IMG/VR virus record: IMGVR_UViG_2565956726_000008
Direction: 5' to 3' (one strand)
Source of the DNA: a virus
Taxonomy: Duplodnaviria > Heunggongvirae > Uroviricota > Caudoviricetes
Length of the DNA: 64,000 nucleotides
Part shown: positions 1 through 64,000 of the stretch, one piece after another
Numbering within the stretch: the stretch's first letter is position 1
Layout: each line of letters opens with the position of its first letter
Position numbers and translations under genes: made by a program
The notes under the pieces: generated by a model
Seen by the model: the letters and a program-made list of their open reading frames with translations, nothing else
Told to the model about the DNA's origin: nothing
The model's database searches: none

Positions 1-231
1 TTATGTATTATCTTTGGCTGACGTTAAACCAATCTGATCAAAGAACTGCATTACGTCCTGATAGCGGTACATAACGCCACGCCCGGTACCAAGTACATCA
101 ACAGGGGCCGGGAACGGAGTTCCGTTCCGTTCCCACTTTTTACGCCATAAGTAAAACGTTCCCCTGCTAATTCCCCCCAGCATACGGCAGATGGCAGGGC
201 GACTAAGAAGAATTGTTGCCGTTTTATCCAT
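1..231 (-). CDS. AlpA-family excisionase / prophage transcriptional regulator
   Basis: 76 aa; pattern ILLSRPAI...SRGTFYLWRKK...FPAPVDVLG...RYQDVMQFF resembles AlpA/Xis winged-helix proteins; position consistent with an int-xis end. Confidence 0.6.
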   Translation of the reverse strand: MDKTATILLSRPAICRMLGGISRGTFYLWRKKWERNGTPFPAPVDVLGTGRGVMYRYQDVMQFFDQIGLTSAKDNT

Positions 232-886
232 TATTCACCCCCGTGTATTCAACGTGTCCTATACATCCGTCTATAATAGCTTGCGCCATATTGCGATAAT
301 CGCACGAAAATTCGTTGTCGCGGTTAAAATCAATTTCTTTTGCAGCATCTTCACCGATAACCTTAGTAGCAAGTGCAAACGCAATTTCAGCCAGTATTTT
401 TTCTTTCGGATCTACATACAACTTATGAGCGAAATGCTTCCATTCCCCGGCTTGTTCAAAATCAGGCGCATCCATTTCTACAAAAAGAGCAAGGCGATCA
501 CTTATATACTTGTATTTCAGAATAACATATTTCCGACCATCGACAGGATCTAGAAGCTCAAGCCATACTCCGCATGGAGGCTTTTCTCCTGCCATCCATT
601 CCGTAACTTCTGGCGTATCGCAATCATGCCGCTCATCTTCGATTAATTCGTCAATGATTTCACTTTCTTTGTTCATGCCATCATCATCTTTATTAGATAA
701 ATTGGCATATTTATCAAACTTCCAGCTTGCCGCCATAACAGAATAAGTGCCGCGATCAGCGCGAACACCAACTAAATAACATGATCCAAAATTATATTCT
801 TCCCTGCATGTCGATACTTCAAACGATGGGTAGCATTCAGGGTTAGTGCGATGGCTAATCACACCGATTGCTTTTGATTTACTCAT
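224..886 (-). CDS. hypothetical protein (220 aa)
   Basis: Long ORF, start overlaps downstream gene by 8 nt; no motif recognised. Confidence 0.5.
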   Translation of the reverse strand: MSKSKAIGVISHRTNPECYPSFEVSTCREEYNFGSCYLVGVRADRGTYSVMAASWKFDKYANLSNKDDDGMNKESEIIDELIEDERHDCDTPEVTEWMAGEKPPCGVWLELLDPVDGRKYVILKYKYISDRLALFVEMDAPDFEQAGEWKHFAHKLYVDPKEKILAEIAFALATKVIGEDAAKEIDFNRDNEFSCDYRNMAQAIIDGCIGHVEYTGVNNG

Positions 887-1076
887 TTGTTTATCCTCAA
901 TTATGCCACTGGTACATCGTCAACTTTAATAAAATAATGTGGATGATTTCTAATATCTCTCAGGTAGTAGCACTGACACTCTCGCCACTCATTAGCCGCG
1001 CGATTAAGATAAAACACATTACCATTTTCTACCTTGTAATAAATCCCGGTCGGTTTAGCTTTAAAATACTCAACCA

Positions 1077-1508
1077 TTATTGCCCCCAGCGTTTTATAAA
1101 TTCCTCGTTTAATTTCGTATCACCTGACCACTGAACGCCATGCTCAGCGCCGAACGAGTAGATCAGTTCGATTAATTCGCTAAATTCCGCTTTACTCATC
1201 CGGCTGGTTGATGTTCCCAGCACAACAAAGCCTGATTTGTCCAGGTTAGGGACAACGCCATATTTCTTAAGCCCGGCAGTGAATACCGCCTTCCAGTCTT
1301 CCGGCGACAGCCTCTTACCGTACCAATTAACCTGATCACTAATGTCGGTTAGCAACGCCCATAGAAGGCTATTTTGGCTTAGCGAGCGGGTTTTCTCCTG
1401 GATGGTGATTATCAGCGGGCTTTTGCTATCAGGCTGTATTTCCCTTATCTGCCTGATAGCATTTTCTTTCACGGCGTCGTTGACTATCTCAAATCTAATT
1501 TGCCTCAT
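1077..1508 (-). CDS. ninB: NinB-like recombination protein (Orf family)
   Basis: 143 aa; strong by-eye similarity to lambda NinB (IQEKTRSLSQN..LW.., VFTAGLKK..VVPNL..GFVVLG.STSRM...EF.ELIEL...FG.E.GV.WS). Confidence 0.75.
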   Translation of the reverse strand: MRQIRFEIVNDAVKENAIRQIREIQPDSKSPLIITIQEKTRSLSQNSLLWALLTDISDQVNWYGKRLSPEDWKAVFTAGLKKYGVVPNLDKSGFVVLGTSTSRMSKAEFSELIELIYSFGAEHGVQWSGDTKLNEEFIKRWGQ

Positions 1509-1702
1509 AATACACCGTTGCTATTTTTCCATTGCGCCCGCGCATACATGATCGCCCATAAAGAAATGAGCCTTGAACTAGCCATATGGTCGTTTTTTAG
1601 TTTTTTCATATCAACGACGACAGGACGATCAGGATCATCGTCGCGCATGTATTCCGCAATCGTGCTCAGGTCTTCAACTGTTAAATCTAATTCCTTATCC
1701 AT
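1505..1702 (-). CDS. hypothetical protein (65 aa)
   Basis: ORF translationally coupled to neighbours in leftward operon. Confidence 0.4.
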   Translation of the reverse strand: MDKELDLTVEDLSTIAEYMRDDDPDRPVVVDMKKLKNDHMASSRLISLWAIMYARAQWKNSNGVL

Positions 1703-1711
1703 AACGCCACC

Positions 1712-1918
1712 TCACACAATACGCATTGTGTTTCGTAATTCACCGCGCAGCGCCTGCAGTGCATCACGCATTGGTACAAAAACCCGGTTAAATTTTACGT
1801 GTTTATATTTCCGCATCAGTGGCGGTGTATACACCTTTGCGTCGTATACTTCCCACGGATAATAAACGCGCGTATCGTCAATAAACGTTTCAACTGAATA
1901 AAAGATTACCCGTCTCAT
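1712..1918 (-). CDS. hypothetical protein (68 aa)
   Basis: ORF in leftward operon, overlaps upstream stop. Confidence 0.4.
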   Translation of the reverse strand: MRRVIFYSVETFIDDTRVYYPWEVYDAKVYTPPLMRKYKHVKFNRVFVPMRDALQALRGELRNTMRIV

Positions 1919-2478
1919 AATTCCAACCCCGTTTCACCGTTAAGTTTTTCGATCTCAAATACTGGTTTATCCGGCAGCAGGCCGTTATTTTTCCGGTATT
2001 CATTCAGGCGGTTGTTAAATTCAAATACGATAGGACTCGAACAACCATAGAAGCGAGCTGATCTAAAAAAGTATTTCCCATCAAATTTATTAACTGTTAA
2101 TAAATTTTCACTGCCTAACATCTTTAAAACCCGACAAATTTTCCTCTGTTTTATTTCGAGTTTTAATTCTTTTTTAACATCCTCAGCAGAAAAATAATCG
2201 CTACTATTCAGAAATAAAGGCATGATTTTTTTTATTGCCATTTCGCGCACTGACTTCAAGCAATATGATAATCGCGGCCCTCCCATTTCCACAGGAATAA
2301 TAGCGCAGTCAGAAACCATATCACGCAAACTATTAACGATCTCGATTTCAGGACCTGGAATAGATTTAATAATTGTTGCTTCACCAGCAACAGTGGCATC
2401 CTGTAAAAATTTCGCTATTTGTGTTTTATAAATGGTTTTCATTGTTTCTAGCCTCGATTTAAGCGCGAAAACAGCCAC
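1915..2478 (-). CDS. hypothetical protein (187 aa)
   Basis: ORF immediately downstream of helicase gene; no motif recognised. Confidence 0.5.
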   Translation of the reverse strand: MAVFALKSRLETMKTIYKTQIAKFLQDATVAGEATIIKSIPGPEIEIVNSLRDMVSDCAIIPVEMGGPRLSYCLKSVREMAIKKIMPLFLNSSDYFSAEDVKKELKLEIKQRKICRVLKMLGSENLLTVNKFDGKYFFRSARFYGCSSPIVFEFNNRLNEYRKNNGLLPDKPVFEIEKLNGETGLEL

Positions 2479-2520
2479 CAGAAAGCGGTAAACTTTCCGG
2501 TAAGCCGTTTCTCAAGTTAA

Positions 2521-3942
2521 TTAAAAAGATGCGTTATTCTGGTTGTTTCGTGGTGAGAATCGGCTTGCAGACGGACGTTGTTGCATTGACTGGATGCAAG
2601 CTGACGCCGCGCGGGCCTGGTCGCATGGTAAGATGTTGCCGTTGTCGTCAAACCGCTGGTAAACAGTCCCCGTTTTCCCGTGACGGTTTTTCGAAACAAT
2701 GATCTCCATATATTCGCGGGCAACAGACTGTTCATCATAGTACCCGTCGCGGTAGACCATGATGATCCGGTCTGCGTCCTGTTCAAGATTACCGGAATCA
2801 CGCAGATCAGAATTGTTCGGGCGCTTGTTCGGTCGTTCCTCAACGCGGCGGGATAATTGCGCCAGTGCCAACACTGGTACGCGCAATTCTTTCGCCATCA
2901 TCTTCAACGACCATGACAATTGCCCTACAGCGAGATCGTGACGTTCGGCCTTAGCCAGCTTCATCAACCCGATGTAGTCAATCATTACCATACCGAGGTT
3001 GGGATGATCCTGTTTCATCCGTTCCGTTGTGGCGCGTATTTCCTCAACCGTTAATTGAGACGCGTCAACAATCCAAACGTCAAGATTAGCAAGTGCGCTC
3101 ATACCCTGACCAACATGCGCCCACCCCTCATCATCAAGTTTTACAGGATTACGCAGGCAGTCGGTTGATAAATTACCAGCGCCAGCTATAGCGCGTTCAG
3201 TCATCTGATCGAGTGACATTTCAAGCGTGAAGAACAAAACGCCAACCCGCTGATCTTTACTGCCAGGGTAAGGGTGCTCAGCAGCAGCGCGGGCAATCGC
3301 CAGCGCCAACGCAGATTTACCAGACCCAGGGCGTCCGGCGAGAAGTACCAAATCAGTAGCGTTAATACCGCCTAACATTTCGTCGAGCGGTTCTATCCCT
3401 GTTTTGATGTTGTCAGAATTGACACCGCATTCCATGCGCTTGCTTAAAACCTCTGTGTATTCCTGTACCGCATCGCGCAACAGAACAGGAATGATCTTGT
3501 CTTTCGTTACCTTTAATTTTGAATACCGGGAATCAAAATCTTTCATCGTCTCTTTGACGACTTCAAGCGTCCCCGTTTCCAGCTTGTAGCGCATATCGTC
3601 GATGAGTTCTAACATCTGCCGCCGCTGGTGCTCTTCACGTAGTAGCTGCGCATAGCCTTTCAGGTTTGCGGCAGAAGGACACGAACGCGCCGTTTGCATT
3701 AGCGGTACAAAGTTTTCATTGCCAATCTCATCGCCAACCAATAACGCGTCGATAAGATTCCTGTTTCTGGCTTGCGCCCGGATAACTTCAAACGCACGCT
3801 TGTAAAGCGGGATCGTGAACACTTCAGGATCCAGAGTGGCGAGAACATCTTGCGCGTTAGGAGTGAGGCCGCCTAACAGCAGCCCGCCGATAACTGACGC
3901 TTCACGTTCCTGCCGTAGTGAGTTTATTTGCTCGGTTACCAT
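2521..3942 (-). CDS. DnaB-type replicative DNA helicase
   Basis: 473 aa; Walker A GRPGSGKSALAL, Walker B VMIDYIGLM, typical DnaB C-terminal RecA-like core; N-terminal DnaB-N-like region. Confidence 0.85.
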   Translation of the reverse strand: MVTEQINSLRQEREASVIGGLLLGGLTPNAQDVLATLDPEVFTIPLYKRAFEVIRAQARNRNLIDALLVGDEIGNENFVPLMQTARSCPSAANLKGYAQLLREEHQRRQMLELIDDMRYKLETGTLEVVKETMKDFDSRYSKLKVTKDKIIPVLLRDAVQEYTEVLSKRMECGVNSDNIKTGIEPLDEMLGGINATDLVLLAGRPGSGKSALALAIARAAAEHPYPGSKDQRVGVLFFTLEMSLDQMTERAIAGAGNLSTDCLRNPVKLDDEGWAHVGQGMSALANLDVWIVDASQLTVEEIRATTERMKQDHPNLGMVMIDYIGLMKLAKAERHDLAVGQLSWSLKMMAKELRVPVLALAQLSRRVEERPNKRPNNSDLRDSGNLEQDADRIIMVYRDGYYDEQSVAREYMEIIVSKNRHGKTGTVYQRFDDNGNILPCDQARAASACIQSMQQRPSASRFSPRNNQNNASF

Positions 3943-3960
3943 TATGTTATTGCCTCCGGT

Positions 3961-5076
3961 TTACAAAATGGAATATTCAGGGTAATAAACAAAACGCCCG
4001 ATTTCCCCATGATCCGGGCTGTAAATAATCACCGCTGCCATCCGCCGCGACCGCCATCCGCCATTTGTTGAGTAAGCGTCTTTACCCGCTAACGTGCCGT
4101 GATACTCAACAACGCCTAACGATGATTCAATCAGCCGTTGATGATGCCAGTGCCCGCAATGAGCGTAAACCGCCGCAGACTTGCCAAAGTCTTCTCGCCA
4201 GTCAGAGACGCAGGCAGACAACAAATTTTCAGGTTTTTTGATAGTATGACCGTGATGATATGCAAGGAATGTTTTGCCGTACTGTGTGTGGTGGACGATG
4301 GCAGGTGACACATCAACAGTAACGCGCGGTTCGTCTTCGTAAAAAGCCGCCAGCGCCGCACGTAGCCAGATCATTCCTGACTGGTCGTGATTACCTGATA
4401 ACACCTGAATTTCTACATCCTTATGATTCAACATCTTACCCACAGCACGCCGTACCGACCGGATCGCTACATAGACAAGTTTTGCGTAGCGACTATCTTG
4501 ATCAAGAATGTGCCCGCTTGTTGGTGTAACCGGAACCATTCCATCAGAGTGAAGCAGATCGCCACCTAACAGCAATACAGCTTTTTCAGACATCGGCGCT
4601 GCGCCTACAGCGTAGTCAAAGAAGTCATTTAACACGCGCTCAGCGATCCCAGTGTCGTAGCTCTCTCCGCATTCAGCTTTATGAGCAAGCGCCCCGATAT
4701 GCAGATCAAATACCGGATAAAGGGCCAGGCTTTTTTGGAAATCAATTTCCGGCACTGGCACGGCCTCCGCGCGGGGTATTTCTTCCGTGAAGGCGTCACA
4801 AGCAGATTGCATTAGCCTTTCCATTTCATCGCGATCACGGGCTGTTTTAATCCAGCGCATAATCACATTGCCATCTTTATCAACGAGCAATGATTCACCG
4901 TCAACACCGAAGCCAGGAGCGCGGCGAGTGGATATTAAACCGCGCTTCGCCAACCTTGCGCCCAGTCGTTCGACATTGCGTTTTGACATGCCGTATTTTT
5001 CAGCGATCTGTTTATACGTTAAACCGTTGTTATATTCAGCGATTAGTTGTTCATCGCTGATCTTTCTTTGTGACAT
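3961..5076 (-). CDS. N-terminal HTH fused to calcineurin-like metallophosphoesterase
   Basis: 371 aa; N-terminal HTH (LTYKQIAEKYGMSKRNVERL); phosphoesterase motifs DLHIG, GGDLLHSDG, SGNHDQ, HHGH, GHWHH. Confidence 0.7.
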   Translation of the reverse strand: MSQRKISDEQLIAEYNNGLTYKQIAEKYGMSKRNVERLGARLAKRGLISTRRAPGFGVDGESLLVDKDGNVIMRWIKTARDRDEMERLMQSACDAFTEEIPRAEAVPVPEIDFQKSLALYPVFDLHIGALAHKAECGESYDTGIAERVLNDFFDYAVGAAPMSEKAVLLLGGDLLHSDGMVPVTPTSGHILDQDSRYAKLVYVAIRSVRRAVGKMLNHKDVEIQVLSGNHDQSGMIWLRAALAAFYEDEPRVTVDVSPAIVHHTQYGKTFLAYHHGHTIKKPENLLSACVSDWREDFGKSAAVYAHCGHWHHQRLIESSLGVVEYHGTLAGKDAYSTNGGWRSRRMAAVIIYSPDHGEIGRFVYYPEYSIL

Positions 5077-5109
5077 AGTGTTATTTCCTCAGGTTTACAT
5101 TTTGTATAT

Positions 5110-6051
5110 TCATTGGCAGCAAACAATCTCTTTGTATGCTTCTTCTACCATGTAGAATACTTCCGGACTGTAATAGAAAAACTCATTACTACCATTAAAT
5201 TTTACAGGAAAGTTAATTTTATAATCGCTAAAAACCTTATGTATCGTGCTTTCTAATTCTTGTACTTTACAGGTTGGCCCTTCTAACGTTTTCACGATAT
5301 GCAAATCAGGAATTCTAACGCCTGCTTTATGTGCGCTTTTTAATATCTGATTTCTTCGTTTATTCTCCTTAATGCTTACACCAATTTTCATCATCATTGG
5401 CACTTCTGGATCGTCAACCATGATGTAAAGCTTTCCGTGGTTGTGGGATAAAAAACCGTGTTTAGCGCATTTCGGGCAACCTTGCCCGCGTTTAAGGTTG
5501 TTGGGAGTGGCTGACCATTCATAGCTACAAACTTTGCAGCGACACAATACTTTTGTTTTGTCATTAACAATTTCACCAATAACTTCAATATCATGATTAA
5601 CAGTGGAAATAGCCGAAACTTGGTTTTCGTGTGATAACTTTCGATTTTCACAGCGCCTTATGTTATAGCATTTCGGGCAACCGTGCCCATGTTTAAGGTC
5701 ATCAGGAGTTGTCTTCCACCAGTGATTGCAAACATTGCATAGGCAGGCTACTTTTGTTTTGCTGTTAACAATTTTTTCTAACACTTCAACATCAGGATTA
5801 ATTTTAGCAATAGCCGAAACTTGGTCTTCGTGTGATAATGTTTGTTTTTGCGATATTTTTATTGCTTTACATTTTGGGCAACCGCTACCGCGCTTAAGGT
5901 TGTTTGGTATTGCCAACCACAAATGATCACAAACCTTGCAGCGGCATAATACTTTTTTGTCGTTACCTGTAATTTCTCCTAATACATCAACATCATGGTT
6001 AACTTTCGCAATAGCCTTAACATGTTCTTCATGCGTCATCTTGCGCGGCAT
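5110..6051 (-). CDS. Triple zinc-ribbon repeat protein with C-terminal T5orf172/GIY-YIG-like domain
   Basis: 313 aa; three ~67-aa repeats each with C-x-C-x2-C ... G-C-P-K-C; C-terminal GKLYIMVDD...KIGVS resembles T5orf172 motif. Confidence 0.6.
   Translation of the reverse strand: MPRKMTHEEHVKAIAKVNHDVDVLGEITGNDKKVLCRCKVCDHLWLAIPNNLKRGSGCPKCKAIKISQKQTLSHEDQVSAIAKINPDVEVLEKIVNSKTKVACLCNVCNHWWKTTPDDLKHGHGCPKCYNIRRCENRKLSHENQVSAISTVNHDIEVIGEIVNDKTKVLCRCKVCSYEWSATPNNLKRGQGCPKCAKHGFLSHNHGKLYIMVDDPEVPMMMKIGVSIKENKRRNQILKSAHKAGVRIPDLHIVKTLEGPTCKVQELESTIHKVFSDYKINFPVKFNGSNEFFYYSPEVFYMVEEAYKEIVCCQ
5440..6051. repeat. Intragenic tandem triplication, unit about 205 bp
   Basis: Three imperfect direct DNA repeats (each containing catttcgggcaacc...gtttaaggt...) encoding the three zinc-ribbon modules. 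Confidence 0.8.
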
Positions 6052-6201
6052 AATTATTTCCCCTTACCAAATCAAGCAAAACGCCTCAGACTCTCTGCAA
6101 CGCAAAAATCCCACCGCGACACCCGTTTGCACAGGTTGCAGTGTCTTATTGCGTCAGAGGCGCTATCAGGTGGCTAATTTTAGATTTACAGACTGGTAGG
6201 T

Positions 6202-6306
6202 GAGTTATGGATTAACTAGAAGGAACAAACCGCCGAACAAAACGACGTTTACAGCGATTGCCGCAGCGATGGCAAAAGCCACGGCGAAAACGTGTTTACT
6301 ATCCAT
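6202..6306 (-). CDS. small hydrophobic peptide (34 aa)
   Basis: ATG preceded by agagagg RBS; translation MDSKHVFAVAFAIAAAIAVNVVLFGGLFLLVNP is a single predicted transmembrane helix. Confidence 0.3.
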
Positions 6307-6439
6307 TTTAAAATCCTCTCTGTAACGCTCTCTAACGAGCTAATCGCAAAAAGGTAAGCAAGTGTAGCACCACATGCGATTTAGCTCGCTGGTGAGGTTG
6401 TTTTGTGGGTAATTTTGGATTTTTGCGGATCGTGGTTGG

Positions 6440-7486
6440 TCAAAGAGCGCCAGCGCGCGTATCACGTAGCGTTTTTGGTTTAAGCAGGAAATCAAGTGTC
6501 GCAGTGAAGCCATTGCCGAAGTAAAAATCTGAAGCCGTGTTTTTGAACGTTTCGAAGTAGGCGACAAAGCCGTTAATGCTTTTGTCTTTCAGGTAGTCAG
6601 TGAACGCATAGATCTTGCGTTCAAGATCCCGATCCAGTTCGGCAGGTGGTAACAGGCCGTCAAACGTGCTGTTAAATGCTTCCACCACGTCGGCAGCGTT
6701 TACAGTAGCTGATAGCTTGCGCCATTGCTCAGCGTCAGCCAGATACCCATCGAATTTAGTTACCCGGCAAATGTTGATAGGCTTAGGTGTTCCACCACGG
6801 CTGCGCCATTGCGTCAAAGCCCATTCGATTACTAATGTGATCTCATCCTCCGTGTATGCCTTACGTGTTTTTGTTTCTGTCAGTAGTTCGATAAATGGCT
6901 TAGCATCACGACACTTGCATCCAGCTTTGTCGTTGTAGAAGGCCAAGCAACGCAATGCCGCTTCGTTTACGCCATCCTGATTGACCGTTTTTTGTCCATT
7001 TTCGCTAATACACGAAGTGTATATATCTTTTTCTCTTTCTTCTTCTACTTCTAATTCATGACCCTTTCCTGACCCGGTCATGACCCTATCATGACCTTTT
7101 GGTGTTGGATTGATTAACTTCTCTAATTTTAATTGCTCCTTCGCTGTGTTTATAGCAGCCCTATAAGCGCTCTTAGAAGTCATTGATTGGTCCAGCCTTT
7201 TTAATAACTTTAGGCAAGTTATGTGGCCTTGAGAACATTCGAACAAACCAATTTCGATGAAGTATTTCATCATTTCTTCTATACGTTTTTCAGTAGATCC
7301 GACGTTTCGCGCAATGATTCTCGCGTCATGTCGTAGGTCAAAATTCAGATTGTGCTGATCTACGTCATAAGTTATTAGTTCGAGGCAATACCAATAAAGC
7401 CCGTACCCTTCCAGGCCATAATCTAACAAAACGTTTTGAAGTTTTTCATCGCGGTTCGCATCGCTGTCATGCTTAAACCACTTCAT
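6440..7486 (-). CDS. Replication initiation protein (O-like replisome organiser)
   Basis: 348 aa; N-terminal MKWFKHDSDANRDEKLQ...YGLEGYGLYWYCLELI resembles the N-terminal domain of phage replication initiators; sits between Cro-like gene and helicase. Confidence 0.6.
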   Translation of the reverse strand: MKWFKHDSDANRDEKLQNVLLDYGLEGYGLYWYCLELITYDVDQHNLNFDLRHDARIIARNVGSTEKRIEEMMKYFIEIGLFECSQGHITCLKLLKRLDQSMTSKSAYRAAINTAKEQLKLEKLINPTPKGHDRVMTGSGKGHELEVEEEREKDIYTSCISENGQKTVNQDGVNEAALRCLAFYNDKAGCKCRDAKPFIELLTETKTRKAYTEDEITLVIEWALTQWRSRGGTPKPINICRVTKFDGYLADAEQWRKLSATVNAADVVEAFNSTFDGLLPPAELDRDLERKIYAFTDYLKDKSINGFVAYFETFKNTASDFYFGNGFTATLDFLLKPKTLRDTRAGAL

Positions 7487-7489
7487 AGA

Positions 7490-7747
7490 TCATCCCTCCG
7501 GCAACATCACTACATAGACATCACTGAATGCATCAAGACGACAAACAAATCCTTTATCCATTAACGCGGCGAAGGCATCATGTACCGTATGAACAGGAAG
7601 TTCACACATTGCGGCTACTTCTTTGCGTGATGCATCATGTACCCGTCCTTTGTTATCTGCCTTTTCAGCCAGAGCCATTAAGACAAGTTTTTGAATCGGG
7701 CTATTAAGTTTTACGTTCCATGCTTTACTAATCATGTTCATACTCAT
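7490..7747 (-). CDS. HTH DNA-binding early regulator (Cro-position)
   Basis: 85 aa from ATG at 7747 with aggag RBS (longest ORF extends to 7825 with TTG); first gene of leftward operon, divergent from CI-type repressor. Confidence 0.5.
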   Translation of the reverse strand: MSMNMISKAWNVKLNSPIQKLVLMALAEKADNKGRVHDASRKEVAAMCELPVHTVHDAFAALMDKGFVCRLDAFSDVYVVMLPEG

Positions 7748-8052
7748 CGCATTTTCTCCTATGGTTAGAGTGAACGCGCGGGCGGGCATCCCATTAGCAT
7801 TAGATAGCAGTGACTGACCGCTCAACAGATCCCGCCGTTGCGTGATATTTGTTTTTCGCTTCGCAGCGACACCGGATTTTTAAAGAGCATAAGGTAAGTG
7901 CCTTTTTGTGCCTTCAGTTATCTTTTTCCTTGCGTCTTTGCAAGTATGGCCTTACCTTGTCTGCAAGTTTACAAAATGGAATTTTAAGATCAAGGCTTAA
8001 AATACACGTTTTGTGACTTGCATCAAACTTTTTGAGGTTATAGGGTAGCGAC
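7748..8052. promoter_or_regulatory. Immunity region: divergent promoter/operator interval between Cro-like and CI genes
   Basis: 305-bp intergenic; palindromic half-sites CTTGC-N6-GCAAG (7929-7944), CTTG-N3-GCAAG (7956-7967), AAGG-N6-CCTT (7891-7904). Confidence 0.5.
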
Positions 8053-8700
8053 ATGAAAACAAAATGGTATGACTTAGCAAAGCAGCTCATGCGGGCGCAG
8101 GGCATGAGTCAGGATTCACTCGCAGATCTCATGGGGATAACTAAAGGCGGCCTGTCACACTGGCTGAACGGTCGCCGCGAGCCAAATCTTGAAGATATTG
8201 CGCGGATTATGCGGGCGCTTGGTCGTCGGCAGTTCACTGTTACACATGATGGTATGGTCATTGATGATTCTGTTTCTAATACACTTCAGGCCGCACCGCC
8301 GCGTGATTTAGGTAGTTACCCGGTTATTGACTGGAAGGACACAGTAAACAATATGGATGACACAAGGCGATCAGCATTACCACACGTTACGACTAGCGTT
8401 ATTTGTTCAGATGATAGTTACTGGCTGGTTGCCAAAGGTGAATCAATGAACGCGCCGCAGGGGTTGAGCATCCCGGCGGGGACGATGATACTTGTTGACC
8501 CGCACGCGCCAGCTATTGACGGCAAACTGGTTATAGCCCAGCTTGAGGAAGGGCAGATACCGACGTTTAAACAGTTGATTATTGATGGAGGTCAAAGGCT
8601 TTTACGTTCGCTCAATCCGCTGTATCCGCCAATCCCTATGAATCCAGAATCAAAAATTATAGGCGTGGTGGTTGATGCGAAGATCGTAAACCTGCCATAA
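8053..8700 (+). CDS. CI-type repressor (XRE HTH + S24 LexA-like peptidase)
   Basis: 215 aa; N-terminal HTH (MSQDSLADLMGITKGGLSHWLNG), C-terminal S24 fold with AKGESM Ser motif and downstream Lys. Confidence 0.9.
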   Translation: MKTKWYDLAKQLMRAQGMSQDSLADLMGITKGGLSHWLNGRREPNLEDIARIMRALGRRQFTVTHDGMVIDDSVSNTLQAAPPRDLGSYPVIDWKDTVNNMDDTRRSALPHVTTSVICSDDSYWLVAKGESMNAPQGLSIPAGTMILVDPHAPAIDGKLVIAQLEEGQIPTFKQLIIDGGQRLLRSLNPLYPPIPMNPESKIIGVVVDAKIVNLP

Positions 8701-9106
8701 ACATTAGCCGCCGGATGGCGGCTTTTCTTTGCCTGGAAAACGCCAAAACGTAAACAGAAAACGTTATTTATTGTTTAAATATCAATAGCATATAAAATAT
8801 TTTAAAAAAGTATACAAAATGGATTGACTCGATGTTTTACGGGGCGTATATTGCGAGTCAAAGGAAGGTCGCAGGTAACAAAAGCAACTTCCTGGCACTT
8901 TAAAAATCAGGCTTAACACCTTGTCAACCGTGGAGTAACTCCCCGATGGGGGACCGAAAGCGGCACTGATAACAAGGCGCATGGGGTGTTTAAAGCGTTA
9001 CATCCCCCACGAAACCGCACGCAAGGCGACGAGTCAGCTTGCTTGGAGTGAGCAAGGTCACGCCGGGAACGGCGATGATTGCGGGATTAGTTGAAAGATG
9101 TTAAGC

Positions 9107-9144
9107 CGCTCATTAACAATCTGGTCAGCCGCTGGAAGTGCGGC
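9107..9144 (+). promoter_or_regulatory. nut-like site (boxA-like plus boxB-like hairpin)
   Basis: cgctcattaacaa resembles boxA consensus (GCTCTTTAACAA); 8 nt later gccgc-tggaagt-gcggc hairpin; lies upstream of an Arg-rich ORF. Confidence 0.4.
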
Positions 9145-9200
9145 AATTAACGAAGATGATTTTTTATTAAGTATCATCAAGGATATACGGAGATCAGATT

Positions 9201-9491
9201 ATGAGCGTTACAATCATGTATGGCAAATGTGACAGTAAACTGAATGCCAGGGAACGCAGAAAAATAAAAAGAGAAAACGAAAGAAAATCATCACCTGCAA
9301 TCAATAAAACAGACAATGTGGATAAAGCTATTCGATTTGCAAACGAGGAAAGATGCAAACCAAATAGCATTAAAGAACGTCGCAAAGGATCAGTAAAATG
9401 GTATACGGAAAATGAAAGCGGCAGCTACTACCACGCAACGCAACCACGCCATTTAGGGGAAAAACCCCTGGATAAAGTCCGCTACCATTAA
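9201..9491 (+). CDS. putative N-like antitermination protein
   Basis: 96 aa, basic; arginine-rich motif NARERRKIKRENERK near N-terminus; ggag RBS; follows nut-like site. Confidence 0.35.
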   Translation: MSVTIMYGKCDSKLNARERRKIKRENERKSSPAINKTDNVDKAIRFANEERCKPNSIKERRKGSVKWYTENESGSYYHATQPRHLGEKPLDKVRYH

Positions 9492-9520
9492 TACAAAATG
9501 TAAACATCCGGAGATGACAT

Positions 9521-9640
9521 TATGGTTATTCAGGCGCTTCAATTCAAACTGGCAGTAGCGGAAATGCTTCACGATGCCGAAATGTGGAGCGCCGCGAATA
9601 AAGCCTTATACATAGTGTTAACAGCACGGGAGATTAAATA
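9521..9640 (+). CDS. small hypothetical protein (39 aa)
   Basis: ATG with ggag RBS; stop abuts erf start codon. Confidence 0.25.
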
Positions 9641-10282
9641 GTGAAAACAGAGTTACATAAAAAGCTATGGACGATTCAGCAAACGCTGAACGCGCCGAAA
9701 AATCAGCGTAATAATTTTGGTGGATATAATTACAGGTCGGCGGAGGATATTTTAGAGGCGGTTAAACCACTGCTTCAAAATATCACGCTGACTGTTAGTG
9801 ATGAAATTGTCCTGATCGGCAATCGCTATTATGTGAAAGCAACGGCGGCGCTAAGCGACGGTGAAGACGTAATAGCGGTAACTGCTTATGCCAGGGAAGA
9901 AGAAAGCAAGAAGGGTATGGACGCCAGCCAGCTAACAGGAGCAACATCAAGTTACGCGCGGAAATATGCTTTGAACGGTTTATTCTGTATAGATGATGCT
10001 CGCGATCCTGATACTGATGCTTACGCGAAGCAGACAGGCCAGCAGCCGCGACAACAGAAAAACCCACCAAAACAACAACCGCAGCAGCAGAAATCGCCGC
10101 CAAATCCTGATGAAGTATTAGCACGTTTCTGTGATGCGGCAGCGAAAGCGCAGGACGAAAAAGCGCTTAAAGATATTTTTGCTAAATGCTGGAAGTTATT
10201 ACCTGAAAACTCAGAGCAACGACAGAAAGCGAGCGACGTATACCAGATCAGAAAATCAGAGCTTAACGGGGAGATGGGTTAA
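9641..10282 (+). CDS. erf: Erf-family single-strand annealing protein
   Basis: 213 aa; by-eye similarity to P22 Erf (LNAPKNQ...YRS.EDILE.VKPLL, VSDEIVLIG.RYYVKATA, GMDA.Q.TGATSSYARKY.LNGLF.IDDA.D.D). Confidence 0.85.
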   Translation: MKTELHKKLWTIQQTLNAPKNQRNNFGGYNYRSAEDILEAVKPLLQNITLTVSDEIVLIGNRYYVKATAALSDGEDVIAVTAYAREEESKKGMDASQLTGATSSYARKYALNGLFCIDDARDPDTDAYAKQTGQQPRQQKNPPKQQPQQQKSPPNPDEVLARFCDAAAKAQDEKALKDIFAKCWKLLPENSEQRQKASDVYQIRKSELNGEMG

Positions 10283-10686
10283 TGAGCTTAAATTCAATTA
10301 CGCTGGGCGGGAATATCGGAAATGACATGGAAGTCCGCTACACACAAAGCGGGAAAGCGATTGGTAGTTTTCCGTTAGCTGTAACGAATGGCTACGGCGA
10401 TAATAAGCGGACAATGTGGGTCACTTGCCTGGTATTTGGTGAGCGTGCGGAAAAATTAGCGCCACATATCCGCAAGGGTGGAAAAATAGTGGTAAACGGT
10501 CGCCTGGATGTTCGGCAATATGATCGGAACGATGGCACGAAGGGTACGGCGGTAGAAGTGGCGGTTAACGAATTCGAATTCATGAACGTTAACCAGCAAG
10601 GCCAGCAGCAGAAAGCGCCACCGCCACAGCAGAATAACAACGGGAATAATCCTCCGATGGACTTTGACGACGACATCCCGTTTTGA
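10282..10686 (+). CDS. ssb: single-stranded DNA-binding protein
   Basis: 134 aa; OB-fold SSB pattern (LGGNIGNDMEVRYTQSGKA...VTCLVFGERAEKL), Q/G/P-rich linker and acidic C-terminal DFDDDIPF tail. Confidence 0.85.
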   Translation: MSLNSITLGGNIGNDMEVRYTQSGKAIGSFPLAVTNGYGDNKRTMWVTCLVFGERAEKLAPHIRKGGKIVVNGRLDVRQYDRNDGTKGTAVEVAVNEFEFMNVNQQGQQQKAPPPQQNNNGNNPPMDFDDDIPF

Positions 10687-10701
10687 ATCAATAGGTTAGT
10701 A

Positions 10702-10980
10702 ATGGGCGATTATTTAAAAGCGCCGCCGCCACCACGAACAAAAGAGCAAGTATTAAAAGAAGCCCGCGATCAAATCGATCGGGGGCTTTTTTTATGCGGC
10801 ACGGCAGCGGAACGAATGACGAAAAGATTTAGTGACCTGTACGCGAAGCAAATCTGGTTTGACAACTGGCGAGCGAGTTCTTACCCGCTACAGAAAACTG
10901 ATGATATGCAGTGGCCTGAATATGTTGATCCACGAATGCGCAAATATCGCGGGCGTATGGGCCAGGTTATTAACGATTAA
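10702..10980 (+). CDS. hypothetical protein (92 aa)
   Basis: ORF in dense co-directional array; no motif recognised. Confidence 0.4.
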   Translation: MGDYLKAPPPPRTKEQVLKEARDQIDRGLFLCGTAAERMTKRFSDLYAKQIWFDNWRASSYPLQKTDDMQWPEYVDPRMRKYRGRMGQVIND

Positions 10981-10992
10981 TGAGGTATTACC

Positions 10993-11244
10993 ATGACAGC
11001 TACAACATTAAGCGAAAATAACGGGCGCGGTTTTCAGGGGACTGCGGAAACCTCAGACGATGGTGATGTATTTGTCGAATTCGGTGGCGGTAACTATGAA
11101 TTCGAAACGTCGGCGGGCTGGCACGATAAATGGCCTTTCCCGACGCGCAAGGAATTAAGCGATCGAAAAACATTTGGCGAAGATGCCGAACGCCTGGCGA
11201 ATAATAAATGGATGGATAAATTTATTGCGGAGGCTGAAAAATGA
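10993..11244 (+). CDS. hypothetical protein (83 aa)
   Basis: ORF in dense co-directional array. Confidence 0.4.
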   Translation: MTATTLSENNGRGFQGTAETSDDGDVFVEFGGGNYEFETSAGWHDKWPFPTRKELSDRKTFGEDAERLANNKWMDKFIAEAEK

Positions 11245-11354
11245 GTTTTGAAAAAATTGCAGCATTGGCTGCGGCGGTGGCGATCGCGGCGCTATATCTT
11301 AGCTTATCGCTTTATATTACGGTGGCGATCATCAAGCTGATTACAACTATGTGA
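11241..11354 (+). CDS. small membrane peptide (37 aa)
   Basis: ATGA overlap with upstream stop; hydrophobic translation MSFEKIAALAAAVAIAALYLSLSLYITVAIIKLITTM. Confidence 0.35.
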   Translation: MSFEKIAALAAAVAIAALYLSLSLYITVAIIKLITTM

Positions 11355-11361
11355 GGCAATC

Positions 11362-11484
11362 ATGAGAGTCAGTAAGGATATTGTGACGGTCGCGTTTTGC
11401 GTTATTTGTTTCCTGTTTGCGGTTGTGCTTTGTGGCGCACTTGCGGCGGTGATTAGCTTTATTGGTAAGGGGGTGATGTTATGA
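11362..11484 (+). CDS. small membrane peptide (40 aa)
   Basis: Hydrophobic translation MRVSKDIVTVAFCVICFLFAVVLCGALAAVISFIGKGVML; stop overlaps next start. Confidence 0.35.
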   Translation: MRVSKDIVTVAFCVICFLFAVVLCGALAAVISFIGKGVML

Positions 11485-11753
11485 CTCTGTGGGATGCAAA
11501 AGAAAGTGATCTCGTTGTCTTGCCAGCATATCGTAGTGATCTCGGGCTGGTCGTACTGAATAAAACATGTAGCGACATTCAACGCCCGATCCTGGTTAGA
11601 TACTTAGACGGCACGATGATCGAACCGCGTTTCTTCGACAAAGTTGAACTGAAGGCCCGCAATGTTCGCGTTAAGCCTTTCCGGGCTTATGTTGAAAATC
11701 ACTGGCGTAAATTGTTCGCCGGACTGAATGGGATGTTCGGCGTATGGCTATAA
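11481..11753 (+). CDS. hypothetical protein (90 aa)
   Basis: ORF in dense array. Confidence 0.4.
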   Translation: MTLWDAKESDLVVLPAYRSDLGLVVLNKTCSDIQRPILVRYLDGTMIEPRFFDKVELKARNVRVKPFRAYVENHWRKLFAGLNGMFGVWL

Positions 11754-11935
11754 AATTAGTGAAGGTTAAACACCTGAAAGGCGGCGAAAAACTCCGCGCG
11801 TGGTTCGGATATGAATTTATTGCTACTGACTTTTATTTCGGGCCTGGTGGTCAAGTAACAATATTTGATGAAGATTACGACGAGGTGGGGCAATGGCATC
11901 TTGAACAATATGTCGAGGTGTTAAATGAAAATTAA
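11744..11935 (+). CDS. hypothetical protein (63 aa)
   Basis: ORF in dense array. Confidence 0.35.
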   Translation: MAIKLVKVKHLKGGEKLRAWFGYEFIATDFYFGPGGQVTIFDEDYDEVGQWHLEQYVEVLNEN

Positions 11936-12257
11936 ATTCCATAAGGCATATGATAGCGAATCAAACAAGCTATCACTATTTATTGAGTTCGAACGCCGGA
12001 TCATTGTTGTGCCCTGGGCGCGGCGATTCAATGACGCTGGCGGTCGGCGGCAGTTCGCGGTCGATATGCTGTTACGCGGCTGCGGCCTTATGCGTCCGCT
12101 ATCTGATTTAAAACGAATGATGCCGGGATCATTCGGTCAGATTGATGAAATAGAAATAAGCCCGGAAGAACTGAAACGGGAGCGTGATTTATTCCTTTCA
12201 AGCGAAGGAAACCCGTTTAATTCAGAAACCGAAATGAAATGGCATCATCCACTATAA
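11925..12257 (+). CDS. hypothetical protein (110 aa)
   Basis: ORF in dense array. Confidence 0.4.
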   Translation: MKIKFHKAYDSESNKLSLFIEFERRIIVVPWARRFNDAGGRRQFAVDMLLRGCGLMRPLSDLKRMMPGSFGQIDEIEISPEELKRERDLFLSSEGNPFNSETEMKWHHPL

Positions 12258-12268
12258 GGATAAATATC

Positions 12269-12730
12269 ATGAACGACATCAAAACAGCTTATTCACTCGG
12301 CAGCGACGGTATGTTAATCACTCGCTACACTGACGACGCGAGCTTTCACGAAGTGTTAACTAAGGACTATCACGAAGTATTAAAAGATATGAACGCAGGC
12401 GCATATGACGGTGATTTAAATCTGGCGCTACAGGTTGTTGATATTGTGATGGATGCGTCAATCCGCGATTACGTGTCTTTAAGCAGGGAAGAAAAAACAT
12501 CGGTAGCGCGTTATGTATTCTCTCTTACTTTTGTGAAGCGCATGGAGGAAGAATTCGGACGCGTACCAGTGCCGGAAGAGGTTGAACCGCTCGCGTTCGG
12601 AAGTGCTGTTATTTTTCCGTTGAACAAGGATCAGCTTGGTGGTGTTTCACTGCATTCTATGCGCGGCCTGATGAAAAATATCTTTGAGGTTAAGATGTTG
12701 CAGAAATTCATTGAGGAAGGCCACAAATAG
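12269..12730 (+). CDS. hypothetical protein (153 aa)
   Basis: ATG at 12269 with aagga RBS (longer ORF from 12239). Confidence 0.45.
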   Translation: MNDIKTAYSLGSDGMLITRYTDDASFHEVLTKDYHEVLKDMNAGAYDGDLNLALQVVDIVMDASIRDYVSLSREEKTSVARYVFSLTFVKRMEEEFGRVPVPEEVEPLAFGSAVIFPLNKDQLGGVSLHSMRGLMKNIFEVKMLQKFIEEGHK

Positions 12731-12988
12731 GAAGAAGTAAAAGCGCTCATGCCATTGTTTTACGGTGAAATGGTTGGCAATGATATGCGTGCAAATGATT
12801 TCGGCGTACAGGCGGCTATCGCTGTGCTTAATGAGGCACGGGAAAACGCACAGCCAATGCCTGAACAGGGGAAACGTGTACTGCATTAACCGAGTAATTC
12901 CGATCACATAAATATACATTTTGTATTGTGAACGCATATCCGTTTTGTAAGCCGAAATCAAAAGGTTTACGGTGCGGAGGAAGCAAAA

Positions 12989-13207
12989 ATGGAACGCGAA
13001 TTGATGCTTTATTGCGTAGAAGGTGGCGTAGGTCACGATGCCTACGTCGCCGGGAAAGACTATCCAGCCGATGAAGTGCTTTCTAATATGCACTTCAGAG
13101 AAAATGAAAGCCAGGTGTCTGTGTGGAAACGGTGTATTGATGGTATTGAGGTTGTAAGTATCGAACGGTATTTAGGCACGTTTGATTACGGTGTTATTGA
13201 GGCTTAA
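12989..13207 (+). CDS. hypothetical protein (72 aa)
   Basis: ORF with ggagg RBS. Confidence 0.4.
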   Translation: MERELMLYCVEGGVGHDAYVAGKDYPADEVLSNMHFRENESQVSVWKRCIDGIEVVSIERYLGTFDYGVIEA

Positions 13208-13305
13208 TTATGGACGATACATTGTTTTATATGTGCTGTTTCTGGGGTTTTATTGTCTTATGCCTGTTTATCAGGTGGTTTATTGAATACCATATGAGGT
13301 AATGT

Positions 13306-13500
13306 GTGGAACAAGAAACTGATTATCGAATACCTGATGGCCTAAAATTAGTTGGCATTGGTTTCGGGTGTAGATTTGTATCTGACGCAAAAGGAGCGAT
13401 TTATTTAATACGTCTTATTGATGGCGTTCAACATATAAGGCGACTAGGAATTTACATCAAAGCATTCAGAAGGGGTTATTTAAAAACTCATGAAATTTAA
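13306..13500 (+). CDS. hypothetical protein (64 aa)
   Basis: ORF in dense array. Confidence 0.35.
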   Translation: MEQETDYRIPDGLKLVGIGFGCRFVSDAKGAIYLIRLIDGVQHIRRLGIYIKAFRRGYLKTHEI

Positions 13501-13693
13501 ACATTACATGGAATGGAAAATTCCAGAAGCAGCAACAAAGGCAGCGCCAGGAAATTATTCTGGCGTTTATTTTTATATGGATGGCAAATGGTATTTCGGC
13601 AGCAGGCCGGATCACTATTATCAGGAAATATGCAAGCCTCACGTATGGGATATTAAAGAGCGCGTGAAAGGCGGGGTAATTGAGGACGTTTAA
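13490..13693 (+). CDS. hypothetical protein (67 aa)
   Basis: ORF in dense array. Confidence 0.35.
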   Translation: MKFKHYMEWKIPEAATKAAPGNYSGVYFYMDGKWYFGSRPDHYYQEICKPHVWDIKERVKGGVIEDV

Positions 13694-13694
13694 A

Positions 13695-13931
13695 ATGCTT
13701 AAGAGCTTTTTTAACTGGTTGGGGGCGTGGCTTTTGGCTACGCTTTTTGTTTTCCTGGCGGCCCTGACTGTTATCAGTGTTATTATGCTGGGAGCTATGT
13801 TTATTACGTGGTCGCTTCCTGAATTTAACGACATTGGGAATATTCTTTTTGCAGCCCGCGCTTTATTGGCTGTTAGCGCATTCATTGGTTTTTGCTGGAC
13901 TGCCGCGCCGGATTGGACTGACACATGGTGA
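13695..13931 (+). CDS. small membrane protein (78 aa, two predicted TM helices)
   Basis: ATG at 13695 with gagg RBS; hydrophobic stretches WLGAWLLATLFVFLAALTVISVIMLGAMFI and LLAVSAFIGFCW. Confidence 0.4.
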   Translation: MLKSFFNWLGAWLLATLFVFLAALTVISVIMLGAMFITWSLPEFNDIGNILFAARALLAVSAFIGFCWTAAPDWTDTW

Positions 13932-13935
13932 TCCT

Positions 13936-14169
13936 ATGGCCTTATTCAATATGTCAGAGCCGCAATTTAACGCCGTAAAGACTGCCGCCCGCGCCGCGCT
14001 TTCGGCCTGCAAAGCGGAGGTAGAGAAGAACGGCTACAGCGATAAAGCCACGCGGCTGATATTAGATAAGCATTATCGCAAGGTCGCCCCGCTAATCAGT
14101 ATTGAGCGTTTTGTGTGGTTGGTGGGGTATCTGAATAACCGCTGGGGAACAGATCAGGATTATTTCTAA
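13936..14169 (+). CDS. hypothetical protein (77 aa)
   Basis: ATG at 13936 just after upstream stop. Confidence 0.4.
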   Translation: MALFNMSEPQFNAVKTAARAALSACKAEVEKNGYSDKATRLILDKHYRKVAPLISIERFVWLVGYLNNRWGTDQDYF

Positions 14170-14178
14170 GGGGGCGTA

Positions 14179-14718
14179 ATGAAAAATGATTACGGCGGCA
14201 GCCATACGCCGAAAGAAATAAAGGACTTATGGCAAACGCCAAAACCCGTTTTTAGAGGAATGGATCGAGAATTCGAGTTCGTCGCGGATGTGGCGGCAAA
14301 CAAGGCAAACGCATTAATACCGCGATATATAACCGAAGAAATGGACACGCTCCATTATCCGTGGGGAGCGGTGGCGATGCCTGGTGAGTATGTCTGGATG
14401 AATCCGCCATATTCTAATCCGGGGCCATTCGTTGATAAAGCGGCGCTTGAACACAGCCGAAATCATATCGGATGCGTAATGTTATTGCCCGCTGACATTT
14501 CTGTTAGCTGGTTTATGAACGGCGTGGAGACGGCAAACGAATGCCGATTAATCACGCGCGGGCGGCTGGCGTTTATCAATGCTGCAACAGGGAAACCAGT
14601 AAGCGGGAACAATAAGGGGAGCTTGTTCCTGATCTGGCATCCACGATGCAGACATGAATGTATTTTCACGCAGATAACACGTAAAGAGCTATATGCAAGA
14701 GGTGCAGAAAATGAATAA
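14179..14718 (+). CDS. phage Dam-type DNA N6-adenine methyltransferase
   Basis: 179 aa; WQTPKPVF ... FVADVAAN ... VWMNPPYSN (catalytic NPPY motif) typical of small phage Dam methyltransferases. Confidence 0.8.
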   Translation: MKNDYGGSHTPKEIKDLWQTPKPVFRGMDREFEFVADVAANKANALIPRYITEEMDTLHYPWGAVAMPGEYVWMNPPYSNPGPFVDKAALEHSRNHIGCVMLLPADISVSWFMNGVETANECRLITRGRLAFINAATGKPVSGNNKGSLFLIWHPRCRHECIFTQITRKELYARGAENE

Positions 14719-15031
14719 AGCGGCTGAATTGCTGAGACTTGCGGCTGAAACTATCGAGGCAAGAGGGGAGCAAAACGGATACGATCGAAAAGAAGAAAAA
14801 TCAGCGCCAAAAATAGCGGCTATTTTCAACGCTAAGATGAATGCGAATTTAACCCCACTTGATGTATGGGATCTAATGATTTGCCTCAAGGAAGCGCGTT
14901 TAGGGGCTATTCTCGCTAATGGAACTGATCCGCTCGACACTCTTATAGACCTTATTGCTTATAACGCGCTTAAGGCCGAACAGATATTAGCGTATCGGGA
15001 GGAAGAGCTAAATGAAGATGGTGGCAATTGA
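14711..15031 (+). CDS. hypothetical protein (106 aa)
   Basis: ATG at 14711 with gaggtg RBS, 8-nt overlap with methyltransferase gene. Confidence 0.4.
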   Translation: MNKAAELLRLAAETIEARGEQNGYDRKEEKSAPKIAAIFNAKMNANLTPLDVWDLMICLKEARLGAILANGTDPLDTLIDLIAYNALKAEQILAYREEELNEDGGN

Positions 15032-15515
15032 CAGGTTATTAGCCTGCGTTTATGTCGCCGTTTTCGTTATCATCAATCTTATTGTTAACCACTGTGGCCC
15101 GTGGGTAATTCCGATCACCACGGTAGCCGCCGTGTGTGTCAATATGATGATTCGTGATTTTCTGTTATATGACGGCGGCCTTAAATGGTCGGCTACAACA
15201 TGCGCCGCCGCTGGCGCAATCACGGTGCTGATAAATTACGACGCCGGAATGGTGGCGATCGCGTCATTCGTCGCGGTTGTTTCCGGTGCGCTTATTTCTG
15301 GCGGCGTTTACCGGGTTTTACCTGGTGATTTCGATTCTAAACGCTGGCCTGCAAATATAGCGTCCGCCATTGGCGATGCGTTAATTTTCCCAACGCTATC
15401 GTTTATGGCATTCATGCCGGAAATATCAGCTATGCAATTCATCTCAAAAATGGCGGCGGTAACGGTGATCACTATCATCATGCGCCGCTACTTTACGTTC
15501 GAGGGTAGGAAATGA
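15012..15515 (+). CDS. polytopic inner-membrane protein (about 5 TM helices), function unknown
   Basis: 167 aa, strongly hydrophobic; weak by-eye resemblance to YhhQ/DUF165-type transporters, not verifiable here. Confidence 0.5.
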   Translation: MKMVAIDRLLACVYVAVFVIINLIVNHCGPWVIPITTVAAVCVNMMIRDFLLYDGGLKWSATTCAAAGAITVLINYDAGMVAIASFVAVVSGALISGGVYRVLPGDFDSKRWPANIASAIGDALIFPTLSFMAFMPEISAMQFISKMAAVTVITIIMRRYFTFEGRK

Positions 15516-16276
15516 GTGGGCTTAGAAATTGGGTGGTGTGGTCGCTGTACGACGGCAGCGGATACGCCGTTAAAGATTGGGCCGACGCTGGTTATAAATG
15601 CTATTGCTTCAACTATGATGGCGCTAATCACGGCGATTATGAAGGCGTCAAAATCATTCATCCGAACATTGAGTATATCAACGTATGGATTGACAGCCAT
15701 TTCCTGGTAATGTTCTCCCCTGAATTGTCTGTTTATCCAGATCCTGACATTATCCTGGGCTTTCCTCCGTGCGACGATCTTGCGGTGTCCGGCGCTCGCT
15801 GGTTTGCTGATAAGCGGAAAAAAGAACCTTACTTCCAGCAGAAGGCGGCATACAACGCAAAACTGGTAGAAACGCTTGCTGATATGTACCACGTCCCGTG
15901 GATGGTGGAAAATCCGGTAGGTGCGCTGTCAACGTTATGGCGCAAACCTGATTTTATCTTCAACCCGTGCGCTTACGGTGGCTACCTGCCTGAAGACGAC
16001 AAACACCCTGCTTTCCCTGAATACATAGCTGCCCGCGACGCATACACGAAGAAAACTTGTATCTGGTGCGGGAATGGATTTAAGCAGCCGCTATTCCGGC
16101 CTGTACCTATGCCGGATGAATGGGAAGACAGCAAACAGCACGCGAAGTTAGGAGGAAAGTCGAAACGCACTAAGATGATCCGCTCACTAACGCCGCGCGG
16201 CTTTGCCCGTGCTGTATTCTTGGCTAACGACCGGGCCATCACTCGTACTACGCTTAACCGCATTTTACCGGACTAA
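15512..16276 (+). CDS. C5-cytosine methyltransferase-like protein (atypical motifs)
   Basis: 254 aa; candidate motif I SLYDGSGYA, motif IV GFPPCDD (Cys retained, Gln replaced), motif VI ENPVG; short for a C5-MTase. Confidence 0.45.
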   Translation: MSGLRNWVVWSLYDGSGYAVKDWADAGYKCYCFNYDGANHGDYEGVKIIHPNIEYINVWIDSHFLVMFSPELSVYPDPDIILGFPPCDDLAVSGARWFADKRKKEPYFQQKAAYNAKLVETLADMYHVPWMVENPVGALSTLWRKPDFIFNPCAYGGYLPEDDKHPAFPEYIAARDAYTKKTCIWCGNGFKQPLFRPVPMPDEWEDSKQHAKLGGKSKRTKMIRSLTPRGFARAVFLANDRAITRTTLNRILPD

Positions 16277-16278
16277 AG

Positions 16279-16357
16279 TTTACAAAATGGCATCATTGCG
16301 TGATGCGGATCACATAATGGCGCTTTTTGCCTTGTTTGGGGGTATCCATTTTGTATA
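16279..16357. repeat. Intergenic motif pair TTTACAAAATGG / CCATTTTGTATA flanking GTGA-N6-TCACA palindrome
   Basis: tttacaaaatggcat (16279-16293), cgtgatgcggatcaca (16299-16314), atccattttgtatac (16343-16357). Confidence 0.7.
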
Positions 16358-16435
16358 CTTCAAGCAAACAAAATGCTCTTTAAAAATCCGGCAGCGCTGA
16401 AATGCGTAGAAATCACCTGAAAAGGAGAGAGCATT

Positions 16436-16612
16436 ATGTCTTTTGATGATTACCAATGGCATGACGACTATGAACGAGAAAGCGTCATGCGTGCAATGTG
16501 CAATGTATGCAGCACGAAAAAAGGAGAATGTAACGAGTACAACGAATGTGTAGATCACTCGCTAAGGGCCGGACACGCCGAAAGGCTGAACGAAACAGAG
16601 AATCAAAAATAA
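16436..16612 (+). CDS. small Cys-rich protein (58 aa)
   Basis: ATG with aaaggagaga RBS; eight Cys (CNVC...ECNEYNEC). Confidence 0.35.
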   Translation: MSFDDYQWHDDYERESVMRAMCNVCSTKKGECNEYNECVDHSLRAGHAERLNETENQK

Positions 16613-16626
16613 TTGGGGTGGTTTTT

Positions 16627-17232
16627 ATGCAAAACCCTAAGAAACCAATAAGACGCCGTTGCAAATGCTGCGGCGTTTTTTTTGAGCCTAAATATCACAA
16701 TCAAACGTGGTGCAGCGACGAATGCCTGGAAGAACTGAAATTTGACCAGTTATGCCGCGACCGTGAGAAGGCTATGAAGGCTATGGAACGGAAGAAACGC
16801 CGTGATAGCCAGCGGGAAGAACGCAACCGGAAGCGGAAGCAGTTAAATCCGCGTAGCTATTGGTTAAAGCAGGCACAAGCGGTATTTAATGCCTATATCC
16901 GCGAACGTGACGCGCGGTTGCCGTGCATATCCTGCGGGACTTACTACGGTGAGCAATGCGGATACGATGCGGGGCATTACAGGACGGTCGCCGCCGCCGG
17001 ACACCTTCGCTTCAATGAAGATAACGTCCATAAACAATGTAGGCACTGCAATCAGACATTAGACGGAAACATACAAGCCTATCGCCCAGCACTGATTCGA
17101 AAAATTGGCCTCGCCAGGGTGGAAGCGCTGGAGAACAACAATGATACGCATAAATGGACGATCGCAGAATGTAAGGAGCTAATAAACATCTATCAGGCAA
17201 AATTGGACGCCTTAAGGAGAAAGGCAGCATGA
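16627..17232 (+). CDS. ninG: NinG/Rap-family recombination protein
   Basis: 201 aa from ATG 16627; close by-eye match to lambda NinG (W.SDEC, PRSYW.KQAQ.AVNA.IRERD, LPCISCGT, DAGHYRT.AAA..LRFNE.N.HKQC..CN). Confidence 0.85.
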   Translation: MQNPKKPIRRRCKCCGVFFEPKYHNQTWCSDECLEELKFDQLCRDREKAMKAMERKKRRDSQREERNRKRKQLNPRSYWLKQAQAVFNAYIRERDARLPCISCGTYYGEQCGYDAGHYRTVAAAGHLRFNEDNVHKQCRHCNQTLDGNIQAYRPALIRKIGLARVEALENNNDTHKWTIAECKELINIYQAKLDALRRKAA

Positions 17233-17657
17233 ACGAATATACATTTAGCCTACCTTACCCGCCATCGAATAACCGCTATTACCGACATTCGCGCGGTTTT
17301 CACTATATAAGCAAAGTGGGGAAGGAATATCGGGAACAAGTAAGAGACATCATCGAGCTATTAAATTTAAACATTAACCTACCTTGCCGACTGGCAATCG
17401 CCATCTATGCCGCGCCGCCGGATAACCGGATCAGAGATCTGGATAATATCCCTAAATGCCTTTTTGATAGCCTTACCTATGCCGGATTTTGGAAGGATGA
17501 CGGGCAAATTGACTCAATAAAAATTGTCCGCTGCCGGAAGGTAAAAGGCGGACGCTTGTTTATTAAGATCCGCGAACGCGGCGACCTACTACCGGATATT
17601 GACGAATACGCGACTAATATGTGGGGTGACAATGGAGACAATAAACATTGTTGTTAA
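17229..17657 (+). CDS. rusA: RusA-family Holliday junction resolvase
   Basis: 142 aa; PPSNNRYYRHSRG, DLDNIPKCLFDSLTYAGFWKDDGQI typical of RusA. Confidence 0.85.
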   Translation: MNEYTFSLPYPPSNNRYYRHSRGFHYISKVGKEYREQVRDIIELLNLNINLPCRLAIAIYAAPPDNRIRDLDNIPKCLFDSLTYAGFWKDDGQIDSIKIVRCRKVKGGRLFIKIRERGDLLPDIDEYATNMWGDNGDNKHCC

Positions 17658-17869
17658 ATGTACTCAATCAAGCGTCGATTTTTTTTACTGAAGGTAAAAA
17701 ATATTCAGGTTTTATAAAGCATGGGTGCTTTGCTTTCATTCTACAAGACGATCTTGTATCTGATTTCGACGACGCCGACGCATGGCGATTAGTCCAGTAT
17801 TTCCCGTCAAAAAATGAGTATTTTTTGCAGGGGAATTTTAAAACTCGGTTTAAGGTGGTAGAGAAATGA
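17648..17869 (+). CDS. hypothetical protein (73 aa, TTG start)
   Basis: ORF with ggagac upstream; only a non-ATG start is available. Confidence 0.3.
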   Translation: MLLNVLNQASIFFTEGKKYSGFIKHGCFAFILQDDLVSDFDDADAWRLVQYFPSKNEYFLQGNFKTRFKVVEK

Positions 17870-18048
17870 AAAACGAAATTAAAGATCTGCAAATAGATAT
17901 TCAGCGCGATGAGCATGATTTAGCTACAGTCCGACAAATTCAGGCTTTTCATATGCGCGAATTGCTTGCATTGAAAGAGCTTGAGAGGAAGTTAGTCCAG
18001 TCTATTTCTGATCGTAAACGCCTTATTGCTCGTTACGGGGGCAAATAA
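17866..18048 (+). CDS. hypothetical coiled-coil protein (60 aa)
   Basis: ORF coupled to neighbours. Confidence 0.4.
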   Translation: MKNEIKDLQIDIQRDEHDLATVRQIQAFHMRELLALKELERKLVQSISDRKRLIARYGGK

Positions 18049-18770
18049 TGAATCTGGAATCAATTCTTAAATTCCACTTCCCAAAATCACCGCGTTTGTT
18101 AGATGAAAGCCGGGGCACGTCCCCAGACTCGCTTAATACTACTGATGCACTAACCGCAGCAGGTATGGCGCAATCGCGCGTAGAGCTTGGTTATAGCGCT
18201 TTTTTAGGGAAGATGGAACTATCGCAAGCCGAAAAACACAGGGCCGTAGTTTTGCTTACAGAGCGTTTAAGAGCTATGGCAAAAGATTACGAATACGTCA
18301 TGGAGCTGGACGAGGACAAACGCAATGATCTTATTATTCTTGTTGCCGTTTTCGCGTTTCGGGATTACTGCCAGAGTGCCGCGACAGAAAAAACTTGTAT
18401 GGATTGCGGCGGATATAAATTTACGTTTGACGACTACGGAGAAAAACACCTTTGCAAAAAATGCAAGGGGCATGGAAAAGTTCGCAATCATTGTAAACGA
18501 TGCAAGGGGCGCGGCGAGATACCGGATAAAGCAGCCAGTGAAGCAGCGGAAATGCCAGTGTTCAAAACGTGCCAGCATTGCGGCGGGCGCGGGTACTCGC
18601 GTTTCCCTGTAGATCTTGTCCGGCGTGCGGTTAATCAGCTTGTATTTCCGGTAAGCCGATCAACATGGTGGAAAAAATACCGGGTTTTCTATGAAGACGC
18701 CATCGCTGAATTGTTCAAAGAAGAGGCGCGGGCTGATAACGAAATTAAACGAGTGACGCGAGGTGAATGA
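18048..18770 (+). CDS. Q-like late antiterminator candidate with DnaJ-type zinc finger
   Basis: 240 aa; four C-x2-C-x-G-x-G repeats (CMDCGGYKF, CKKCKGHGK, CKRCKGRGE, CQHCGGRGY); sits after ninG-rusA as Q does in lambdoid phages. Confidence 0.45.
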   Translation: MNLESILKFHFPKSPRLLDESRGTSPDSLNTTDALTAAGMAQSRVELGYSAFLGKMELSQAEKHRAVVLLTERLRAMAKDYEYVMELDEDKRNDLIILVAVFAFRDYCQSAATEKTCMDCGGYKFTFDDYGEKHLCKKCKGHGKVRNHCKRCKGRGEIPDKAASEAAEMPVFKTCQHCGGRGYSRFPVDLVRRAVNQLVFPVSRSTWWKKYRVFYEDAIAELFKEEARADNEIKRVTRGE

Positions 18771-19228
18771 TGGATAAACTGGAAATAAACGATCAGTTTG
18801 CTGTTATCTTGTTCGAGGATAAAACAGGCGGTGCATGGTGTAAGAAAGTCACTGGTGCTGAAGCGCGTTTAATATTGGGAATGGCAAGCGCATTAAACGA
18901 TGGCGAATTGCCCGCCGTACCTATTGAGCCTGTTCATATTTATGGGCGGGTAACGACAATGAAGCCTAAATTAAAAGAACATCTTTTTGCAAAACTTGTT
19001 AATGACCTGACGTTATCAGCGCGGTTGTGTGGTGATACACAACAATTACTGGCGTGGATAGCAAGGGATTTGAAAAAATATATTGAGCCTGGCGGGCCTG
19101 GTGACGAAATGACGGTTGATAAGGCCATCGAGCGCCGGACGGCTGAATGGTCAGTAAGTAATACCGGATTAACCGGATACATCGAAGGCTATAACGACTG
19201 TTTACAGGATCATAGCGATGGCAAATAA
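18767..19228 (+). CDS. hypothetical protein (153 aa)
   Basis: ORF overlapping upstream stop. Confidence 0.45.
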   Translation: MMDKLEINDQFAVILFEDKTGGAWCKKVTGAEARLILGMASALNDGELPAVPIEPVHIYGRVTTMKPKLKEHLFAKLVNDLTLSARLCGDTQQLLAWIARDLKKYIEPGGPGDEMTVDKAIERRTAEWSVSNTGLTGYIEGYNDCLQDHSDGK

Positions 19229-19517
19229 ACACTTACATTTGAATTTAAAAGGTGAATACTTCCACGCCATCCGGGCGGGAAAGAAGGTGGAAGAATACCG
19301 GCTTTACAATGAATACTGGCGTAAACGCCTGGAGGGGCGGGAGTACACAAGATTAATCATTAAATGGGGTTATCCATCGGATGATGAGAAAGACCGGATT
19401 ATCGTATTGCCTTACATGGGGTACGAAATCAAGTTGATTCAACATCCACTATTCGGCCCTGATCCGGTGAAGGTATTCGCAATAAAGTGTGATATTTACT
19501 GGCAATACAGATTTTAA
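19218..19517 (+). CDS. hypothetical protein, possibly ASCH/PUA-like (99 aa)
   Basis: ORF; weak by-eye resemblance only. Confidence 0.35.
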   Translation: MANKHLHLNLKGEYFHAIRAGKKVEEYRLYNEYWRKRLEGREYTRLIIKWGYPSDDEKDRIIVLPYMGYEIKLIQHPLFGPDPVKVFAIKCDIYWQYRF

Positions 19518-19530
19518 GGTTTGTTGAGCA

Positions 19531-19746
19531 ATGAAAAAAGCTGGCCTGTCAATTAGCCGCGTATTGTGCGGTGATGAAAACGAGATCCGCATAGAAATTA
19601 AATTTAGCACTGGTAAAGAGATAATTCTTTACACGACACCTGAAAACCTGACGCTGGCGCTTACTGGTAAATCTGAAACGCCGTGCGACGTCCGGTTGCG
19701 CAATATTGAGATCAAGGAAATAGGAAGGGTGAAAAATGAAAAGTAA
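19531..19746 (+). CDS. hypothetical protein (71 aa)
   Basis: ORF in dense array. Confidence 0.35.
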   Translation: MKKAGLSISRVLCGDENEIRIEIKFSTGKEIILYTTPENLTLALTGKSETPCDVRLRNIEIKEIGRVKNEK

Positions 19747-19951
19747 CCGTAAACGCCTGGTAAGGGCGTATGACAAAGCGTTAAAGGCTTTTGATGATCT
19801 GCGACACAATAAGCGCCAGCGCCGCAAATGGGCGCGTATGCTTGTTTATAAGTGGCATTATTTTTATGCTTTTATGGAAAGTGCGCCGCTATTAACACAA
19901 GAACAAGCCGACGAAGTAGCTAACGATAACGTTTATTATATGACGTGGTGA
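19736..19951 (+). CDS. hypothetical protein (71 aa)
   Basis: ORF in dense array. Confidence 0.35.
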   Translation: MKSNRKRLVRAYDKALKAFDDLRHNKRQRRKWARMLVYKWHYFYAFMESAPLLTQEQADEVANDNVYYMTW

Positions 19952-19955
19952 TAAT

Positions 19956-20321
19956 ATGCAAATAATCATTGATTACCTTTGCCACGCTGCAAATACGCTT
20001 TTCGGTTTTTATCAGCAACCATTCCTGAAAGAATGGGACGAAATGCTTAATGACATCCTCGACAAAGGGTTAATAATGGAATTCGGGGAGCTAACAATCA
20101 AATTTAATTACGAAGGCAAAGAATATGACATATGGGTAGGAAACAGATGGTATGCATACGGGCATATTTATTCAATTGGCGGTAAATACATTAAACGAAG
20201 TCAGGAATTTAGACCGCGCTTCCGCACAATGCGACGACTGCATGACCTGCATATGAAGATATTTGGAGATCAGGAGGCACGGGAATTATTCAAAATTTAC
20301 GGGGGTAAATCATGGAGCTAA
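19956..20321 (+). CDS. hypothetical protein (121 aa)
   Basis: ORF in dense array. Confidence 0.4.
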   Translation: MQIIIDYLCHAANTLFGFYQQPFLKEWDEMLNDILDKGLIMEFGELTIKFNYEGKEYDIWVGNRWYAYGHIYSIGGKYIKRSQEFRPRFRTMRRLHDLHMKIFGDQEARELFKIYGGKSWS

Positions 20322-20542
20322 AAATCTGGCAGGCTATCGACGTAGTTGATAATGAATTAACAATGTTTGCCACTGACGGAAAGCGCGTGGTTATCGCTAC
20401 ATGGACGCATAACCATGATGATATTGTTTTTCGTCGCAAGGCTGCGGAGTGGCTTTTCTCTGACAACGGCTACACGATGAATATCATGCAGCTTTCCAGA
20501 ATGAAGGATGAAAAGCTGGTTGATAGTTACACAACTGCATAG
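20312..20542 (+). CDS. hypothetical small protein (76 aa)
   Basis: ORF in dense array. Confidence 0.35.
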   Translation: MELKIWQAIDVVDNELTMFATDGKRVVIATWTHNHDDIVFRRKAAEWLFSDNGYTMNIMQLSRMKDEKLVDSYTTA

Positions 20543-20552
20543 TGGGGCAAAT

Positions 20553-20786
20553 ATGTGTATCTATGAACACAAGCGGGATAAAACCCGCTTTTTTGTTCGT
20601 GCTGGCGTGGCTTACCAGTATCACGACTGCGGATATATCGAGGCGCTTGCTTACGATCTGGACTTCGAACAAGAAAAAGAATGGTTCGATTTCAAAATTT
20701 ACCGGAAGCGTAAACCGACGCGCGACGAGCGACACGCTATCCGGGACTTTTTAATCAGCATAGACCGCTGGGAGACAGAGGAATGA
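20553..20786 (+). CDS. hypothetical protein (77 aa)
   Basis: ATG at 20553 after upstream stop. Confidence 0.35.
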   Translation: MCIYEHKRDKTRFFVRAGVAYQYHDCGYIEALAYDLDFEQEKEWFDFKIYRKRKPTRDERHAIRDFLISIDRWETEE

Positions 20787-21070
20787 GAGCGAAGAAAACA
20801 GCAGATCAGAAAGCGTTAGTTATCACTACAACTGATGTGTCGTTATTCACGAAGGGTGAAGAAATAGATCTTAAATTACTTTTCGGCATGTTTGAGCCAC
20901 ACGAAAAGCCGTGGTTCGTGCATGAAGACAAACAGGGAAATATGCGCGTAGTAGTGCCGGACAAAAACAGCGACATATTTTTTGCTATTCCAGACCCGTT
21001 ACATGACGGTGAATTGCTGGCGGTATTGTTGATCGCTGATGCTGTTACTTATAAAGGGAAAGAAATATGA
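20783..21070 (+). CDS. hypothetical protein (95 aa)
   Basis: ORF in dense array. Confidence 0.4.
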   Translation: MRAKKTADQKALVITTTDVSLFTKGEEIDLKLLFGMFEPHEKPWFVHEDKQGNMRVVVPDKNSDIFFAIPDPLHDGELLAVLLIADAVTYKGKEI

Positions 21071-21294
21071 AAGTTAAATTCTTGCACAATCACGGCTACC
21101 CATCATTAAAACGCGTGGTAGGGGAAACGGTAGACGTTGTTCATTCTGATGATGTGACCTGCGTCATTTTGGGTAAAGACCTTATCGCTCACGGTGCTGA
21201 TGATTACTACATTAACCCGGCGTGGTCATATACGTTTAGCCTGGGCGACTTCGTAGGCGATAAGGGGCGCGGCTTGCAAGTAGTCGAGGGTTAA
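21067..21294 (+). CDS. hypothetical small protein (75 aa)
   Basis: ORF in dense array. Confidence 0.35.
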   Translation: MKVKFLHNHGYPSLKRVVGETVDVVHSDDVTCVILGKDLIAHGADDYYINPAWSYTFSLGDFVGDKGRGLQVVEG

Positions 21295-21298
21295 TATC

Positions 21299-21514
21299 AT
21301 GGACGTTTACGAAGATTTATACCTTCAAACAAATACCAGCACTTTTTATTTTTTGAAAAACGGCGTCGTATATCGCAGCGATGACGGGGTAATAATGAAA
21401 GAGTGGCTATTTAAACGCAAAGACCTACTTGATGACCTGGTTTTTGCCGGGATATTCCGTAAACGTCCGGCTAACCTGGAAGAAGAAATGCTGATCGACG
21501 AGGTATTAAAATGA
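21299..21514 (+). CDS. hypothetical small protein (71 aa)
   Basis: ORF in dense array. Confidence 0.35.
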   Translation: MDVYEDLYLQTNTSTFYFLKNGVVYRSDDGVIMKEWLFKRKDLLDDLVFAGIFRKRPANLEEEMLIDEVLK

Positions 21515-21762
21515 AAATCAAGGTAAGTTATTTCAGGGCGAAAGATAAGGCCACTGGACGGATGATGGCTATTCTGGTTAACGAAGCGAATTATATGTTC
21601 TTCCTTCAACCGTGGTGCATTGCCGATCTTAATGACGATTATCGCCGCCACGCTGCGCGTAGTGCTGTAGGCATGAAAGGCTGGCAGCCGCGCGACATGG
21701 AAAACTATAGCGAGTGGAAATTGGTGGTAAAATACACGGTCGATTATAAAGGGGTTTTCTGA
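21511..21762 (+). CDS. hypothetical protein (83 aa)
   Basis: ORF in dense array. Confidence 0.4.
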   Translation: MKIKVSYFRAKDKATGRMMAILVNEANYMFFLQPWCIADLNDDYRRHAARSAVGMKGWQPRDMENYSEWKLVVKYTVDYKGVF

Positions 21763-21986
21763 TGTTTGTAAAATGTATAAAGTCTCGTTTCCCTAATCTT
21801 TTTGTGGTTGATGAGATTTACGACATAGAAACGCTAATAAGCAGAACTAACGATATTCAGTACATTTATGATGAAGATGGCGATCCGTGGTTTTTTTATA
21901 ACGATCTCAATGGTAGCGGATTCGTTGATGGCGTTGGCGGTAATGGTGTGCCAGTTGCGCTATTTATAAATGCAAATAAGGAATGA
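21762..21986 (+). CDS. small protein, paralog family (G-x-I-Y ... DD-x-G-x-W)
   Basis: 74 aa; EIYDIE...YIYDEDGDPWFFY shared pattern. Confidence 0.45.
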   Translation: MFVKCIKSRFPNLFVVDEIYDIETLISRTNDIQYIYDEDGDPWFFYNDLNGSGFVDGVGGNGVPVALFINANKE

Positions 21987-22198
21987 ATATCATGTATGTT
22001 AGATGCACTGAATCAAAATCATCATGCTTTGAGGTTGGCGGAATATATACCGTAGCTCACCTGACTGGTGATGAACTTAACACCCAATACATTAAAGACG
22101 ACCACGGAGACGCGTGGCGCTATTGGGATTGTTACGCACGGGGACACGTTACCAGTCATTTCGGTATGGAAGCGATCGTGCGTTTTGTTAAATGGTAA
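21983..22198 (+). CDS. small protein, paralog family
   Basis: 71 aa; GGIYTVAHL...YIKDDHGDAWRYW. Confidence 0.45.
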   Translation: MNIMYVRCTESKSSCFEVGGIYTVAHLTGDELNTQYIKDDHGDAWRYWDCYARGHVTSHFGMEAIVRFVKW

Positions 22199-22207
22199 GG
22201 GGTAAGC

Positions 22208-22465
22208 ATGAAGCATTTATATTTTGAGGTATTGCAGACGCGAGACCGCAATATTTTTGAAGAAGGGAAGATCTATTGCGGCGTTCAACTCCACGGCGCA
22301 CCGGGCGGTGATGGTGCAATGGCGATAACTGGCGATGATGATAAGGTTTATTTCGCTTATGTTAGCCATATCAATAACGCCGCTGGTCTGTATATTTATC
22401 GCATAGTGCATGATTTCCGTGAGATCGCGGAGTTTTGCGCCCGCGAAGGCAGTAAACCGGAATAA
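22208..22465 (+). CDS. small protein, paralog family
   Basis: 85 aa; GKIYCGVQL...ITGDDDKVYFAY. Confidence 0.45.
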   Translation: MKHLYFEVLQTRDRNIFEEGKIYCGVQLHGAPGGDGAMAITGDDDKVYFAYVSHINNAAGLYIYRIVHDFREIAEFCAREGSKPE

Positions 22466-22475
22466 GTGAGGGGTT

Positions 22476-22715
22476 ATGAACCGGAACCATAGATACCAGT
22501 GCACATACTCACTATGCAGCGCGTTTTTTAAGAATGGCAAGATCTACGAAGTCGGCGCGGCATTGGTTGATGCAAAGGATCAGGAATATATTCACGCCAT
22601 TACTGACGACCAGGGCCGGTTATGGCGCTTTTATAAAATGGGGTACGGTACGGCGCTTGTTTATGCGCGTAATAGTAGTGGTGCTTTTGCTGCATTTTCA
22701 TATGTCGGGGCGTAA
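22476..22715 (+). CDS. small protein, paralog family
   Basis: 79 aa; GKIYEVGAAL...ITDDQGRLWRFY. Confidence 0.45.
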   Translation: MNRNHRYQCTYSLCSAFFKNGKIYEVGAALVDAKDQEYIHAITDDQGRLWRFYKMGYGTALVYARNSSGAFAAFSYVGA

Positions 22716-22717
22716 AA

Positions 22718-22933
22718 ATGATTTTAACGTGTCACGGATCTGATCTTGATTGTTTCGAAGACGGTTGTCAGTACGAAGCGGAAAAGCCAGGCGGATTACC
22801 GAAAAAACCGTTTTTAGTCGTTACAGACACTTACGGTCACTTATGGTATGCAGCGCCCAGCAAGGCGCGTGGCTGGTGGCTGATTCAGAATGAAGATCGC
22901 GAGGTTGTAGTGGCCCTCAGGCAGGACGAATAA
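22718..22933 (+). CDS. small protein, paralog family (divergent)
   Basis: 71 aa; FLVVTDTYGHLWYA. Confidence 0.4.
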   Translation: MILTCHGSDLDCFEDGCQYEAEKPGGLPKKPFLVVTDTYGHLWYAAPSKARGWWLIQNEDREVVVALRQDE

Positions 22934-22956
22934 AAAGCGTGATCTACCCCGCAAAG

Positions 22957-22999
22957 TTTACAAAATGGCATTGTTTCAGCAGTGCCATTTTGTTATAAA
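22957..22999. repeat. Intergenic palindrome TTTACAAAATGGCA-N12-TGCCATTTTGTTATAAA
   Basis: Near-perfect inverted repeat in the 100-bp gap between small-ORF arrays. Confidence 0.7.
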
Positions 23000-23034
23000 G
23001 AAGCTGAAGAGAGAACGATGCGGAGGGTAGAAAA

Positions 23035-23313
23035 ATGAAACGCTGGATTAACAAAGAAGTCGAATCTCGCTTAAACGCATTTTGGGAGATGGTGGAGAAA
23101 GAAGACCCAGCACACGCTGCAAGCCCTTACCTGAACAACATCGAATATCACTACATTGCAGCAAACAACGCGGAGTTCGAAGAAGAAGGTGGAGCCGACA
23201 AGTTCGCACAAAGCAACGCATTCAACAACGCAAACGAAATGATGATGGCAGTCATCGAACAGGCAGAGGAAGACTACGAATGCAAATCACTTGAATTTGC
23301 ACGCATGGCATAA
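23035..23313 (+). CDS. hypothetical acidic protein (92 aa)
   Basis: ORF with ggag RBS downstream of palindrome. Confidence 0.4.
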   Translation: MKRWINKEVESRLNAFWEMVEKEDPAHAASPYLNNIEYHYIAANNAEFEEEGGADKFAQSNAFNNANEMMMAVIEQAEEDYECKSLEFARMA

Positions 23314-23322
23314 GGGGGAACC

Positions 23323-23463
23323 ATGAACGCTAACGCTAAATATCCGGCCTGGGTTTTCGAACTATACGCCCGCTACTTTGAAGTATTGGCACCAGGTGAA
23401 GAAGCATTAAGCATTGACGAATACGCGGAGTGCTTAGGATTTAGAGGAGGAGAAGAAGAATAA
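23323..23463 (+). CDS. small hypothetical protein (46 aa)
   Basis: ATG with aaggggga RBS. Confidence 0.3.
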   Translation: MNANAKYPAWVFELYARYFEVLAPGEEALSIDEYAECLGFRGGEEE

Positions 23464-23502
23464 ACACGGGGCAGAATGGCCCCATCAAACGGAGTAGAAA
23501 TT

Positions 23503-23757
23503 ATGGTTGTGATCAGACTATGGCGCGGAGTTAGTAGGCTTGATGGCACATACAGCCGTGTAATTGAGGTTGTTAACAATAGTAGGTTTTATGAACTGGA
23601 ATACAGCGAAAAAAGGGAGAATGAATATTTGAGCGAATCGACCCCTATGTGGTGCAAAGTGGCTGGCCTTTCTTCACTTATGCGTTGCGGGTTTTATACA
23701 GATTATAACACGCTAACAGATGCCGAACTGGTGGCAACTCTTTACGGAGGAGAATAA
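23503..23757 (+). CDS. hypothetical protein (84 aa)
   Basis: ATG at 23503 with ggag RBS. Confidence 0.4.
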   Translation: MVVIRLWRGVSRLDGTYSRVIEVVNNSRFYELEYSEKRENEYLSESTPMWCKVAGLSSLMRCGFYTDYNTLTDAELVATLYGGE

Positions 23758-23760
23758 ACA

Positions 23761-24084
23761 ATGACTAAATTTATCAGTGTTAAAGTTTTCCGTGGCACTA
23801 TTCCAGAAAGTGAAAAATACGGCGAATTTAGTGGAATGCCTGGCGCATGTTTCCGTGTAGCTACAGAAGACGATAACCGTGTTAAATGTTTCCACATATC
23901 AGAACCGCCTTTCGATCCAGAACATCTTAAACATCCAGGTAAAATTAAAACGCTTATTTTCGCTTTTCTGACGATTAATTCTTACCCTGATCTTGAGGTT
24001 GATTTAGTCGGCGCGGAACTGGTCGCAGAATACAAAATAACCCCGGCAGAAAGCGGAGATTCTGAAATTGAGCGCATCAAATAA
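23761..24084 (+). CDS. hypothetical protein (107 aa)
   Basis: ORF in dense array. Confidence 0.4.
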   Translation: MTKFISVKVFRGTIPESEKYGEFSGMPGACFRVATEDDNRVKCFHISEPPFDPEHLKHPGKIKTLIFAFLTINSYPDLEVDLVGAELVAEYKITPAESGDSEIERIK

Positions 24085-24319
24085 ACCTTACAAAATCCGG
24101 TGTAAAGTGGAATATCCTGGCTTTACGACTGGATGCGAATACCTGGGCCATATGGGGTATGGCCCGTTCGGCGAGTTAGGAATGAATACGATTGACGACG
24201 ACGGCGACAACAGGACGCTTGATCTTGATAGCGATGATTTCGAATACATCCCGCCAGTCACTTACCGCGTCGTCGATGATTTCCTGGCTGAACATGAAGA
24301 CGAGGATGATGATGATTGA
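24068..24319 (+). CDS. hypothetical acidic protein (83 aa)
   Basis: ORF; acidic C-terminus EDEDDDD. Confidence 0.4.
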   Translation: MSASNKPYKIRCKVEYPGFTTGCEYLGHMGYGPFGELGMNTIDDDGDNRTLDLDSDDFEYIPPVTYRVVDDFLAEHEDEDDDD

Positions 24320-24512
24320 ATGCCTTATCGCTGTGATTGTTTTGCTTTATATCGCTGGCGCGATCCTGATGTCATGTTTTATTAAGTTTAGCGGCGCTGA
24401 ACCTGGTGGCCTTGAGATTCCTTTTTGGCCTGTGACTGTGTTTATCGCTTTCTTCGATGCAACGCTAGTGCAGATTAAGCGAGCCATTAAGGAGCGTAAA
24501 AATGGGAAATAG
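24306..24512 (+). CDS. small membrane protein (about 68 aa, 2 TM)
   Basis: Hydrophobic translation IECLIAVIVLLYIAGAILMSCFI ... WPVTVFIAFF. Confidence 0.4.
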   Translation: MMMIECLIAVIVLLYIAGAILMSCFIKFSGAEPGGLEIPFWPVTVFIAFFDATLVQIKRAIKERKNGK

Positions 24513-24726
24513 CGACCATCAATATGACGGCGTTTATCAGTCATTGGTGTCACGCGCTTATTATCGCCTTGAAGGTGAACACGTAATGATGCGATCACGC
24601 CAGTTTGAACTGTGGCATGAAACGGTTTTACCTGTGACAGCGAAAGAAGTTATCACGATGTTTAATCACGGACATTGGAGCAAGATTGGCGATATTAAGT
24701 TCAGGATGTTTAAAGAGGGCGATTAA
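24502..24726 (+). CDS. small protein, paralog family (divergent)
   Basis: 74 aa. Confidence 0.35.
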   Translation: MGNSDHQYDGVYQSLVSRAYYRLEGEHVMMRSRQFELWHETVLPVTAKEVITMFNHGHWSKIGDIKFRMFKEGD

Positions 24727-24909
24727 ATGATTGAAGATGGTATATACGCCGTGAACCTCATTGATGAAATGTTTTACCGCGTGGAGGGTAATGATATTCG
24801 TATCAGTATCGATGGTGGCGAGTGGAAAGAGCCATTCATGGATATGACGCGGGAAATAATTGAAATCATGCTTTATAACGGCGACGTGGTGAAGGTTAGC
24901 GACCTGTGA
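24727..24909 (+). CDS. small protein, paralog family
   Basis: 60 aa; DGIYAVNLIDEMFYRVEGNDIRI. Confidence 0.4.
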   Translation: MIEDGIYAVNLIDEMFYRVEGNDIRISIDGGEWKEPFMDMTREIIEIMLYNGDVVKVSDL

Positions 24910-25082
24910 ACGAGATCGAAGACGGCATCTATTTGCATAAGGTATTTAACATCGTCTATTTACTTAAAGGTAATAAGGTGATGATAAGACCTGATGACGA
25001 TCCACATTGGGAATCAAGCGGCATGGATCGCGAACACATGCAAACATTGCTTGATAATGGCCTGATATACAGAAAGCAGTAA
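24906..25082 (+). CDS. small protein, paralog family (GTG start)
   Basis: 58 aa; EDGIYLHKVF ... PDDDPHWE. Confidence 0.35.
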   Translation: MNEIEDGIYLHKVFNIVYLLKGNKVMIRPDDDPHWESSGMDREHMQTLLDNGLIYRKQ

Positions 25083-25104
25083 AGCCGTATTTGTTGGGGG
25101 TAAT

Positions 25105-25332
25105 ATGGAAGAAAGGGTTTTGCTGTCATCAATATGGCATCGGTTCGGAAGTGAAAAAGGTTACTCACCTGCTTGCTGGCTGGATAGTAAAAGCGGAAAG
25201 GAGTATCAAAACGAGTGCGAATTTAGAAGGGAGTGGCGAGGCGGTAAGGAAGTGCAAGGATATTTTGCACCAAAACACGTTGCCGTCAAATACAAAGAAT
25301 GGCTTGTTCGTTTGCTTGGACCTTATCGTTAA
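25105..25332 (+). CDS. hypothetical protein (75 aa)
   Basis: ORF with RBS; last gene before lysis cassette. Confidence 0.4.
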   Translation: MEERVLLSSIWHRFGSEKGYSPACWLDSKSGKEYQNECEFRREWRGGKEVQGYFAPKHVAVKYKEWLVRLLGPYR

Positions 25333-25340
25333 CGCCGTAT

Positions 25341-25369
25341 TTGTAGAGCGCAAACAAACAGATTAAAAT
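25341..25369 (+). promoter_or_regulatory. candidate sigma70-type promoter upstream of lysis cassette
   Basis: TTGTAG-17 nt-TAAAAT; followed within about 30 nt by a terminator-like hairpin. Confidence 0.3.
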
Positions 25370-25397
25370 ATTTCCTAACAATGCGAAATTGTAATTA

Positions 25398-25419
25398 CCC
25401 GGCCCCGCGCCGGGTTTTT
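25398..25419 (+). terminator. hairpin plus T-run immediately upstream of holin gene
   Basis: cccggc-cccgc-gccggg followed by ttttt. Confidence 0.45.
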
Positions 25420-25439
25420 GCTTTGTTGGAGGAAAATCT

Positions 25440-25640
25440 ATGTTCGACAGAATACGGGAGGCGTGTGCGTATGTGACTGGGGCCGTAACTGCTTTTTTCG
25501 GCGCGATAACCATCAATGACATCGCTGTTTTCGTTGGTATCTTATCAACCGTAGGCACATTTGCCGTTAATTATTACTTCAAATCACAGGAGAACAAGCG
25601 GGCGCAAGAGGAACACGACGCGCGAATGGGGAACAAGTAA
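25440..25640 (+). CDS. holin, pinholin (S21)-like
   Basis: 66 aa; two hydrophobic segments then basic tail; NYYFK resembles S21 pinholin; directly precedes a SAR endolysin. Confidence 0.65.
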   Translation: MFDRIREACAYVTGAVTAFFGAITINDIAVFVGILSTVGTFAVNYYFKSQENKRAQEEHDARMGNK

Positions 25641-26132
25641 ATGATTAGCCAATCGCTAAAGAATAAGATTATTGCTGCGGCGGCTGGTGGGGCTATCGCT
25701 ATTGCGGCGGTGATGATAAAAGATCTTGAGGGTGTGGAGTACAAGCCATACAGAGATGTCATCGGTGTTTACACGATATGTTATGGACACGTCGGAAAAG
25801 ACATCATGCTGGGTAAGACTTACACGCAATCAGAATGCGATGCTTTGTTGAACAAAGATCTTCATAAAACCGCAAAAGCGATTGACCCCTACATTAAAGT
25901 CGAAATATCAGATTTTACCCGCGCTGCGCTTTATTCATTCGCCTATAACGTAGGCGCTACCAACTTCAAAACATCAACCTTATTGAAGCTACTCAATGAC
26001 GGCAAGAAATCAGAAGCGTGCGCACAGCTTAAACGCTGGATTTATGCTGGCGGTAAGCAGTGGCAAGGGTTAATAAACCGCCGTGATGTTGAATATGCCG
26101 TTTGCGAATGGGGTGAAACATGGAAAAGGTGA
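25641..26132 (+). CDS. SAR endolysin (GH24 lysozyme)
   Basis: 163 aa; N-terminal signal-anchor-release segment [17 protein letters not shown], catalytic E...D...T region [21 protein letters not shown]. Confidence 0.85.
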
Positions 26133-26590
26133 AGACGTTAATTATCGCCGCCATTGTTTGTATTGTTGTTGGGCTTGTTGCCGCGCTTAGTCATTGCCAG
26201 TCAGTGATAAACACAATGCAAAGCGAGCTAACGACCACGCAAGGCGCACTAAAAACAGCGAGTAACACTATTCAGCAGATGAAGGAGCGAAACGCCGAAC
26301 TGTCAAAACTTGATAAGAGGTATCACGATGAAATTAAAGCTATCAGATCTGACATTGCCGATCTGCGCACTGGTATTGATAGCGGCGCTATCCGGTTGCA
26401 CGTCAACGCCGAACCAGTGCGATTGCTCGACAATACCGGAACCGCCAGCCGCATTGATGGAGCCACCTGTAGACTCACTCCAGACGCTGAATCGGCTTAT
26501 CTATCCCTCAGAGAACAATTAAAAGAAAAAGACGCGAAGATCACCGGATTGCAGGACTACATCAATACGCAGTGCTTACGCAAAGAATAA
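26120..26590 (+). CDS. Rz-type i-spanin
   Basis: 156 aa; N-terminal TM helix, coiled-coil periplasmic domain; contains embedded out-of-frame lipoprotein ORF. Confidence 0.7.
26328..26522 (+). CDS. Rz1-type o-spanin (lipoprotein) embedded in Rz
   Basis: 64 aa in +1 frame; own RBS agaggt; lipobox LSGC; Pro-rich mature region. Confidence 0.6.
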   Translation: MKLKLSDLTLPICALVLIAALSGCTSTPNQCDCSTIPEPPAALMEPPVDSLQTLNRLIYPSENN

Positions 26591-26858
26591 CAGCGCGTGG
26601 ACGTGTCGCCGTTTCCGCCAGCCAGCCATAACCGGGACAATCCTTCCCGCGAGCGACGGCGGAAATTCAAAAACACGTAATACCGGATCAACAGTCCCAT
26701 TAACAGGTCGGGCGCTACCTGGGTAGAAGAAAGCGCCATTCACCAATTTTATAAAATTCTGGAAACGGTACTGATGAAGCGCCGTTCTCAGTGTTTTATG
26801 TCATTCCTGCCGCTGTATAAACAGGAAGTAAAAGCAAACCAGACAGGAGATTATTCTG

Positions 26859-36462: not shown

Positions 36463-36927
36463 ATGCCTATCAAGGGGGTTAAACGCGTCCGTGAGAGATT
36501 AAAGCAGGAACTAAAGGAAATCACCGATAAAAAGACGCACGAAGTTTTATGGCGCGTCGGTATGCTGGCTGGTGGCTTCGCGGCTAATATGACGCCAGTC
36601 GATACGGGCTTCTTAATTAACAGTCAGTTCCAGTACATAGGGAACACGGCGGACGGTATGCAATTACGCCTGGGATATACGGCCCGCTACGCTGAATGGG
36701 TGCACAATATGCCGGGTACATTAAAAGGCCAGCCGCGCGAAGATTTCGGCAAAACGAATAACCTTTCAGATTTCGGACCGAAACAGGTAATTAGTTTTGG
36801 TGGTGGTACTGGAAAGGGTAATTATTGGGATCCAAATGCGGAGCCTGGATTCTTGCGTAAGGCATTCGAAGATCCTAACCACGCCGATGATATTTATAAA
36901 GAAATTGTAGAAGGTTACAAAGTATGA
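36463..36927 (+). CDS. HK97 gp10-like head-tail joining protein
   Basis: 154 aa; MTPVDTGFLINS pattern typical of HK97 gp10 family. Confidence 0.55.
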   Translation: MPIKGVKRVRERLKQELKEITDKKTHEVLWRVGMLAGGFAANMTPVDTGFLINSQFQYIGNTADGMQLRLGYTARYAEWVHNMPGTLKGQPREDFGKTNNLSDFGPKQVISFGGGTGKGNYWDPNAEPGFLRKAFEDPNHADDIYKEIVEGYKV

Positions 36928-37310
36928 AACGCAGCGAAGTTTACGACGAAATAAGGGATTGGATTCAATCCCACGGATACGATGAAGGCTATATTTTGCA
37001 GGCCCGTTTCTGGAATGAGCGAAGTAATTCGAATAATGACAGATACATCGTGATCCAGCAAAACGGCGGCGCGGCTGGTGAGGAAGCAATAACCCGTGAT
37101 TATTTCCGCATCCTGGTTATTTCAGCGCGTAATGATGCAAATATCAGTGAGGTGGAAGACCTTGCCGATGCCATCCGTCAAAGTATGTTAACAGAATATA
37201 AAACTGATAAAATTACACACATGAAGCCAGTTGGCGCTATTCCTGCAATACAGACAAGAGAAGGGCGCTTTATTTTTACCGTAGCCTTTCAAACCATCAT
37301 ATCAAGATAA
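36924..37310 (+). CDS. tail completion protein candidate (128 aa)
   Basis: ORF in connector/tail cluster. Confidence 0.45.
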   Translation: MKRSEVYDEIRDWIQSHGYDEGYILQARFWNERSNSNNDRYIVIQQNGGAAGEEAITRDYFRILVISARNDANISEVEDLADAIRQSMLTEYKTDKITHMKPVGAIPAIQTREGRFIFTVAFQTIISR

Positions 37311-37323
37311 GAGGTAAATTAAC

Positions 37324-37800
37324 ATGTCTCAGACTTGCGAAAAAGGCACGTTTACAGGCCGTGACGTTGCTGTATTCTTCGCTATCGCTTGTCCAAATGC
37401 GAAGCCGGAAGTTGGAGCGTACAAAGCGTTAGGCATGATGCGTGGTAAAACACTTTCCGTTGAATGGGAAACCGCTGACGCCACCGCCGATAAATCAGCC
37501 GATTACACGAAAGAATCAATGGTTACTTACAAATCCGTTTCTTTCTCCGGCGACGGTGTGTCCCGCACTGAAGAAATCCATAATCAGAAAGCGCTGAAAC
37601 GCCACGTAATTACGCCAGGTGAAACCACCGGATCACAACCTTATGTATGGCTGAAGATCGTTTCTCCTGTAGACGTAACTGAAGGCCCATTCCTTTGCAC
37701 TTCCTTTAAAGAAGAAGATCCGCATGATGATGTTTCCACCTGGTCTATTGAGTGCGAAAGCGCTGGCAAGGTAACGGTAGGCGACGTTCCGCCAGCATAA
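37324..37800 (+). CDS. putative major tail protein
   Basis: 158 aa; strong RBS; followed by terminator hairpin; position ahead of chaperone and tape measure. Confidence 0.45.
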   Translation: MSQTCEKGTFTGRDVAVFFAIACPNAKPEVGAYKALGMMRGKTLSVEWETADATADKSADYTKESMVTYKSVSFSGDGVSRTEEIHNQKALKRHVITPGETTGSQPYVWLKIVSPVDVTEGPFLCTSFKEEDPHDDVSTWSIECESAGKVTVGDVPPA

Positions 37801-37817
37801 CAGCCAATATTAACAAT

Positions 37818-37842
37818 CGGGGCCATTTGGCCCCTTTTCTTT
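37818..37842 (+). terminator. Rho-independent terminator / attenuator
   Basis: ggggccatttggcccc + ttttctttt. Confidence 0.6.
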
Positions 37843-37846
37843 TAAG

Positions 37847-38533
37847 GTGAATACTATGATCCATGTTCGTACAGGACAATTTGCTGCCGTGGTGAACGGT
37901 AAGCGCTATGAGTTTAATCCTTGCTTTGCTGCGATGGCTAAAATCGGCAACGATAGTGAGCTTGTCGAATATTTCGCACTTATCCACGGCGGCAAATATC
38001 CATCACGATTGCCAGCAGATCCAGACCTCCGCAATCGCATTATGGCGCGGTGTTATGGTGAGATAGTACAAACGTCAATGCGCATCCTGAAATGTTGCTC
38101 AGACGACGAAATAGCCCCGTTATTGGGTGAATGTAGGTCAACTTCTTCCGGCAAGTTACGACTAAAACCCGGACTGATGCCGACCAGTGACGTTATCACG
38201 CTGGCACAACATTGCATGTACCACGGTTTAATCGGTGACGGGCCAGAAGAAGACGCCGGAGAGATCCGGGAAGGGGAATATAAGCCGACTTTTAACGTGC
38301 TGGAATTCGTTTATTCTGCCGTAGCTCACCTGGGATTATCTGAATCAGAAGCGTGGAATATGACAATGACCGGATATAGGGCCGCTGTACGCGCTAAAAC
38401 GCCGCCAGAAGCAAGAAACAAACAAAAACGCCCAAATGTATTGCTGGATAAAAAGGCTTATGACGATGGAATGAATGGTGCTATGGAGATACTAAAAAGA
38501 ATGAAAAATCGCGAGCAAGAAAAAACCCGGTAG
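37847..38533 (+). CDS. tail assembly chaperone candidate
   Basis: about 225 aa; position between major tail and tape measure genes; start GTG 37847 or ATG 37856. Confidence 0.4.
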   Translation: MNTMIHVRTGQFAAVVNGKRYEFNPCFAAMAKIGNDSELVEYFALIHGGKYPSRLPADPDLRNRIMARCYGEIVQTSMRILKCCSDDEIAPLLGECRSTSSGKLRLKPGLMPTSDVITLAQHCMYHGLIGDGPEEDAGEIREGEYKPTFNVLEFVYSAVAHLGLSESEAWNMTMTGYRAAVRAKTPPEARNKQKRPNVLLDKKAYDDGMNGAMEILKRMKNREQEKTR

Positions 38534-38548
38534 ATCCGGGCGTTTTTG
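38526..38548. terminator. bidirectional terminator hairpin
   Basis: aaaacccggtagatccgggcgtttttgtt between convergent genes. Confidence 0.7.
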
Positions 38549-38558
38549 TTAAGTTCGC

Positions 38559-38879
38559 TTATGCTATTTTTTCGTAAAGCACATTCATCTGGGTGCGAAT
38601 CACTGTTAATATATTGATTGCTGCGTTCTTATTAATGCGTTTATTCGCTACTATTTTTGTTTTCCCATCAATAACAACCAGATCTGCGTGCAATACATGG
38701 TTGAAGTTGACAATGTAATAATACTGTTTATCGCCAACATGTTGAACATATGCACCATTTAGATTTCCTTTATACCCACAATCACGCTCTGCGACACCGA
38801 AGTCAAATTCGCGGTTCATCTTGCGATTATATGCTACTTGTTTATGTTCCCATTTTCTCATCCATTCATCGCGTTTCAT
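38559..38879 (-). CDS. moron: hypothetical protein (106 aa)
   Basis: Minus-strand ORF inside plus-strand tail module. Confidence 0.5.
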   Translation of the reverse strand: MKRDEWMRKWEHKQVAYNRKMNREFDFGVAERDCGYKGNLNGAYVQHVGDKQYYYIVNFNHVLHADLVVIDGKTKIVANKRINKNAAINILTVIRTQMNVLYEKIA

Positions 38880-38888
38880 GTTTCACCC

Positions 38889-39548
38889 TTAATTCCAGTT
38901 GCAAGCGTTTTTCACTTTGTCGATGTGGTTATAAAGACCATCAATGTTAAACACTGCTTTCTCAATGTCGCCAGCTTCCGGCACTGCTTCAATGATAAAT
39001 TGTTTTTCGTTAACCAGTTTTTTAATCATTGGGATGGCTTTTTTGCCGTCCCATAATCCAAGAGCTTTATAATTAGTTGACCGCCACCACTCAGTAGCTA
39101 CAGCTTTGTGATCGCCGATCCGGTAGTTAATATAAGTAGTGTCCCCAGCGTCAGTTACATGGTTTGACCATGCTACGAACATTTTTGTTTTATTACCCTG
39201 GCAAGCGATTGTTAATACAGGTTTGTTTTCATCCCGTGCTTTCAGTGTAGGGAAAGCATCAAGACTTCCGCTGAAATGTTCTGCTTTCACGAAAAGGAAC
39301 ACGTTTTTTGTGTCCTGCATATCATCTTTTCTTTCGACCACAAGCCACTGTTTACCAGCTTTTTCTTTTGCTAACTGTGCCTCATATGCGGCTTGTTTTG
39401 CTTGTTGTTCTGCAAGCCATTTAGCATTTTTCTCTGCTAATGCTTGTTGTTCTTGAGTGGTCACTATAGGCGCTTTTTCATTATCCTCATTGCAACCAAC
39501 CAGACCCAATACCGCCGCAATCATTGCCACTTTTGCTAACCGTTTCAT
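38889..39548 (-). CDS. moron: lipoprotein (219 aa)
   Basis: Signal peptide MKRLAKVAMIAAVLGLVGC with lipobox LVGC; Ala/Gln/Lys-rich coiled segment. Confidence 0.65.
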   Translation of the reverse strand: MKRLAKVAMIAAVLGLVGCNEDNEKAPIVTTQEQQALAEKNAKWLAEQQAKQAAYEAQLAKEKAGKQWLVVERKDDMQDTKNVFLFVKAEHFSGSLDAFPTLKARDENKPVLTIACQGNKTKMFVAWSNHVTDAGDTTYINYRIGDHKAVATEWWRSTNYKALGLWDGKKAIPMIKKLVNEKQFIIEAVPEAGDIEKAVFNIDGLYNHIDKVKNACNWN

Positions 39549-39593
39549 AACCCACCACGCTAACTTGATTTACTGACCATTCCCTTTGGCTTC

Positions 39594-39655
39594 TTTATAC
39601 AAAATGGAGTCGTTGAAGTAAAGCCATTTTGTATAAAATAGATACACAGATCACA
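39594..39655. repeat. Intergenic palindrome TTTATACAAAATGG-N16-CCATTTTGTATAAAA plus ACACAGATCACA
   Basis: Lies 20-80 bp upstream of tape measure start. Confidence 0.7.
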
Positions 39656-39675
39656 TTTTTGCATGAGGTTAAATC

Positions 39676-42018
39676 ATGGATACCAGTGTAGGTACAATTT
39701 ATTACGAAGTTGATGCGAAAACTAGTCAACTTCTCGTTGCACAACGACAGGCAGACCAGGCCTTTGGGCGTATAGAGCGCGGCGCAAAACAGGCTGACCG
39801 CCAGGTAAACACCCTGAAAACATCCATCAAGGCACTGACCAGGGTTATCCATTTGCTAATTGCTGCGGAGGCCGTGCGTCAATTCATGGATATGGCGGAG
39901 CAAGCAAAAATGCTTCGCGTAAAAATCAAAATGCTTACGGGCGATGCGGAGTCCGCCGGACGGGTTTTTGATGGCCTGAAAGCAATATCAAAAGAAACAG
40001 GCCAAAGCATGAAGGATACCGGGGATCTGTGGCAAGGCTTAGCTATCTCACTGAAGAACACGTCCGCCACTGAAGGGCAATTGCTTAACCTGGTAGGTAC
40101 GATTCAGAAAATGGGGGCATTAGGCGGCGCGTCAGCGGAACAGATGTCTAACTCAATGCGTCAATTCCGTCAGTCTATCGACGGCGGTGTTCTTCGTGCC
40201 GAAGAATTTAACAGCCTGCTTGAAAATACGCCGACCATCGTACAAACAATGGCCCGCCATATGGGATTATCAATGGGCCAGTTCCGCGCCGAAATGCTGG
40301 ACGGCAAGATCACGGCTGAAAGGATGGTTAACGCAATACAGGCGGCTACGCAGGAAACAAACGATAAGTTTGCTCAGTTGCCGCGCACATCCGGCATGGC
40401 TATCAATGAGCTTAAAGTAGAAATTATGGGCCTTGTTGAGCAGTTGGATGATCTTTTTGGCGTGTCAGATGGCGTTGTTTCAGCTATCGACTTGATCACG
40501 AAAGGCGTTAAAGGGCTTGGCGATGGCGCTAAATTCGCTAAAACCTGCTTCGACACACTCAAAACGGCTGGTAGCGAATTTATCGACATGTTTGATGATG
40601 TGGCTGTTAAGGCTGGAGAGGTGGCAGAGAAGATCATCGCAATGGTGACGCCAATCAAGGCGCTAATGGATGGCTATAAATGGATGAAGGAGGTAGTAGG
40701 AGAGCAAACCGACGAATATAACAGCAACTACGAGAAGAAATACGGGAAGACCGTTGGCAAGGTCATGCAACTACAGGATGATCTGACCGCAGCAATCCAG
40801 GCTACAGAAGAAGCAAGGAAAAATGAACAGAATGCTGCCAATGACGGAGCGATTACCGGATTCGACAAGCCAGTAGACAAGCCGAAAAAACAGAAAAAAG
40901 AGAAGAAATCGGAAGCTGATCGGCTTGGTGACAAAGGTATAAGCGTTTCTGATCAGTACAACAAAGACGCCGCCGCCATGCGCAAAGCGTTGGAGAACGG
41001 CAAGGCCATTGATGCTGCATTTGCCCAGGGTAAAATCACGCTCCTTGAGTACCGCGCCGCGCAAAAAGGGATCGGCAAGGAACTGAAAGAAGAATTAGCA
41101 CAAATTCCGGTAGATGAATTGCGTGATAAATGGTCACAAATAGTAAGCCCGATGGATCAGCTAAAAGGCGAAGTTGACCCCATCCAGCAGGCGCAAAATG
41201 AATGGGCCATCCGTAAGCAAATGCTTATAGACCTGGGCGCTACTGAAGCGCAACAGAAACAGGAATTGTTAGCCTATGAGCAACAGATCCGCGATCTGAA
41301 ATGGGAACAATGGCAGGCGCAAAGCGACACAAACGGCCTTATCGGTGATTGTGTTAATGGCCTTAAAGGCGGAATGAGTAATGCGCTTGTTGGCCTGTTA
41401 AACGGCACTCAATCATTGAGTGATGTTTTTGCTAACTTAGGAAGCAATATACTCGGCAATATCGGTAACAGACTCTCAGACATAGCTGCAAACTGGATAG
41501 CAGATCAGATCATGATGGAGACACAAAGCAAGGCCACGCAAACAAGTACAACAGCAAGCGCGGTAGCAGCTCAGGGAAGCATTGCTGCGGCGGCGGCCCC
41601 AGCAGCGGCGGCAACTGCGGCGTCAACTGGCGGTAGCTGGGCGGCGGCTGGTTCGGCGGCGCTCACTGCGATCATGTCGCTGGCTACGTCAATTTTCGGC
41701 GGCGGTCGCTTTAATGGTGGTAGCGTCATTGGTGGTAATATGTACCGCGTAGGGGAACACAACAGGCCGGAGCTATTCCAGACATCTAACGGCAATCAAT
41801 ATATGATCCCTGGCGAGAACGGCAGAGTTATTCCGGGCCGTGATATTGGCGGCGGTGGCGGTATTAGTATGCCTGTCAGTATCAGCATTCAGACCACGAA
41901 CGGATTCAGCGACGAAGACAGCCGCAGACTTGAATTAACAATGGAACGTGTAGCCATGAAAATGATAACAAGGGAATCTCAAAGACCAGGCGGAATGTTG
42001 CAACCTCGCCGCAAATAA
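39676..42018 (+). CDS. tail tape measure protein
   Basis: 780 aa; long alpha-helical protein with Ala/Gly-rich C-terminal region; upstream of M/L/K/I/J-like genes. Confidence 0.75.
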   Translation: MDTSVGTIYYEVDAKTSQLLVAQRQADQAFGRIERGAKQADRQVNTLKTSIKALTRVIHLLIAAEAVRQFMDMAEQAKMLRVKIKMLTGDAESAGRVFDGLKAISKETGQSMKDTGDLWQGLAISLKNTSATEGQLLNLVGTIQKMGALGGASAEQMSNSMRQFRQSIDGGVLRAEEFNSLLENTPTIVQTMARHMGLSMGQFRAEMLDGKITAERMVNAIQAATQETNDKFAQLPRTSGMAINELKVEIMGLVEQLDDLFGVSDGVVSAIDLITKGVKGLGDGAKFAKTCFDTLKTAGSEFIDMFDDVAVKAGEVAEKIIAMVTPIKALMDGYKWMKEVVGEQTDEYNSNYEKKYGKTVGKVMQLQDDLTAAIQATEEARKNEQNAANDGAITGFDKPVDKPKKQKKEKKSEADRLGDKGISVSDQYNKDAAAMRKALENGKAIDAAFAQGKITLLEYRAAQKGIGKELKEELAQIPVDELRDKWSQIVSPMDQLKGEVDPIQQAQNEWAIRKQMLIDLGATEAQQKQELLAYEQQIRDLKWEQWQAQSDTNGLIGDCVNGLKGGMSNALVGLLNGTQSLSDVFANLGSNILGNIGNRLSDIAANWIADQIMMETQSKATQTSTTASAVAAQGSIAAAAAPAAAATAASTGGSWAAAGSAALTAIMSLATSIFGGGRFNGGSVIGGNMYRVGEHNRPELFQTSNGNQYMIPGENGRVIPGRDIGGGGGISMPVSISIQTTNGFSDEDSRRLELTMERVAMKMITRESQRPGGMLQPRRK

Positions 42019-42025
42019 ACTAAAT

Positions 42026-42051
42026 CCCGGTGCAATGCCGGGGTTATTTTT
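42026..42051. terminator. bidirectional Rho-independent terminator
   Basis: cccggtgcaatgccgggg + ttattttt; same stem-loop sequence as the terminator after the capsid gene. Confidence 0.8.
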
Positions 42052-42104
42052 CGTATTTATAAACGACCATTCCGCGCGATATATCCCCTTTCGAATATCT
42101 CGAC

Positions 42105-42359
42105 TCACTTATGAGTGCCTTTCACGCCACATAACTTGTTATAGGCATGGTGCTCAACAATTAACCAAACCTTCAAATCTTCGCTAAACAGCCTCCAATC
42201 AAGATTGATATCCATTTTGTATCCGTAACCGTCGCGTAACTTTTTGGGGTAAACTTCTTTTCTCAGAAAGGCTTTAAGTAATTCCTTACCTTTCTTGATG
42301 ATCCGGTCCTGTGCGTTTTTCTGTGCTTTCAGATTTCTGTCAATCGCTACCAGTTTCAT
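42105..42359 (-). CDS. moron: RelE/YafQ-like toxin candidate (84 aa)
   Basis: By-eye resemblance of C-terminal half (DINLDWRLF...GTHK) to YafQ (EPDWILIY...TGTH); second gene of a two-gene minus-strand cassette. Confidence 0.35.
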   Translation of the reverse strand: MKLVAIDRNLKAQKNAQDRIIKKGKELLKAFLRKEVYPKKLRDGYGYKMDINLDWRLFSEDLKVWLIVEHHAYNKLCGVKGTHK

Positions 42360-42377
42360 AACTCACCCCATCATCCT

Positions 42378-42533
42378 TAGTTAAGTGCCTTCAGGAAGAA
42401 GTCCCGGTATTCATCTTCTTTCGCATTCATCATGAATTGACCGTATTTGAATGCGTCGTCGAAACCCTTAACGATTGCTATTTCCACTTGTTCGAATGCG
42501 TTATTTAGCATTACTACTACATAGCGTTTCATT
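42378..42533 (-). CDS. moron: small protein (51 aa), antitoxin candidate
   Basis: ATG with aaggagg RBS; translation MKRYVVVMLNNAFEQVEIAIVKGFDDAFKYGQFMMNAKEDEYRDFFLKALN. Confidence 0.35.
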
Positions 42534-42601
42534 TTGGGCCTCCTTCGTTGGTACTACTTTCTTCTTGCTTTCTATATACATCTTGTTGCGTGCTATGTGA
42601 A

Positions 42602-42685
42602 GCCATTTTGTAAACTAGCTATAATCATTGTGACAATGATCTTATTTTTCGCGTAGAAGCGCGTAAAGATATATACAAAATGTAA
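42602..42685. repeat. Intergenic motif pair GCCATTTTGTAAA ... ATATACAAAATGTAA
   Basis: Copies of the recurrent motif upstream of the M-like gene. Confidence 0.6.
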
Positions 42686-42699
42686 CTTGTGGGGGTTTT

Positions 42700-43053
42700 A
42701 TGCCGGAAGTGTTCAGATGGACGCCGCAAAGAAGCTACAGCGTGACCAGGAAGCCAGACGTATCTGTTGTTAAGCTGGGCGATGGTTATGAGCAAAGACA
42801 GGTAAAAGGTATCAATCCATTGCTTGATAGCTACACCCTGGTGTTTAAAGGCAGTAGCGCCGGATGTGGTGATGGTGGAAACGTAGCAATCCAGGCGGAA
42901 GCATTCTTGAGGGCGCGCGGCGCGGTCGAGGCTTTTTACTGGTCGCCGTCAATGGATAACGTGCAAAGGCTTTTTGTCTGTCGGCAATGGAGCATGACTA
43001 AAGACGGGCCTTTGTACACGCTAAACGCAACGTTTGAGCAAGTTGTTGGCTAA
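42700..43053 (+). CDS. minor tail protein, lambda M-like
   Basis: 117 aa; by-eye match to lambda gpM family. Confidence 0.7.
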   Translation: MPEVFRWTPQRSYSVTRKPDVSVVKLGDGYEQRQVKGINPLLDSYTLVFKGSSAGCGDGGNVAIQAEAFLRARGAVEAFYWSPSMDNVQRLFVCRQWSMTKDGPLYTLNATFEQVVG

Positions 43054-43250
43054 TGGGGGTTGTTATGTACGGGACTTGTGTAGTTGACAAAACTTACGCT
43101 TTTACATTGTTTGACGACTATGAGATCAACGACCTTACTGTAAAAGCTGACAACGGCGATATATGGTATCTTCACGACGTTGGTGATGGGTACGTTGGGT
43201 GTAGATCCCGGGAAGGGAAGGAGGTTTTATTTTTGGTTGATGGCGTATAA
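43053..43250 (+). CDS. small protein, paralog family copy inside tail module
   Basis: 65 aa; ADNGDIWYLHDVGDG matches DD-x-G-x-W family motif. Confidence 0.4.
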   Translation: MGVVMYGTCVVDKTYAFTLFDDYEINDLTVKADNGDIWYLHDVGDGYVGCRSREGKEVLFLVDGV

Positions 43251-43256
43251 ACACGA

Positions 43257-43285
43257 CCCCGCGCGAAGCGGGGTTATTTTTATTC
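43257..43285 (+). terminator. Rho-independent terminator
   Basis: ccccgcgcgaagcgggg + ttatttttatt. Confidence 0.75.
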
Positions 43286-43406
43286 TATTTCCATTAATGC
43301 TATATTTTCTGCTATCGTTTTCCAGTCCAGATCTACAGCATGAACGCCAAATACTATCAACCCCATTATTATTAGCGCCAAAACTTCTATTTTTATAATC
43401 AGTCAC

Positions 43407-43655
43407 CTATAAGTTATCACGCAGATAATTAACGCCCTTATCAGTGACGAATGAATGGTTAACCTGGTTTTCATCCGTCATGATGATGAATAACTTTTCA
43501 TGTAGGTATTTCGCTTTCGGGTACAGCGTTAAACAGACCTGGTACAGTATCCCGCGCTCAATCAGCAAATCAATAAATTCGTGTTCATGATAACCGATGA
43601 GGCGGGCGGCCTGTTTCAACGTGTACACATAATCACCGTGATTGCGCCGCCCCAT
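43407..43655 (-). CDS. moron: hypothetical protein, possibly DNA-binding (82 aa)
   Basis: Minus-strand ORF; third gene of three-gene cassette. Confidence 0.45.
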   Translation of the reverse strand: MGRRNHGDYVYTLKQAARLIGYHEHEFIDLLIERGILYQVCLTLYPKAKYLHEKLFIIMTDENQVNHSFVTDKGVNYLRDNL

Positions 43656-43664
43656 GTTGCCGCC

Positions 43665-44012
43665 TTATTTATCGAATGCTGAAAGGTTATCGATACAGAA
43701 ATCTTTCGCCGCTTTTTCGTATTCGCGTTTTGCTTCTGGATCGTCAGCCGGGAAACCTTTTGCGTGTATTTCACCAGGGCAAGACTGGTCCATAGAATCT
43801 GCATAATAAGCAGTGAAGCTACCATTAATATCTTTCGGGTTCATATCTTCCACCTCATCAACTATCTGTACCGGATTAGCAGCATATTTCACTGGATGGC
43901 CTAAACTACATTCAAGAATCCTGCCTTCTTCCAGGGCTACTTCTTCGCTATCAAATAATCCGAAACACTCCTTGCTACCACTTAACCACACATCAAGACT
44001 GTATTTTTTCAT
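43665..44012 (-). CDS. moron: hypothetical acidic protein (115 aa)
   Basis: ATG at 44012 with gagg RBS; overlaps upstream gene by 20 nt. Confidence 0.45.
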   Translation of the reverse strand: MKKYSLDVWLSGSKECFGLFDSEEVALEEGRILECSLGHPVKYAANPVQIVDEVEDMNPKDINGSFTAYYADSMDQSCPGEIHAKGFPADDPEAKREYEKAAKDFCIDNLSAFDK

Positions 44013-44181
44013 TTTTGTTAGCCTCATATTTGACAGGTTCGATCTGGTATCCCAAAAGGCGGTCATCCTCAGCAAGTAAAAGCGCGTCAACCAATGCTTC
44101 ACCCTCGTCGTCATACAGGGCGATAACCTTTTCCCTACCGTCTGTCATGAATACCGTCAACTTCCATAGCTTTTCAGTCAT
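43993..44181 (-). CDS. moron: hypothetical small protein (62 aa)
   Basis: ATG at 44181 with strong ggagg RBS. Confidence 0.45.
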   Translation of the reverse strand: MTEKLWKLTVFMTDGREKVIALYDDEGEALVDALLLAEDDRLLGYQIEPVKYEANKNEKIQS

Positions 44182-44195
44182 AACGCACCTCCGCG

Positions 44196-44292
44196 CCATT
44201 TTGTTAACTATGCTTCCGTTTGAGTAAAATATACATATTGTAAAAACCGCGATCAATCCATTTTGGTATGATTTAGCGTGACGCAGATCACA
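44196..44292. repeat. Intergenic motif copies GCCATTTTGTTAAC, ATCCATTTTGG and CGTGACGCAGATCACA
   Basis: Upstream of L-like gene start. Confidence 0.6.
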
Positions 44293-44310
44293 GAATGACA
44301 AGGTGAGAAA

Positions 44311-45015
44311 ATGCGCAATATTCCGAGAGAAATGATTATTGATTCCGTCGATGCCGGAGTCGGCGCGGTAATTGACTTGTTTGAATTAGACCTCACGCCC
44401 CTGGGTGGCGAGGTTATCCGCTTCCATTCCGGCGTGAATGGCTATTACGGCCCGGTTATCTGGAAGGGGGTGGCTTACAACAGCTACCCTATCGAGGCCA
44501 CTGGCTTCGAAATGAAAAACGAGGGTGTCTATTCACGCCCGCAAATGGTTGTAGCCAACATTGGCGGCCTAATCACCGGGATGAATAACGATTTCAACGA
44601 CCTGCGAGGAATGAAAGTTACACGCCGCCAGGTGGAAGTAAAATACCTGGACGCCATCAACTTCCCCAACGGCAACCCGGATGCAGATCCGTCTATCGAG
44701 GCGGTGTCTTTTTACGTCGTTGAGGCGATGAGCGAAGAAACAGCCGACCAGGTGCAATATGAGCTGTCAACGCCAATTGATGCTGACAAGGCGGTTATCC
44801 CAGGGCGCACAATCCTTGCTGACGTTTGCCAATGGCAATATCGCGGCGACGGTTGCGGATACAGTGGCGGCCCTGTAGCTACTGATAAAGACGAATCGAC
44901 CAGCGATCCAAAGCTGGATAAATGCAGCCACCGCCTGAGCGGTTGCCGTTTACGTTTCCCGCGCCCGAATCCGTTACCAATTTCATGTTTCCCAGGATCG
45001 AGCAAGGTGGGTTGA
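44311..45015 (+). CDS. minor tail protein, lambda L-like
   Basis: 234 aa; by-eye match to lambda gpL including C-terminal Cys cluster CQWQYRGDGCGYSG ... CSHRLSGC. Confidence 0.75.
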   Translation: MRNIPREMIIDSVDAGVGAVIDLFELDLTPLGGEVIRFHSGVNGYYGPVIWKGVAYNSYPIEATGFEMKNEGVYSRPQMVVANIGGLITGMNNDFNDLRGMKVTRRQVEVKYLDAINFPNGNPDADPSIEAVSFYVVEAMSEETADQVQYELSTPIDADKAVIPGRTILADVCQWQYRGDGCGYSGGPVATDKDESTSDPKLDKCSHRLSGCRLRFPRPNPLPISCFPGSSKVG

Positions 45016-45017
45016 TT

Positions 45018-45749
45018 ATGGCACTTGAAGATAAAATGATTCGCTATGCAGCAGCCCACCCGCGCGAGGAAGTGTGCGGGCTGGTGATAGATAACGATTA
45101 TTTTTACCCGTGCGCTAACGTGTCTGAAACGCCGCACAACAGCTTTAAAATCTCGCCTGACGATTATATCAAAGCTGACGAATTGGGCGTTATAACAGCC
45201 GTTTTCCACTCTCACGTTGAAGATATTCCGGTATTGTCGGCACGGGATCGACAACAGCAGGTTATTTCCGGCCTGCCGTGGTTTTTATGTTCCGGTGGCA
45301 GGGTTAGAAAATTCCGCCCGGTAGCGCACCTGTTAGGCCGAAAATTTGAGCACGGGAAAACAGACTGCTACGCGCTTTTCCGCGACGCATATCACCTTTG
45401 TGGCGTGGATCTACCGGACTTCGAGCGCCTTGATGGCTGGTGGCTGCGTGGGGAAAACCTGTACATAAAAAACCTGCCATTGAACGGGTTTTTCATGGTT
45501 GATGCGCAAAGCATTCAGCCTGGTGACGTGATTATTCGCCAGCCGTTCAAGGGTGCTGACCCATGTCACGCGATGATTTACCTGGGCGATAACACTGTTT
45601 TGCATCATGACAATGCCGGACTGCTAAGCCGCCGCGAGCAAATGCGGCCCGCGTATGTTCGACAAACGCATTCAATATGGAGATCTGACAAATGCTCAAA
45701 TTTAGATTTACGGGCAATCTTCGAAGATATTACGGCAAAGTGTGTTTAA
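45018..45749 (+). CDS. tail assembly protein, lambda K-like (JAMM/MPN + NlpC/P60)
   Basis: about 243 aa from ATG 45018 with aaggtggg RBS; HSHVEDIP and Cys/His peptidase-like region. Confidence 0.7.
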   Translation: MALEDKMIRYAAAHPREEVCGLVIDNDYFYPCANVSETPHNSFKISPDDYIKADELGVITAVFHSHVEDIPVLSARDRQQQVISGLPWFLCSGGRVRKFRPVAHLLGRKFEHGKTDCYALFRDAYHLCGVDLPDFERLDGWWLRGENLYIKNLPLNGFFMVDAQSIQPGDVIIRQPFKGADPCHAMIYLGDNTVLHHDNAGLLSRREQMRPAYVRQTHSIWRSDKCSNLDLRAIFEDITAKCV

Positions 45750-46222
45750 ACGTTGATACGCCAGCACAAGGACTTAGCCTATTGACCGCGCAGAATCAGG
45801 AGTTCAAGAAGGCTTTTTTAAATACACCTTTGCGGTTACGGATTGCCGGGAAAGATTATAACGAAAAGACGGCCCCGGCAGCGGTTAATAGTAAATACCC
45901 TGACGGAACTACCGTCATTATTGCGCCAGTAGTTGAAGGCGGTATTGCTGGGATTGGTGTTGTAGGCTGGATCCTGATTGGTGTTTCGGTGGTTAGCGTT
46001 GCGTTCTCAATCTTTATGTCCCGCAACATGAAGATAAAAACATCGGCAGAAAGCGCACAAGATAACACCATAACGAACAACACCTACACCAGCATTGAAA
46101 ACAAGGTGGGCCAGGGTAGACCAGTGCCAATACTATTAGGTGAAATGAAAATAGGTTCAAACGTCGGATCGTTAGGCATAGACACAAGCAACAATAGAGA
46201 CGCCTTAGACGTTGTAAGTTAA
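45692..46222 (+). CDS. tail assembly protein, lambda I-like
   Basis: 176 aa; hydrophobic Gly/Ile-rich central segment and ILLGEMKIGSNVGS resembling lambda gpI. Confidence 0.65.
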   Translation: MLKFRFTGNLRRYYGKVCLNVDTPAQGLSLLTAQNQEFKKAFLNTPLRLRIAGKDYNEKTAPAAVNSKYPDGTTVIIAPVVEGGIAGIGVVGWILIGVSVVSVAFSIFMSRNMKIKTSAESAQDNTITNNTYTSIENKVGQGRPVPILLGEMKIGSNVGSLGIDTSNNRDALDVVS

Positions 46223-46235
46223 CAGGAGAAAAACC

Positions 46236-49200
46236 ATGAGTAGCGGCGGCGGCAAAGCCAAAACACCAACATTATTGAACGATAACCTGTATCACAAACA
46301 GTTTTATCGTGTTTTAGATATTCTCAGCGAAGGGCCGATATACGGTCCGGTAAACCAGAAAGCGCCATTGAATGACGTGATGCTTAATGACACTCCTGTT
46401 ACTGACGCAAACGGGAATACATCAATTCCGGGGATTAGTATAGCCTGGCGCAACGGCACGGCTGACCAATCGCCGATTAATGGTTTTAACGCCATTGAGT
46501 CAACCGTTATTGTCAACGCAAAGGTAACTCACGACACACCAATAATCAGGACTGTTTCAGATCCAAACGTTACCCGCGTCAGGTTGAATCTTGGTGTTGA
46601 TGCTCTCGTTCAGTCAGATGAAAAGGGCAATCAATATAATACATCCGTCATGTTGATGGTTGATGTTAAACCGTCATCATCTTCTACGTGGTCGCTGATT
46701 AAAGACATACACATTGGCCCTGGTAAACAAAGCGGTGAATACCTGGAAGCTCACATCATTAAAGCGCCGGATGAAAAACCGTTTGATATTCGCGTTCGTC
46801 GCATAACACCAGACAGCAACGGCGATCTATTGCGGAATGATACGCGGTGGAGTAGTTACAGCGAAATAATAGATGATAATCTGTCTTATCCTCATACCGC
46901 TGTAGCTGGCGCCGTAATTGACCATGATCAGTATACTGATACGCCTACCCGCACCTATCACCTTCGCGGCCTGATTGTTGATGTGCCTGACAACTACAAC
47001 CCTGAAACGCGCACATATTCAGGTTTATGGCTTGGTGGATTTAAAAAGGCGTATACCAATAACCCTGCATGGCTTTTCCGGTATCTGGTTAAAAACGAGC
47101 GCTTTGGACTTGCTCGACATGCTGGTTACATTGATGTTGATGATGGCGCTTTGTACGTGCTTTCTCAATACTGCGATCAGTTGGTTGATGATGGCTATGG
47201 TGGCCTTGAACCTCGCATGACGCTTAACGCTTACATTACGGAGCAAATGAGCGCCCGCGACCTACTGGATAACATCGCAGGTATGTTCCGTGGTATCGCG
47301 TTATGGGACGGACAACGTCTTACCGTGATGATTGATGCGCCACAAGATCCAATCGCCACCATCACAAATGCAAACGTCGTTGATGGCGCGTTTACTCGTT
47401 CAAGTATCGCACGCGCAGAATGCTACAACGCCGTGATCGTATCCTGGACTGACCCTGAAAACGGCTGGGAGCAATCAAAAGAATATGTCGCAGATGATAA
47501 ACTAATCGCCCGTGATGGTTATAACGAAACCACGTTGGAGGCGTTCGGTTGCACTTCACGCGGGCAAGCGCACCGCGCTGGTAAATGGCTGATCGAAACA
47601 GCGAAACGCGAGCCGTCAAAATTCACATTTAAAATGGCCCGTGACGCCATTCACTTTACGCCGGGGGATATAATCGAGATCCTCGATAATAATCGCGCAG
47701 GCGCTCGTTTAGGCGGTCGCATCGTGGCGAACAATGGCAGAGCGATCACGGTCGACAAGGTTGATTCTGAATATATCGCGGCTGGCGACACCATCAGCTT
47801 ACTTGATAGCGATGGTAAATTTAAAAAACACCAGATCATCGGAGTTAACGGGAACATTATCACCCTTGCAGCCGCCCCGGCGTGGATTCGTAACGGCACT
47901 GTTTTTGCTGTATCAACCAACGCAGCAAAACCCGTTTTATGTCGAATCACCAGTGTAGCAGAAACAGAAAATAACAGCGTATACACCATCGAGGCCGCAC
48001 AGCATGATCCACATAAGCAGGCCGTAGTCGATAATGGCGCAATCTTCGAGATCAATAACGACACGCTTAATCACTTCCGCGTGCCGAACATTGAAAATCT
48101 GAAGGTGTTAAACGTTGGATCTGAAACGGTTCAATGTCGCGCAACATGGGAAACACAGACGACAACGCGTCGCCTGACCTTTGAGATTCGCGTGTATAAC
48201 GCCGAAGGCGCTGTAGTTAAAAGCTACGAAACCACGAATTACAGTTATGATTTTTATGGCATTGATGCTGGCAACTACTCATTAGGCATTCGTGGCAGAA
48301 ATGACACGGGCATGAAGGGTGCGGAAAGCATTGTCGATCTGGTTATTGGCGCACCAGCGGCCCCAGTTGGCGTTAATTGGGTTCCCGGTGTATTCCAGGC
48401 TACAGTTTACCCGATCAGCAGAACAACGCTCACCACTGATACCAGTTACGAGTTTTATTACTCAGGTGAAACGCAGATCACTGATCCGGCATCAATAACC
48501 ACTAAAGCACAATATACCGGGCGTGGTCATCAGTGGACGTTTGGCGGCATGAATACAGGTCACACATATTACGTTTATGTGCGCGCGCGTAACGCTTTTG
48601 GTGTGTCTGACTTTGTGGAAGCGTCAGGTAAGCCAACAGAAAACTTTGATGAAATTACCGATTACGTCACCAAAGACGTAATGAATTCCAAACAATTTAA
48701 AGAAATGGTTGGTGACATTAAAGATCTAGGCGACCGCACTGATCTTATCGAAAGCGCTACGAATGACCTTAAAACTGCTACTGACAACCTCAAAACTGCA
48801 ACTGATAATCTGACCAACATAACTGACGATTTAAGGACTGAAACTGACAACCTAACCATAGAAACAGGATCAATAAAAGCTGATACTGATACGCTCAAAA
48901 AAGAAACGGAAGATCTTTATAAAAAAGTTAAGGAAAACGCCGATGATATTGGACAGCATGAGTCGAGAATCGACTCGCTGGAGGTGTCTAGCGAAAAAGT
49001 TGGCAGCGAACTGGCGCAAGCAAAAGCAAGTCTGCAAAACGCCTCACTTGCTCTTATTAATAACTCGCTTGCACAGACTAACACTCGCGTAACTCTTACC
49101 GCTCAGTACAAGAAAGGCAGGACAGAGACGAAAGCGGAAATTGACCGCATTGACAACGTTATCGCTGAAGAGAAAAAAGCGACAGCGGAATCACTGGAAA

Positions 49201-51098
49201 CCATCACGGCAGAAATGAATGTGATGGACACAAACCTTAAAGGTCAGATCTCTAATGTGCAACGCGCAGTAGCTGACGAGGCCAGCGCCCGCGCTGAAGC
49301 TATTAACGGTGTAAATGCCTCAATAAGCAATCTTGACAAGAAAACTGACGCCAGCGTAAACCGTCTTGATCAGGCAATTGCAGACGAAACAAGTGCGCGT
49401 ACTCAGGCTATCAGCGACGTGAACGCAAGTATCTCAACACTTGACAAGAAAACTGACGCCAGCGTTAAGCGCCTCGATAATGCAATATCAGATGAAACGC
49501 AGGCAAGAAGCGACGCAATAACAGTGGTTAAAGCTGATTTAACAACGCTTGAAAATAACACAAATGCCAGTGTTAGCCGTCTTGATCAAGCTATCGCTGA
49601 TGAATCAAGCGCACGTGCTCAGGCGATATCAGGTATCAGCGCGACGCTTGGCGGCGTTAAAAGTGAGGTTGATAAAAACAGCGACGAGATAGATCAGGCG
49701 AAAGCAAGTCTGCAAAACGCATCTCTGGCGCTTATTAATAACTCAATGGCGCAAAGCAAGATGAGCACTGTTATTGAGGCGAAATACAGGAAAGGACAAA
49801 CAAAAACAAAAGCGGAAATAGCAAGGGTAGACACAGCAATCGCAGATGAGGCGAGCGCACGCGCAGAAGCTATTAGCGGGGTTAATGCGTCAATTTCCAC
49901 GCTCGATAGCAAGGTGACAAGCAACGTAACCAGGATGGATAAAGCGATCGCAGATGAGAAGAATGCACGCACTGACGCAATCAGCAGCCTTAACTCATCG
50001 CTTACCAGTACGATTAATTCGAAAGTATCCGAAGTGTCAACTGCACTTTCTACGCATGAAACATCAAGCGCGGAAAAATTTGGCCAGATCTCGGCATCTT
50101 TCGACGATGTAAACTCAAGCATCACGGAATGGTCACAGGCTATGGCAACGGCAGACGAGGCATTGTCAACCAGAATCGACCAGTTGAAAGTAACTATTAA
50201 CGGAAACACAACGGCGATAGAAACGACATCAAAAGCACTGACTGACTTCAAAGGTAACGTTGATGCGTCATATTCAATTAAGATTGCCACTGATAAAAAC
50301 GGTATGAAATACGCTACAGGAATGTCGCTCGGCCTTACTGGTAGCGGGACTAACGTTCAATCGCAGTGTATTTTCCTCGTTGACCGTTTCGTGCTTATGA
50401 CTGCGGCAGGTGGCTCCTATCAGACCCCGTTCTATGTTACTAACGGTGCTTGCTACATCCGTGATGCGTGGATCAGAGACGCATCAATCACTACCGCGAA
50501 GATTGCGCAGCAAATTCAGTCAACCAACTATAAAGCTGGTTCGGCTGGCTGGATGCTAAATAAAAACGGCAATGCGGAGTTCAACAACGTCACTGTACGC
50601 GGTACGGTGTACGCAACATCTGGTAAATTCACTGGTGAGATTCAGGCCACAAGCGGGAAGTTTAAAGGTACAGTAGAGGCAAAGTCATTTGTCGGTGACG
50701 TTGCTAACATGGGGGTTGGTCCAGATCGAGTGCTTGGGCATAACGGAAGTTATAGCGCAACCATCACATATAAAGACAGCACGGATAATGCATTGACGAA
50801 ATCAGTTATGCTTATGGCGACTATTTCATTAATGTCTGGTGAATATAGATCCACTTATAACGTAACGTTTAGTTGCGGAGATAAAAACAAAACAATTTCA
50901 TATTACGTGCCTTATGGTGGATGCACATTAACAGTGCAATGCGCTTTTTCTGGTTTAAAAGCATCAGATATTATCGGGAAAATATATTGTCCTCAAACAT
51001 CATCATCTGAAGGATACGCATATTGTACCGCGTTGTATTCTCCAACAATGATAGTAGCAAGAGGCACCGGATCATTTAGAACATCAACGACAGCATAA
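46236..51098 (+). CDS. central tail fibre / host specificity protein, lambda J-like
   Basis: 1620 aa; N-terminal two-thirds collinear by eye with lambda gpJ; C-terminal part carries repeated coiled modules and a distinct distal domain. Confidence 0.85.
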   Translation: MSSGGGKAKTPTLLNDNLYHKQFYRVLDILSEGPIYGPVNQKAPLNDVMLNDTPVTDANGNTSIPGISIAWRNGTADQSPINGFNAIESTVIVNAKVTHDTPIIRTVSDPNVTRVRLNLGVDALVQSDEKGNQYNTSVMLMVDVKPSSSSTWSLIKDIHIGPGKQSGEYLEAHIIKAPDEKPFDIRVRRITPDSNGDLLRNDTRWSSYSEIIDDNLSYPHTAVAGAVIDHDQYTDTPTRTYHLRGLIVDVPDNYNPETRTYSGLWLGGFKKAYTNNPAWLFRYLVKNERFGLARHAGYIDVDDGALYVLSQYCDQLVDDGYGGLEPRMTLNAYITEQMSARDLLDNIAGMFRGIALWDGQRLTVMIDAPQDPIATITNANVVDGAFTRSSIARAECYNAVIVSWTDPENGWEQSKEYVADDKLIARDGYNETTLEAFGCTSRGQAHRAGKWLIETAKREPSKFTFKMARDAIHFTPGDIIEILDNNRAGARLGGRIVANNGRAITVDKVDSEYIAAGDTISLLDSDGKFKKHQIIGVNGNIITLAAAPAWIRNGTVFAVSTNAAKPVLCRITSVAETENNSVYTIEAAQHDPHKQAVVDNGAIFEINNDTLNHFRVPNIENLKVLNVGSETVQCRATWETQTTTRRLTFEIRVYNAEGAVVKSYETTNYSYDFYGIDAGNYSLGIRGRNDTGMKGAESIVDLVIGAPAAPVGVNWVPGVFQATVYPISRTTLTTDTSYEFYYSGETQITDPASITTKAQYTGRGHQWTFGGMNTGHTYYVYVRARNAFGVSDFVEASGKPTENFDEITDYVTKDVMNSKQFKEMVGDIKDLGDRTDLIESATNDLKTATDNLKTATDNLTNITDDLRTETDNLTIETGSIKADTDTLKKETEDLYKKVKENADDIGQHESRIDSLEVSSEKVGSELAQAKASLQNASLALINNSLAQTNTRVTLTAQYKKGRTETKAEIDRIDNVIAEEKKATAESLETITAEMNVMDTNLKGQISNVQRAVADEASARAEAINGVNASISNLDKKTDASVNRLDQAIADETSARTQAISDVNASISTLDKKTDASVKRLDNAISDETQARSDAITVVKADLTTLENNTNASVSRLDQAIADESSARAQAISGISATLGGVKSEVDKNSDEIDQAKASLQNASLALINNSMAQSKMSTVIEAKYRKGQTKTKAEIARVDTAIADEASARAEAISGVNASISTLDSKVTSNVTRMDKAIADEKNARTDAISSLNSSLTSTINSKVSEVSTALSTHETSSAEKFGQISASFDDVNSSITEWSQAMATADEALSTRIDQLKVTINGNTTAIETTSKALTDFKGNVDASYSIKIATDKNGMKYATGMSLGLTGSGTNVQSQCIFLVDRFVLMTAAGGSYQTPFYVTNGACYIRDAWIRDASITTAKIAQQIQSTNYKAGSAGWMLNKNGNAEFNNVTVRGTVYATSGKFTGEIQATSGKFKGTVEAKSFVGDVANMGVGPDRVLGHNGSYSATITYKDSTDNALTKSVMLMATISLMSGEYRSTYNVTFSCGDKNKTISYYVPYGGCTLTVQCAFSGLKASDIIGKIYCPQTSSSEGYAYCTALYSPTMIVARGTGSFRTSTTA

Positions 51099-51100
51099 AA

Positions 51101-51129
51101 AACGGGGCATAAGCCCCGTTTTTTTTTAT
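51101..51129. terminator. bidirectional Rho-independent terminator
   Basis: aacggggc-ataa-gccccgtt + ttttttttt between convergent genes. Confidence 0.85.
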
Positions 51130-51138
51130 GCATTGTTT

Positions 51139-51384
51139 TTATTTTTTACACCCATCATTTACACCAGAAAAATGGATAGGTAAATTACATTCACTGTCAA
51201 TAATTTTACCTTGTAGTTGTTTTTCTTTCCATGAGTCAGTATTGAAATAACTCGAACGTTGGTTATCAAGGCCAGTATCACCATATTGAGCAGTGCCAGC
51301 ATCACTCTTATCTGTCGAATTTACAGAAGCAAAAGCACCAAAAGACAGAGCTGATAAGATGCAAGCAACAATTAGTTTTTTCAT
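51139..51384 (-). CDS. moron: small secreted protein (81 aa)
   Basis: ATG at 51384 with aaggtga RBS; signal peptide MKKLIVACILSALSFGAFA; two Cys near C-terminus. Confidence 0.55.
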   Translation of the reverse strand: MKKLIVACILSALSFGAFASVNSTDKSDAGTAQYGDTGLDNQRSSYFNTDSWKEKQLQGKIIDSECNLPIHFSGVNDGCKK

Positions 51385-51518
51385 TGTATTCACCTTACTG
51401 TTTGTTTTACTGTCATTTGTTGTTCGTGATGATCCACCCATCCGATGAGCAAATCACCGCAGAAGCTATCATTTCGTATGTTGATATAGATCAAAAAATA
51501 CACTATGTATAAGCCCAA

Positions 51519-51543
51519 AGTGTAACACAGATCACAAAATGGT
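51519..51543. repeat. Intergenic motif TGTAACACAGATCACAAAATGG
   Basis: Combines GTAA-N6-TCACA palindrome and ACAAAATGG motif, 40 bp upstream of side tail fibre start. Confidence 0.6.
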
Positions 51544-51581
51544 AGAATTGTTTAGTTAATTAACAAAACGGAGTTATTGCG

Positions 51582-53378
51582 ATGATTTACACAACAGGCA
51601 CTATAGCTGTTAGCGGAAACACAGTTACCGGGGCAGGGACTGAATTCAACGCCGCATTATCTCTGATCAGAGTGGGTTGCACTCTTATTGCCATTAGCGA
51701 TCCGGTGCAGATTTTTTCAATCACAAAGGTAAAAAGCGCAACAAGTTTGTCGGTAACTCCTGCGGCAAGTCCGGCTATTCCGGCTGGAACTAAATTTAGC
51801 ATCCTGCTTTCAGATTCGATCTCTGTGGATGGTCTTGCTCAGGATGTTGCCGAAACACTGCGTTACTACCAGGGCAAAGAATCAGAAATAGCTGACGCTG
51901 TGGAGTTTTTCAGCGACAACAAAGATGTGATTTCAGCATCAAAATTAGCATTAGCATCAGCTACCACTGCAACCAATGCGGCAACAACAGCGACAAGCGC
52001 CGCCGATTCAGCCAAGACATACAGAGACGAAGCCCACGAATACGCCAATCAGACCGCACAGCCTTACGCGTATGTTTTGCAACCGCTGCCGGACGTATGG
52101 ATACCGTTTAACGATTCTCTCGATATGATCACGGGCTACGGCCCTGGTACTAAAAAAGTAACCATTAATGGGGAAGAAAAAACAATATCATCAGATAAAG
52201 TTGTTTCTTTCTCACGCGCAAGCACTGCTACTTACATTAACAAATCAGGTGTTTTAACTGTGGCTGGTATTAATGAGCCACGTTTTGAACGCGAAGGATT
52301 ACTGATTGAGGGGACGCGCACAAACCTGTTAATAAACAGTACAGACCCTTCGAAGTGGAATAAGTCAACTTCACTGGACGTTACAGAAACAGGCACAGAT
52401 AGTTTTGGGTTTAATTATGGCCGGTTTGTCGTACAGGATTCGATTGTTGGTACAAGTAAAGCGCATACCATTATCGGACTGTATTCGAGTGCCGGAGGGG
52501 TTGATACTTCAGGGGACGAAAAGCATGTAACTATATCCTGTCGGGTAAAAAGTGAAGTTGATAATATCGCCGTTCGTATTTTATTTGAACATTATGATGG
52601 GGAGGTAAGGACATCAATAGGAGCAGCAAACCTGAACCTTACCACCCGCATAATTAGCAAGACAGGTCAGACAAGCCGTGTTACAGCAAGGTCTGTTAAG
52701 GATGATGCAACTGGCTGGATATTTTTTGAGGCTACATTAAAAGCAGATACAACAGAAAATACGGTTGGTGGTTTCGTCCAGTATTCTCCGGATACAGGTC
52801 AGATGGTGGCATCAGGGGATTGTCTCGATGTAACCACTCCACAGATTGAGGCTGGTGCAGGCGCATCATCTTTTATTGTTACGGGGTCGGCACCAGCAAC
52901 GCGGGCAAGCGATATGGTGACAGTCCCAATCAAGAATAACCTTTATAATCTTCCTTTTACGGTTCTTTGTGAGGTACATAAGAACTGGTATAAAACGCCA
53001 AATGCAGCGCCGCGTGTTTTTGATACCGGCGGTCATCAAACCGGAGCGGCGATCGTAATGGGGTTTGGTTCATCAGGTGGGTACGACGGTTTTCCGTATT
53101 GTGATATAGGTGGTTCAAACCGACGAATAAATGAAAATGCCGGGCTGGAAAAAATACTTATTGGTATGCGGGTAAAGTCCGAACGGTCCACATGTGTAGT
53201 CAGTAACGGTAAGTTAAGCAGCGAAACAAAAACAACCTGGACTTATATTCAAAGCTCCGCAACTATTCGTATCGGTGGTCAGACAACGACAGGACAACGT
53301 CATTTATTTGGTCATGTTAGAAATTTTCGAGTATGGCATAAGGCATTAACTGATGCGCAATTAAGCGAAATTGTTTAA
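51582..53378 (+). CDS. side tail fibre protein
   Basis: 598 aa; Ala/Thr/Ser-rich fibre-like repeats; position after J. Confidence 0.65.
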   Translation: MIYTTGTIAVSGNTVTGAGTEFNAALSLIRVGCTLIAISDPVQIFSITKVKSATSLSVTPAASPAIPAGTKFSILLSDSISVDGLAQDVAETLRYYQGKESEIADAVEFFSDNKDVISASKLALASATTATNAATTATSAADSAKTYRDEAHEYANQTAQPYAYVLQPLPDVWIPFNDSLDMITGYGPGTKKVTINGEEKTISSDKVVSFSRASTATYINKSGVLTVAGINEPRFEREGLLIEGTRTNLLINSTDPSKWNKSTSLDVTETGTDSFGFNYGRFVVQDSIVGTSKAHTIIGLYSSAGGVDTSGDEKHVTISCRVKSEVDNIAVRILFEHYDGEVRTSIGAANLNLTTRIISKTGQTSRVTARSVKDDATGWIFFEATLKADTTENTVGGFVQYSPDTGQMVASGDCLDVTTPQIEAGAGASSFIVTGSAPATRASDMVTVPIKNNLYNLPFTVLCEVHKNWYKTPNAAPRVFDTGGHQTGAAIVMGFGSSGGYDGFPYCDIGGSNRRINENAGLEKILIGMRVKSERSTCVVSNGKLSSETKTTWTYIQSSATIRIGGQTTTGQRHLFGHVRNFRVWHKALTDAQLSEIV

Positions 53379-53388
53379 GGTGGTTAAC

Positions 53389-53655
53389 ATGAAAGACGTT
53401 AGCTTGCAATTTACTGACAAACAGCAATACAACGACATTGTGATTAATAGCGGCTGGCTGGATGCCAATTGGTCAACCGTGTTTATTGATGATATCGGTT
53501 TTGTCCTTGTATTCGACGATCCAGAAAGCGAGACACCTGTACTTATTGGGAAAAAAGGTTATTACGTCAACGTGCGTATAACTGGTGACGATGTTGATAT
53601 TTCTCAGCTTGAGCCTTTCATCGTTCCAGATCCAGGCGTCCGCGCATGGGCTTAA
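53389..53655 (+). CDS. hypothetical protein, possible fibre accessory/assembly factor (88 aa)
   Basis: ATG at 53389 with aaggtgg RBS; last phage ORF before host DNA. Confidence 0.4.
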   Translation: MKDVSLQFTDKQQYNDIVINSGWLDANWSTVFIDDIGFVLVFDDPESETPVLIGKKGYYVNVRITGDDVDISQLEPFIVPDPGVRAWA

Positions 53656-53696
53656 TGATGCGGCAGTGATAGCATGGTGATGTTGAAAGCATCGCC

Positions 53697-53730
53697 GAGA
53701 AACGAGGCTAACGCCTCGTTTCTTTTTGTG
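53697..53730 (+). terminator. Rho-independent terminator at end of late operon
   Basis: gagaaacgaggc-taa-cgcctcgtttc + tttttgtg. Confidence 0.7.
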
Positions 53731-54102
53731 TACCAAATAGTGACCAAATATCAAAAACTAAAATCAAAAACAACATAACATTATGTTTTATAAATGATTA
53801 TTCGTTACACTAATCATTCCAGACAGGACTGGTGAGTAAGTCCAGGGTATTGAAGTTGTGCGTAATCATTGAGATCCCGTTATTTTTATCAATTTTTGTT
53901 GCTATCCGATCGCAAAAAAGCCACGTCATATGATCAGATAATTCTGATAATGATAGACGCTATTTAACACTTCACACGGTTTGTATATGGAAAAGCATTT
54001 TGCTTTTTGTATTCAATTTAGACAGAATTTTATTAATCATTTCAGGGTAATGGGGTGATGAGATGTTGCGTAACAGGGCCAGAAGGCTAGACTACAAAAT
54101 AA

Positions 54103-55107
<1,005 letters not shown>

Positions 55108-55381
55108 CAAAAGCAATTTTTCCGGCTATCTGTATACAAAAACGCCGCAAAGTTTGAGCGAAGTCAATAAACTCTCTACCCATTCAGGGCAATATCTCTC
55201 TTGCAGGTGAATGCAACGTCAAGCGATGGGCGTTGCGCTCCATATTGTCTTACTTCCTTTTTTGAATTACTGCATAGCACAATTGATTCGTACGACGCCG
55301 ACTTTGATGAGTCGGCTTTTTTTTGCCTGTTATTTATCAGCGTCTACCCTTTAAGAGTCCACCCAATGACCGGAGGGAAAT

Positions 55382-55555
55382 ATGACGACACTTATTTATT
55401 TGCAAATTCCTGTCCCTGAACCGATTCCTGGCGATCCTGTTCCAGTGCCCGATCCGATCCCTCGCCCGCAACCCATGCCTGACCCACCACCCGATGAAGA
55501 ACCGATTAAATTGTCGCATCGTGAGCGTAGATCTGCGAGGATACGCGCCTGCTAA
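55382..55555 (+). CDS. small proline-rich protein (57 aa), uncertain
   Basis: ATG with ggagggaaat RBS; PVPEPIPGDPVPVPDPIPRPQPMPDPPPDEEP. Confidence 0.25.
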   Translation: MTTLIYLQIPVPEPIPGDPVPVPDPIPRPQPMPDPPPDEEPIKLSHRERRSARIRAC

Positions 55556-55584
55556 CTTTGCGTCGATGACCACGAGAATAGATT

Positions 55585-64000: not shown

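Follow-up and report, generated by a model that had tools for sequence, protein, structure and literature searches.

What does a prophage gain from about 14.6 kb of very small genes packed between its ssb gene and its lysis genes, and how might they be expressed? The question is raised by a 64,000-nucleotide stretch of Caudoviricetes DNA (IMG/VR record IMGVR_UViG_2565956726_000008), referred to here as the window. Positions 10702-25332 of its plus strand hold an array of 51 tiled small ORFs, recognised by tiling, density, purifying selection and homology, which runs from ssb to the t5/holin module. SSB (10282-10686; PF00436) forms its left border and an HP1-type holin (25440-25640; PF16080) its right. 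The original prediction had described some 50 overlapping ORFs between these borders, with NinG, RusA and Q genes embedded among them and about 6.6 kb of small genes between Q and the holin, and all of this is borne out. The coding share is 96.4%, the genes for the junction-resolving nucleases NinG and RusA (both with profile matches) lie at 16627-17232 and 17229-17657 and Q at 18048-18770, all on the plus strand, and 6,670 nt with 26 ORFs separate the Q stop codon from the start of the holin gene.

The array was first taken to belong to a lambdoid phage, an assignment that has to be rejected. Similarity, synteny and repressor type place the prophage among the mEpimmI (mEp021-like) phages, temperate siphophages of E. 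coli described by Negrete-Mendez et al. (Front Microbiol 2025, PMC11893012) and classed as non-lambdoid; the group includes mEp021, mEp010, mEp013, mEp044, mEp515, mEp554, MagusPhagus and 38 E. coli prophages. The CI-like immunity-I repressor (Rep021 type; 8053-8700) shares 96% identity with mEp021 gp15 over 198 aa, Gp17 and Q are 94% and 92% identical to their mEp021 counterparts, and the N-like Gp17 homologue keeps all four arginines (R17, R19, R20, and R24). The gene order is also common to the group: rep, gp17, erf, ssb, and abc2, then ipe, dam, the dcm-like gene, and nutR2, followed by ninG, rusA, Q, the small genes, t5, and the holin gene, with terminators and nut sites corresponding one to one. 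Group phages cover 61-80% of the block at 84-88% identity, mEp021 covering 61% and mEp010, mEp013, mEp044, mEp554, and MagusPhagus 72-80% at 86-88% identity. A homologous block occurs in 35 of 5,426 complete E. coli genomes; with the mEpimmI phages these relatives cover 72-97% of it at 85-96% identity. In the closest E. coli prophage, 97% of the block is matched at 96% identity, and none of the listed records is identical. The right flank of the prophage is the E. coli ttcA-zntB-dbpA/Rac region, with the left att site and the integrase gene beyond the window; the integration site reported for the group is near ydaM/abgT/mppA (PMC11893012).

Across 48 relatives the ssb-to-holin block spans 10.5-15.3 kb (median 13.6 kb), and at 14.75 kb that of the window is near the upper end. 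Judged from these comparisons, a large syntenic block is canonical in the mEpimmI group, and this one is therefore not unusually large for its kind; the original prediction was right only in that it far exceeds a lambda-type nin region. That prediction had also held that its proposal would fail if the block were a conserved region of a described group with known functions. Conserved and described it is, but with functions assigned to only a few of its genes. The group and its accessory arm were already on record, the accessory genes of mEpimmI phages being reported to concentrate in this ‘regulation cluster’ (PMC11893012), and most of the small proteins there have no assigned function.

The block probably represents the rightward early ‘accessory’ arm of an mEpimmI prophage, with a conserved core and a mosaic part. 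In a presence matrix of the 48 relatives, the half from abc2 to Q is the conserved core, with about 25 genes. The first of them (10702-10980), found in all 48, encodes an Abc2-like anti-RecBCD protein (phrog_656, E 1e-29). Further along are a homologue of Ipe, the inducer of pleiotropic effects (13936-14169; 95% identity to mEp021 gp29), a phage Dam-type N6-adenine DNA methyltransferase (14179-14718; PF05869, E 2e-51), and a C5-cytosine-methyltransferase-like protein (15512-16276; PHROG 757). Searches of Pfam and NCBIfam gave no match for the last of these, and FxGxG-like, PC and ENP(V) motifs are present in its sequence. The Q-type antiterminator has CxxC zinc-finger repeats and matches PF03589 (E 1e-29) with 102.5 bits, against a gathering cut-off of 26.7. 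A DUF6378 gene, a gene for a multi-pass membrane protein and a NinF-like gene are also located in this half. Compared with its relatives, the window shows a split phrog_1515 gene and a degenerate terminator t2. At 12239-12889, a stop codon breaks the core gene into two ORFs (163 and 46 aa), which match positions 4-151 and 160-203 of the PHROG family; in the relatives it is intact as a single gene of 621 nt, about 206 aa.

The layout of regulatory sites suggests how this arm may be read. A PR-like promoter, TTGACT-N17-TATATT (8824-8852, plus strand), is where, judged by position, the rightward early transcript presumably starts; a copy of a recurrent motif (8810-8822) is immediately 5' of it, and terminator t1 (8706-8723) lies downstream of the repressor gene. 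The N-like antiterminator gene, with an arginine-rich motif in its product, is at 9201-9491 (plus strand). Nut-like boxA sites occur at 8894 and 9107, and a third, that of nutL, at 7889 on the minus strand is identical to the nutR2 boxA at 16374. In mEp021, Gp17 is described as an N-like early antiterminator acting at nutL, nutR1, and nutR2, and t1, t2, and t5 as experimentally demonstrated (PMC11893012). The terminators annotated in that phage map onto the window, where the t2 hairpin is degenerate. An additional intrinsic-terminator-like hairpin, AAGCGGGATAAAACCCGCTTTTTT (20571-20596, plus strand), lies inside the gene at 20553-20786; it is nearly invariant in the relatives, with a compensatory pair in mEp010. 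The pre-holin module (25333-25439, plus strand) combines a -10-like hexamer, TAAAAT (25364-25369), with the sequence AACAAT (25377-25382), a hairpin, ACAAT-GCGAA-ATTGT, and t5 (25397-25419). This t5 module is kept in all relatives, directly before the holin gene, whatever cassette precedes it.

From the window and the experiments reported for mEp021, we infer a single long operon. Transcription would set out from the PR-like promoter that follows the repressor gene. Gp17, acting at nutR1 and once more at nutR2 in the second of the array's gaps, would render the transcript resistant to termination, so that neither the internal terminators t2-t4 nor the 20571 hairpin would stop it short of the strong terminator t5. 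There, just ahead of the lysis genes, the Q-type antiterminator would presumably be needed. An operon read in this way from PR up to t5 would make the small proteins delayed-early, appearing ahead of lysis.

The gaps themselves allow a different arrangement. The original prediction had noted two gaps with a palindromic motif, and both do hold it, but a third (12890-12988) was missed; these three, of 99, 159, and 101 nt, are the only intergenic gaps in the array longer than 50 nt, and each contains the motif. Gap 1 (12890-12988) has copies at 12916-12928 and 12940-12952, a CRP-like palindrome (12893-12908) that is degenerate in the window, and a promoter-like site TTGTGA-N16-TAAGCC, the second hexamer of which is TAAACT in relatives. 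Gap 2 (16277-16435) has a motif pair at 16278-16290 (plus) and 16346-16358 (minus), predicted terminator t4 (16290-16323), a CRP-like site (16299-16314), and a promoter-like site TTGTTT-N16-TATACT (16332-16359), followed by nutR2, positioned as described for mEp021 (PMC11893012), with boxA TGCTCTTTAAAAATC (16374-16388) and a boxB-like hairpin ending near 16402. Gap 3 (22934-23034) has a palindromic motif pair (22956-22968 and 22985-22997) that makes a 19-bp hairpin (z -6.2), a CRP-like site (22938-22953) that is degenerate in the window and perfect in many relatives, and a promoter-like site TTGTTT-N17-TATAAA (22971-22999).

Since conserved promoter-like modules are present in all three gaps, the array may comprise several transcription units. 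Instead of one operon there could be four segments, 10702-12889, 12989-16276, 16436-22933, and 23035-25332, the later ones each having a phage-specific promoter (TTGTKW -35, CCRTTTTG in the spacer, TAWAMW -10) with a CRP-like palindrome near -60, and such an arrangement might let ipe, dam and other genes be active in the lysogen or respond to catabolite control, much like morons. We regard this as a serious possibility, although not the likelier one. The gap architecture is common to 39-48 relatives, with fixed TGTGA/TCACA half-sites and a variable N6 spacer, and the gap-3 module stays at 74-76 nt from the next gene whichever cassette comes next. The predicted gap-2 start is 9 nt upstream of the nutR2 boxA, as in a promoter-plus-nut unit, and a PL-like promoter upstream of nutL is built from the same element, which also precedes reverse-strand and moron-like genes of the tail region. 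The window's four CRP-like sites with at most one mismatch are all intergenic and adjoin motif copies, but CRP-like matches are not enriched window-wide (22 against 27.7 expected), and those of gaps 1 and 3, like the gap-1 -10, are degenerate in the window. The -35 hexamers are weak, none of these sites was listed by a generic promoter scan, and the element may serve as an operator or form an RNA hairpin instead, as the folding of gap 3 would allow. An Ipe phenotype has been reported in lysogens (cited in PMC11893012), which would mean that some expression is not PR-dependent.

With the single early operon still the preferred reading, the lambdoid nin region offers a formal parallel. In lambda this region (ren/ninA-ninI) occupies about 3 kb between P and Q, and lambdoid nin regions stop at Q, directly followed by the late promoter and terminator. 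Like them, the array has short overlapping ORFs upstream of Q that would be delayed-early and N-antiterminated, including NinG/Rap, a RusA-type resolvase and a NinF-like ORF. Unlike them, it is about five times larger and extends 6.7 kb past Q, where 26 ORFs follow without a gap and a conserved terminator module comes 6.6 kb on. It also follows erf and ssb, the helicase/replication genes being on the minus strand to the left of the repressor gene, and it has nutR2 as an extra nut site as well as three regulatory gaps in its interior. Because mEpimmI phages count as non-lambdoid, measuring the array against the lambda nin region is misplaced.

The half from Q to the holin is a mosaic of 2.0-7.1 kb in the relatives, in which a small core island lies between shuffled cassettes. 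The variable cassettes that the original prediction had hoped to find by comparing related prophages are thus what this distal half is made of. Pan-DNA saturates at 12.1 kb for the abc2-to-Q half and at 11.9 kb for the Q-to-holin half. In the presence matrix the core island covers 19956-21762 (plus strand), and its genes starting at 19956, 20312, 20553, 21067, 21299, and 21511 are kept in 47-48 of the 48 relatives. The product of 21299-21514 shares 93% identity with mEp021 gp41, a protein found in virions by mass spectrometry (PMC11893012); this would be unexpected of a purely early gene.

The placement of this segment had been compared with the toxin position of Stx phages, in which stx, tRNAs, and morons occupy the Q-to-S region, downstream of PR' and tR'. 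On that model the 6.7 kb from Q to the holin would be a Q-dependent late operon, equivalent to the stx/moron region, with its small genes expressed late together with lysis. The accessory DNA does lie between Q and the holin and varies in content among relatives, the gp41 homologue is a reported virion component (PMC11893012), and the conserved terminator at 20571-20596 inside the segment would require antitermination. Yet the Q stop codon overlaps the start of the following ORF, and no conserved non-coding module or PR'/tR'-like module follows it. In the tiling no gap follows Q, and a promoter scan of the post-Q segment gave no surplus of promoter-like sites, the matches being unconserved and fewer than in shuffled sequence. 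The DNA just past Q ranks with the most variable stretches (25 of 48 relatives have 18767-19228), and the sole universally conserved -10-like and terminator module is at the far end. Searches of the array for tRNA genes, toxin genes, and Rfam RNAs found none. The analogy is weak because the conserved t5 module adjoins the holin gene rather than Q, and we consider late expression of the whole segment unlikely.

Two paralogue families add to the mosaic half. Family A, supported by paralogy and predicted structure, comprises five tandem copies of 71-85 aa (21762-22933, plus strand) and a sixth, an extra cassette at 17648-17869 (plus strand) present in only five of the 48 relatives; the window's six copies are the highest count in a range of 0-6. 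Its predicted fold is a six-stranded beta-barrel, a rare fold with the topology of Gp54 of Escherichia phage Bas11 (PDB 9AXB), a known CapRel trigger (Zhang et al., Nature 2024, PMC11578894). The Family A profile fails to find the 9AXB sequence at E values up to 10, leaving no detectable sequence similarity to Gp54, and whereas Family A has up to six diverged tandem copies in a temperate phage, the virulent, T1-like Bas11 carries Gp54 as a single gene. Family B has three tandem paralogues of 58-74 aa (24502-25082, plus strand), the top count seen, tied with five relatives. Paralogy and an AlphaFold model (pLDDT 95.7) support the family, and a PDB search with this model gave no structural relative.

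Are such short ORFs genes at all? The array consists of real protein-coding, translationally coupled small genes. ORF length has a median of 77 aa (range 30-254 aa), with 39 of 51 below 100 aa. Among the 50 junctions, 27 overlap, including eleven 4-nt overlaps of the ATGA type, and 18 are spaced by 0-15 nt. A Shine-Dalgarno-like 4-mer precedes 46 of the 51 starts, compared with 25% of random positions. In-frame dN/dS is 0.04-0.42 in 49 ORFs and roughly 0.6-7 in the other two frames, with the same outcome from tblastn alignments and from pure DNA alignments made with no protein reference. Gene-calling artefacts in non-coding or decaying prophage DNA are very improbable: the selection signal is weak in just two ORFs, 11362-11484 and 21762-21986 (the latter backed as coding by its membership of Family A), the curated mEp021 annotation shows no gene in the region homologous to 11241-11484, and a stop codon splits the phrog_1515 gene, but frame-specific purifying selection in protein-independent alignments, the start-site signals, folded models for two families, and a non-coding share of just 3.6% all argue for genes.

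What these proteins do can be approached through the few that are named, which target host recombination/restriction and phage DNA processing. The original prediction of a reservoir of host-takeover or anti-defence proteins holds for the Abc2-like protein, the two methyltransferase-type genes, and Ipe; as a general claim it is a hypothesis, with 44 of the 51 ORFs giving no significant Pfam match. Matches to PHROG families were obtained for 44 ORFs, although about 40 of the 51 have no functional name there, and a comparison with known anti-defence proteins matched no ORF besides the Abc2-like and methyltransferase genes. The roughly 40 unnamed proteins are most plausibly host-interaction or counter-defence factors. 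Small early-gene clusters are also found in virulent phages, as in the class I genes of T7, the pre-early genes of T5, and the early ORFs of T4. These belong to another phage type, share no homology with the array and are not organised around N/Q antitermination; like it, they are dense runs of small, in its case probably early, proteins, and in those phages some of them disable host nucleases or restriction.

A dense array of small genes fills the + strand between ssb and the lysis cassette, as the original prediction had described. Listing of ORFs on both strands and tiling of the + strand gave 51 ORFs across 10702-25332, with lengths of 30-254 aa (median 77 aa; 39 of the 51 shorter than 100 aa) and a coding density of 96.4 %. 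Among the 50 junctions, 27 are overlaps, eleven of them 4 nt long and of the ATGA type, and in a further 18 the ORFs lie 0-15 nt apart. A Shine-Dalgarno-like 4-mer lies ahead of 46 of the 51 starts, compared with 25 % of random positions. The flanking genes and the placement of NinG, RusA and Q were also as described: ERF and SSB lie to the left (9641-10686), an HP1-type holin, lysozyme and spanin to the right (25440-26590), and profile matches to NinG, RusA and a PF03589 Q protein fall at 16627-18770, with 6,670 nt between Q and the holin. Instead of two intergenic gaps, three longer than 50 nt were found (gap 1, 12890-12988; gap 2, 16277-16435; gap 3, 22934-23034), and the recurrent motif reported for such gaps is present in all three.

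Selection on these ORFs was assessed in 52 related loci, made up of six annotated records and 46 IMG/VR contigs found with the Q protein, by calculating Nei-Gojobori dN/dS for each ORF both in frame and in each of the two alternative frames. In-frame values were 0.04-0.42 for 49 of the 51 ORFs, both with tblastn orthologues and with pure DNA-level alignments, and out-of-frame values over the same alignment columns were about 0.6-7. The signal is weak for 11362-11484, a 40-aa hydrophobic mini-ORF, and for 21762-21986, which has few divergent orthologues yet is a clear member of a paralogue family. PHROG families were matched by 44 of the 51 ORFs, and AlphaFold models of two tandem families of mini-protein paralogues, Families A and B, are folded, that of Family A being of moderate confidence. 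In view of the dN/dS values, the PHROG matches and these predicted folds, it is very unlikely that the ORFs are mostly untranslated. At 11241-11484 there are two hydrophobic mini-ORFs, of 37 and 40 aa, where the curated mEp021 record has non-coding DNA and the terminator t2; the first has a dN/dS of 0.16, indicating clear purifying selection, which the second does not display.

When phage records were searched with megablast, only the Escherichia phages MagusPhagus, mEp010, mEp044, mEp554, mEp013, mEp021 and mEp515 matched the block (coverage 61-80 %, identity 84-88 %). The block is carried by 35 of 5,426 complete E. coli genomes, always on the chromosome, with the best match in strain 2017C-4173W12 (97 % coverage, 96 % identity); a scan of species-representative genomes with the Q protein found no relative. 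The mEp021-like phages were described as the mEpimmI group by Negrete-Mendez et al. in 2025, who class these temperate, Nus-dependent siphophages as non-lambdoid and propose a new family for them (PMC11893012). The group has a Q-like protein and 50 core genes, and its accessory genes are concentrated in a ‘regulation cluster’; it also has a CI-like repressor, Rep021, and an N-like antiterminator, Gp17, which acts at nutL, nutR1 and nutR2 (PMC11893012). The repressor, Gp17, Ipe, Q and holin of the window are 92-97 % identical to their mEp021 counterparts, and Gp17 keeps all four conserved arginines of its arginine-rich motif. The block belongs to the accessory (‘regulation’) cluster of the mEpimmI phages, and all the membership features that could be tested were found. 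Across the 48 relatives compared, the ssb-to-holin interval is 10.5-15.3 kb (median 13.6 kb), of which the Q-to-holin part takes up 2.0-7.1 kb, and in the window the interval is 14.75 kb. On this range of sizes among sequenced relatives, the large array is the canonical layout of a described group, with the window near its upper end, and the earlier view that it is unusually large does not hold for a phage of this kind.

A presence/absence matrix divides the array into core and mosaic parts. From abc2 (10702) to Q (18770), nearly every gene is present in at least 46 of the 48 relatives, the exceptions being 11241-11354 (34/48), a C5-methylase-like gene at 15512-16276 (41/48) and a sporadic cassette at 17648-17869 (5/48). 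The search for variable cassettes suggested in the original prediction located two variable stretches after Q (18767-19951 and 21762-25332, the latter with genes in 11-45 of the 48 relatives), which flank a core island at 19956-21762 of six genes found in 47-48 of the 48, itself holding a variable insert at 20783-21070. Pooling of unseen DNA gave a pan-segment of 12.1 kb between ssb and Q and one of 11.9 kb between Q and the holin, each of which saturates after about 25 genomes. Since these are small and saturating, the proposed ‘reservoir’ is best described, on present genomes, as a limited set of cassettes that are reshuffled.

Several products of the array can be named, including an Abc2-like anti-RecBCD protein (10702), an Ipe homologue (13936), a Dam methyltransferase (14179), DUF6378 and DUF7274 proteins, a membrane protein (15012), the C5-methylase-like protein (15512), which has no Pfam match, and NinF-like, NinG, RusA and Q proteins. 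A simple hydropathy count gives five hydrophobic segments for the membrane protein, and six are annotated in its mEp021 homologue. The name Ipe stands for ‘inducer of pleiotropic effects’; the protein is reported to render mEp021 lysogens haemolytic, and gp41 of mEp021, which is 93 % identical to 21299-21514, was detected in purified virions (PMC11893012). Searches of Pfam with all 51 ORFs and of NCBIfam with ten returned nothing beyond NinG, Dam, Q, RusA, DUF6378 and DUF7274; matches to KilA-N, PAP_RNA-bind, SPRING1 and ASCH were weak and below threshold, and Rfam and tRNA scans were empty. In relatives the core gene phrog_1515 encodes about 206 aa; in the window a stop codon divides it into 12239-12730 (163 aa) and 12749-12889 (46 aa), and it is probably a pseudogene in this prophage. 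RusA (17229-17657) has 142 aa in the window and about 133-135 aa in relatives, and the sporadic cassette at 17648-17869, a Family A gene with a TTG start, is inserted at its 3′ end with an overlap of 10 nt. In the distal variable part, 24068-24319 and 23035-23313 encode very acidic small proteins (net charge -16 and -11, pI 4.1-4.4). Strongly acidic composition is typical of DNA-mimic anti-restriction proteins; no similarity of these two to known members of that class was found.

Five terminators can be mapped from the mEp021 annotation: t1 (8706-8723), after the repressor gene; t2 (about 11259-11275), which is degenerate in the window, with a hairpin but no T-run; t3 (13543-13567); t4 (16290-16323); and t5 (25397-25415), which is strong. 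A PR-like promoter, TTGACT-N17-TATATT, at 8824-8852 is followed by nut-like sites at 8894 and 9107 and then by gp17, and the nutR2 boxA, TGCTCTTTAAAAATC (16374), is identical to the nutL boxA on the other strand. The published nutR1 is either the 8894 or the 9107 site; in the latter (9107-9145), upstream of gp17, a boxA, CGCTCATTAACAA, that is nearer the rrn/lambda consensus than the boxA at 8894 is followed by the hairpin GCCGC-TGGAAGT-GCGGC. From these landmarks, along with what has been published on how Gp17 acts and on t1, t2 and t5 in mEp021 (via PMC11893012), we infer that the array would be transcribed rightwards from PR as a long delayed-early unit, which Gp17 at nutR1 and nutR2 would render terminator-resistant, and that t5 would be the barrier where Q takes over. 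This model of expression rests on sequence and on the mEp021 studies.

The opposite end of the array carries a conserved module. Within 25333-25439, a stretch of about 75 nt ahead of the holin shows almost no variation across all relatives, whichever cassette precedes it, and comprises a -10-like TAAAAT, AACAAT eight bases on, a small hairpin with a GCGAA loop, and t5. The AACAAT is reminiscent of the -10-like pause element of lambda PR′, and the module may be a Q-dependent late promoter, 2-7 kb from the Q gene, an idea held loosely because its -35 region is not conserved. The GCGAA loop resembles nutL boxB. The genes directly after Q are among the most variable in relatives, and there is no non-coding module between them and Q, whose stop overlaps the next start. 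This overlap, together with the conserved t5 module at the holin end, speaks against the proposal that the Q-to-holin genes occupy the position of Stx toxin genes; on the delayed-early reading they would lie upstream of the point controlled by Q, the opposite of the stx arrangement. The array differs from an Stx-type late moron locus by its content, and probably also by its regulation. It works like an expanded lambda nin region, from which it departs in its position relative to the replication genes and in not ending at Q with a late promoter adjacent.

A canonical terminator hairpin also lies at 20571-20596, inside the core gene 20553-20786, and is absent from the mEp021 and mEp010 annotations. 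It is invariant in about 48 relatives, synonymous sites included, with a compensatory change in mEp010 from GCGGG/CCCGC to GCGCG/CGCGC. Pairing it with a promoter as a PR′/tR′-like unit (20460-20596) was rejected: the promoter-like hexamers are not conserved and the hairpin alone is. Because the relatives are close (about 85-96 % DNA identity), non-coding conservation is suggestive rather than decisive, except for patterns of half-site against spacer or compensatory changes.

The alternative, or complement, to one long transcript is that the gaps hold internal promoters, so that array segments are possibly under lysogenic or catabolite control. With up to 2 mismatches allowed, the 13-nt motif GTWTACAAAATGG found in the gaps occurs 22 times in the window, where 4.3 copies would be expected; twelve copies have 0-1 mismatch, and 11 of these fall outside ORFs of 90 aa or more. 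Copies at 3959, 7967, 8810, 16278, 16346(-), 22956, 22985(-), 39595, 39624(-), 42212(-), 42603(-) and 44196(-) show that the motif extends across the entire prophage, nearly always between genes and frequently in inverted pairs. The motif is kept in all three gaps among relatives, where alignments also reveal a palindrome resembling a CRP site, TGTGA-N6-TCACA, whose half-sites are conserved and whose N6 can vary; the gap-3 copy is a perfect AAATGTGATCTGTATCACA in many relatives, and CCATTTTGT forms the core of the gap modules beside the TGTGA/TCACA half-sites. About 60 nt downstream of the CRP-like centre is a predicted transcript start with a promoter-like TTGTKW-N16/17-TAWAMW, whose spacer and -10 are the motif on the other strand (CCRTTTTG-TA...), pointing at the next gene; in gap 2 this start is 9 nt before the nutR2 boxA. 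A PL-like promoter upstream of nutL (7967) is built from the same element, which also precedes genes of the tail region (39624, 42603, 44196) and may represent a phage-wide family of promoters or operators. Read in + orientation as a sigma-54 or plain sigma-70 site (TTTACA as -35), it has the wrong spacing and no -10 on inspection.

This shared architecture with conserved CRP-like half-sites suggests internal promoters, and expression of array segments in the lysogen would fit the Ipe phenotype reported there. Against them, CRP-like matches are not enriched in the window (22, with 27.7 expected), the promoter-like hexamers are weak, the window's own sites in gaps 1 and 3 are degenerate (12893-12908 and 22938-22953), the element could equally be an operator, and the gap-3 palindrome folds as a 19-bp hairpin (z -6.2). 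Internal promoters are thus a possible but somewhat doubtful explanation. General enrichment of CRP sites is rejected; the conserved gap sites are kept as a lead, along with the four CRP-like palindromes with at most 1 mismatch, all intergenic, at 8012-8027, 16299-16314, 44277-44292 and 51521-51536. The CRP-like palindromes of the window adjoin motif copies, and three further copies outside the array have a CRP-like match nearby. Two - strand genes embedded in the tail cluster, 38559-39548 and 43665-44114, have motif copies on their flanks, as a palindromic pair at 39595/39624 and singly at 44196, and are probably the lipoprotein/superinfection-exclusion morons described for the group.

Profile-sequence and profile-profile (hhalign) comparison of the 51 ORFs found three paralogue families. 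Family A has tandem members at 21762, 21983, 22208, 22476 and 22718 and a further one at 17648 (hhalign probabilities 64-96 %), with 0-6 copies in relatives and the maximum in the window. Family B is a tandem at 24502, 24727 and 24906 (96-97 % for adjacent copies, 56 % for 24502 and 24906), with 0-3 copies in relatives and three in the window; the third family unites 11925-12257 and 20312-20542 through a common N-terminal domain (92 %). Among 5.8 billion proteins searched, named matches came from E. coli or phage mEp013 for Family A and from E. coli for Family B, which has 111 clusters at 90 % identity, and the matches of either family had no Pfam domain and no functional name. The model of Family A appears to share the fold of Gp54 of phage Bas11 (PDB 9AXB), a non-essential 66-aa protein of unknown function whose six-stranded beta-barrel has a topology termed ‘very rare in nature’ (Zhang et al. 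2024, PMC11578894). No sequence link between the two emerged when the PDB was searched with a profile, so that this is a predicted fold relationship from one AlphaFold model and not a demonstrated homology. Foldseek comparison with viral models places the Family A fold in many uncharacterised small proteins of enterobacterial siphophages. Gp54, the only member of its fold with a known interaction, is a direct binding partner and activator of the toxin-antitoxin defence CapRel(SJ46), and its authors raise, as speculation, a role in inhibiting some other defence (PMC11578894).

GenBank and the 2025 paper already record that the block exists, how large it is and which genes it contains; the paper notes no more than the concentration of accessory genes there (PMC11893012). 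As far as we found, the literature searched does not describe the core/mosaic map with its per-ORF selection test, the two arrays of tandem paralogues, one with a predicted Gp54(Bas11)-like fold, the promoter-like/CRP-like module common to the gaps, or the conserved internal terminator and the separation of Q from the t5 module; these features leave the category of the block unchanged. An unlikely, more ambitious reading is that the array is a regulated, modular counter-defence locus with two linked features. In the first, the gaps, PL and several moron promoters may use one phage-specific promoter/operator element, CCRTTTTGTAWAC, which would define a prophage-wide regulon of at least 10 sites in the window, through which cAMP-CRP and/or the repressor would control expression of array segments in the lysogen. 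In the second, the tandem Gp54-like genes (0-6 copies per phage) and the Family B genes (0-3 copies) may be diversifying paralogues, each of which may neutralise or decoy a different host immune sensor.

The block by itself overturns nothing, being a normal part of phages whose group was described in 2025, and its value is as a well-delimited test bed. Its interest is moderate and lies mainly in a tractable candidate set of about 40 conserved small proteins without assigned function, under purifying selection in the early arm of a temperate coliphage, with one predicted Gp54/CapRel lead that offers a concrete first assay. The mEp phages grow on K-12 and are easy to handle, and cassette differences among the 48 relatives can be correlated with host defence repertoires. 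Furthermore, the CRP-like promoter modules and the separation of Q from the t5 module raise testable questions about N/Q-type wiring outside lambdoid phages.

The left att site and integrase of the prophage fall outside the window. At the right end, E. coli chromosome occupies ∼55000-64000; this is the ttcA-zntB-dbpA region and includes recE, intR and other Rac-prophage genes. The prophage therefore adjoins the Rac region, which is consistent with reports that the group integrates in the ydaM/abgT/mppA area.

What the first reader, a model, noticed from the sequence alone, without database searches (positions are those of the whole stretch)
14179..16276. Two-methyltransferase module: Dam-like N6A enzyme and an atypical C5-MTase-like protein flanking a polytopic membrane protein
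A clear phage Dam-type enzyme (NPPY motif) is followed by a 106-aa protein, a roughly 5-TM membrane protein and a 254-aa protein with recognisable but divergent C5-methyltransferase motifs (I SLYDGSGY, IV GFPPCDD instead of PCQ, VI ENPVG). It is too short to carry a normal target-recognition domain. The membrane protein between them is unexpected for a pure anti-restriction module and hints at coupling to uptake of a precursor, or at a DNA hypermodification pathway rather than simple methylation. Several intergenic motifs contain GATC, a possible target of the Dam-like enzyme.
Basis: partly seen in the sequence, partly recalled or inferred. Interest (0 to 1): 0.55.

Follow-up and report, generated by a model that had tools for sequence, protein, structure and literature searches.

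The report
Phage methylase cassette with orphan transporter
An E. coli prophage carries four tightly packed early genes: two DNA methyltransferases, a small protein of unknown function, and a membrane transporter whose relatives in other phages almost always sit next to a DNA base-swapping enzyme that is missing here, so the methylases look ordinary and the transporter's job is unexplained.

Summary
The four ORFs and the quoted motifs are real. The window is an E. coli chromosome carrying a prophage of the published mEp021/mEpimmI group, in which these genes are already annotated as Dam, hypothetical, membrane protein and cytosine methyltransferase.

- **Gene 1** is a clear phage Dam (PF05869, NPPY).
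- **Gene 2** is DUF6378, function unknown.
- **Gene 3** gave the new result. It is a divergent VUT/YhhQ-family homologue, the family of 7-deazaguanine-precursor transporters. In 77 of 80 other viral contigs its relatives sit beside a DpdA transglycosylase.

No DpdA or preQ0-synthesis gene was found in the window or in the related phage DNA scanned. Yet the transporter gene is the most constrained of the four (dN/dS 0.02-0.05). It belongs to a DpdA-less clade in a rough tree.

Best reading: a mosaic anti-restriction methylation island plus an orphan but functional transporter. A new hypermodification pathway is not supported, though not excluded. GATC is at chance level. Moderate interest.

The parts
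14179..14718 (+). Phage Dam-type N6-adenine DNA methyltransferase, 179 aa, NPPY at residues 75-78
   Evidence: Pfam PF05869 at E 1.9e-51, 174.5 bits against a cut-off of 28.1. TIGR01712 equivalog at 140.9 bits against 97.05. phrog_111. dN/dS 0.04-0.11 against relatives.
14711..15031 (+). DUF6378 protein, 106 aa. This is a short allele; mEp021 and MagusPhagus carry 165-170 aa versions. Function unknown.
   Evidence: PF19905 at E 2.9e-9 to 3.4e-9. The start matches mEp021 gp31. No PDB or other Pfam relative was found. It lies next to or near Dam in other phage lineages.
15012..15515 (+). Six-helix inner-membrane protein, 167 aa, phrog_4899. A divergent VUT/YhhQ-family (PF02592) transporter homologue with no DpdA partner.
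   Evidence: phrog_4899 at E 2.7e-46. Vut_1 match over the full length of the profile but below threshold, E 0.22. A profile search found 261 relatives, and 43 of 46 sampled match Vut_1. hhalign against CAjan YhhQ gives 97.4% probability, E 1.3e-11. The top viral fold hit is 'Putative vitamin uptake transporter'. dN/dS is 0.02-0.05.
15512..16276 (+). Compact C5-cytosine-methyltransferase-fold protein, 254 aa, phrog_757. Motif I at 11-18, PPC (Cys87) within 83-89, ENP at 133-135, motif IX-like RSLTPRGFARAV at 224-235.
13543..13567 (+). Terminator-like hairpin upstream of the block, at the position of mEp021 predicted terminator t3 (context, boundary)
   Evidence: Consensus scan. mEp021 TERM_3 lies at the homologous position.
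16376..16407 (+). nutR2-like element just downstream: boxA-like GCTCTTTAA plus a boxB-like hairpin GCGCTGAAATGCGT (context, boundary)
   Evidence: Read by eye from the sequence, which is conserved with mEp021. The mEpimmI paper places nutR2 immediately downstream of the methyltransferase gene (PMC11893012).

Best explanation
This is a mosaic DNA-modification island in the N-antiterminated early-right operon of an mEpimmI-type E. coli prophage. Four translationally coupled genes are expressed together during lytic growth.

1. **Dam.** A phage Dam-family enzyme methylates adenine N6 in phage and host DNA. GATC specificity is inferred from the family and was not tested.
2. **DUF6378.** A small helical protein that often travels with Dam. 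Its function is unknown.
3. **C5-like enzyme.** A compact methyltransferase with DNMT3-like architecture most likely methylates cytosine C5 by the classical route. Cys87 of the PPC motif attacks C6, Glu133 of ENP protonates N3, and the methyl group comes from SAM. It probably reads a short motif, given its target-recognition region of about 70 residues that is conserved across the family. The two orphan methylases would protect progeny DNA from restriction in the next host. They work independently of each other and of the membrane protein.
4. **Membrane protein.** It is a functional VUT/YhhQ-type permease. It descends from a two-gene DpdA-plus-transporter module (7-deazaguanine DNA modification) that is common in phage nin regions. 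In this clade DpdA is absent, and a C5-like gene sits immediately downstream of the transporter. That is where DpdA sits in the minority of DpdA-linked loci with the order transporter then DpdA, which include L004, L026 and L030. I infer that the protein still imports a 7-deazaguanine-type base such as preQ0 or preQ1. Without a phage DpdA, the only known consumer is the host Tgt/queuosine-tRNA pathway.

**Shown:** family memberships, fold, gene order, absence of DpdA in the DNA scanned, and purifying selection. **Inferred:** substrates, target motifs, the anti-restriction role and the fate of the imported base.
For: **Identity of the element**
- 85-90% nucleotide identity to MagusPhagus and the mEp phages, with the same four genes.
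- 100% identical to the E. coli FAH chromosome; the cassette is present in 35 of 5426 complete E. coli genomes.
- The cassette lies between a t3-like terminator and nutR2.

**Dam:**

**C5-like enzyme**
- Invariant motifs, a confident model, DNMT3/C5-methyltransferase fold hits, and a profile alignment of Cys87 onto the catalytic Cys of DNMT3B and M.HhaI.
- It stands alone in 61 of 80 viral loci. In another lineage it sits with Dam and DUF6378 but without the transporter.

**Transporter**
- VUT family membership by transitive and profile evidence.
- 77 of 80 viral relatives have DpdA (phrog_887), and in 73 it is directly adjacent on the same strand.
- No DpdA in the window or in the mEp021, MagusPhagus and L003 loci that were scanned. 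No Que genes were seen.
- dN/dS 0.02-0.05.
- Residues invariant across the family (N22, G29, R48, D49, D122, F131, K146) are retained.
- A DpdA-less clade of window, L003 and P0133 appears in a rough tree.

**Precedent:** Hutinet et al. 2019 (PMC6884629) propose that phages carrying Q-pathway genes but no DpdA may boost host Q-tRNA.
Against: - No enzymatic or methylome data exist for any of the four proteins.
- The C5-like protein fails Pfam PF00145, has no recognisable motif X, and its target is unknown.
- E. coli already has its own YhhQ and de novo preQ0 synthesis, so a second importer that only serves tRNA is a weak rationale for such strong purifying selection.
- Expression from the lytic early operon fits a role in DNA metabolism better than a role in lysogen fitness.
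- The transporter's stop codon overlaps the start of the C5-like gene (ATGA), so functional coupling cannot be excluded.
- The window's own Vut_1 score (12.3 bits) is below the Pfam threshold, so membership rests on transitive evidence.
Confidence: 0.55

Rival explanations
1. This is a true hypermodification pathway. The transporter imports a base or cofactor precursor, and the atypical C5-like enzyme, or it together with DUF6378, installs something other than a methyl group on phage DNA. One option is an alternative cofactor such as host-made carboxy-SAM.
For: - The transporter gene and the C5-like gene overlap by ATGA.
- The transporter is under very strong purifying selection despite having no DpdA.
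- The C5-like protein lacks a recognisable motix X and misses Pfam PF00145.
Against: - phrog_757 occurs without any VUT-like gene in 61 of 80 loci, all of them outside the mEpimmI group.
- The transporter's closest outgroup (P0133, 44% identity) has no phrog_757 neighbour.
- VUT substrates known so far are 7-deazaguanine bases, and no C5-methyltransferase-fold enzyme is known to use them.
- The CmoX hallmark SPPC is FPPC here, and no CmoA or ligase gene is present.
Confidence: 0.1
2. The 167-aa protein no longer acts as a precursor importer. It has been recruited for another membrane function in the lytic cycle, such as superinfection exclusion, export, or transport of an unrelated small molecule. 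The methylases work as in the best explanation.
For: - A DpdA-less clade appears to have been maintained down to 44% identity, in three different gene neighbourhoods.
- The host already has YhhQ.
- Sequence divergence is large enough that Pfam Vut_1 is missed.
Against: The residues invariant across the DpdA-linked family are all retained, which argues for the same transport mechanism. There is no positive evidence for any other function.
Confidence: 0.15
3. The transporter gene is a functionless relic of a lost DpdA module.
For: DpdA is absent while nearly all relatives have it. One variant (L090/P0130) carries a deletion that fuses Dam to the transporter's C-terminal half.
Against: - dN/dS is 0.02-0.05 at dS up to 0.42, the lowest of the four genes.
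- The ORF is intact in 18 of 19 mEpimmI-type loci and in lineages at 52% and 44% identity.
Confidence: 0.05
4. The 254-aa protein is not an active methyltransferase. It would instead be a DNMT3L-like regulatory or DNA-binding protein, or a decoy against host defences.
For: There is no motif X, it is short, it has no Pfam hit, and no activity has been reported in the papers searched.
Against: The catalytic Cys, the ENP Glu, the motif I glycines and motif IX are invariant across 37 diverse members. Inactive paralogues normally lose these. dN/dS is 0.05-0.15.
Confidence: 0.08

Closest known systems
mEp021 gp30-gp33 (MH706966) and the same genes in MagusPhagus and mEp010/013/044/515/554, the mEpimmI phage group (PMC11893012)
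   Same: Same four genes in the same order at 85-90% nucleotide identity. They are annotated as putative N6-adenine methyltransferase, hypothetical, putative membrane protein with 6 TM, and putative DNA cytosine methyltransferase. nutR2 lies downstream.
   Different: The window carries a short 106-aa DUF6378 allele. No published annotation links the membrane protein to the VUT/YhhQ family or to DpdA.
Phage Dam family (Pfam PF05869 / TIGR01712 phage N-6-adenine-methyltransferase)
   Same: Full-length match far above the cut-offs, with the NPPY catalytic motif.
   Different: Nothing notable. Sequence specificity was not tested.
C5-cytosine DNA methyltransferases, closest in fold to the DNMT3A/3B catalytic domain; also M.HhaI, prophage enzyme 3G7U and phage CmoX (8YF3)
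   Same: Rossmann-type fold. Motifs I (FxGxG-like), IV (PC with the catalytic Cys), VI (ENx) and IX (RxLTPRx). A short target-recognition region as in DNMT3.
   Different: Only 254 aa. No Pfam PF00145 hit. PPC followed by T or D instead of PCQ. No recognisable motif X. The region of about 70 residues between motifs VI and IX is highly conserved across the whole family instead of variable. Cofactor and target are unknown.
YhhQ/COG1738 (Pfam Vut_1, PF02592): E. coli preQ0/preQ1 importer and phage CAjan gp41 'putative preQ0 transporter'
   Same: Six helices. The conserved NL, RD and D(S/A)xxFP motifs appear in the same order. Profile-profile match to CAjan YhhQ at 97.4%.
   Different: Below the Pfam threshold by itself (12.3 against 27.2 bits). 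BLASTP against CAjan YhhQ is insignificant. Shorter than E. coli YhhQ (221 aa from memory). Not accompanied by any 7-deazaguanine enzyme.
Phage 7-deazaguanine DNA-modification modules: DpdA with or without FolE/QueD/QueE/QueC and YhhQ (Hutinet 2019 PMC6884629; CAjan PMC7544227)
   Same: The transporter component is homologous. Its relatives form a minimal DpdA-plus-transporter pair in 77 of 80 viral loci, often in the same nin-region context with the same Dam family.
   Different: The defining enzyme DpdA and all preQ0-synthesis genes are absent here. The cassette therefore cannot be filed as a 7-deazaguanine system.

Membership tests
Phage Dam (PF05869 / TIGR01712) | Full-length HMM match above the curated cut-off | tested here: met
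   PF05869 at 174.5 bits against 28.1. TIGR01712 at 140.9 bits against 97.05.
Phage Dam (PF05869 / TIGR01712) | (D/N)PPY catalytic motif | tested here: met
   NPPY at residues 75-78.
Phage Dam (PF05869 / TIGR01712) | m6A formation at GATC | not testable with these tools
   Needs methylome or enzyme data. The GATC frequency in the window is as expected by chance, so it gives no hint either way.
C5-cytosine DNA methyltransferase (PF00145) | Pfam PF00145 match | tested here: not met
   No hit even at E <= 10 for the window protein. Only 3 of the 120 listed homologues carry a precomputed PF00145 hit.
C5-cytosine DNA methyltransferase (PF00145) | Motif I (FxGxG), motif IV Pro-Cys with the catalytic Cys, motif VI ENV-type Glu | tested here: met
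   G15, S16, P86, C87, E133, N134 and P135 are invariant in 37 sequences.
C5-cytosine DNA methyltransferase (PF00145) | Motifs IX and X at the C-terminus | tested here: inconclusive
   RSLTPRGFARAV resembles motif IX of HhaI (RKLHPRECARVM) by eye. No GN(A/S)V-type motif X is recognisable. A structural superposition was not available.
C5-cytosine DNA methyltransferase (PF00145) | C5-methyltransferase fold | tested here: met
C5-cytosine DNA methyltransferase (PF00145) | m5C formation in DNA with SAM | not testable with these tools
   No experimental report was found.
VUT / YhhQ / COG1738 transporters (PF02592) | Pfam Vut_1 match above the gathering score | tested here: not met
   12.3 bits against 27.2, E 0.22, although the match covers profile positions 6-149 of 152.
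VUT / YhhQ / COG1738 transporters (PF02592) | Homology shown through intermediates and profile-profile comparison | tested here: met
   43 of 46 relatives found by the family profile match Vut_1, best E 2.5e-15. hhalign against CAjan YhhQ gives 97.4% probability, E 1.3e-11. P0137 carries a precomputed Vut_1 hit.
VUT / YhhQ / COG1738 transporters (PF02592) | Polytopic six-helix architecture | tested here: met
   The AF2 model has six helices, but at low confidence, pLDDT 64. The mEp021 record notes 6 TM by TMHMM and Phobius.
VUT / YhhQ / COG1738 transporters (PF02592) | Transport of preQ0, preQ1 or queuine | not testable with these tools
   Needs complementation of an E. coli yhhQ queD mutant.
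Phage 7-deazaguanine DNA modification system | DpdA (TGT-like DNA transglycosylase) | tested here: not met
   An HMM built from 71 DpdA-like neighbours finds nothing in the window's six-frame ORFs at E <= 10. It also finds nothing in the mEp021, MagusPhagus and L003 loci scanned. The large early proteins are replication proteins.
Phage 7-deazaguanine DNA modification system | [quoted passage not shown] | tested here: not met
   None is annotated in MagusPhagus or in the mEp021 region retrieved. Pfam and PHROG scans of the remaining ORFs of 100 aa or more found none. ORFs below 100 aa were not scanned.
CmoX DNA C5-carboxymethyltransferase | SPPC motif, an Arg at the HhaI N304 position, and CmoA (often a ligase too) nearby | tested here: not met
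   The motif is FPPC. No CmoA or ligase appears in the phage annotations. The N304-equivalent residue could not be assigned. The criteria come from PMC12783734.

The most novel reading that the evidence does not exclude
A DpdA-independent clade of phage VUT-type transporters may mark an undescribed DNA- or nucleotide-modification route. The clade comprises the mEpimmI phages, contig L003 and the P0133 lineage. It is embedded among DNA methyltransferases of three different families (Dam, phrog_757, PF01555) and is under very strong purifying selection. In this reading an imported base or cofactor precursor is used by the compact C5-methyltransferase-like enzyme, or by another neighbouring protein of unknown function, rather than by a TGT-type transglycosylase.
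Probability: 0.08. Interest if true: 0.8.

Novelty: new variant of a known kind. Interest (0 to 1): 0.4.

Why it matters
The methylases add little that is new. Orphan Dam and C5 methylases in phage nin regions are a standard anti-restriction device, and this cassette is already in GenBank.

Two points are useful.

1. **A better annotation for phrog_4899.** This family is labelled 'unknown function' in PHROGs and 'hypothetical protein' by PGAP. It can now be read as the transporter half of a minimal DpdA-plus-transporter module that is widespread in viral metagenomes. That improves prediction of which phages carry 7-deazaguanine DNA.
2. **A testable puzzle.** A clade of this transporter appears to have lost DpdA yet is conserved more tightly than its neighbours. 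If the transporter feeds host queuosine-tRNA, it would be a phage gene that manipulates host tRNA modification during lytic growth. If it feeds something else, a new modification route is in play.

The phrog_757 family has more than 2300 sequence clusters, including members in large virulent coliphages and Salmonella phages. It is a compact C5-methyltransferase with DNMT3-like architecture and no known specificity, and it would be cheap to characterise.

Tried and rejected
- **Direct Pfam, NCBIfam and PADLOC scans of genes 3 and 4.** Nothing significant. Only a sub-threshold Vut_1 hit and weak orphan-methyltransferase hits.
- **PDB sequence searches with the 254-aa protein.** The single sequence gave noise (Kirbac). 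The profile gave only weak DNMT3B and HaeIII N-terminal hits, E about 0.1-0.7.
- **BLASTP and a shallow-profile hhalign of the transporter against CAjan YhhQ.** Insignificant. Only the 46-sequence profile worked.
- **AF2 of the transporter with a 6-sequence alignment.** Low confidence, pLDDT 64. The viral fold search gave just one meaningful weak hit. The afdb50 library was unavailable.
- **DUF6378.** The homologue search returned only close E. coli relatives. Profile searches against PDB and Pfam gave nothing. My recollection that it might be MazG-like found no support and is dropped.
- **DpdM, the dPreQ1 methyltransferase, as an analogue of gene 4.** Rejected, because DpdM belongs to DUF3109 and has an unrelated fold.
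- **GATC enrichment.** None.
- **Literature searches for phrog ids, for the mEp phage methylases and for phage orphan C5 methylases.** No functional data on these proteins.
- **hhalign of the C5-like family against M.HhaI (sequence from memory).** It aligned only motifs I-IV at low probability.
Full report
**What is there**

On the + strand of the window lie four overlapping ORFs:
- 14179-14718, 179 aa
- 14711-15031, 106 aa (an upstream ATG at 14693 would give 112 aa)
- 15012-15515, 167 aa
- 15512-16276, 254 aa

The overlaps are 8 nt, 20 nt and 4 nt (ATGA), so the genes form one translationally coupled block. NPPY is at residues 75-78 of the first protein. SLYDGSGY (11-18), GFPPCDD (83-89) and ENPVG (133-137) are in the last. 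GATC is not enriched, with 11 observed against 10.7 expected in the cassette and 318 against 311 in the window.

**Where it comes from**

The cassette is 100% identical to the chromosome of E. coli strain FAH. It occurs in 35 of 5426 complete E. coli genomes, always on the chromosome. It is 85-90% identical to Escherichia phage MagusPhagus and to mEp010, 013, 021, 044, 515 and 554. These belong to the published mEpimmI group of Nus-dependent temperate coliphages (PMC11893012).

In mEp021 the four genes are gp30-gp33. They are annotated as putative N6-adenine methyltransferase, hypothetical, putative membrane protein (6 TM) and putative DNA cytosine methyltransferase.

Upstream is a terminator-like hairpin at the position of mEp021's predicted t3. 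Downstream is a conserved boxA/boxB-like element, at the place where the paper locates nutR2. NinF-, NinG-, RusA- and Q-like genes follow. The block therefore belongs to the N-antiterminated early-right operon and should be expressed in lytic growth. This is inferred from the mEp021 literature and position, not tested here.

**Gene 1**

This is an unambiguous phage Dam. PF05869 scores 174.5 bits against a cut-off of 28.1, and the TIGR01712 equivalog scores 140.9 against 97.05.

**Gene 2**

This is a DUF6378 protein. It is a short allele; mEp021 and MagusPhagus carry 165-170 aa versions. I could not connect it to any solved structure or other family. It co-occurs with Dam in another phage lineage that lacks the membrane protein.

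**Gene 4**

It has no Pfam or NCBIfam hit, but it matches phrog_757 'DNA methyltransferase' at 2e-87. It has 2360 homologues at E <= 1e-3. Most are 226-260 aa, and they include proteins of Salmonella phages SSE121 and STP-SP1, Escherichia phage A7_1 and Citrobacter phage BlueShadow.

In 37 diverse members the following are invariant:
- the motif I residues G15 and S16
- Pro86-Cys87
- Glu133-Asn134-Pro135
- most of a C-terminal TKxIRSLTPRGFA element that resembles C5-methyltransferase motif IX

The family profile aligns Cys87 with the catalytic cysteine of DNMT3B and M.HaeIII, although weakly at E about 0.1-0.7.

The AlphaFold model is confident, with pLDDT 87 and pTM 0.87. Its best structural matches are all C5-cytosine methyltransferases:
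- Foldseek: DNMT3A/3B at about 1e-6

Several features are atypical:
- the small size
- T or D after the PPC motif
- no recognisable motif X
- a region of about 70 residues between motifs VI and IX that is strongly conserved across the family rather than variable

That last point suggests one shared, probably short, specificity.

**Gene 3, the main new result**

By itself it gives only a sub-threshold Pfam match to Vut_1 (PF02592) at E 0.22, although the match runs the full length of the profile. It also matches phrog_4899, 'unknown function'. The word-indexed search found only 12 close relatives. One of them, at 52% identity, sits in the same four-gene cassette on a divergent contig, L003.

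A full HMMER search with the family profile found 261 representatives. Of 46 sampled, 43 match Vut_1, with a best E of 2.5e-15. The 46-sequence profile matches the 'putative preQ0 transporter' YhhQ of phage CAjan with 97.4% probability, E 1.3e-11. The only meaningful viral fold hit of the low-confidence model is a 'Putative vitamin uptake transporter'.

The protein is therefore a divergent member of the VUT/YhhQ family. The characterised members of this family import preQ0/preQ1 (Zallot et al. 2017, as cited in PMC6884629).

**Context of its relatives**

In 80 viral contigs encoding relatives at 31-39% identity, 77 also encode a protein of about 250 aa from one family. In 73 of these it is directly adjacent on the same strand, usually upstream. 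This neighbour is phrog_887 'queuine tRNA-ribosyltransferase', that is, DpdA-like, with E values from 1e-69 to 1e-98.

Several of these loci are lambdoid nin regions with the same Dam family nearby:
- L026 has O/DnaB, then transporter, DpdA, NinB, Dam and NinG.
- L004 encodes a DpdA-Dam fusion immediately after the transporter, again with an ATGA overlap.

So phrog_4899 is normally the transporter half of a minimal DpdA-plus-transporter module.

**What is missing here**

- An HMM built from 71 of these DpdA-like proteins finds nothing in any reading frame of the window at E <= 10.
- It also finds nothing in the mEp021, MagusPhagus or L003 loci that were scanned.
- The large early proteins on the other arm are replication proteins: a DnaB-like helicase, an exonuclease, an HNH endonuclease and an O-like initiator.
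- The other ORFs of 100 aa or more have no Que-family hits.
- The MagusPhagus annotation retrieved, and the mEp021 region around the cassette, list no queuosine-pathway gene.

The cassette therefore cannot be a 7-deazaguanine DNA-modification system of the known kind.

**Is the transporter a relic?**

No. Against mEp021, MagusPhagus and four IMG/VR relatives its dN/dS is 0.02-0.05 at dS 0.23-0.42. This is the lowest of the four genes. Dam gives 0.04-0.11, the C5-like gene 0.05-0.15, and DUF6378 about 0.10-0.18. The residues invariant in the wider family (N22, G29, R48, D49, D122, F131, K146) are retained.

The nearest outgroup is P0133 at 44% identity. It also lacks DpdA within 5 kb. It sits next to two paralogous proteins of unknown function and a PF01555 N6/N4 DNA methyltransferase. 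More distant relatives, P0136 and P0137, have DpdA again.

A rough neighbour-joining tree without bootstrap groups the window with mEp021, L003 and P0133 into one DpdA-less clade.

**Is the C5-like enzyme tied to the transporter?**

No. Among 80 viral loci encoding phrog_757 proteins, only the 19 mEpimmI-type loci (82-97% identity) have the transporter. None has DpdA. Sixty-one have neither. Five, from another lineage, have the C5-like gene, then Dam, then DUF6378, with no transporter. Two of the 80 DpdA-transporter loci also carry a phrog_757 gene nearby, which is unremarkable for such a common phage gene.

**Interpretation**

The block is a mosaic of mobile nin-region genes. Two are independent orphan DNA methyltransferases. 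The most economical role for them is protection of progeny DNA from restriction, which is an inference from established knowledge of phage orphan methylases.

The third element is a transporter that descends from a DpdA-plus-transporter module. In this clade DpdA is absent. A C5-like gene occupies the position directly downstream of the transporter. That is where DpdA sits in the minority arrangement seen in L004, L026, L030 and L170.

The transporter is clearly still useful to the phage. The only consumer of imported preQ0/preQ1 known in E. coli is the host Tgt/queuosine-tRNA pathway. Hutinet et al. proposed just such a role for phages that carry Q-pathway genes without DpdA (PMC6884629).

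This explanation is weak, because E. coli has its own YhhQ and makes preQ0 de novo. I therefore give it only moderate weight and list the alternatives: a recruited, different membrane function, or true coupling to the C5-like enzyme.

The recent finding that a phage C5-methyltransferase homologue (CmoX) transfers carboxymethyl from Cx-SAM shows that such enzymes can do non-methyl chemistry (PMC12783734). However, the CmoX signature (SPPC, with CmoA and a ligase nearby) is not present here.

**Verdict**

The two-methyltransferase reading is correct and already in the public annotation. The 'precursor uptake' hunch is right at the level of protein family. The 'hypermodification pathway' is not supported, because its defining enzyme is absent.

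What remains truly unexplained is why a DpdA-less clade of this transporter is so strongly conserved.

Noticed in passing
L004:4998-6844 (IMGVR_UViG_3300011586_000014): A VUT-like transporter gene is followed, with an ATGA overlap, by a single ORF of about 460 aa. The ORF fuses a DpdA-like transglycosylase (phrog_887, E 1e-88) to a Dam domain (PF05869, E 8e-59) closely related to the window's Dam. It would be a natural fusion of a 7-deazaguanine-inserting enzyme and an adenine methylase.
   Followed up: partly
L004-L083 (80 IMG/VR contigs): phrog_4899, labelled 'unknown function', is the partner of DpdA in a minimal two-gene module in 77 of 80 loci. In 73 the two genes are directly adjacent on the same strand. 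No preQ0-synthesis family appeared among the commonest neighbouring gene clusters.
   Followed up: yes
L166-L169 (ENA metagenome contigs carrying P0133): The closest outgroup of the window's transporter (44% identity) also lacks DpdA. It is followed by two paralogous proteins of about 140 aa with unknown function (phrog_2510) and a PF01555 N6/N4 DNA methyltransferase. This is a second, different pairing of a transporter with a methylase.
   Followed up: partly
window 14711-15031, compared with L001:4712-5209 and L002:4713-5225: The DUF6378 gene in the window is a 106-aa short allele lacking the C-terminal extension of about 60 residues seen in mEp021 and MagusPhagus. The identical short form is recorded on 202 contigs. 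In L090 (P0130) a larger deletion fuses Dam to the C-terminal half of the transporter.
   Followed up: partly
window 16277-16435: The intergenic stretch downstream of the cassette is conserved with mEp021. It contains a hairpin (GCATCATTGCGTGATGC, 16290-16306), a boxA-like GCTCTTTAA (about 16376-16384) and a boxB-like hairpin GCGCTGAAATGCGT (about 16394-16407). This is presumably the published nutR2 and t4.
   Followed up: partly
window 13936-14169: Immediately upstream of Dam lies a 77-aa ORF (phrog_303). It is the homologue of mEp021 gp29, 'ipe', annotated as 'inducer of pleiotropic effects'.
   Followed up: no
window 54124-59309: The prophage seems to end after the tail-fibre gene (51582-53378). 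A CorA-family gene (54124-55107) and a DbpA RNA helicase gene (55585-56958) follow and look like host genes. Then come 311-aa and 411-aa genes on the minus strand, which from memory of the K-12 map could be ttcA and a Rac-type integrase, so a second prophage may start there. The left edge of the window cuts the mEpimmI prophage, and its integrase is not in the window.
   Followed up: no
window 5110-6051 (- strand): A 313-aa HNH-endonuclease-like gene (phrog_681 and phrog_559) sits between the replication-initiator and exonuclease genes of the leftward operon. MagusPhagus appears to have no gene of this size at that position.
   Followed up: no

Follow-up and report, generated by a model that had tools for sequence, protein, structure and literature searches.

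Whether a protein with DnaJ-like cysteine repeats, encoded several kilobases upstream of the lysis genes, can be a late antiterminator of the Q type, and where it would act if so, is the question raised by one locus of a 64,000-nt stretch of phage DNA (IMG/VR record IMGVR_UViG_2565956726_000008, Caudoviricetes; hereafter the window). The window belongs to a coliphage of the mEpimmI group (cf. mEp021 and mEp013). Its 240-aa ORF begins with ATG, occupies positions 18048–18770 on the plus strand and, as described in the initial annotation, follows ninG (16546–17232; PF05766, 1e-66) and rusA (17229–17657; PF05866), with two small ORFs between rusA and itself. The gene shares nucleotides with both neighbours, its start with the stop codon of the ORF before it (TAATG) and its stop codon with the ATG of the ORF that follows (ATGA), leaving zero intergenic space on its 3′ side. 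From this stop to the ATG of the holin (25440) the distance is 6,670 nt, in agreement with the reported separation of the gene from the holin. Two explanations had been offered: either the late control region was split by a block of small ORFs, or the protein is not a late antiterminator.

The 240-aa protein belongs to the lambda Q family

Family searches with the 240-aa protein gave a match to PF03589 at 102.5 bits, compared with a cut-off of 26.7 (E-value 1.3e-29), and a full-length match to phrog_127 (4.3e-78). Using phmmer, 7ubm_Q was matched with an E-value of 7.4e-39, residues 1–122 and 148–238 of the window protein being aligned with residues 1–123 and 117–207 of lambda Q. All PDB sequence matches were Q-lambda entries, and the AlphaFold model of the protein likewise showed significant matches to Q-lambda structures only; its predicted fold consists of a helical HTH body and a zinc-ribbon arm, as in Q-lambda. 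No similarity to the Q21 or Q82 families was found, PF03589 and PF00684 being the sole families at E ≤ 0.01.

The second of these families bears on a different reading, according to which the protein would be a zinc-finger chaperone resembling DnaJ, or some other zinc protein without a role in transcription, placed in the nin region by chance. The Pfam model DnaJ_CXXCXGXG is matched with 26.0 bits (E-value 1e-5), weak NCBIfam DnaJ matches exist, and the DnaJ cysteine-rich domain (PF00684; PDB 1EXK) has repeated CxxCxGxG knuckles, four in a row, compared with three perfect and one partial in the window protein. However, 26.0 bits is below the gathering score of PF00684 (32.7), the protein contains neither a J domain nor the DnaJ C-terminal domain, and the cysteine-rich domain of DnaJ shows no fold match to it. 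Further, colinearity with lambda Q, a protein with the same type of motif, extends over the full length. A relationship with DnaJ was rejected, as the match is sub-threshold and finds no support in fold or sequence, and we give this reading next to no credence.

The similarity to lambda Q is highest at the N-terminus. Codons 1–60 (18048–18227, plus strand) are homologous to the N-terminal torus/nozzle segment of Q-lambda, with 34 of the 60 residues identical (57%) compared with 30–36% in the remaining regions, and the residues equivalent to G39, L58 and T206 of lambda Q are retained. In Q-lambda, the N-terminal segment refolds into a torus or nozzle in the RNA-exit channel, and the role of G39, L58 and T206 has been described (PMC9388147). 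That the segment contacting RNA polymerase is conserved best is expected of a Q allele which differs in DNA specificity but acts on the same host polymerase. Two types of Q alleles occur, one of 240 aa (94–99% identical to the window Q) and one of 242 aa (83–88% identical). Based on sequence homology over the full length and on the predicted fold, we place the 240-aa protein in the phage lambda Q family as an ordinary member, and the proposal that it may not be a late antiterminator is left unsupported.

Cysteine motifs and the zinc-ribbon arm

The four CxxCxGxG repeats formerly ascribed to the protein were found to be three perfect ones, CKKCKGHG at aa 136, CKRCKGRG at aa 149 and CQHCGGRG at aa 175 (motifs 2–4), while motif 1 (CMDCGGYK, aa 117) reads CxxCxG only, its last G being replaced by K. 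Some close homologs, e.g., P0006, carry four perfect motifs. Motifs 3 and 4 (18492–18593, plus strand) provide the ligands of the zinc-ribbon arm as defined for Q-lambda (PMC9388147): by residue mapping, C149, C152, C175 and C178 correspond to the lambda Q zinc ligands C118, C121, C144 and C147, and their columns are invariant in 32 homologs.

In a global alignment, the window protein differs from lambda Q by an insert of 31 aa at aa 117–147 and is otherwise colinear. The extra CxxC motifs 1 and 2 lie at either end of the span 18396–18476 (plus strand; alignment with lambda Q), and lambda Q is devoid of motif 2 and the sequence surrounding it. The CxxC pairs of both motifs are invariant or nearly so in the 32 homologs, and a beta-strand is predicted beside each of the two knuckles. 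We infer that motifs 1 and 2 probably make up an additional zinc ribbon where the Q arm begins, at its base, and that this ribbon would bind a second zinc. Tandem (1+2, 3+4) and nested, DnaJ-like (1+4, 2+3) pairing for zinc are not distinguished by the secondary structure of the model. The repeats had been regarded as a DnaJ-type peculiarity, which they are not, since lambda Q carries two such motifs and canonical lambdoid phages have Q proteins with four. Knuckles of the CxxCxGxG type belong to the Q-lambda arm itself, and arms with four of them are common, which removes an annotation oddity.

A putative promoter, pause and terminator unit upstream of the holin

The lysis cassette (25440–26590, plus strand; identified with PF16080, PF00959, PF03245 and PHROG lysis families) comprises a class II holin (25440–25640, PF16080), an endolysin (25641–26132), Rz (26120–26590) and Rz1, which is embedded in Rz (26310–26522), all on the plus strand. 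A ribosome-binding site, GGAGG, precedes the holin at 25428–25432. In relatives, the terminase and portal genes come after the lysis genes, and holin, endolysin and Rz are presumed to be the first genes of the late operon.

Immediately before the holin, the initial annotation had noted a terminator hairpin and the promoter-like sequence TTGTAG-17-TAAAAT. The hairpin is present as a tR′-like intrinsic terminator at 25397–25419 (plus strand), with a stem of seven pairs, six of them GC (ACCCGGC/GCCGGGT, 25397–25415), and a run of five T ending at 25419; its folding energy is −18.2 kcal/mol (z-score −2.9). Both hexamers and the 17-nt spacer were also confirmed, but the −35-like TTGTAG (25341–25346, plus strand) is weak and varies among relatives. 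The segment 25352–25369 (plus strand) contains AAACAAAC..GAT, which is a candidate Q-binding element, followed by the −10 hexamer TAAAAT at 25364–25369. Seven nucleotides further downstream, AACAAT (25377–25382, plus strand) resembles a −10-like sigma-dependent pause element. The layout upstream of the holin is, therefore, TAAAAT, 7 nt, AACAAT and terminator, and this unit occurs only once in the window.

A simple consensus promoter scan did not recover the TTGTAG/TAAAAT site because TTGTAG matches the consensus at only three of six positions, and promoter-like sites in the region were not enriched (14 found, 22 expected from shuffled sequences). Consequently, the significance of the site comes from its conservation and lambda-like layout rather than from a consensus match. 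An Rfam scan of 16–28 kb returned sroH as the sole match, at chance level (E-value 0.65).

The suggested resemblance to PR′ and tR′ was corroborated, as the unit aligns in register with PR′, pause element and tR′ of lambda, P22 and HK225. The −10 (TA...T) is in register in the window, lambda, P22, HK225, ST104 and the relative L010, and the AA...T columns of the pause element are invariant across the same six sequences. A relative whose Q is 48% identical, which also aligns in register, has TATAAT-6-AATAAT and a terminator ahead of its holin. In lambda, a TTGACT element precedes the pause element, and the window unit has nothing similar after its −10. Since the −35 is weak in the window and missing from some relatives, the strength of the unit as an autonomous promoter is uncertain.

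Conservation of the unit in related phages

The unit and its distance from Q were compared in 51 relatives or loci, in which the Q stop is separated from the holin-proximal unit by 1.9–6.7 kb. The mean majority frequency of the 83-nt unit core is 0.96, which equals that of the first and second codon positions of the holin (0.96–0.97) and exceeds that of the third (0.89). The unit is retained despite at least five different upstream genes and, in two loci, a different holin. AACAAT and the combination TAAAAT-7-AACAAT are invariant in all 51 loci, and AAACAAAC..GAT and TAAAAT are invariant or at least 90% conserved. The terminator is annotated as TERM_5 in mEp021 and as an ARNold terminator in mEp010, mEp013 and mEp044. 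No covariation was detected in the terminator stem across the relatives; the stem never varies, variation being confined to loop bases, and covariation is, therefore, uninformative. A near-invariant unit just before the holin supports the idea of a late control region divided in two by the block of small ORFs. This split is not a single insertion in this phage; rather, it is fixed in the whole mEpimmI group and in more distant relatives.

Many relatives carry TTGTGG at the −35 position, while about 12 loci read ATCGCG/TCGCGC there. No recognizable −35 is present in about 12 of the 51 relatives. A link between the class of Q allele and the class of −35 was considered and rejected, as both −35 classes occur with both types of Q. 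It follows that the sequence preceding AAACAAA is not specific to a type of Q.

The small-ORF block between Q and the unit

Between Q and the unit, the ORF list contains 26 head-to-tail small ORFs (18767–25332, plus strand), a hypervariable set of ORFans; none of the 20 tested belonged to a Pfam family. Both content and length of the block vary in the 51 relatives (1.9–6.7 kb), the window block being among the largest with 6.6 kb, compared with 1.9 kb in mEp021. At its right end, a 250-bp gene insertion (25080–25344, plus strand; ORF 25105–25332), flanked by a 15-bp direct repeat, TAA[A/C]GCCGTATTTGT, reaches the promoter unit at its left, −35 edge. The insertion is missing from six GenBank relatives, and the same ORF was found in about 12 IMG/VR loci.

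The block would be late, like the stx genes, if PR′ and the Q-binding site were located immediately after Q or in its 3′ end, as they are in lambda and Stx phages, in which case the holin-proximal hairpin would be an internal terminator ignored by Q-modified polymerase. TAAACT-7-AACGAT is indeed present at 18775–18793, 5 nt after the Q stop, and includes the exact lambda pause hexamer, with GTGACG as a possible −35 located 16 nt upstream of TAAACT. Furthermore, the counterpart of block ORF 21299–21514 in mEp021 encodes a virion-associated protein, which would fit late expression better. Nevertheless, 2.8 chance occurrences of this degenerate pattern are expected in the window, the pattern lies inside coding sequence (MDKLEINDQ), its −10 reads TAAGCT in four relatives, and no terminator follows it. 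In addition, the segment after Q is replaced in mEp021, mEp044 and L010, all of which retain Q and the holin-proximal unit. A PR′ at 18775–18793 was thus rejected as unconserved and placed in coding sequence, and we regard late control of the block from the end of Q as highly improbable. In one relative (L061), Q is followed first by Lar, a gene of the early type. We infer from sequence that the block is probably the distal part of an N-like antiterminated early operon.

Elements of such an operon are present in the window. A homolog of Gp17, the protein reported to function as an N-like early antiterminator in mEp021 (PMC11893012), is encoded at 9201–9488 (plus strand; tblastn, 94% identity to mEp021 Gp17). 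Upstream of ninG, rusA and Q, a homolog of the nutR2 region with the boxA-like sequence TGCTCTTTAAAAA was detected by similarity to mEp021 (16279–16435, plus strand). Its identity to the spacer that follows the methyltransferase gene of mEp021 is 93%, and nutR2 has been placed in that spacer (PMC11893012). The same study lists a terminator, ‘t5’, among those for which the Gp17 work gave experimental proof; this may be the holin-proximal hairpin, TERM_5 of the mEp021 record. PMC11893012 describes no late promoter for mEpimmI phages, nor a pause element or a site for Q. Speaking against a need for Q at the terminator, N-like antitermination from upstream might by itself read through it.

Proposed mode of late gene control

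We consider it quite likely that the window ORF encodes a functional late antiterminator of the Q-lambda type, that its cis target is the distant unit at 25341–25419 before the holin, and that the intervening block is transcribed early. This Q would be built of an N-terminal nozzle segment, a helical HTH body and a zinc-ribbon arm enlarged by the 31-aa insert, and its target of a weak or variable −35, AAACAAA..GAT as candidate Q-binding element and the −10 TAAAAT. Transcription is predicted to start near A25377, which would place the AACAAT pause element at approximately +1 to +6 and the terminator at approximately +21 to +43. In this case, RNA polymerase would stop after an RNA of about 43 nt unless Q, loaded at the paused complex, allows read-through into holin, endolysin, Rz, terminase and head genes. 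The small-ORF block is translationally chained to Q and would form the far end of the early transcript, with Gp17 loading at nutR2 upstream of ninG. Action at a distance requires no special mechanism, since Q is a diffusible protein. For lambda Q, a preference for acting in cis has been reported.

An alternative accepts the Q homolog but treats the unit as non-autonomous, the late genes being reached by read-through from the early operon, either by Gp17-modified polymerase that ignores the terminator or by Q loading onto sigma-containing elongation complexes which come from upstream and pause at the two −10-like elements. About one quarter of the relatives have a weak −35 or none, nutR2 is located upstream of ninG, Q and the block with no strong barrier between, and the demonstrated terminator ‘t5’ (PMC11893012) may be the holin-proximal hairpin. 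On the other hand, TAAAAT is invariant (A at position 2, T at position 6) and in register with known PR′ promoters, and there would be no point in conserving Q among the core genes if N-like read-through sufficed. We therefore hold this alternative to be unlikely. There is also a rather slim chance that in the quarter or so of relatives lacking any −35, and perhaps in all of these phages, the unit is not an autonomous promoter and Q substitutes for the −35/sigma region 4 contact or is loaded onto complexes from the early operon. By the first route, Q with its enlarged two-zinc arm could possibly replace this contact and be activator and antiterminator at once; by the second, it could possibly load onto sigma70-containing elongation complexes that leave the N-like antiterminated early operon and are held at the tandem −10-like elements. 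Either loading route, if true, would be undescribed for the Q proteins of lambda, 21 or 82.

If late control from the holin-proximal unit is assumed, the textbook order of Q followed by PR′ is broken in mEpimmI, a prevalent group of human-gut coliphages. A hypervariable ORFan block of 2–7 kb upstream of the late promoter implies early, Q-independent expression. Its placement predicts the time of action of its genes and suggests them as candidates for anti-defence or host takeover. The locus would also offer a compact natural PR′/pause/terminator module, about 80 nt long and giving a leader of some 43 nt, together with a Q of different specificity, which could serve for comparisons of Q loading.

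Comparison with known systems

Known systems that resemble the window Q include lambda Q and P22 gp23 (PF03589; PDB 4MO1, 7UBJ–7UBN). The window Q is 35% identical overall to, and colinear with, lambda Q, and in the model it has the same four-helix HTH body and zinc-ribbon arm. Within the early operon, lambda Q likewise comes after ninG and rusA. The presumed target shares with lambda and P22 the layout of −10, 6–7 nt, AAnnAT pause and terminator, reading TAAAAT-7-AACAAT compared with TAAATT-6-AACGAT in lambda. Divergence from lambda Q is seen in the helices that correspond to the HTH, and a different Q-binding element is thus expected for the window Q. Lambda Q is found about 80 bp from PR′, whereas the window Q is 6.6 kb away from its presumed PR′. 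The predicted leader of about 43 nt compares with 194 nt in lambda; that of P22 is also short, as its tR′ begins at +31. A Q-dependent cassette has been defined as Q followed by the adjacent PR′, SDPE, terminator and late genes (PMC9388147). By sequence, the window has the −10 and pause element as well as the terminator before lysis and morphogenesis genes, but the unit is 6.6 kb past Q instead of adjacent.

The Q proteins of HK225 (271 aa) and ST104 (gp23, 257 aa) likewise contain four CxxC motifs, ordered as in the window. Motifs 1 and 2 are separated by an insert of variable length, which is longer in these two proteins (38–52 aa) than in the window Q. The pause region of ST104, CCTAACAGTAGAAAT, is similar to that of the window, CCTAACAATGCGAAAT. 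Unlike in the window, Q of both phages is directly followed by PR′, an AACGAT-type pause element, the terminator and the lysis genes. Close counterparts are the mEpimmI phages (mEp021, mEp013, mEp010, mEp044, mEp515, mEp554) and MagusPhagus, whose Q proteins are 83–95% identical to the window Q; gp37 of mEp021 is annotated as ‘putative late gene regulator Q’. These phages have the same order of Q, small-ORF block, terminator and holin, and the window differs from the GenBank relatives of this group by the additional 250-bp gene at the edge of the −35. Finally, Stx phages (933W type, Q-PR′-tR′-tRNAs-stx-...-S) also carry several kilobases of accessory genes between Q and the lysis genes. There, however, PR′ and tR′ stay beside Q, and the accessory genes are downstream, late and Q-dependent, whereas those of the window are located upstream of the PR′-like unit and are presumably early and Q-independent.

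The Q protein and its cysteine motifs

Judged by its sequence, the 240-aa product of the ORF at 18048-18770 (+ strand) belongs to the Q-lambda family over its entire length, with all testable defining features present. It matches Pfam PF03589 with 102.5 bits (cut-off 26.7) and, end to end, phrog_127 ('anti-termination protein Q-like', 4e-78); a PDB sequence search gave significant matches only to Q-lambda entries (7UBM, E 7e-39). Its 95%-identity protein cluster comprises 981 sequences that bear the name 'antitermination protein'.

The initial annotation described four DnaJ-type CxxCxGxG repeats in this protein. The pattern is perfect in three motifs, CKKCKGHG (aa 136), CKRCKGRG (149) and CQHCGGRG (175), but the first, CMDCGGYK (aa 117), follows CxxCxG only. 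Lambda Q and P22 gp23 have two CxxCxGxG motifs each (CRDCHGTG and CGRCKGVG), and in lambda Q this pair forms a 'type I shuffled zinc ribbon' arm touching the Q-binding element and sigma region 4 (PMC9388147). Thus, repeats of this type are native to the Q arm and only doubled in number here, and the label 'DnaJ-type' had to be dropped. A relationship to DnaJ was rejected, as the DnaJ Pfam match (26.0 bits) is below its threshold of 32.7, the DnaJ cysteine-rich domain 1EXK compares with Q at an E-value of 0.33 only, and the DnaJ fold was absent from the results of both structure searches with Q.

In a global alignment, the protein differs from lambda Q by a single 31-aa insert, and the zinc ligands of lambda Q (C118, C121, C144 and C147) are represented by C149, C152, C175 and C178. 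Each of the 32 homologues aligned, which come from E. coli, Citrobacter, Pantoea, Pectobacterium, Serratia and Xenorhabdus, has an insert of 25-80 aa, nearly always bounded by CxxC motifs 1 and 2. Proteins with four motifs are common, and about half of the phage records in a spread sample encode a long-form Q. The N-terminal 60 residues, the part which refolds into the RNA-exit-channel nozzle, share 57% identity with lambda Q, compared with 30-36% for body, arm and HTH. This regional pattern fits a Q allele with the same host polymerase and a different DNA site.

Gene order in the phage group

The phage belongs to the mEpimmI group, Nus-dependent 'non-lambdoid' coliphages (PMC11893012). Its Q shares 95% identity with mEp013 Q and 83% with MagusPhagus Q, and the 17-27 kb region is 86-88% identical, in pieces, to mEp010, mEp013, mEp021, mEp044, mEp515, mEp554 and MagusPhagus.

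As proposed initially, Q follows ninG (16546-17232) and rusA (17229-17657), here with two small ORFs between rusA and Q, and is remote from the lysis genes. Its ATG shares bases with the preceding ORF's stop (TAATG) and its stop with the ATG of the following one (ATGA); Q is, therefore, part of a translationally chained operon and has no intergenic space at either end. The holin (25440-25640, +), which was confirmed together with endolysin and Rz/Rz1, has its ATG 6,670 nt past the Q stop. The six GenBank relatives and 45 loci from IMG/VR all share the order Q, overlapping small ORFs, a spacer of about 108 nt and holin, and in these the Q stop is 1.9-6.7 kb, never zero, from the conserved spacer core. 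A more distant relative (L010-L012, Q 48% identical) retains the entire architecture in diverged sequence, i.e., Q, 3 kb of small ORFs, TATAAT-6-AATAAT, a terminator with a 10-bp stem, and holin. In a second distant relative (L061, Q 45% identical), Q is likewise followed by small ORFs for at least 2.7 kb, beginning with Lar (9188-9415). Lar is an anti-restriction (restriction alleviation) gene of early type. The post-Q block of L010 contains a HAD/PNKP-like phosphatase (12533-13072), an early-type accessory gene as is Lar in L061.

The predicted holin-proximal promoter, pause and terminator unit

Both the TTGTAG-17-TAAAAT sequence (25341-25369, +) and the terminator hairpin previously noted just upstream of the holin are present. 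The -10 TAAAAT (25364-25369) is followed after 7 nt by a predicted pause element, AACAAT (25377-25382), compared with TAAATT-6-AACGAT in lambda PR', where the transcript starts at the first A of AACGAT. The terminator stem (25397-25415; 6 of 7 pairs GC, T5 run; -18.2 kcal/mol, z -2.9) begins 15 nt past AACAAT; P22 tR' is at +31 to +59. Covariation support for the terminator is absent because the stem is invariant across the relatives.

The spacer upstream of the holin, with the consensus AAACAAA[C/T][A/G]GATTAAAATA[T/C]T..CTAACAATGCGAAA.TGTAA..ACCCGGC....GCCGGGTTTTTGCTTTGTTGGAGG. in the relatives' loci, is nearly invariant despite at least five different genes before it and, in two loci, a different holin downstream. 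The mean majority frequency of the spacer, 0.96, is equal to that of holin codon positions 1 and 2 (0.96-0.97) and higher than that of position 3 (0.89). Comparison of these loci indicates that it is a portable, strongly conserved module. A 250-bp insertion (25080-25344) at the right end of the small-ORF block abuts it precisely at the -35 edge. It carries ORF 25105-25332 (75 aa; weak KilA-N-like match, E 0.0035) and has a 15-bp direct repeat, TAA[A/C]GCCGTATTTGT, on its flanks. The insertion, missing from all six GenBank relatives but present in about 12 IMG/VR loci, looks like a recombination joint forming the left boundary of the module.

An alignment of the window, a relative with a 48%-identical Q, ST104, HK225, P22 and lambda revealed invariant columns, in register, for T, A and T of the -10 and for A, A and T of the pause element. 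By rough estimate, a match to TAnnnT-7-AACnAT would occur by chance in the 40 nt preceding a given terminator with a probability of about 1e-3, built on 2.8 matches expected per 128 kb (both strands). The predicted unit copies the anatomy of lambda PR' and matches a lambda-type PR'/SDPE (sigma-dependent pause element)/terminator cassette in all but two respects, as it is not adjacent to Q and lacks a recognisable -35.

The -35 TTGTAG given initially is not conserved: many loci have TTGTGG in its place, and about 12 lack a -35 altogether. The TTGTAG-17-TAAAAT site fails a simple consensus scan, and the region shows no enrichment of promoter-like sites. We consider it improbable that, in the -35-less loci, a Q with a two-zinc arm either replaces the -35 contact or loads onto sigma-containing complexes from the early operon.

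Another candidate target, TAAACT-7-AACGAT (18775-18793), begins only 5 nt past the Q stop and resembles the lambda -10/pause pair, including the exact lambda hexamer AACGAT. However, it is within the coding sequence of the next ORF (MDKLEINDQ), no terminator follows, and 2.8 chance matches to the degenerate pattern are expected in the window. Moreover, four relatives have TAAGCT instead of TAAACT, and the segment is entirely replaced in mEp021, mEp044 and L010. We regard this site as a coincidence; Q probably acts at the conserved unit upstream of the holin.

The small-ORF block

The block between Q and this unit (18767-25332, +) consists of 26 head-to-tail ORFs of 46-153 aa. No Pfam family was found for any of the 20 ORFs tested, and two weak paralogue sets were detected (21762/21983/22476 and 24502/24727/24906). 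Content and length (1.9-6.7 kb) differ among 51 relatives. The ORFs may serve in anti-defence or host takeover.

The window contains the N-like early antitermination system known from mEp021 (7864-7890, 8104-8697, 9201-9488, 16279-16435). The second of these intervals is the repressor, upstream of ninG; the third (+) encodes a homologue of the N-like Gp17 (94% identity); the fourth (+), just before ninG, is homologous to the nutR2 region (93% identity, boxA-like TGCTCTTTAAAAA). A partial nut-region copy (nutL) on the minus strand also belongs to this system. In the simplest reading, polymerase modified at nutR2 would transcribe ninG, rusA, Q and the whole block, which would therefore extend the early operon at its distal end as a hypervariable segment.

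ORF 21299-21514 lies in this presumed early block, upstream of the predicted late promoter. It is 93% identical to mEp021_41, a 'virion structural protein' found in virions by mass spectrometry, which would fit late expression better than early. The 153-aa ORF 18767-19228 matches phrog_35000 over aa 2-62 and phrog_29262 over aa 65-153 and may represent a fusion of two genes; in mEp013, mEp010, mEp554 and MagusPhagus, Q is followed by a shorter ORF (204 nt). Terminator-like hairpins on the + strand were seen at 20571-20590 (AAGCGGG...CCCGCTT and T-run, within ORF 20508-20786) and at 22934-23034 (AAATGGCA...TGCCATTT, in the one true intergenic gap that the block contains). The small-ORF blocks of mEp554, mEp044 and mEp010 contain annotated ARNold terminators.

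Comparison with known systems

The mEpimmI group was already publicly known, and so were its Q annotation and the terminator: the mEp021 record lists gp37 as 'putative late gene regulator Q' and labels the hairpin TERM_5. The latter may be 't5', an experimentally shown terminator according to a legend in PMC11893012, which does not mention a late promoter.

Overall, the Q/late region has a mildly unusual layout. HK225 Q (271 aa) and ST104 gp23 (257 aa) carry four motifs as well, but their genes are in the canonical position; similarly, a Citrobacter prophage has a long-form Q (40% identity) with a canonical target arrangement adjacent to Q. To our knowledge, neither the assignment of PR' and pause element nor the group-wide separation of Q and its target has been spelled out in print. 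In Stx phages, kilobases also lie between Q and the lysis genes, but there PR' adjoins Q and the accessory genes are late, whereas here they are located upstream of the predicted PR'.

Follow-up and report, generated by a model that had tools for sequence, protein, structure and literature searches.

The small genes lying between the antiterminator Q and holin genes of this E. coli prophage, a member of the mEp021 (mEpimmI) group, include several copies each of two unrelated protein families, here termed A and B; these would act as putative binding modules, with host proteins probably their main partners.

Small plus-strand open reading frames (ORFs, named here by first coordinate) in the window, i.e. 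the whole stretch of 64,000 nucleotides analysed, were compared by Smith-Waterman alignment (300 pairs, 300 shuffles per pair, Bonferroni threshold ~1.7e-4); seven of the 300 pairs were significant, with z scores of 6-12, and these form two disjoint clusters, {21762, 21983, 22476, 43053} and {24502, 24727, 24906}. PHROG HMMs produce a matching split, with phrog_31142 and phrog_3249 for A and phrog_15318 for B. A sequence-only reading had proposed a single family of at least eight ORFs, spanning 20312-24909, whose shared residues should exceed those of shuffled sequences; they do so, with all seven pairs past the Bonferroni threshold, and the idea of a small autonomous domain occurring in several copies is supported, but the paralogy belongs to two families rather than one, because profile similarity between them is absent and their predicted folds differ. 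We count five confident copies of family A plus one frameshifted and one possible copy (sizes across these 61-85 aa), and three copies of family B (58-74 aa), as listed in Table 1. The range originally given was too wide on its left and too short on its right, the latter because the third B copy stops at 25082; neither 24068-24319 nor any ORF in 20312-21761 or 22934-24501 has support for membership of A or B. Pfam and NCBIfam searches gave no hits for these ORFs, which are annotated as hypothetical everywhere.

The Q-to-holin interval and its gene copies

Table 1. Members of families A and B in the window, with neighbouring genes and terminator-like elements.
Feature	Position	Strand	Size (aa)	Match or remark
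Family A, frameshifted	17632..17869	+		Between rusA and Q; absent from the sequence-only reading
Antiterminator Q	18048..18770	+		Pfam PF03589 Antiterm, E 1.3e-29; bounds the variable small-gene interval on the left
Family A	21762..21986	+	74	phrog_31142, E 3.4e-9
Family A	21983..22198	+	71	phrog_31142, E 1.8e-38; family hub; sequence modelled
Possible divergent family A	22208..22465	+	85	
Family A	22476..22715	+	79	phrog_31142, E 4.7e-5
Family A, divergent	22718..22933	+	71	
Family B	24502..24726	+	74	phrog_15318, E 1.2e-4
Family B	24727..24909	+	60	phrog_15318, E 5.6e-33; sequence modelled
Family B	24906..25082	+	58	phrog_15318, E 3.8e-31; beyond the right end of the range first given
Intrinsic-terminator-like hairpin and T run	25397..25415	+		Sequence scan and reading; right boundary of the interval
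Holin gene	25440-25640			Just downstream of the terminator-like hairpin
Minor tail protein M	42700..43053	+		Pfam PF05939, E 1.2e-27
Family A, subfamily phrog_3249	43053..43250	+		E 1.5e-22; directly after M
GC-rich hairpin (ACCCCGC/GCGGGGT) and T run	43256..43283	.		Read directly; directly after the 43053 copy

The stretch from Q to the holin gene is hypervariable and holds some 25 small genes, tightly packed and with overlapping stop and start codons, for which a promoter scan returned nothing convincing; counterparts of the terminator at its right boundary are annotated in mEp021 and mEp010. Among related phages its length ranges from 2.0 to 6.8 kb, with 0-4 copies of family A and 0-3 of family B; subtypes of A alternate in one and the same slot, and fusion or deletion products occur (P0010, i.e. 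mEp013_60, P0013 and P0015). Two parts of lambdoid phages invite comparison: the hot spot for accessory genes (‘morons’) that separates Q from the lysis genes, of which the stx region in Stx phages is an example, and the nin region of lambda. The present interval is similar in being a variable block of small, non-essential genes running from Q to the holin gene, in which close relatives differ in content, but here two paralogous mini-protein families dominate, rather than toxins or tRNAs; mEpimmI phages are also non-lambdoid by published description (PMC11893012). Apart from the two families and the Gp54-like fold discussed below, the locus is unremarkable, a variable accessory region of the usual kind made up of hypothetical genes.

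The core of family A is formed by 21983 together with 21762 (z 12.4, p 7e-8, hhalign probability 100%), the latter carrying the strict motif as DEIY...DEDGDPW, and by 22476, which aligns to both at p 3e-5 to 4e-5 (hhalign probability >95%). Orthologues of 22476 were found in 23 IMG/VR loci (dN/dS 0.12); its presence in every related locus retrieved has to be read in the light of the 22476 protein having been the query. We count 22718 in the family because orthologues in related phages link it: these are 54% identical to it and match 21983 at a blastp E of ~1e-5 and the family A HMM at 5.5e-4. The protein itself was taken in by jackhmmer, aligns to 21983 by hhalign (64%, E 6e-5), has DTYGHLW as its hairpin and shows a dN/dS of 0.20. 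Lying between confirmed members, 22208 is a real gene (orthologue dN/dS 0.17) and possibly a seventh member: HMM searches score it at E 0.005-0.026, and it ranks first among non-members in both hhalign tests (51%, E 1.5e-4, with the 22476 profile; 34%, E 4e-4, with the whole-family profile), the alignment covering only its N-terminal half and the hairpin Trp being missing. A PHROG profile search had no hit for 22208 or 22718, and PGAP annotates five genes under 21762-22933 in NZ_CP030768.

Alignment and HMM building, as the sequence-only reading had advised, recovered the A members and added the frameshifted copy. Its frameshift falls in a T run (17679-17686), where DNA alignment with the intact orthologues L027_1549_1797 and L025_1800_2048, reading VVKCTQSSVDFFTEGKKYSG, places one extra T in the window; jackhmmer from 21983 finds the C-terminal fragment (17648-17869) at E 3.6e-9, and the N-terminal fragment, ‘METINIVVKCTQSSVDFFY*’, gives E 0.12 alone. 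Within family B, 24727 aligns with 24502 at p 1.6e-7 (hhalign 99.95%) and with 24906 at p 1.5e-5 (hhalign 97%).

The copy following tail gene M

The homology of the outlying copy to the tandem set holds up (p 1.5e-4 against 21983; hhalign 83-86%, E ~5e-6, against 21983 and 21762), with residues C8, F16, Y22, G42, W45 and V56 conserved between them. Its first ATG overlaps the M stop codon, but to judge from a GGGGG Shine-Dalgarno sequence the true start is likely to be the ATG at 43065, giving 61 aa; the mEp021 counterpart of the hairpin that follows is annotated as a bidirectional terminator (TERM_11/12). The same position, after the Phage_min_tail gene, is occupied in L029-L034, in all seven of the sequenced mEp-group phages and in many E. 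coli prophages. The copy is a core gene whose position is conserved across the phage group, and was not ‘displaced’ into the tail module.

Such constancy in every relative examined, a start that runs into or directly adjoins the stop codon of M, and the shared terminator would suit a virion or tail-assembly role (a small tail-associated protein or chaperone) for this copy at least, if not for family A as a whole. We nevertheless consider such a role unlikely. True homologues, rtp57 and related small Drexlerviridae proteins of phrog_3249 (~50% identity over the full length), are found in virulent Rtp/T1-like phages not after a tail gene but in the early DNA-metabolism region, beside helicase and VRR-NUC genes among small early genes, and the remaining A copies map between Q and the holin gene or between rusA and Q. 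Moreover, the mEp021 record labels other proteins ‘virion structural protein’ or ‘minor tail structural protein’ and mEp021_70 ‘hypothetical protein’; the latter also appears to be absent from the 16 virion proteins, although a 7 kDa protein is easily missed on the gels used.

Predicted folds and putative function

AlphaFold2 models were made for one member of each family, the 21983 (A) and 24727 (B) ORFs. Structure prediction, also advised beforehand, thus yielded confidently modelled small domains, but of two different folds, each from a single member. On these predictions, family A (pLDDT 85.4) is a six-stranded beta-barrel that stands alone and has a long loop joining beta1 to beta2, whereas family B is a distinct beta3-alpha-beta mini-domain lacking any close solved relative.

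In the family A model the conserved D-D-x-G-x-x-W forms the beta3-beta4 hairpin and resembles an Asp-box, a beta-hairpin motif that occurs in different folds (PMC2716378) and is known from the BNR repeats of sialidase/Vps10-type beta-propellers; indeed, an exhaustive search with the family A profile recovers BNR/Asp-box propeller proteins via their repeats. Unlike the propellers, however, family A has one motif per protein, set in a barrel rather than in repeated blades, and the Ser/Thr positions of S-x-D-x-G-x-T-W are not conserved. A BNR Pfam search had no hit, and Asp-box proteins in the PDB match only at E 0.6-2.3. The likeness, as judged from sequence, is one of motif; propeller membership is ruled out by the single hairpin motif in a predicted barrel of 61-85 aa. 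The PliC/MliC periplasmic lysozyme inhibitors, eight-stranded barrels that are secreted or periplasmic, were likewise considered for family A and rejected.

The best solved structural match to the family A model is Gp54 of Escherichia phage Bas11 (PDB 9AXB), a rare six-stranded barrel that binds CapRelSJ46 directly (Kd 800 nM) and sets off this bacterial immune sensor (PMC11578894). Gp54 is non-essential, a lone small protein with no known function, and its close homologues in SECPhi27, Bas5, Bas8 and Bas10 do not activate CapRelSJ46 (PMC11578894). Both it and family A are stand-alone, acidic proteins of ~65-80 aa from coliphage siphoviruses, encoded among small genes of unknown function, and by eye the spacing of landmarks appears comparable (F21..G24..G40-x-x-W43 in Gp54; F16..G19/20..G42-x-x-W45 in 21983). 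At the level of sequence the two part company: identity is 9% with no detectable homology, Gp54 belongs to PHROG 7421 and family A to 31142 and 3249, and Gp54 is the only PF25180-type gene in the examined part of the Bas11 genome, as against 5-7 family A copies per genome here. The PF25180 profile (‘Phage antiviral trigger protein Gp54’), which scores 116 bits with Gp54 itself, had no hit among family A members at E up to 1 or 5, and hhalign of family A with a Gp54 alignment gave a probability of 0.2%; the predicted link is one of fold only. The fold has other takers: Foldseek returns dozens of similar uncharacterised phage proteins, and in BFVD many uncharacterised proteins of 63-148 aa, from T1-like and other enterobacterial phages, reach TM-scores of 0.65-0.84 to the A model.

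We suggest that A and B are non-enzymatic, mostly acidic binding modules; the conserved F16, Y22, G42 and W45 of family A would determine the fold rather than catalyse. The earlier idea of a small binding domain fits, since Gp54, the only characterised protein of the same fold, directly binds a protein. Our best guess as to function is binding, in the course of infection or induction, to proteins of the host or perhaps of the phage, most plausibly in counter-defence or host takeover, with several diverged paralogues perhaps serving to broaden the set of targets; host immunity proteins could also sense members of the families, as happens with Gp54 of Bas11. Since RNA or DNA binding is frequent among small beta-barrels, one might instead think of small regulators (Sm, SH3 or OB-like barrels) acting on phage or host nucleic acid. 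We regard this as rather improbable, slightly more so than a role in the tail: structural matches of that kind are all weak, of the ten proteins all but one are acidic, with net charges of -1 to -9, no Pfam nucleic-acid-binding domain was found, and Gp54, the best structural relative, is a documented protein binder.

Within the preferred reading of host-protein binding, we also speculate, as an outside chance somewhat better than that of either alternative above, that family A amounts to an enlarged set of Gp54-like mini-barrels engaging host defence sensor domains, the pseudo-zinc-finger in toxin-antitoxin fusions of the CapRel type being one example. Its members would then work by inhibition or as decoys, occasionally also as triggers; the paralogue set in the Q-to-holin array would decide which immune systems an mEpimmI phage escapes or triggers, and T1-like and temperate coliphages would share a large, fold-level superfamily of immune-interaction modules in which Gp54 of Bas11 is one member that has come to notice. 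More generally, the 5-7 copies in a temperate coliphage of a family predicted to share the Gp54 fold without sequence relation, the homologues in T1-like phages and the dozens of Foldseek matches suggest that the Gp54-type fold is a common phage accessory module and not a curiosity. Family A further supplies specific candidates that could be set against CapRel and other defence systems at little cost and, with cassette content varying from prophage to prophage, fusions available and one copy frameshifted, natural material for studying how a Gp54-like protein benefits a phage.

As a core gene in a late tail operon, the copy after M fits accessory counter-defence less well.

Family boundaries and selection

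Both A and B have G-I/V-Y near the N-terminus and a conserved Trp further on, occupy the same gene array and are joined in a natural fusion (P0010), with the N-terminus of A and the C-terminus of B; descent of A, B and perhaps 24068 from one small domain with a shared G-x-I-Y ... W pattern might be read into this, but appears very improbable. The profiles of A and B align at an hhalign probability of only 1.7% (local) or 0.1% (global), neither HMM searches nor all-against-all profile comparison gave a cross hit, an all-beta six-stranded barrel contrasts with beta3-alpha-beta, and the fusion is a deletion junction and not evidence of homology. Three ORFs carry the strict combined motif, [GDE]-x-[IVL]-Y...D-[DENT]-x-G-x-x-W, where shuffles predict 0.01, whereas ‘G-x-I-Y’ alone, the first half of the pattern put forward for the family and the sole motif that connects A with B, is at chance frequency (13 found, 7.7 +/- 2.8 expected). 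These comparisons of profile, fold and motif largely refute a single superfamily. That the ORFs, very short, free of Pfam and NCBIfam hits and hypothetical in all annotations, might be spurious, with residues shared through composition only, can practically be dismissed, being refuted by the shuffle z scores and by dN/dS well below 1 (3-16 distinct orthologues, where enough were available), and countered also by the confident models, 44 and 111 homologous clusters in public data and the tight packing with overlapping stop and start codons.

A and B both consist of real genes under gene-wide purifying selection, since their orthologue dN/dS (0.12-0.28) is the same as that of neighbouring genes (0.08-0.34); the diversifying selection proposed from the sequence is contradicted at this level. 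An arms race has left no sign in these gene-wide values. Recent tandem amplification fares no better: paralogues retain 25-40% protein identity and no DNA similarity, and therefore point to old divergence. Taken with the gain, loss, fusion and allelic replacement by which both families vary among related phages, the sequences indicate a history of old divergence followed by cassette-like gain, loss and replacement.

Two families among the small ORFs

The sequence-only reading had gathered the small ORFs of 20312-24909 into one family of paralogues, defined by a G-x-I-Y ... DD-x-G-x-W motif. Paralogy among them is real: when the 24 tiling plus-strand ORFs of 19.2-25.1 kb, together with 43053-43250, were translated and all 300 pairs aligned by Smith-Waterman (300 shuffles each), 7 pairs beat the Bonferroni threshold, falling into two disjoint groups, {21762, 21983, 22476, 43053} and {24502, 24727, 24906} (ORFs being named by start coordinate), here called families A and B. 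PHROG profiles independently returned an identical partition (phrog_31142 for 21762, 21983 and 22476; phrog_3249 for 43053; phrog_15318 for the three ORFs at 24.5-25.1 kb), and both families are catalogued there already, without names. Neither is matched in Pfam, NCBIfam, PADLOC or the sequences of the PDB, the PDB returning only Asp-box matches for family A, at non-significant E-values.

The combined motif is far commoner than chance predicts (3 ORFs; 0.01 expected), but ‘G-x-I-Y’ alone is not (13 matches against 7.7 +/- 2.8), and this tetrapeptide is the sole link between the groups. Profiles built from public homologues (25 sequences for A, 103 for B) did not detect each other (hhalign probability 1.7%); no A/B cross hit arose when the HMMs were run over the 1152 ORFs of the six frames, or when per-ORF profiles were compared all against all. 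AlphaFold2 places the two in different structural classes, predicting an all-beta, six-stranded fold for family A (21983 ORF; pLDDT 85.4) and a beta-beta-beta-alpha-beta order for family B (24727 ORF; pLDDT 95.6). The hhalign result, the HMM cross-searches and the differing predicted folds rule out a single family; that A and B are instead branches of one diverged superfamily, as the shared tetrapeptide might suggest, we regard as very improbable.

Small-ORF families A and B and associated features of the window
Feature	Coordinates	Strand	Remarks
RusA	17229-17657	+	PF05866
Family A, frameshifted	17632-17869		between rusA and Q
Antiterminator Q	18048-18770	+	PF03589
About 25 small ORFs	between Q and holin	+	closely packed; stop/start codons often overlapping
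Family A	21762-21986	+
Family A	21983-22198	+
Family A, possible	22208-22465	+
Family A	22476-22715	+
Family A	22718-22933	+
Family B	24502-24726	+
Family B	24727-24909	+
Family B	24906-25082	+
ORF with weak KilA-N match	25105-25332		75 aa
Terminator-like hairpin	25397-25415	+	strong; just upstream of holin
Holin	from 25440	+
Lysozyme	from 25641	+
VasI-domain gene	38889-39548	-	219 aa; PF11319, E 5.6e-16
ParE-like gene and adjoining ORF	42105-42532	-	PF24732, E 9e-12
Family A, M-adjacent	43053-43250	+	abuts the stop of M (minor tail protein; PF05939)
Minus-strand gene block	43407-44114	-	KilAC/ANT-like domain PF03374, E 1e-6

Copies do lie within the span first named, although its coordinates are imprecise and a further copy was found outside it. 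With orthologues and extra subtypes drawn from 23 related IMG/VR loci, jackhmmer included 22718 (whose 54%-identical orthologues match 21983 at about 1e-5 and the family HMM at 5.5e-4), in keeping with the per-ORF profile comparison (64%, E 6e-5). The same iteration brought in the new copy beside rusA, which one extra T in the T run at 17679-17686 breaks into two ORFs; relatives (loci L027 and L025) hold an intact counterpart, reading “…VVKCTQSSVDFFTEGKKYSG…DDADAWRL…”, and in the window the gene is either a pseudogene or misread by sequencing at the homopolymer. ORF 22208, flanked by members, is possibly another: each time it outranks all other non-members (probability 34-51%, E 1.5e-4 to 4e-4), its N-terminal half aligning in register and the Trp missing. 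Across family A, F16, Y22, G42 and W45 are invariant and C8 and V56 nearly so; we read the conserved residues as fold-determining. The candidates 24068-24319, 21299-21514, 20312-20542 and 20783-21070 were rejected for both families, every other ORF of 19.2-25.1 kb likewise falling short of significance (the best being 20783 at 12% and 24068 at 8% probability).

A protein of 402 aa (P0161; L037 5001-6209, metagenome contig k141_2836760), encoded within a phage-like run of small ORFs and with no Pfam hit, carries three tandem family A domains (‘KVKC…GKIYEV…DDxGxxW’), and so the domain can be concatenated.

Turnover in the Q-to-holin interval

The 5.2 kb around the families are 83-85% identical to phages mEp010, MagusPhagus, mEp044, mEp554, mEp013, mEp021 and mEp515, the Nus-dependent, non-lambdoid mEpimmI group (PMC11893012), whose description does not discuss the family A and B genes; all genes of the interval are ‘hypothetical’ in related records. 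From Q to holin the distance is 6.7 kb in the window and 2.0 kb in mEp021, and it spans 2.0-6.8 kb, with mosaic content, among the 24 related loci in which both boundary genes were found. Family A contributes 0-4 copies per locus and family B 0-3; the family A subtypes “MFARC…” and “MQVKCSYS…” stand in for 21762 and 21983 in most relatives, and of 22718 there are two alleles, at 94% and 54% identity. Of 5426 complete E. coli genomes, just 1 has the five genes of 21762-22933 as a whole block, and 22 have any part of it.

Of the evolutionary proposals of the sequence-only reading, tandem amplification as a recent event and diversifying selection across whole genes are not supported. Between paralogues blastn gives only chance matches of 10-18 nt, which speaks against recent duplication; the absence of DNA similarity, with protein identities of 25-40%, points to old duplications or to genes separately acquired. 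Orthologues in family A have a dN/dS (Nei-Gojobori) of 0.12-0.20 and those in family B of 0.21-0.28, values like those of the neighbouring genes (0.08-0.34) and giving no gene-wide signal of diversifying selection (21762 and 43053 were omitted, as the loci supplied too few distinct orthologues of either). Such values are those of real genes under purifying selection, so that the notion of spurious ORFs, for all their small size, can be set aside with near certainty. Family diversity stems from cassette dynamics rather than from gene-wide diversifying selection.

Natural chimeras provide evidence for deletions between array genes: mEp013_60 (P0010) is a deletion fusion of a 22476-like N-terminus with a family B C-terminus, and P0013 and P0015 are further deletion fusions in relatives. 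In each of P0010, P0013, P0015 and P0041, a family A N-terminal part runs into a C-terminus of family B, 24068-like or 23761-like type.

A promoter scan gave fewer sites than shuffled sequence and no convincing plus-strand candidate, and Rfam no structured RNAs at 17-26 kb; the terminator upstream of the holin, with no promoter detected elsewhere, is compatible with early read-through of the array. The ORF with the weak KilA-N match (E 0.0035) takes up the greater part of the gap that follows the family B genes, leaving only ~100 bp before the holin; this space contains the hairpin and may be a compact unit of late promoter and terminator in the manner of lambda pR'-tR', although no good promoter match was found. 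Q itself has an extra DnaJ-type CXXCXGXG zinc-finger region N-terminal to its Antiterm domain (PF00684, E 1e-5, under the gathering score).

The family A gene after M

The copy in the tail module, previously described as displaced, is a core, positionally fixed gene and not a stray: it stands after M in 7/7 mEp-group phages, and E. coli prophages with a more distant homologue show the identical arrangement (tape measure, ParE-like pair on the minus strand, M, small gene, minus-strand block, then L-K-I-J). It is kept in mEp021, though that phage has no family A gene between Q and holin. Its start is likely the ATG at 43065, with a GGGGG Shine-Dalgarno in front, and a GC-rich terminator hairpin lies 3' of it. 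Such a position might suggest a function in tail assembly, which we nonetheless consider unlikely, as homologues ~50% identical to this subfamily sit, in virulent Rtp/T1-like phages, among small early genes adjoining helicase and VRR-NUC genes, and this counts against a strictly tail-specific role.

The minus-strand block between the small gene and tail gene L encodes, among other things, a truncated antirepressor domain of KilAC/ANT type. With this block in place, convergent transcription and a bidirectional terminator separate L-K-I-J from M. The ParE-like toxin gene and its adjoining 51 aa ORF, between the tape-measure gene and M, are conserved in related prophages (L029-L034) and look like a toxin-antitoxin moron within the tail module. 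Immediately upstream of the tape-measure gene lies, on the minus strand, the gene with a type VI secretion VasI domain, which is not usual cargo in the tail region of a siphovirus.

Fold resemblance and a possible role

Searched exhaustively with HMMER, 1.84 billion representatives yielded only 22 hits to family A, namely small coliphage or prophage proteins, P0161, and BNR/Asp-box propeller proteins matched via their repeats. In the 21983 model, K38-D-D-H-G-D-A-W45 forms the beta3-beta4 hairpin, making “DD-x-G-x-W” an Asp-box-like hairpin, a motif that recurs across different folds (PMC2716378). Foldseek against BFVD matched the model to many uncharacterised proteins of 63-148 aa from T1-like and other enterobacterial phages (TM-scores 0.65-0.84), and the predicted fold seems to be a common one in phage accessory proteins.

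The one point of wider interest is that the model links a multi-copy family, at the level of fold, to the CapRel trigger Gp54 of Escherichia phage Bas11 (PDB 9AXB), a non-essential protein of 66 aa with a six-stranded barrel topology described as very rare, whose direct binding to the pseudo-zinc-finger of CapRelSJ46 triggers this defence protein (PMC11578894). The predicted likeness is confined to the fold: the recovered Gp54 sequence belongs to PF25180 and phrog_7421, and sequence homology was rejected, the Pfam model giving no match to family A and profile-profile comparison being null.

The proteins of both families are small, compact and mostly acidic (all but one carry a net charge of -1 to -9), bear no enzymatic signature and are encoded in a variable accessory interval. 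We suggest that they would be binding modules acting on host or phage proteins, most likely in counter-defence or host takeover, by analogy with the sole characterised protein of the fold and with the role of this type that its authors suggest for Gp54 (PMC11578894); no later paper in the literature searched assigns Gp54 a function. Nucleic-acid binding seems to us unlikely, a shade less probable even than tail assembly. The earlier idea of a small binding domain whose copy number varies is plausible.

Bas11 itself (L005) contains two other small ORFs that score borderline against the family A HMM (E about 0.006-0.008), bas11_0048 (12582-12986, minus strand) and bas11_0071 (20145-20336, plus strand), which hint at distant family A-like genes in the phage that encodes Gp54.

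Follow-up and report, generated by a model that had tools for sequence, protein, structure and literature searches.

A predicted VasI/TagO-family lipoprotein as exchangeable cargo in the tail region of an mEp021-group prophage

Between the tape measure gene and a gene positioned like a tail assembly chaperone, an mEp021-group (mEpimmI) temperate siphophage, carried as an E. coli prophage, encodes on the opposite strand a 219-aa lipoprotein that sequence comparison identifies as a divergent, lipidated member of the VasI/TagO family. The gene occupies a slot that holds unrelated exported proteins as interchangeable cargo, and the most likely function of its product is superinfection exclusion or another anti-phage role. 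In particular, we give a probability of roughly 0.4 to the reading that the lipoprotein is a periplasmic anti-phage factor expressed from the prophage. VasI/TagO proteins have been without a mechanism since the first genetic study in 2011, yet they are annotated everywhere as T6SS-associated. A function for this lipoprotein could be carried over to a family that counts more than 2000 sequence clusters, whose widespread annotation it might correct; without an anti-phage effect, the gene would be an ordinary moron.

Gene content and boundaries of the locus

The features of the locus are collected in Table 1, with positions counted in the window, the whole 64,000-nt stretch of DNA that was analysed. 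The genes for the 219-aa lipoprotein and the 106-aa protein are read as an operon because they lie only 9 nt apart (TAA-GGGTGAAAC-ATG). Both are genuine genes under purifying selection, as pairwise dN/dS among 11 alleles of the lipoprotein gene is mostly 0.13-0.26 and higher only in near-identical pairs, and the 106-aa gene gives 0.26 at a dS of 0.61. Their base composition sets them apart from the flanking tail genes: G+C is 0.41 (219-aa gene) and 0.37 (106-aa gene) compared with 0.47-0.50, and GC3 is 0.36-0.37 compared with 0.45-0.51.

Table 1. Features of the cargo locus and its flanks (positions in the window)
Feature	Position	Strand	Evidence and remarks
DUF6246 gene, 5' flank, tail assembly chaperone position	37847..38533	+	PF19759 (E 2e-54); phrog_791
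Bidirectional intrinsic terminator hairpin	38525..38541	both	terminates both DUF6246 (plus strand) and the two-gene operon (minus strand)
106-aa orphan gene, second in operon	38559..38879	-	no signal peptide, predicted cytoplasmic; independent, swappable cargo
Intergenic junction of 9 nt; cassette boundary	38880..38888	-	SD-like GGGTG; alternative second genes diverge here
219-aa lipoprotein gene, VasI/TagO family, phage clade	38889..39548	-	PF11319, phrog_1848, AlphaFold2, dN/dS
VasI beta domain (predicted), codons 66-218	38895..39353	-	family-invariant C116, C216 and W218
Ala/Gln/Lys/Glu-rich helix (predicted), codons 31-63	39360..39458	-	single long stalk between lipid anchor and globular domain
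Lipoprotein signal peptide (predicted), codons 1-19	39492..39548	-	MKRLAKVAMIAAVLGLVGC; lipobox LVGC; +2 residue Asn
Candidate sigma-70 promoter for the cargo operon	39594..39622	-	TTTACT 39622-39617, 17-nt spacer, TATAAA 39599-39594
Perfect 14-nt inverted repeat, TTTATACAAAATGG-N16-CCATTTTGTATAAA	39594..39637		divergent region between cargo operon and tape measure gene
Tape measure protein gene, 3' flank	39676..42018	+	PF20155 TMP_3 (E 6e-49); phrog_1538 (E 6e-158)

At the distal end of the operon, the terminator scan reports a G+C-rich hairpin on both strands, as GCCCGGATCTACCGGGT with a T-run on the minus strand and as CCCGGTAGATCCGGG with a T-run on the plus strand. At the proximal end, the inverted repeat at 39594-39637 is kept across five different cargo variants of the slot, and the core motif of the palindrome, TATACAAAATG, occurs in 15 copies in the window (at most one mismatch), compared with 2.2 expected and with 15 reached by none of the shuffles. 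The automatic promoter scan, whose rule demands a -10 hexamer with T as its sixth base, found no sigma-70 site upstream of the cargo operon. Read by eye in the conserved palindrome, the sequence TTTACT-17-TATAAA, which the scan does not list, agrees with consensus at 4/6 and 5/6 positions and weakly suggests a candidate sigma-70 promoter for the operon.

The first-pass annotation had described much of this anatomy, namely a lipoprotein with the lipobox LVGC and a 106-aa protein encoded opposite to the tail operon, tail chaperone and tape measure genes on either side, a bidirectional terminator and a palindrome upstream of the tape measure gene as brackets, and an Ala/Gln/Lys-rich segment. The minus-strand positions of both ORFs, the profile matches of the flanking genes, the hairpin and the repeat bear this out, and the Ala/Gln/Lys-rich segment is a single helix (residues 31-63) in the AlphaFold2 model. 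Its reading as a lipoprotein moron within the tail operon, on the opposite strand and with a terminator of its own, stands, but it missed the membership in VasI/TagO (PF11319). It had also grouped the 106-aa gene with that of the lipoprotein; the 106-aa gene is not an obligate partner, since it can be replaced, be absent or occur elsewhere without a VasI gene.

Family, fold and export signal

The lipoprotein matches the Pfam VasI profile (PF11319, formerly DUF3121) at 59.2 bits against a gathering cut-off of 26.5 (E 5.6e-16), with residues 55-218 aligned to profile positions 25-184, and it matches phrog_1848 at an E-value of 1.8e-57. RefSeq names the product "T6SS-associated protein TagO". The score of the lipoprotein against the NCBIfam equivalog TIGR03360, 47 bits, is well short of the cut-off of 124.2. 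Searching with a profile of the phage clade recovered 2066 VasI-family clusters. In a 94-sequence alignment of the family, C116, C216 and W218 are invariant, and they also align with ECs_0222, the TagO protein of E. coli Sakai; C116 and C216 probably form a periplasmic disulfide. The lipoprotein has in common with VasI/TagO a homologous beta domain above the gathering threshold, the cysteine pair with the C-terminal CxW motif, a similar size of ~200-250 aa, and predicted export to the envelope; nearly all inspected members of the family have a hydrophobic, signal-peptide-like N terminus.

The divergence of the lipoprotein from the family lies at its N terminus and in its gene context. Most VasI representatives, other phage copies and the family consensus carry an N-terminal C..RL.CYD motif, but this motif is absent from the 219-aa protein, which has a lipobox, a tether and a long helix in its place, and a lipoprotein signal replaces the type-I signal. 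In this signal, the n-region is basic and is followed by a hydrophobic core and the lipobox L-V-G-C (residues 16-19); G15, L16, G18 and C19 are invariant among 12 homologues. In addition, the gene is situated within the tail operon of a prophage, flanked by the DUF6246 and tape measure genes, and not in a T6SS cluster. Modelled with AlphaFold2 (pLDDT 89.6), the protein runs from the lipobox through a tether and a 33-residue helix to a beta domain with an IalB-like fold, and DSSP places the modelled helix at residues 31-63, with block-mean pLDDT of 93-97.

Other assignments of the protein were considered and set aside. An Lpp-like alanine zipper was rejected, as the match of the helix to Lpp/OprI lipoproteins is below threshold (E 0.097) and amounts to a weak resemblance. 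A spanin or lysis role was rejected as well, because the only Rz-like PHROG match is weak (E 0.052) and confined to the signal peptide and helix, and because the apparent lysis region, near 26 kb, lies a long way from the gene. A BFVD fold search with the lipoprotein returned uncharacterised phage proteins only, and PADLOC gave no match for the 219-aa or the 106-aa protein.

Elsewhere, genes of the VasI family are a recurring cargo of unrelated temperate phages, at positions of the lysogeny type. In Brucella phage BiPBO1, gp67 is encoded directly downstream of the repressor and co-oriented with it, a Paracoccus prophage copy directly follows an S24 CI/LexA-type repressor, and a Labrenzia phage has its copy within the immunity region. 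In P2-like phages the gene adjoins the apparent prophage-host junction, in Mu-like prophages of Halomonas it comes after Mor, and the copy of Pasteurella Pmp14 is found downstream of the tail chaperone genes, beside a GHKL-ATPase/PD-(D/E)XK protein. One member is flanked, within a defence island, by a Type IIG restriction-modification enzyme, the PADLOC candidate PDC-M72A and ZorD. Among eight PF11319 members sampled by exact-protein look-ups, a small sample biased to relatives from a profile seeded with the phage clade, none lay in a T6SS cluster and four had an ordinary chromosomal context. In the literature, no function has been assigned to any phage-borne VasI, and the paper on the mEpimmI phages does not mention the VasI-type lipoprotein in its text or supplements (PMC11893012).

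Cargo exchange in the slot and the J type

Comparison with related phages indicates that the slot is a cargo cassette, in which unrelated exported proteins have the palindrome, the leader and the start of the signal peptide in common. In mEp021, LSU61 and GN05505, which are otherwise collinear with this phage, other genes occupy the slot, and the first ~15 codons of the lipoprotein gene are common to unrelated cargo genes of the same slot. The slot is present in 33 E. coli genomes, and among those listed the VasI-type gene fills it in 15 of 20. The cargo is a moron in the sense of Juhala and Hendrix, being present or absent among relatives, deviant in base composition and equipped with its own terminator. 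A cassette of this kind, in which exported domains are exchanged behind a palindrome, leader and signal-peptide start that stay conserved, may illustrate how temperate phages shuffle envelope-modifying genes.

The second gene of the operon changes separately from the first. The VasI gene is accompanied by the 106-aa gene in 8 loci, by the gene for an unrelated 124-aa lipoprotein in 9 and by neither in 1, and the similarity between loci with the 106-aa and the 124-aa variants stops right after TAA-GGG. Moreover, a homologue of the 106-aa gene also follows the gene for an unrelated 160-aa protein, without a VasI gene. An obligate two-gene system is contradicted by this distribution, and the 106-aa gene is an unrelated, independently assorting cargo with a predicted cytoplasmic product.

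The superinfection-exclusion moron gp15 of HK97 occupies the same slot between tail chaperone and tape measure genes, and it too is a horizontally acquired, independent transcription unit with an envelope product. The two proteins themselves differ, as gp15 is a small YebO-like inner-membrane protein that is unrelated in sequence, is not a lipoprotein and lacks a VasI domain.

Carriage of the lipoprotein is uncoupled from the type of J, the receptor-binding protein, in both directions. At least three other J C-termini (GF66.2, STEC306-308 and MLI107) are found together with near-identical lipoprotein alleles, and GN05505 has the same J C-terminus (99.8%) yet an unrelated gene in the slot. A different small exported ORF, located after J (51139-51441), is present on the J C-terminus block in all 11 genomes that have this block.

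Candidate functions

In the proposed anti-phage mechanism, the lipoprotein would be exported by Sec and then lipidated at Cys19, and the Asn at +2 would probably have it sorted by Lol into the outer membrane's inner leaflet. Held by a short tether and the ~5 nm helix, the disulfide-bonded VasI beta domain would lie in the periplasm. Having its own transcription, against the late operon, the lipoprotein could be made in the lysogen; this expression is assumed, since the scan found no convincing promoter. The periplasmic domain would then interfere with a superinfecting phage after receptor binding, either at the passage of the tail tip or tape measure protein and the DNA through the periplasm, or by way of an envelope component that the incoming phage needs. 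A receptor-independent step is favoured because the lipoprotein is uncoupled from the J type, and masking of the receptor of the phage's own J is excluded from the proposal.

The export signals, the moron anatomy, the kin next to repressors and in a defence island, the lack of a T6SS cluster around the eight sampled members, and the two precedents that come closest, HK97 gp15 for the slot and SDIC4B for the fold, together suggest this anti-phage reading. SDIC4B, a periplasmic protein with a reported VasI-like fold from LptG-YjiA defence islands of Serratia, alone confers 10-200-fold phage protection on E. coli MG1655 (bioRxiv 10.1101/2024.01.28.577318). Its cloned sequence, taken from the plasmid maps of the preprint, carries a Sec-type signal peptide, and like the lipoprotein it is small, with an N-terminal export signal, two similarly placed cysteines and a dispensable accompanying gene. 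However, the VasI-like fold of SDIC4B is known from the preprint's claim, on which the fold link between the two proteins rests; hhalign between them gives a probability of 0.1 (E 0.43), and SDIC4B matches no Pfam family, VasI included. SDIC4B also differs in having a type-I signal and not a lipobox, and in lying in BrxR-associated chromosomal islands and not in a phage tail operon, with no BrxR found near the two cargo genes. SDIC4A, in turn, shows no similarity to the 106-aa protein, and direct homology to SDIC4B/A was rejected, as the plasmid-map sequences resemble neither cargo protein. The missing sequence similarity to SDIC4B and the lack of a PADLOC match count against the anti-phage reading, as does the absence of diversifying selection, which is often seen in arms-race proteins: none was seen among the 11 alleles, at a dN/dS of about 0.2. 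The four sampled family members in ordinary chromosomal contexts count against it too, since the domain may have a housekeeping role in the envelope that phages have put to a non-defence use.

An envelope factor for host fitness or virulence, unrelated to phages and comparable to Bor, Lom or IalB, would provide serum resistance, adhesion or invasion, or tolerance of envelope stress, and we consider it unlikely. The modelled beta domain is similar in fold to the invasion-associated locus B protein of Bartonella (IalB, PDB 3dtd), but this is a likeness at the level of fold, at 9% identity, and Pfam IalB gives no match (E up to 1). Furthermore, an outer-membrane lipoprotein that faces the periplasm would not obviously be exposed at the surface, and the occurrence of the family beside repressors and in a defence island suits a role in conflict better.

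Lysogenic conversion related to the T6SS, in which the phage TagO raises the efficiency of the host's T6SS or shields the envelope of the lysogen from T6SS attack, is a somewhat more doubtful explanation. In its favour, the lipoprotein is 33% identical over 113 aa, only half of the protein, to E. coli Sakai ECs_0222 (E 7e-12), with both cysteines kept, and ECs_0222 sits between clpV and tssA. Killing of amoebae and E. coli reaches its full extent only with V. cholerae VasI (VCA0118), which is predicted to be exported and is dispensable for Hcp/VgrG secretion (PMC3166118), and ORF1 of the C. rodentium phage phiSM is listed as a T6SS VasI cargo gene (PMC6456863). Against it stand the TIGR03360 score (47 versus 124 bits), the lipobox and helix in place of the C..RL.CYD motif, and the lack of any T6SS cluster around the eight sampled members. 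In addition, phages of Brucella and Pasteurella carry homologues, and neither genus is known for T6SS. SDIC4B, moreover, is active in MG1655, and neither this strain nor E. coli K-12 generally is known to have a T6SS.

The first-pass annotation had suggested superinfection exclusion by a block of the receptor of the phage's own J-type fibre, as with Cor and Llp. An anti-phage role is still the likeliest function, but this mechanism is not supported. By inactivating that outer-membrane receptor, the lipoprotein would spare the lysogen superinfection and the progeny loss on debris, and its location in the tail gene region would suit such a role, as it does for Cor, Llp, Lpp021 and Lpp010, phage-encoded lipoproteins of a class that has been tested in the same phage group. 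There, the small lipoproteins Lpp021 and Lpp010 exclude phages that use a common receptor, and Lpp021, of 72 aa, is located after J, next to the fibre genes (PMC11893012). The window has no Lpp021 homologue (tblastn, chance matches only, E >2), and its only other lipobox ORF is o-spanin-like. However, a Cor/Llp-style block is disfavoured because carriage is uncoupled from the J type; members of that class match the receptor type. The lipoprotein is also three times larger than Lpp021 and without similarity to it, the ORF that travels with the J C-terminus stands in the Cor-like position after J, and VasI kin follow repressors or belong to phages of the Mu-like and P2-like types, whose adsorption machinery is unrelated; we therefore regard receptor masking as improbable.

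An obligate two-component system, such as a toxin and antitoxin or a sensor and effector like SDIC4A/B, would suit the 9 nt spacing, the co-orientation and the one common terminator of the two genes, but it is highly improbable, being largely refuted by their distribution. The cytoplasmic location predicted for one product and the periplasmic location for the other also speak against it, as does the lack of resemblance of the 106-aa protein to SDIC4A and of the lipoprotein to SDIC4B.

Beyond this locus, a broader conjecture, which we consider unlikely, is that VasI/TagO proteins in general act in the periplasm by engaging tail-like injection machines at their tips while these cross the envelope. 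If so, those encoded in T6SS clusters would aid outward passage, and those in prophages and defence islands, the lipidated and stalked protein described here among them, would form a widespread, unrecognised class of superinfection-exclusion factors that block incoming tail tips or DNA in the periplasm whatever the receptor. Calling the whole family 'T6SS-associated' would then largely be a misnomer. The domain itself is seen as recurrent prophage cargo, in the slot of an exclusion moron and behind CI-type repressors, and also in a defence island.

Genetic anatomy and features of the lipoprotein

The window is an E. coli prophage of the mEp021/mEpimmI group; E. coli M1/5 matches the region at 98.7% identity, and mEp021, mEp044, mEp013 and other phages of the group match it in parts at about 82-89%. 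Two minus-strand genes stand between the DUF6246 gene and the tape measure gene. The first-pass annotation had placed both exactly, and the bidirectional terminator and the palindrome do bracket them as it described. The two genes are separated by 9 nt (TAA GGGTGAAAC ATG), and their G+C contents are 0.41 (219-aa gene) and 0.37 (106-aa gene), compared with 0.47-0.50 for the adjoining tail genes. The dN/dS ratio is mostly 0.13-0.26 across 11 alleles of the former and 0.26, at dS 0.61, for the latter, and these substitution patterns indicate that purifying selection acts on both. A candidate promoter of the cargo operon was picked by eye inside the palindrome; the terminator/promoter scan gave it no support.

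Features discussed in the text (window positions unless a locus or residues are named)
Feature	Position	Strand	Remark
DUF6246 gene	37847-38533	plus	chaperone position
Hairpin	38525-38541		common to both cargo genes; terminator score on both strands
106-aa ORF	38559-38879	minus
219-aa ORF	38889-39548	minus
Perfect inverted repeat	39594-39637		14-nt arms; within 127-nt divergent region upstream of lipoprotein gene
Tape measure gene	39676-42018	plus
Signal peptide	N-terminus of 219-aa protein		AlphaFold2 model
Non-helical tether	residues 20-30		AlphaFold2 model; lower confidence
Single helix	residues 31-63		AlphaFold2 model
Beta domain	residues 69-215		AlphaFold2 model
124-aa lipoprotein gene	L003 (relative's locus) 2248-2622	minus	alternative second gene; lipobox LTGC
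Pmp14 cargo island	L026 (Pasteurella phage locus) 1497-5540
Orrella defence island	L036 (Orrella locus) 1579-14330
Small exported ORF after J	51139-51441	minus	type-I signal
Motif copies, first eight	3960, 5098, 7968, 8811, 9490, 12917, 16279, 16347		TATACAAAATG(G)
Motif copies, remaining seven	22957, 31587, 39596, 39625, 42213, 42604, 42672		TATACAAAATG(G)
Second cargo island	42105-42532	minus	between tape measure and minor tail gene
Acb1-family counterpart	~30383-31774	plus	head module
Lipobox ORF	26328-26522	plus	proline-rich

The N-terminus of the 219-aa protein, MKRLAKVAMIAAVLGLVGC, is a textbook lipoprotein signal, in agreement with the earlier lipobox call, and a word-index search yielded 12 homologue clusters, none of which departs from G15, L16, G18 or C19. 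Pfam VasI (PF11319) recognises the protein at 59 bits (cut-off 26.5) and phrog_1848, annotated as of unknown function, does so at E 1.8e-57; its score is far below the NCBIfam equivalog cut-off (47 vs 124 bits). When the phage-clade profile was run with HMMER against 1.84 billion representatives, 2066 VasI-family clusters came up, just 6 of them at E <= 1e-30, so the phage clade is small and isolated. In most of the family, a type-I signal is followed by an N-terminal C..RL.CYD motif; the phage clade carries a lipobox and a helix there instead. The AlphaFold2 model (94 sequences in, pLDDT 89.6) resolves the signal peptide, tether, helix and beta domain listed in the table. The residue after the lipidated cysteine sets membrane sorting of lipoproteins (the +2 rule); it is Asn in the window allele and R, D, G or E in relatives, and by this rule most alleles would be sorted to the outer membrane. 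A BFVD fold search with the model (m4dc9edf29fad) also found the VasI-type fold in uncharacterised proteins of the virulent T4-like phages RB16, KP15 and Aeromonas 65.2, as well as of Vibrio VH7D and Serratia MTx (Foldseek E 1e-6 to 5e-4), and its presence in the virulent phages means that the domain is not restricted to temperate ones.

Genomic contexts of VasI-family genes

A tblastn search of 50,697 phage records found the VasI domain in unrelated temperate phages. In P2-like Gemsvirus and Xuanwuvirus, C. rodentium phiSM and Klebsiella phages the gene lies beside the apparent prophage-host junction, in Brucella BiPBO1 (gp67) directly 3' of the repressor on the same strand, and in a Labrenzia phage within the immunity region. 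In Pasteurella Pmp14 it is found 3' of the tail chaperone genes, adjoining a GHKL-ATPase/PD-(D/E)XK protein; the VasI homologue is one of two exported hypothetical proteins from this cargo island, and the neighbour, of 652 aa (HATPase_c_3 and PD-(D/E)XK/HSDR_N), resembles a defence nuclease. Eight further PF11319 proteins were looked up individually for their contexts: two are in Halomonas Mu-like prophages after Mor, one is in a Paracoccus prophage directly behind an S24 repressor, one is in an Orrella defence island between a Type IIG restriction-modification enzyme, the PADLOC candidate PDC-M72A and ZorD, and four are stand-alone chromosomal genes. In that island (Orrella sp. GCA_048820935.1), which holds a Type IIG/ISP enzyme, an ankyrin protein is the PDC-M72A match (E 1.6e-63) and ZorD matches at E 0; the VasI-family gene may belong to a defence unit not yet described.

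Published precedents exist for both position and fold. HK97 gene 15, the founding moron, occupies the same chaperone/tape-measure slot as the lipoprotein gene and blocks genome entry (PMC3594210). A 2024 preprint describes SDIC4B, encoded in a Serratia defence island, as having a VasI-like fold and no BLAST similarity to VasI, and reports that it alone gives E. coli MG1655 10-200-fold protection against several phages (bioRxiv 10.1101/2024.01.28.577318). Its sequence, taken from the preprint's plasmid maps, begins with a Sec-type signal peptide and contains two cysteines; it shows no similarity to the 219-aa lipoprotein.

The export signals and moron anatomy of the lipoprotein gene, the HK97 slot, the fact that relatives repeatedly lie behind lysogeny repressors and also occur in a defence island, the example of SDIC4B and the lack of coupling to J together point to a protein that would be made by the prophage, with putative expression in the lysogen, sit in the periplasm and act on superinfecting phages whatever their receptor. 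We regard this as the best-supported reading, at a probability of about 0.4. An envelope or virulence factor unrelated to phages is unlikely. A T6SS-linked role, itself unlikely, is suggested by the chromosomal TagO of E. coli Sakai (ECs_0222), which shares 33% identity over 113 residues with the lipoprotein and has clpV and tssA as neighbours on either side, and by V. cholerae VasI (VCA0118), a predicted exported protein dispensable for Hcp/VgrG secretion and required for full killing (PMC3166118). However, none of the eight PF11319 proteins lies in a T6SS cluster, and although few proteins were sampled and the query profile biased their choice, the result shows that the "T6SS-associated" label does not fit much of the family.

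Independence from J and from the second gene

The first-pass annotation proposed a Cor/Llp-type block of the receptor of the phage's own J fibre. Such a blocker is expected to travel with the receptor-binding domain, and the VasI gene does not. It is present in 10 of 11 genomes having the window's J C-terminus, the exception being GN05505, with the same C-terminus (99.8%) and another cargo gene in the slot. GF66.2, STEC306-308 and MLI107 carry region alleles 90-95% identical and different J C-termini (in GF66.2, a J of 1144 aa in place of the 1620-aa protein). This uncoupling counts against receptor masking, which is quite improbable. Small lipoproteins of the mEpimmI group exclude phages with the same receptor; the 72-aa Lpp021, located after J, is an example, and the paper describing them makes no mention of a VasI-type gene (PMC11893012). 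No homologue of Lpp021 is found in the window, but a small exported ORF follows J there, equivalent in position to Lpp021 in mEp021; its internal Met start reads MKKLIVACILSALSFGAFA... and it has no family match. This ORF lies on the same at least 99%-identical block as the J C-terminus in 11 of 11 genomes having the block, and is a better candidate for receptor-matched exclusion than the VasI gene.

Across 18 IMG/VR loci and several RefSeq genomes, the VasI gene is followed by the 106-aa gene at 8 loci, by an unrelated 124-aa lipoprotein gene at 9 and by no second gene at 1 (L024, a relative with a 60%-identical VasI allele); at L010, one further locus, the sequence ends before the second gene could be judged. 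A homologue of the 106-aa protein (72% identity) also occupies this slot where the gene in front encodes an unrelated secreted protein of 160 aa. The second gene assorts independently of the VasI gene, and an obligate two-gene system is very improbable because the partner is swapped or absent. The 106-aa protein has no signal peptide, family or phage-database match, and its structure model is weak. The 124-aa lipoprotein, another exported cargo protein, is also encoded at L004, L011-L018, L023 and L029-L032, and its similarity to BamE/DUF7738 is weak and sub-threshold.

In mEp021, LSU61 and GN05505 the slot is filled by a 137-138-aa protein, with a signal peptide in both of the two inspected. 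The palindrome, leader, RBS and first ~15 codons of the signal peptide (MKRLAKVA...) are kept across all differing first genes (window 39470-39680 compared with relatives L005, L029, L002 and L024), and at the downstream junction similarity among variants stops directly past the stop codon. The common start before unrelated mature proteins argues that recombination swaps mature domains behind a shared expression and export module. The mEp021 and LSU61 leader has an additional ~130-180-nt insert that appears to hold a small ORF.

The TagO annotation of the gene, an earlier listing of phage-borne VasI genes, the VasI family and the moron concept are already known. New are the lipidated, stalked phage clade, the cassette behaviour of its slot and a contextual case for VasI-domain proteins as conflict cargo rather than T6SS parts.

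Other elements in the window

The motif TATACAAAATG(G) occurs in 15 copies (<=1 mismatch) compared with 2.2 expected. All but one lie outside long ORFs, each of these 14 being 5' of a same-strand ORF, in some cases by just ~20 nt from the start codon, and pairs in opposite orientation flank divergent regions (16279/16347, 39596/39625 and 42604/42672). Judging from this distribution, it looks like a phage-specific element, putatively regulatory or a promoter. The motif also flanks, on both strands, the second cargo island, which encodes an 84-aa ParE-like toxin-like protein after a 51-aa ORF (a possible antitoxin). In the head module, adjoining the minor head protein, lies a gene whose counterpart in E. 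coli M1/5 and GF66.2 is named "anti-CBASS protein Acb1 family protein" in RefSeq. Apart from the VasI gene, a single ORF in the window has a convincing lipobox; it looks like an o-spanin of the lysis cassette.
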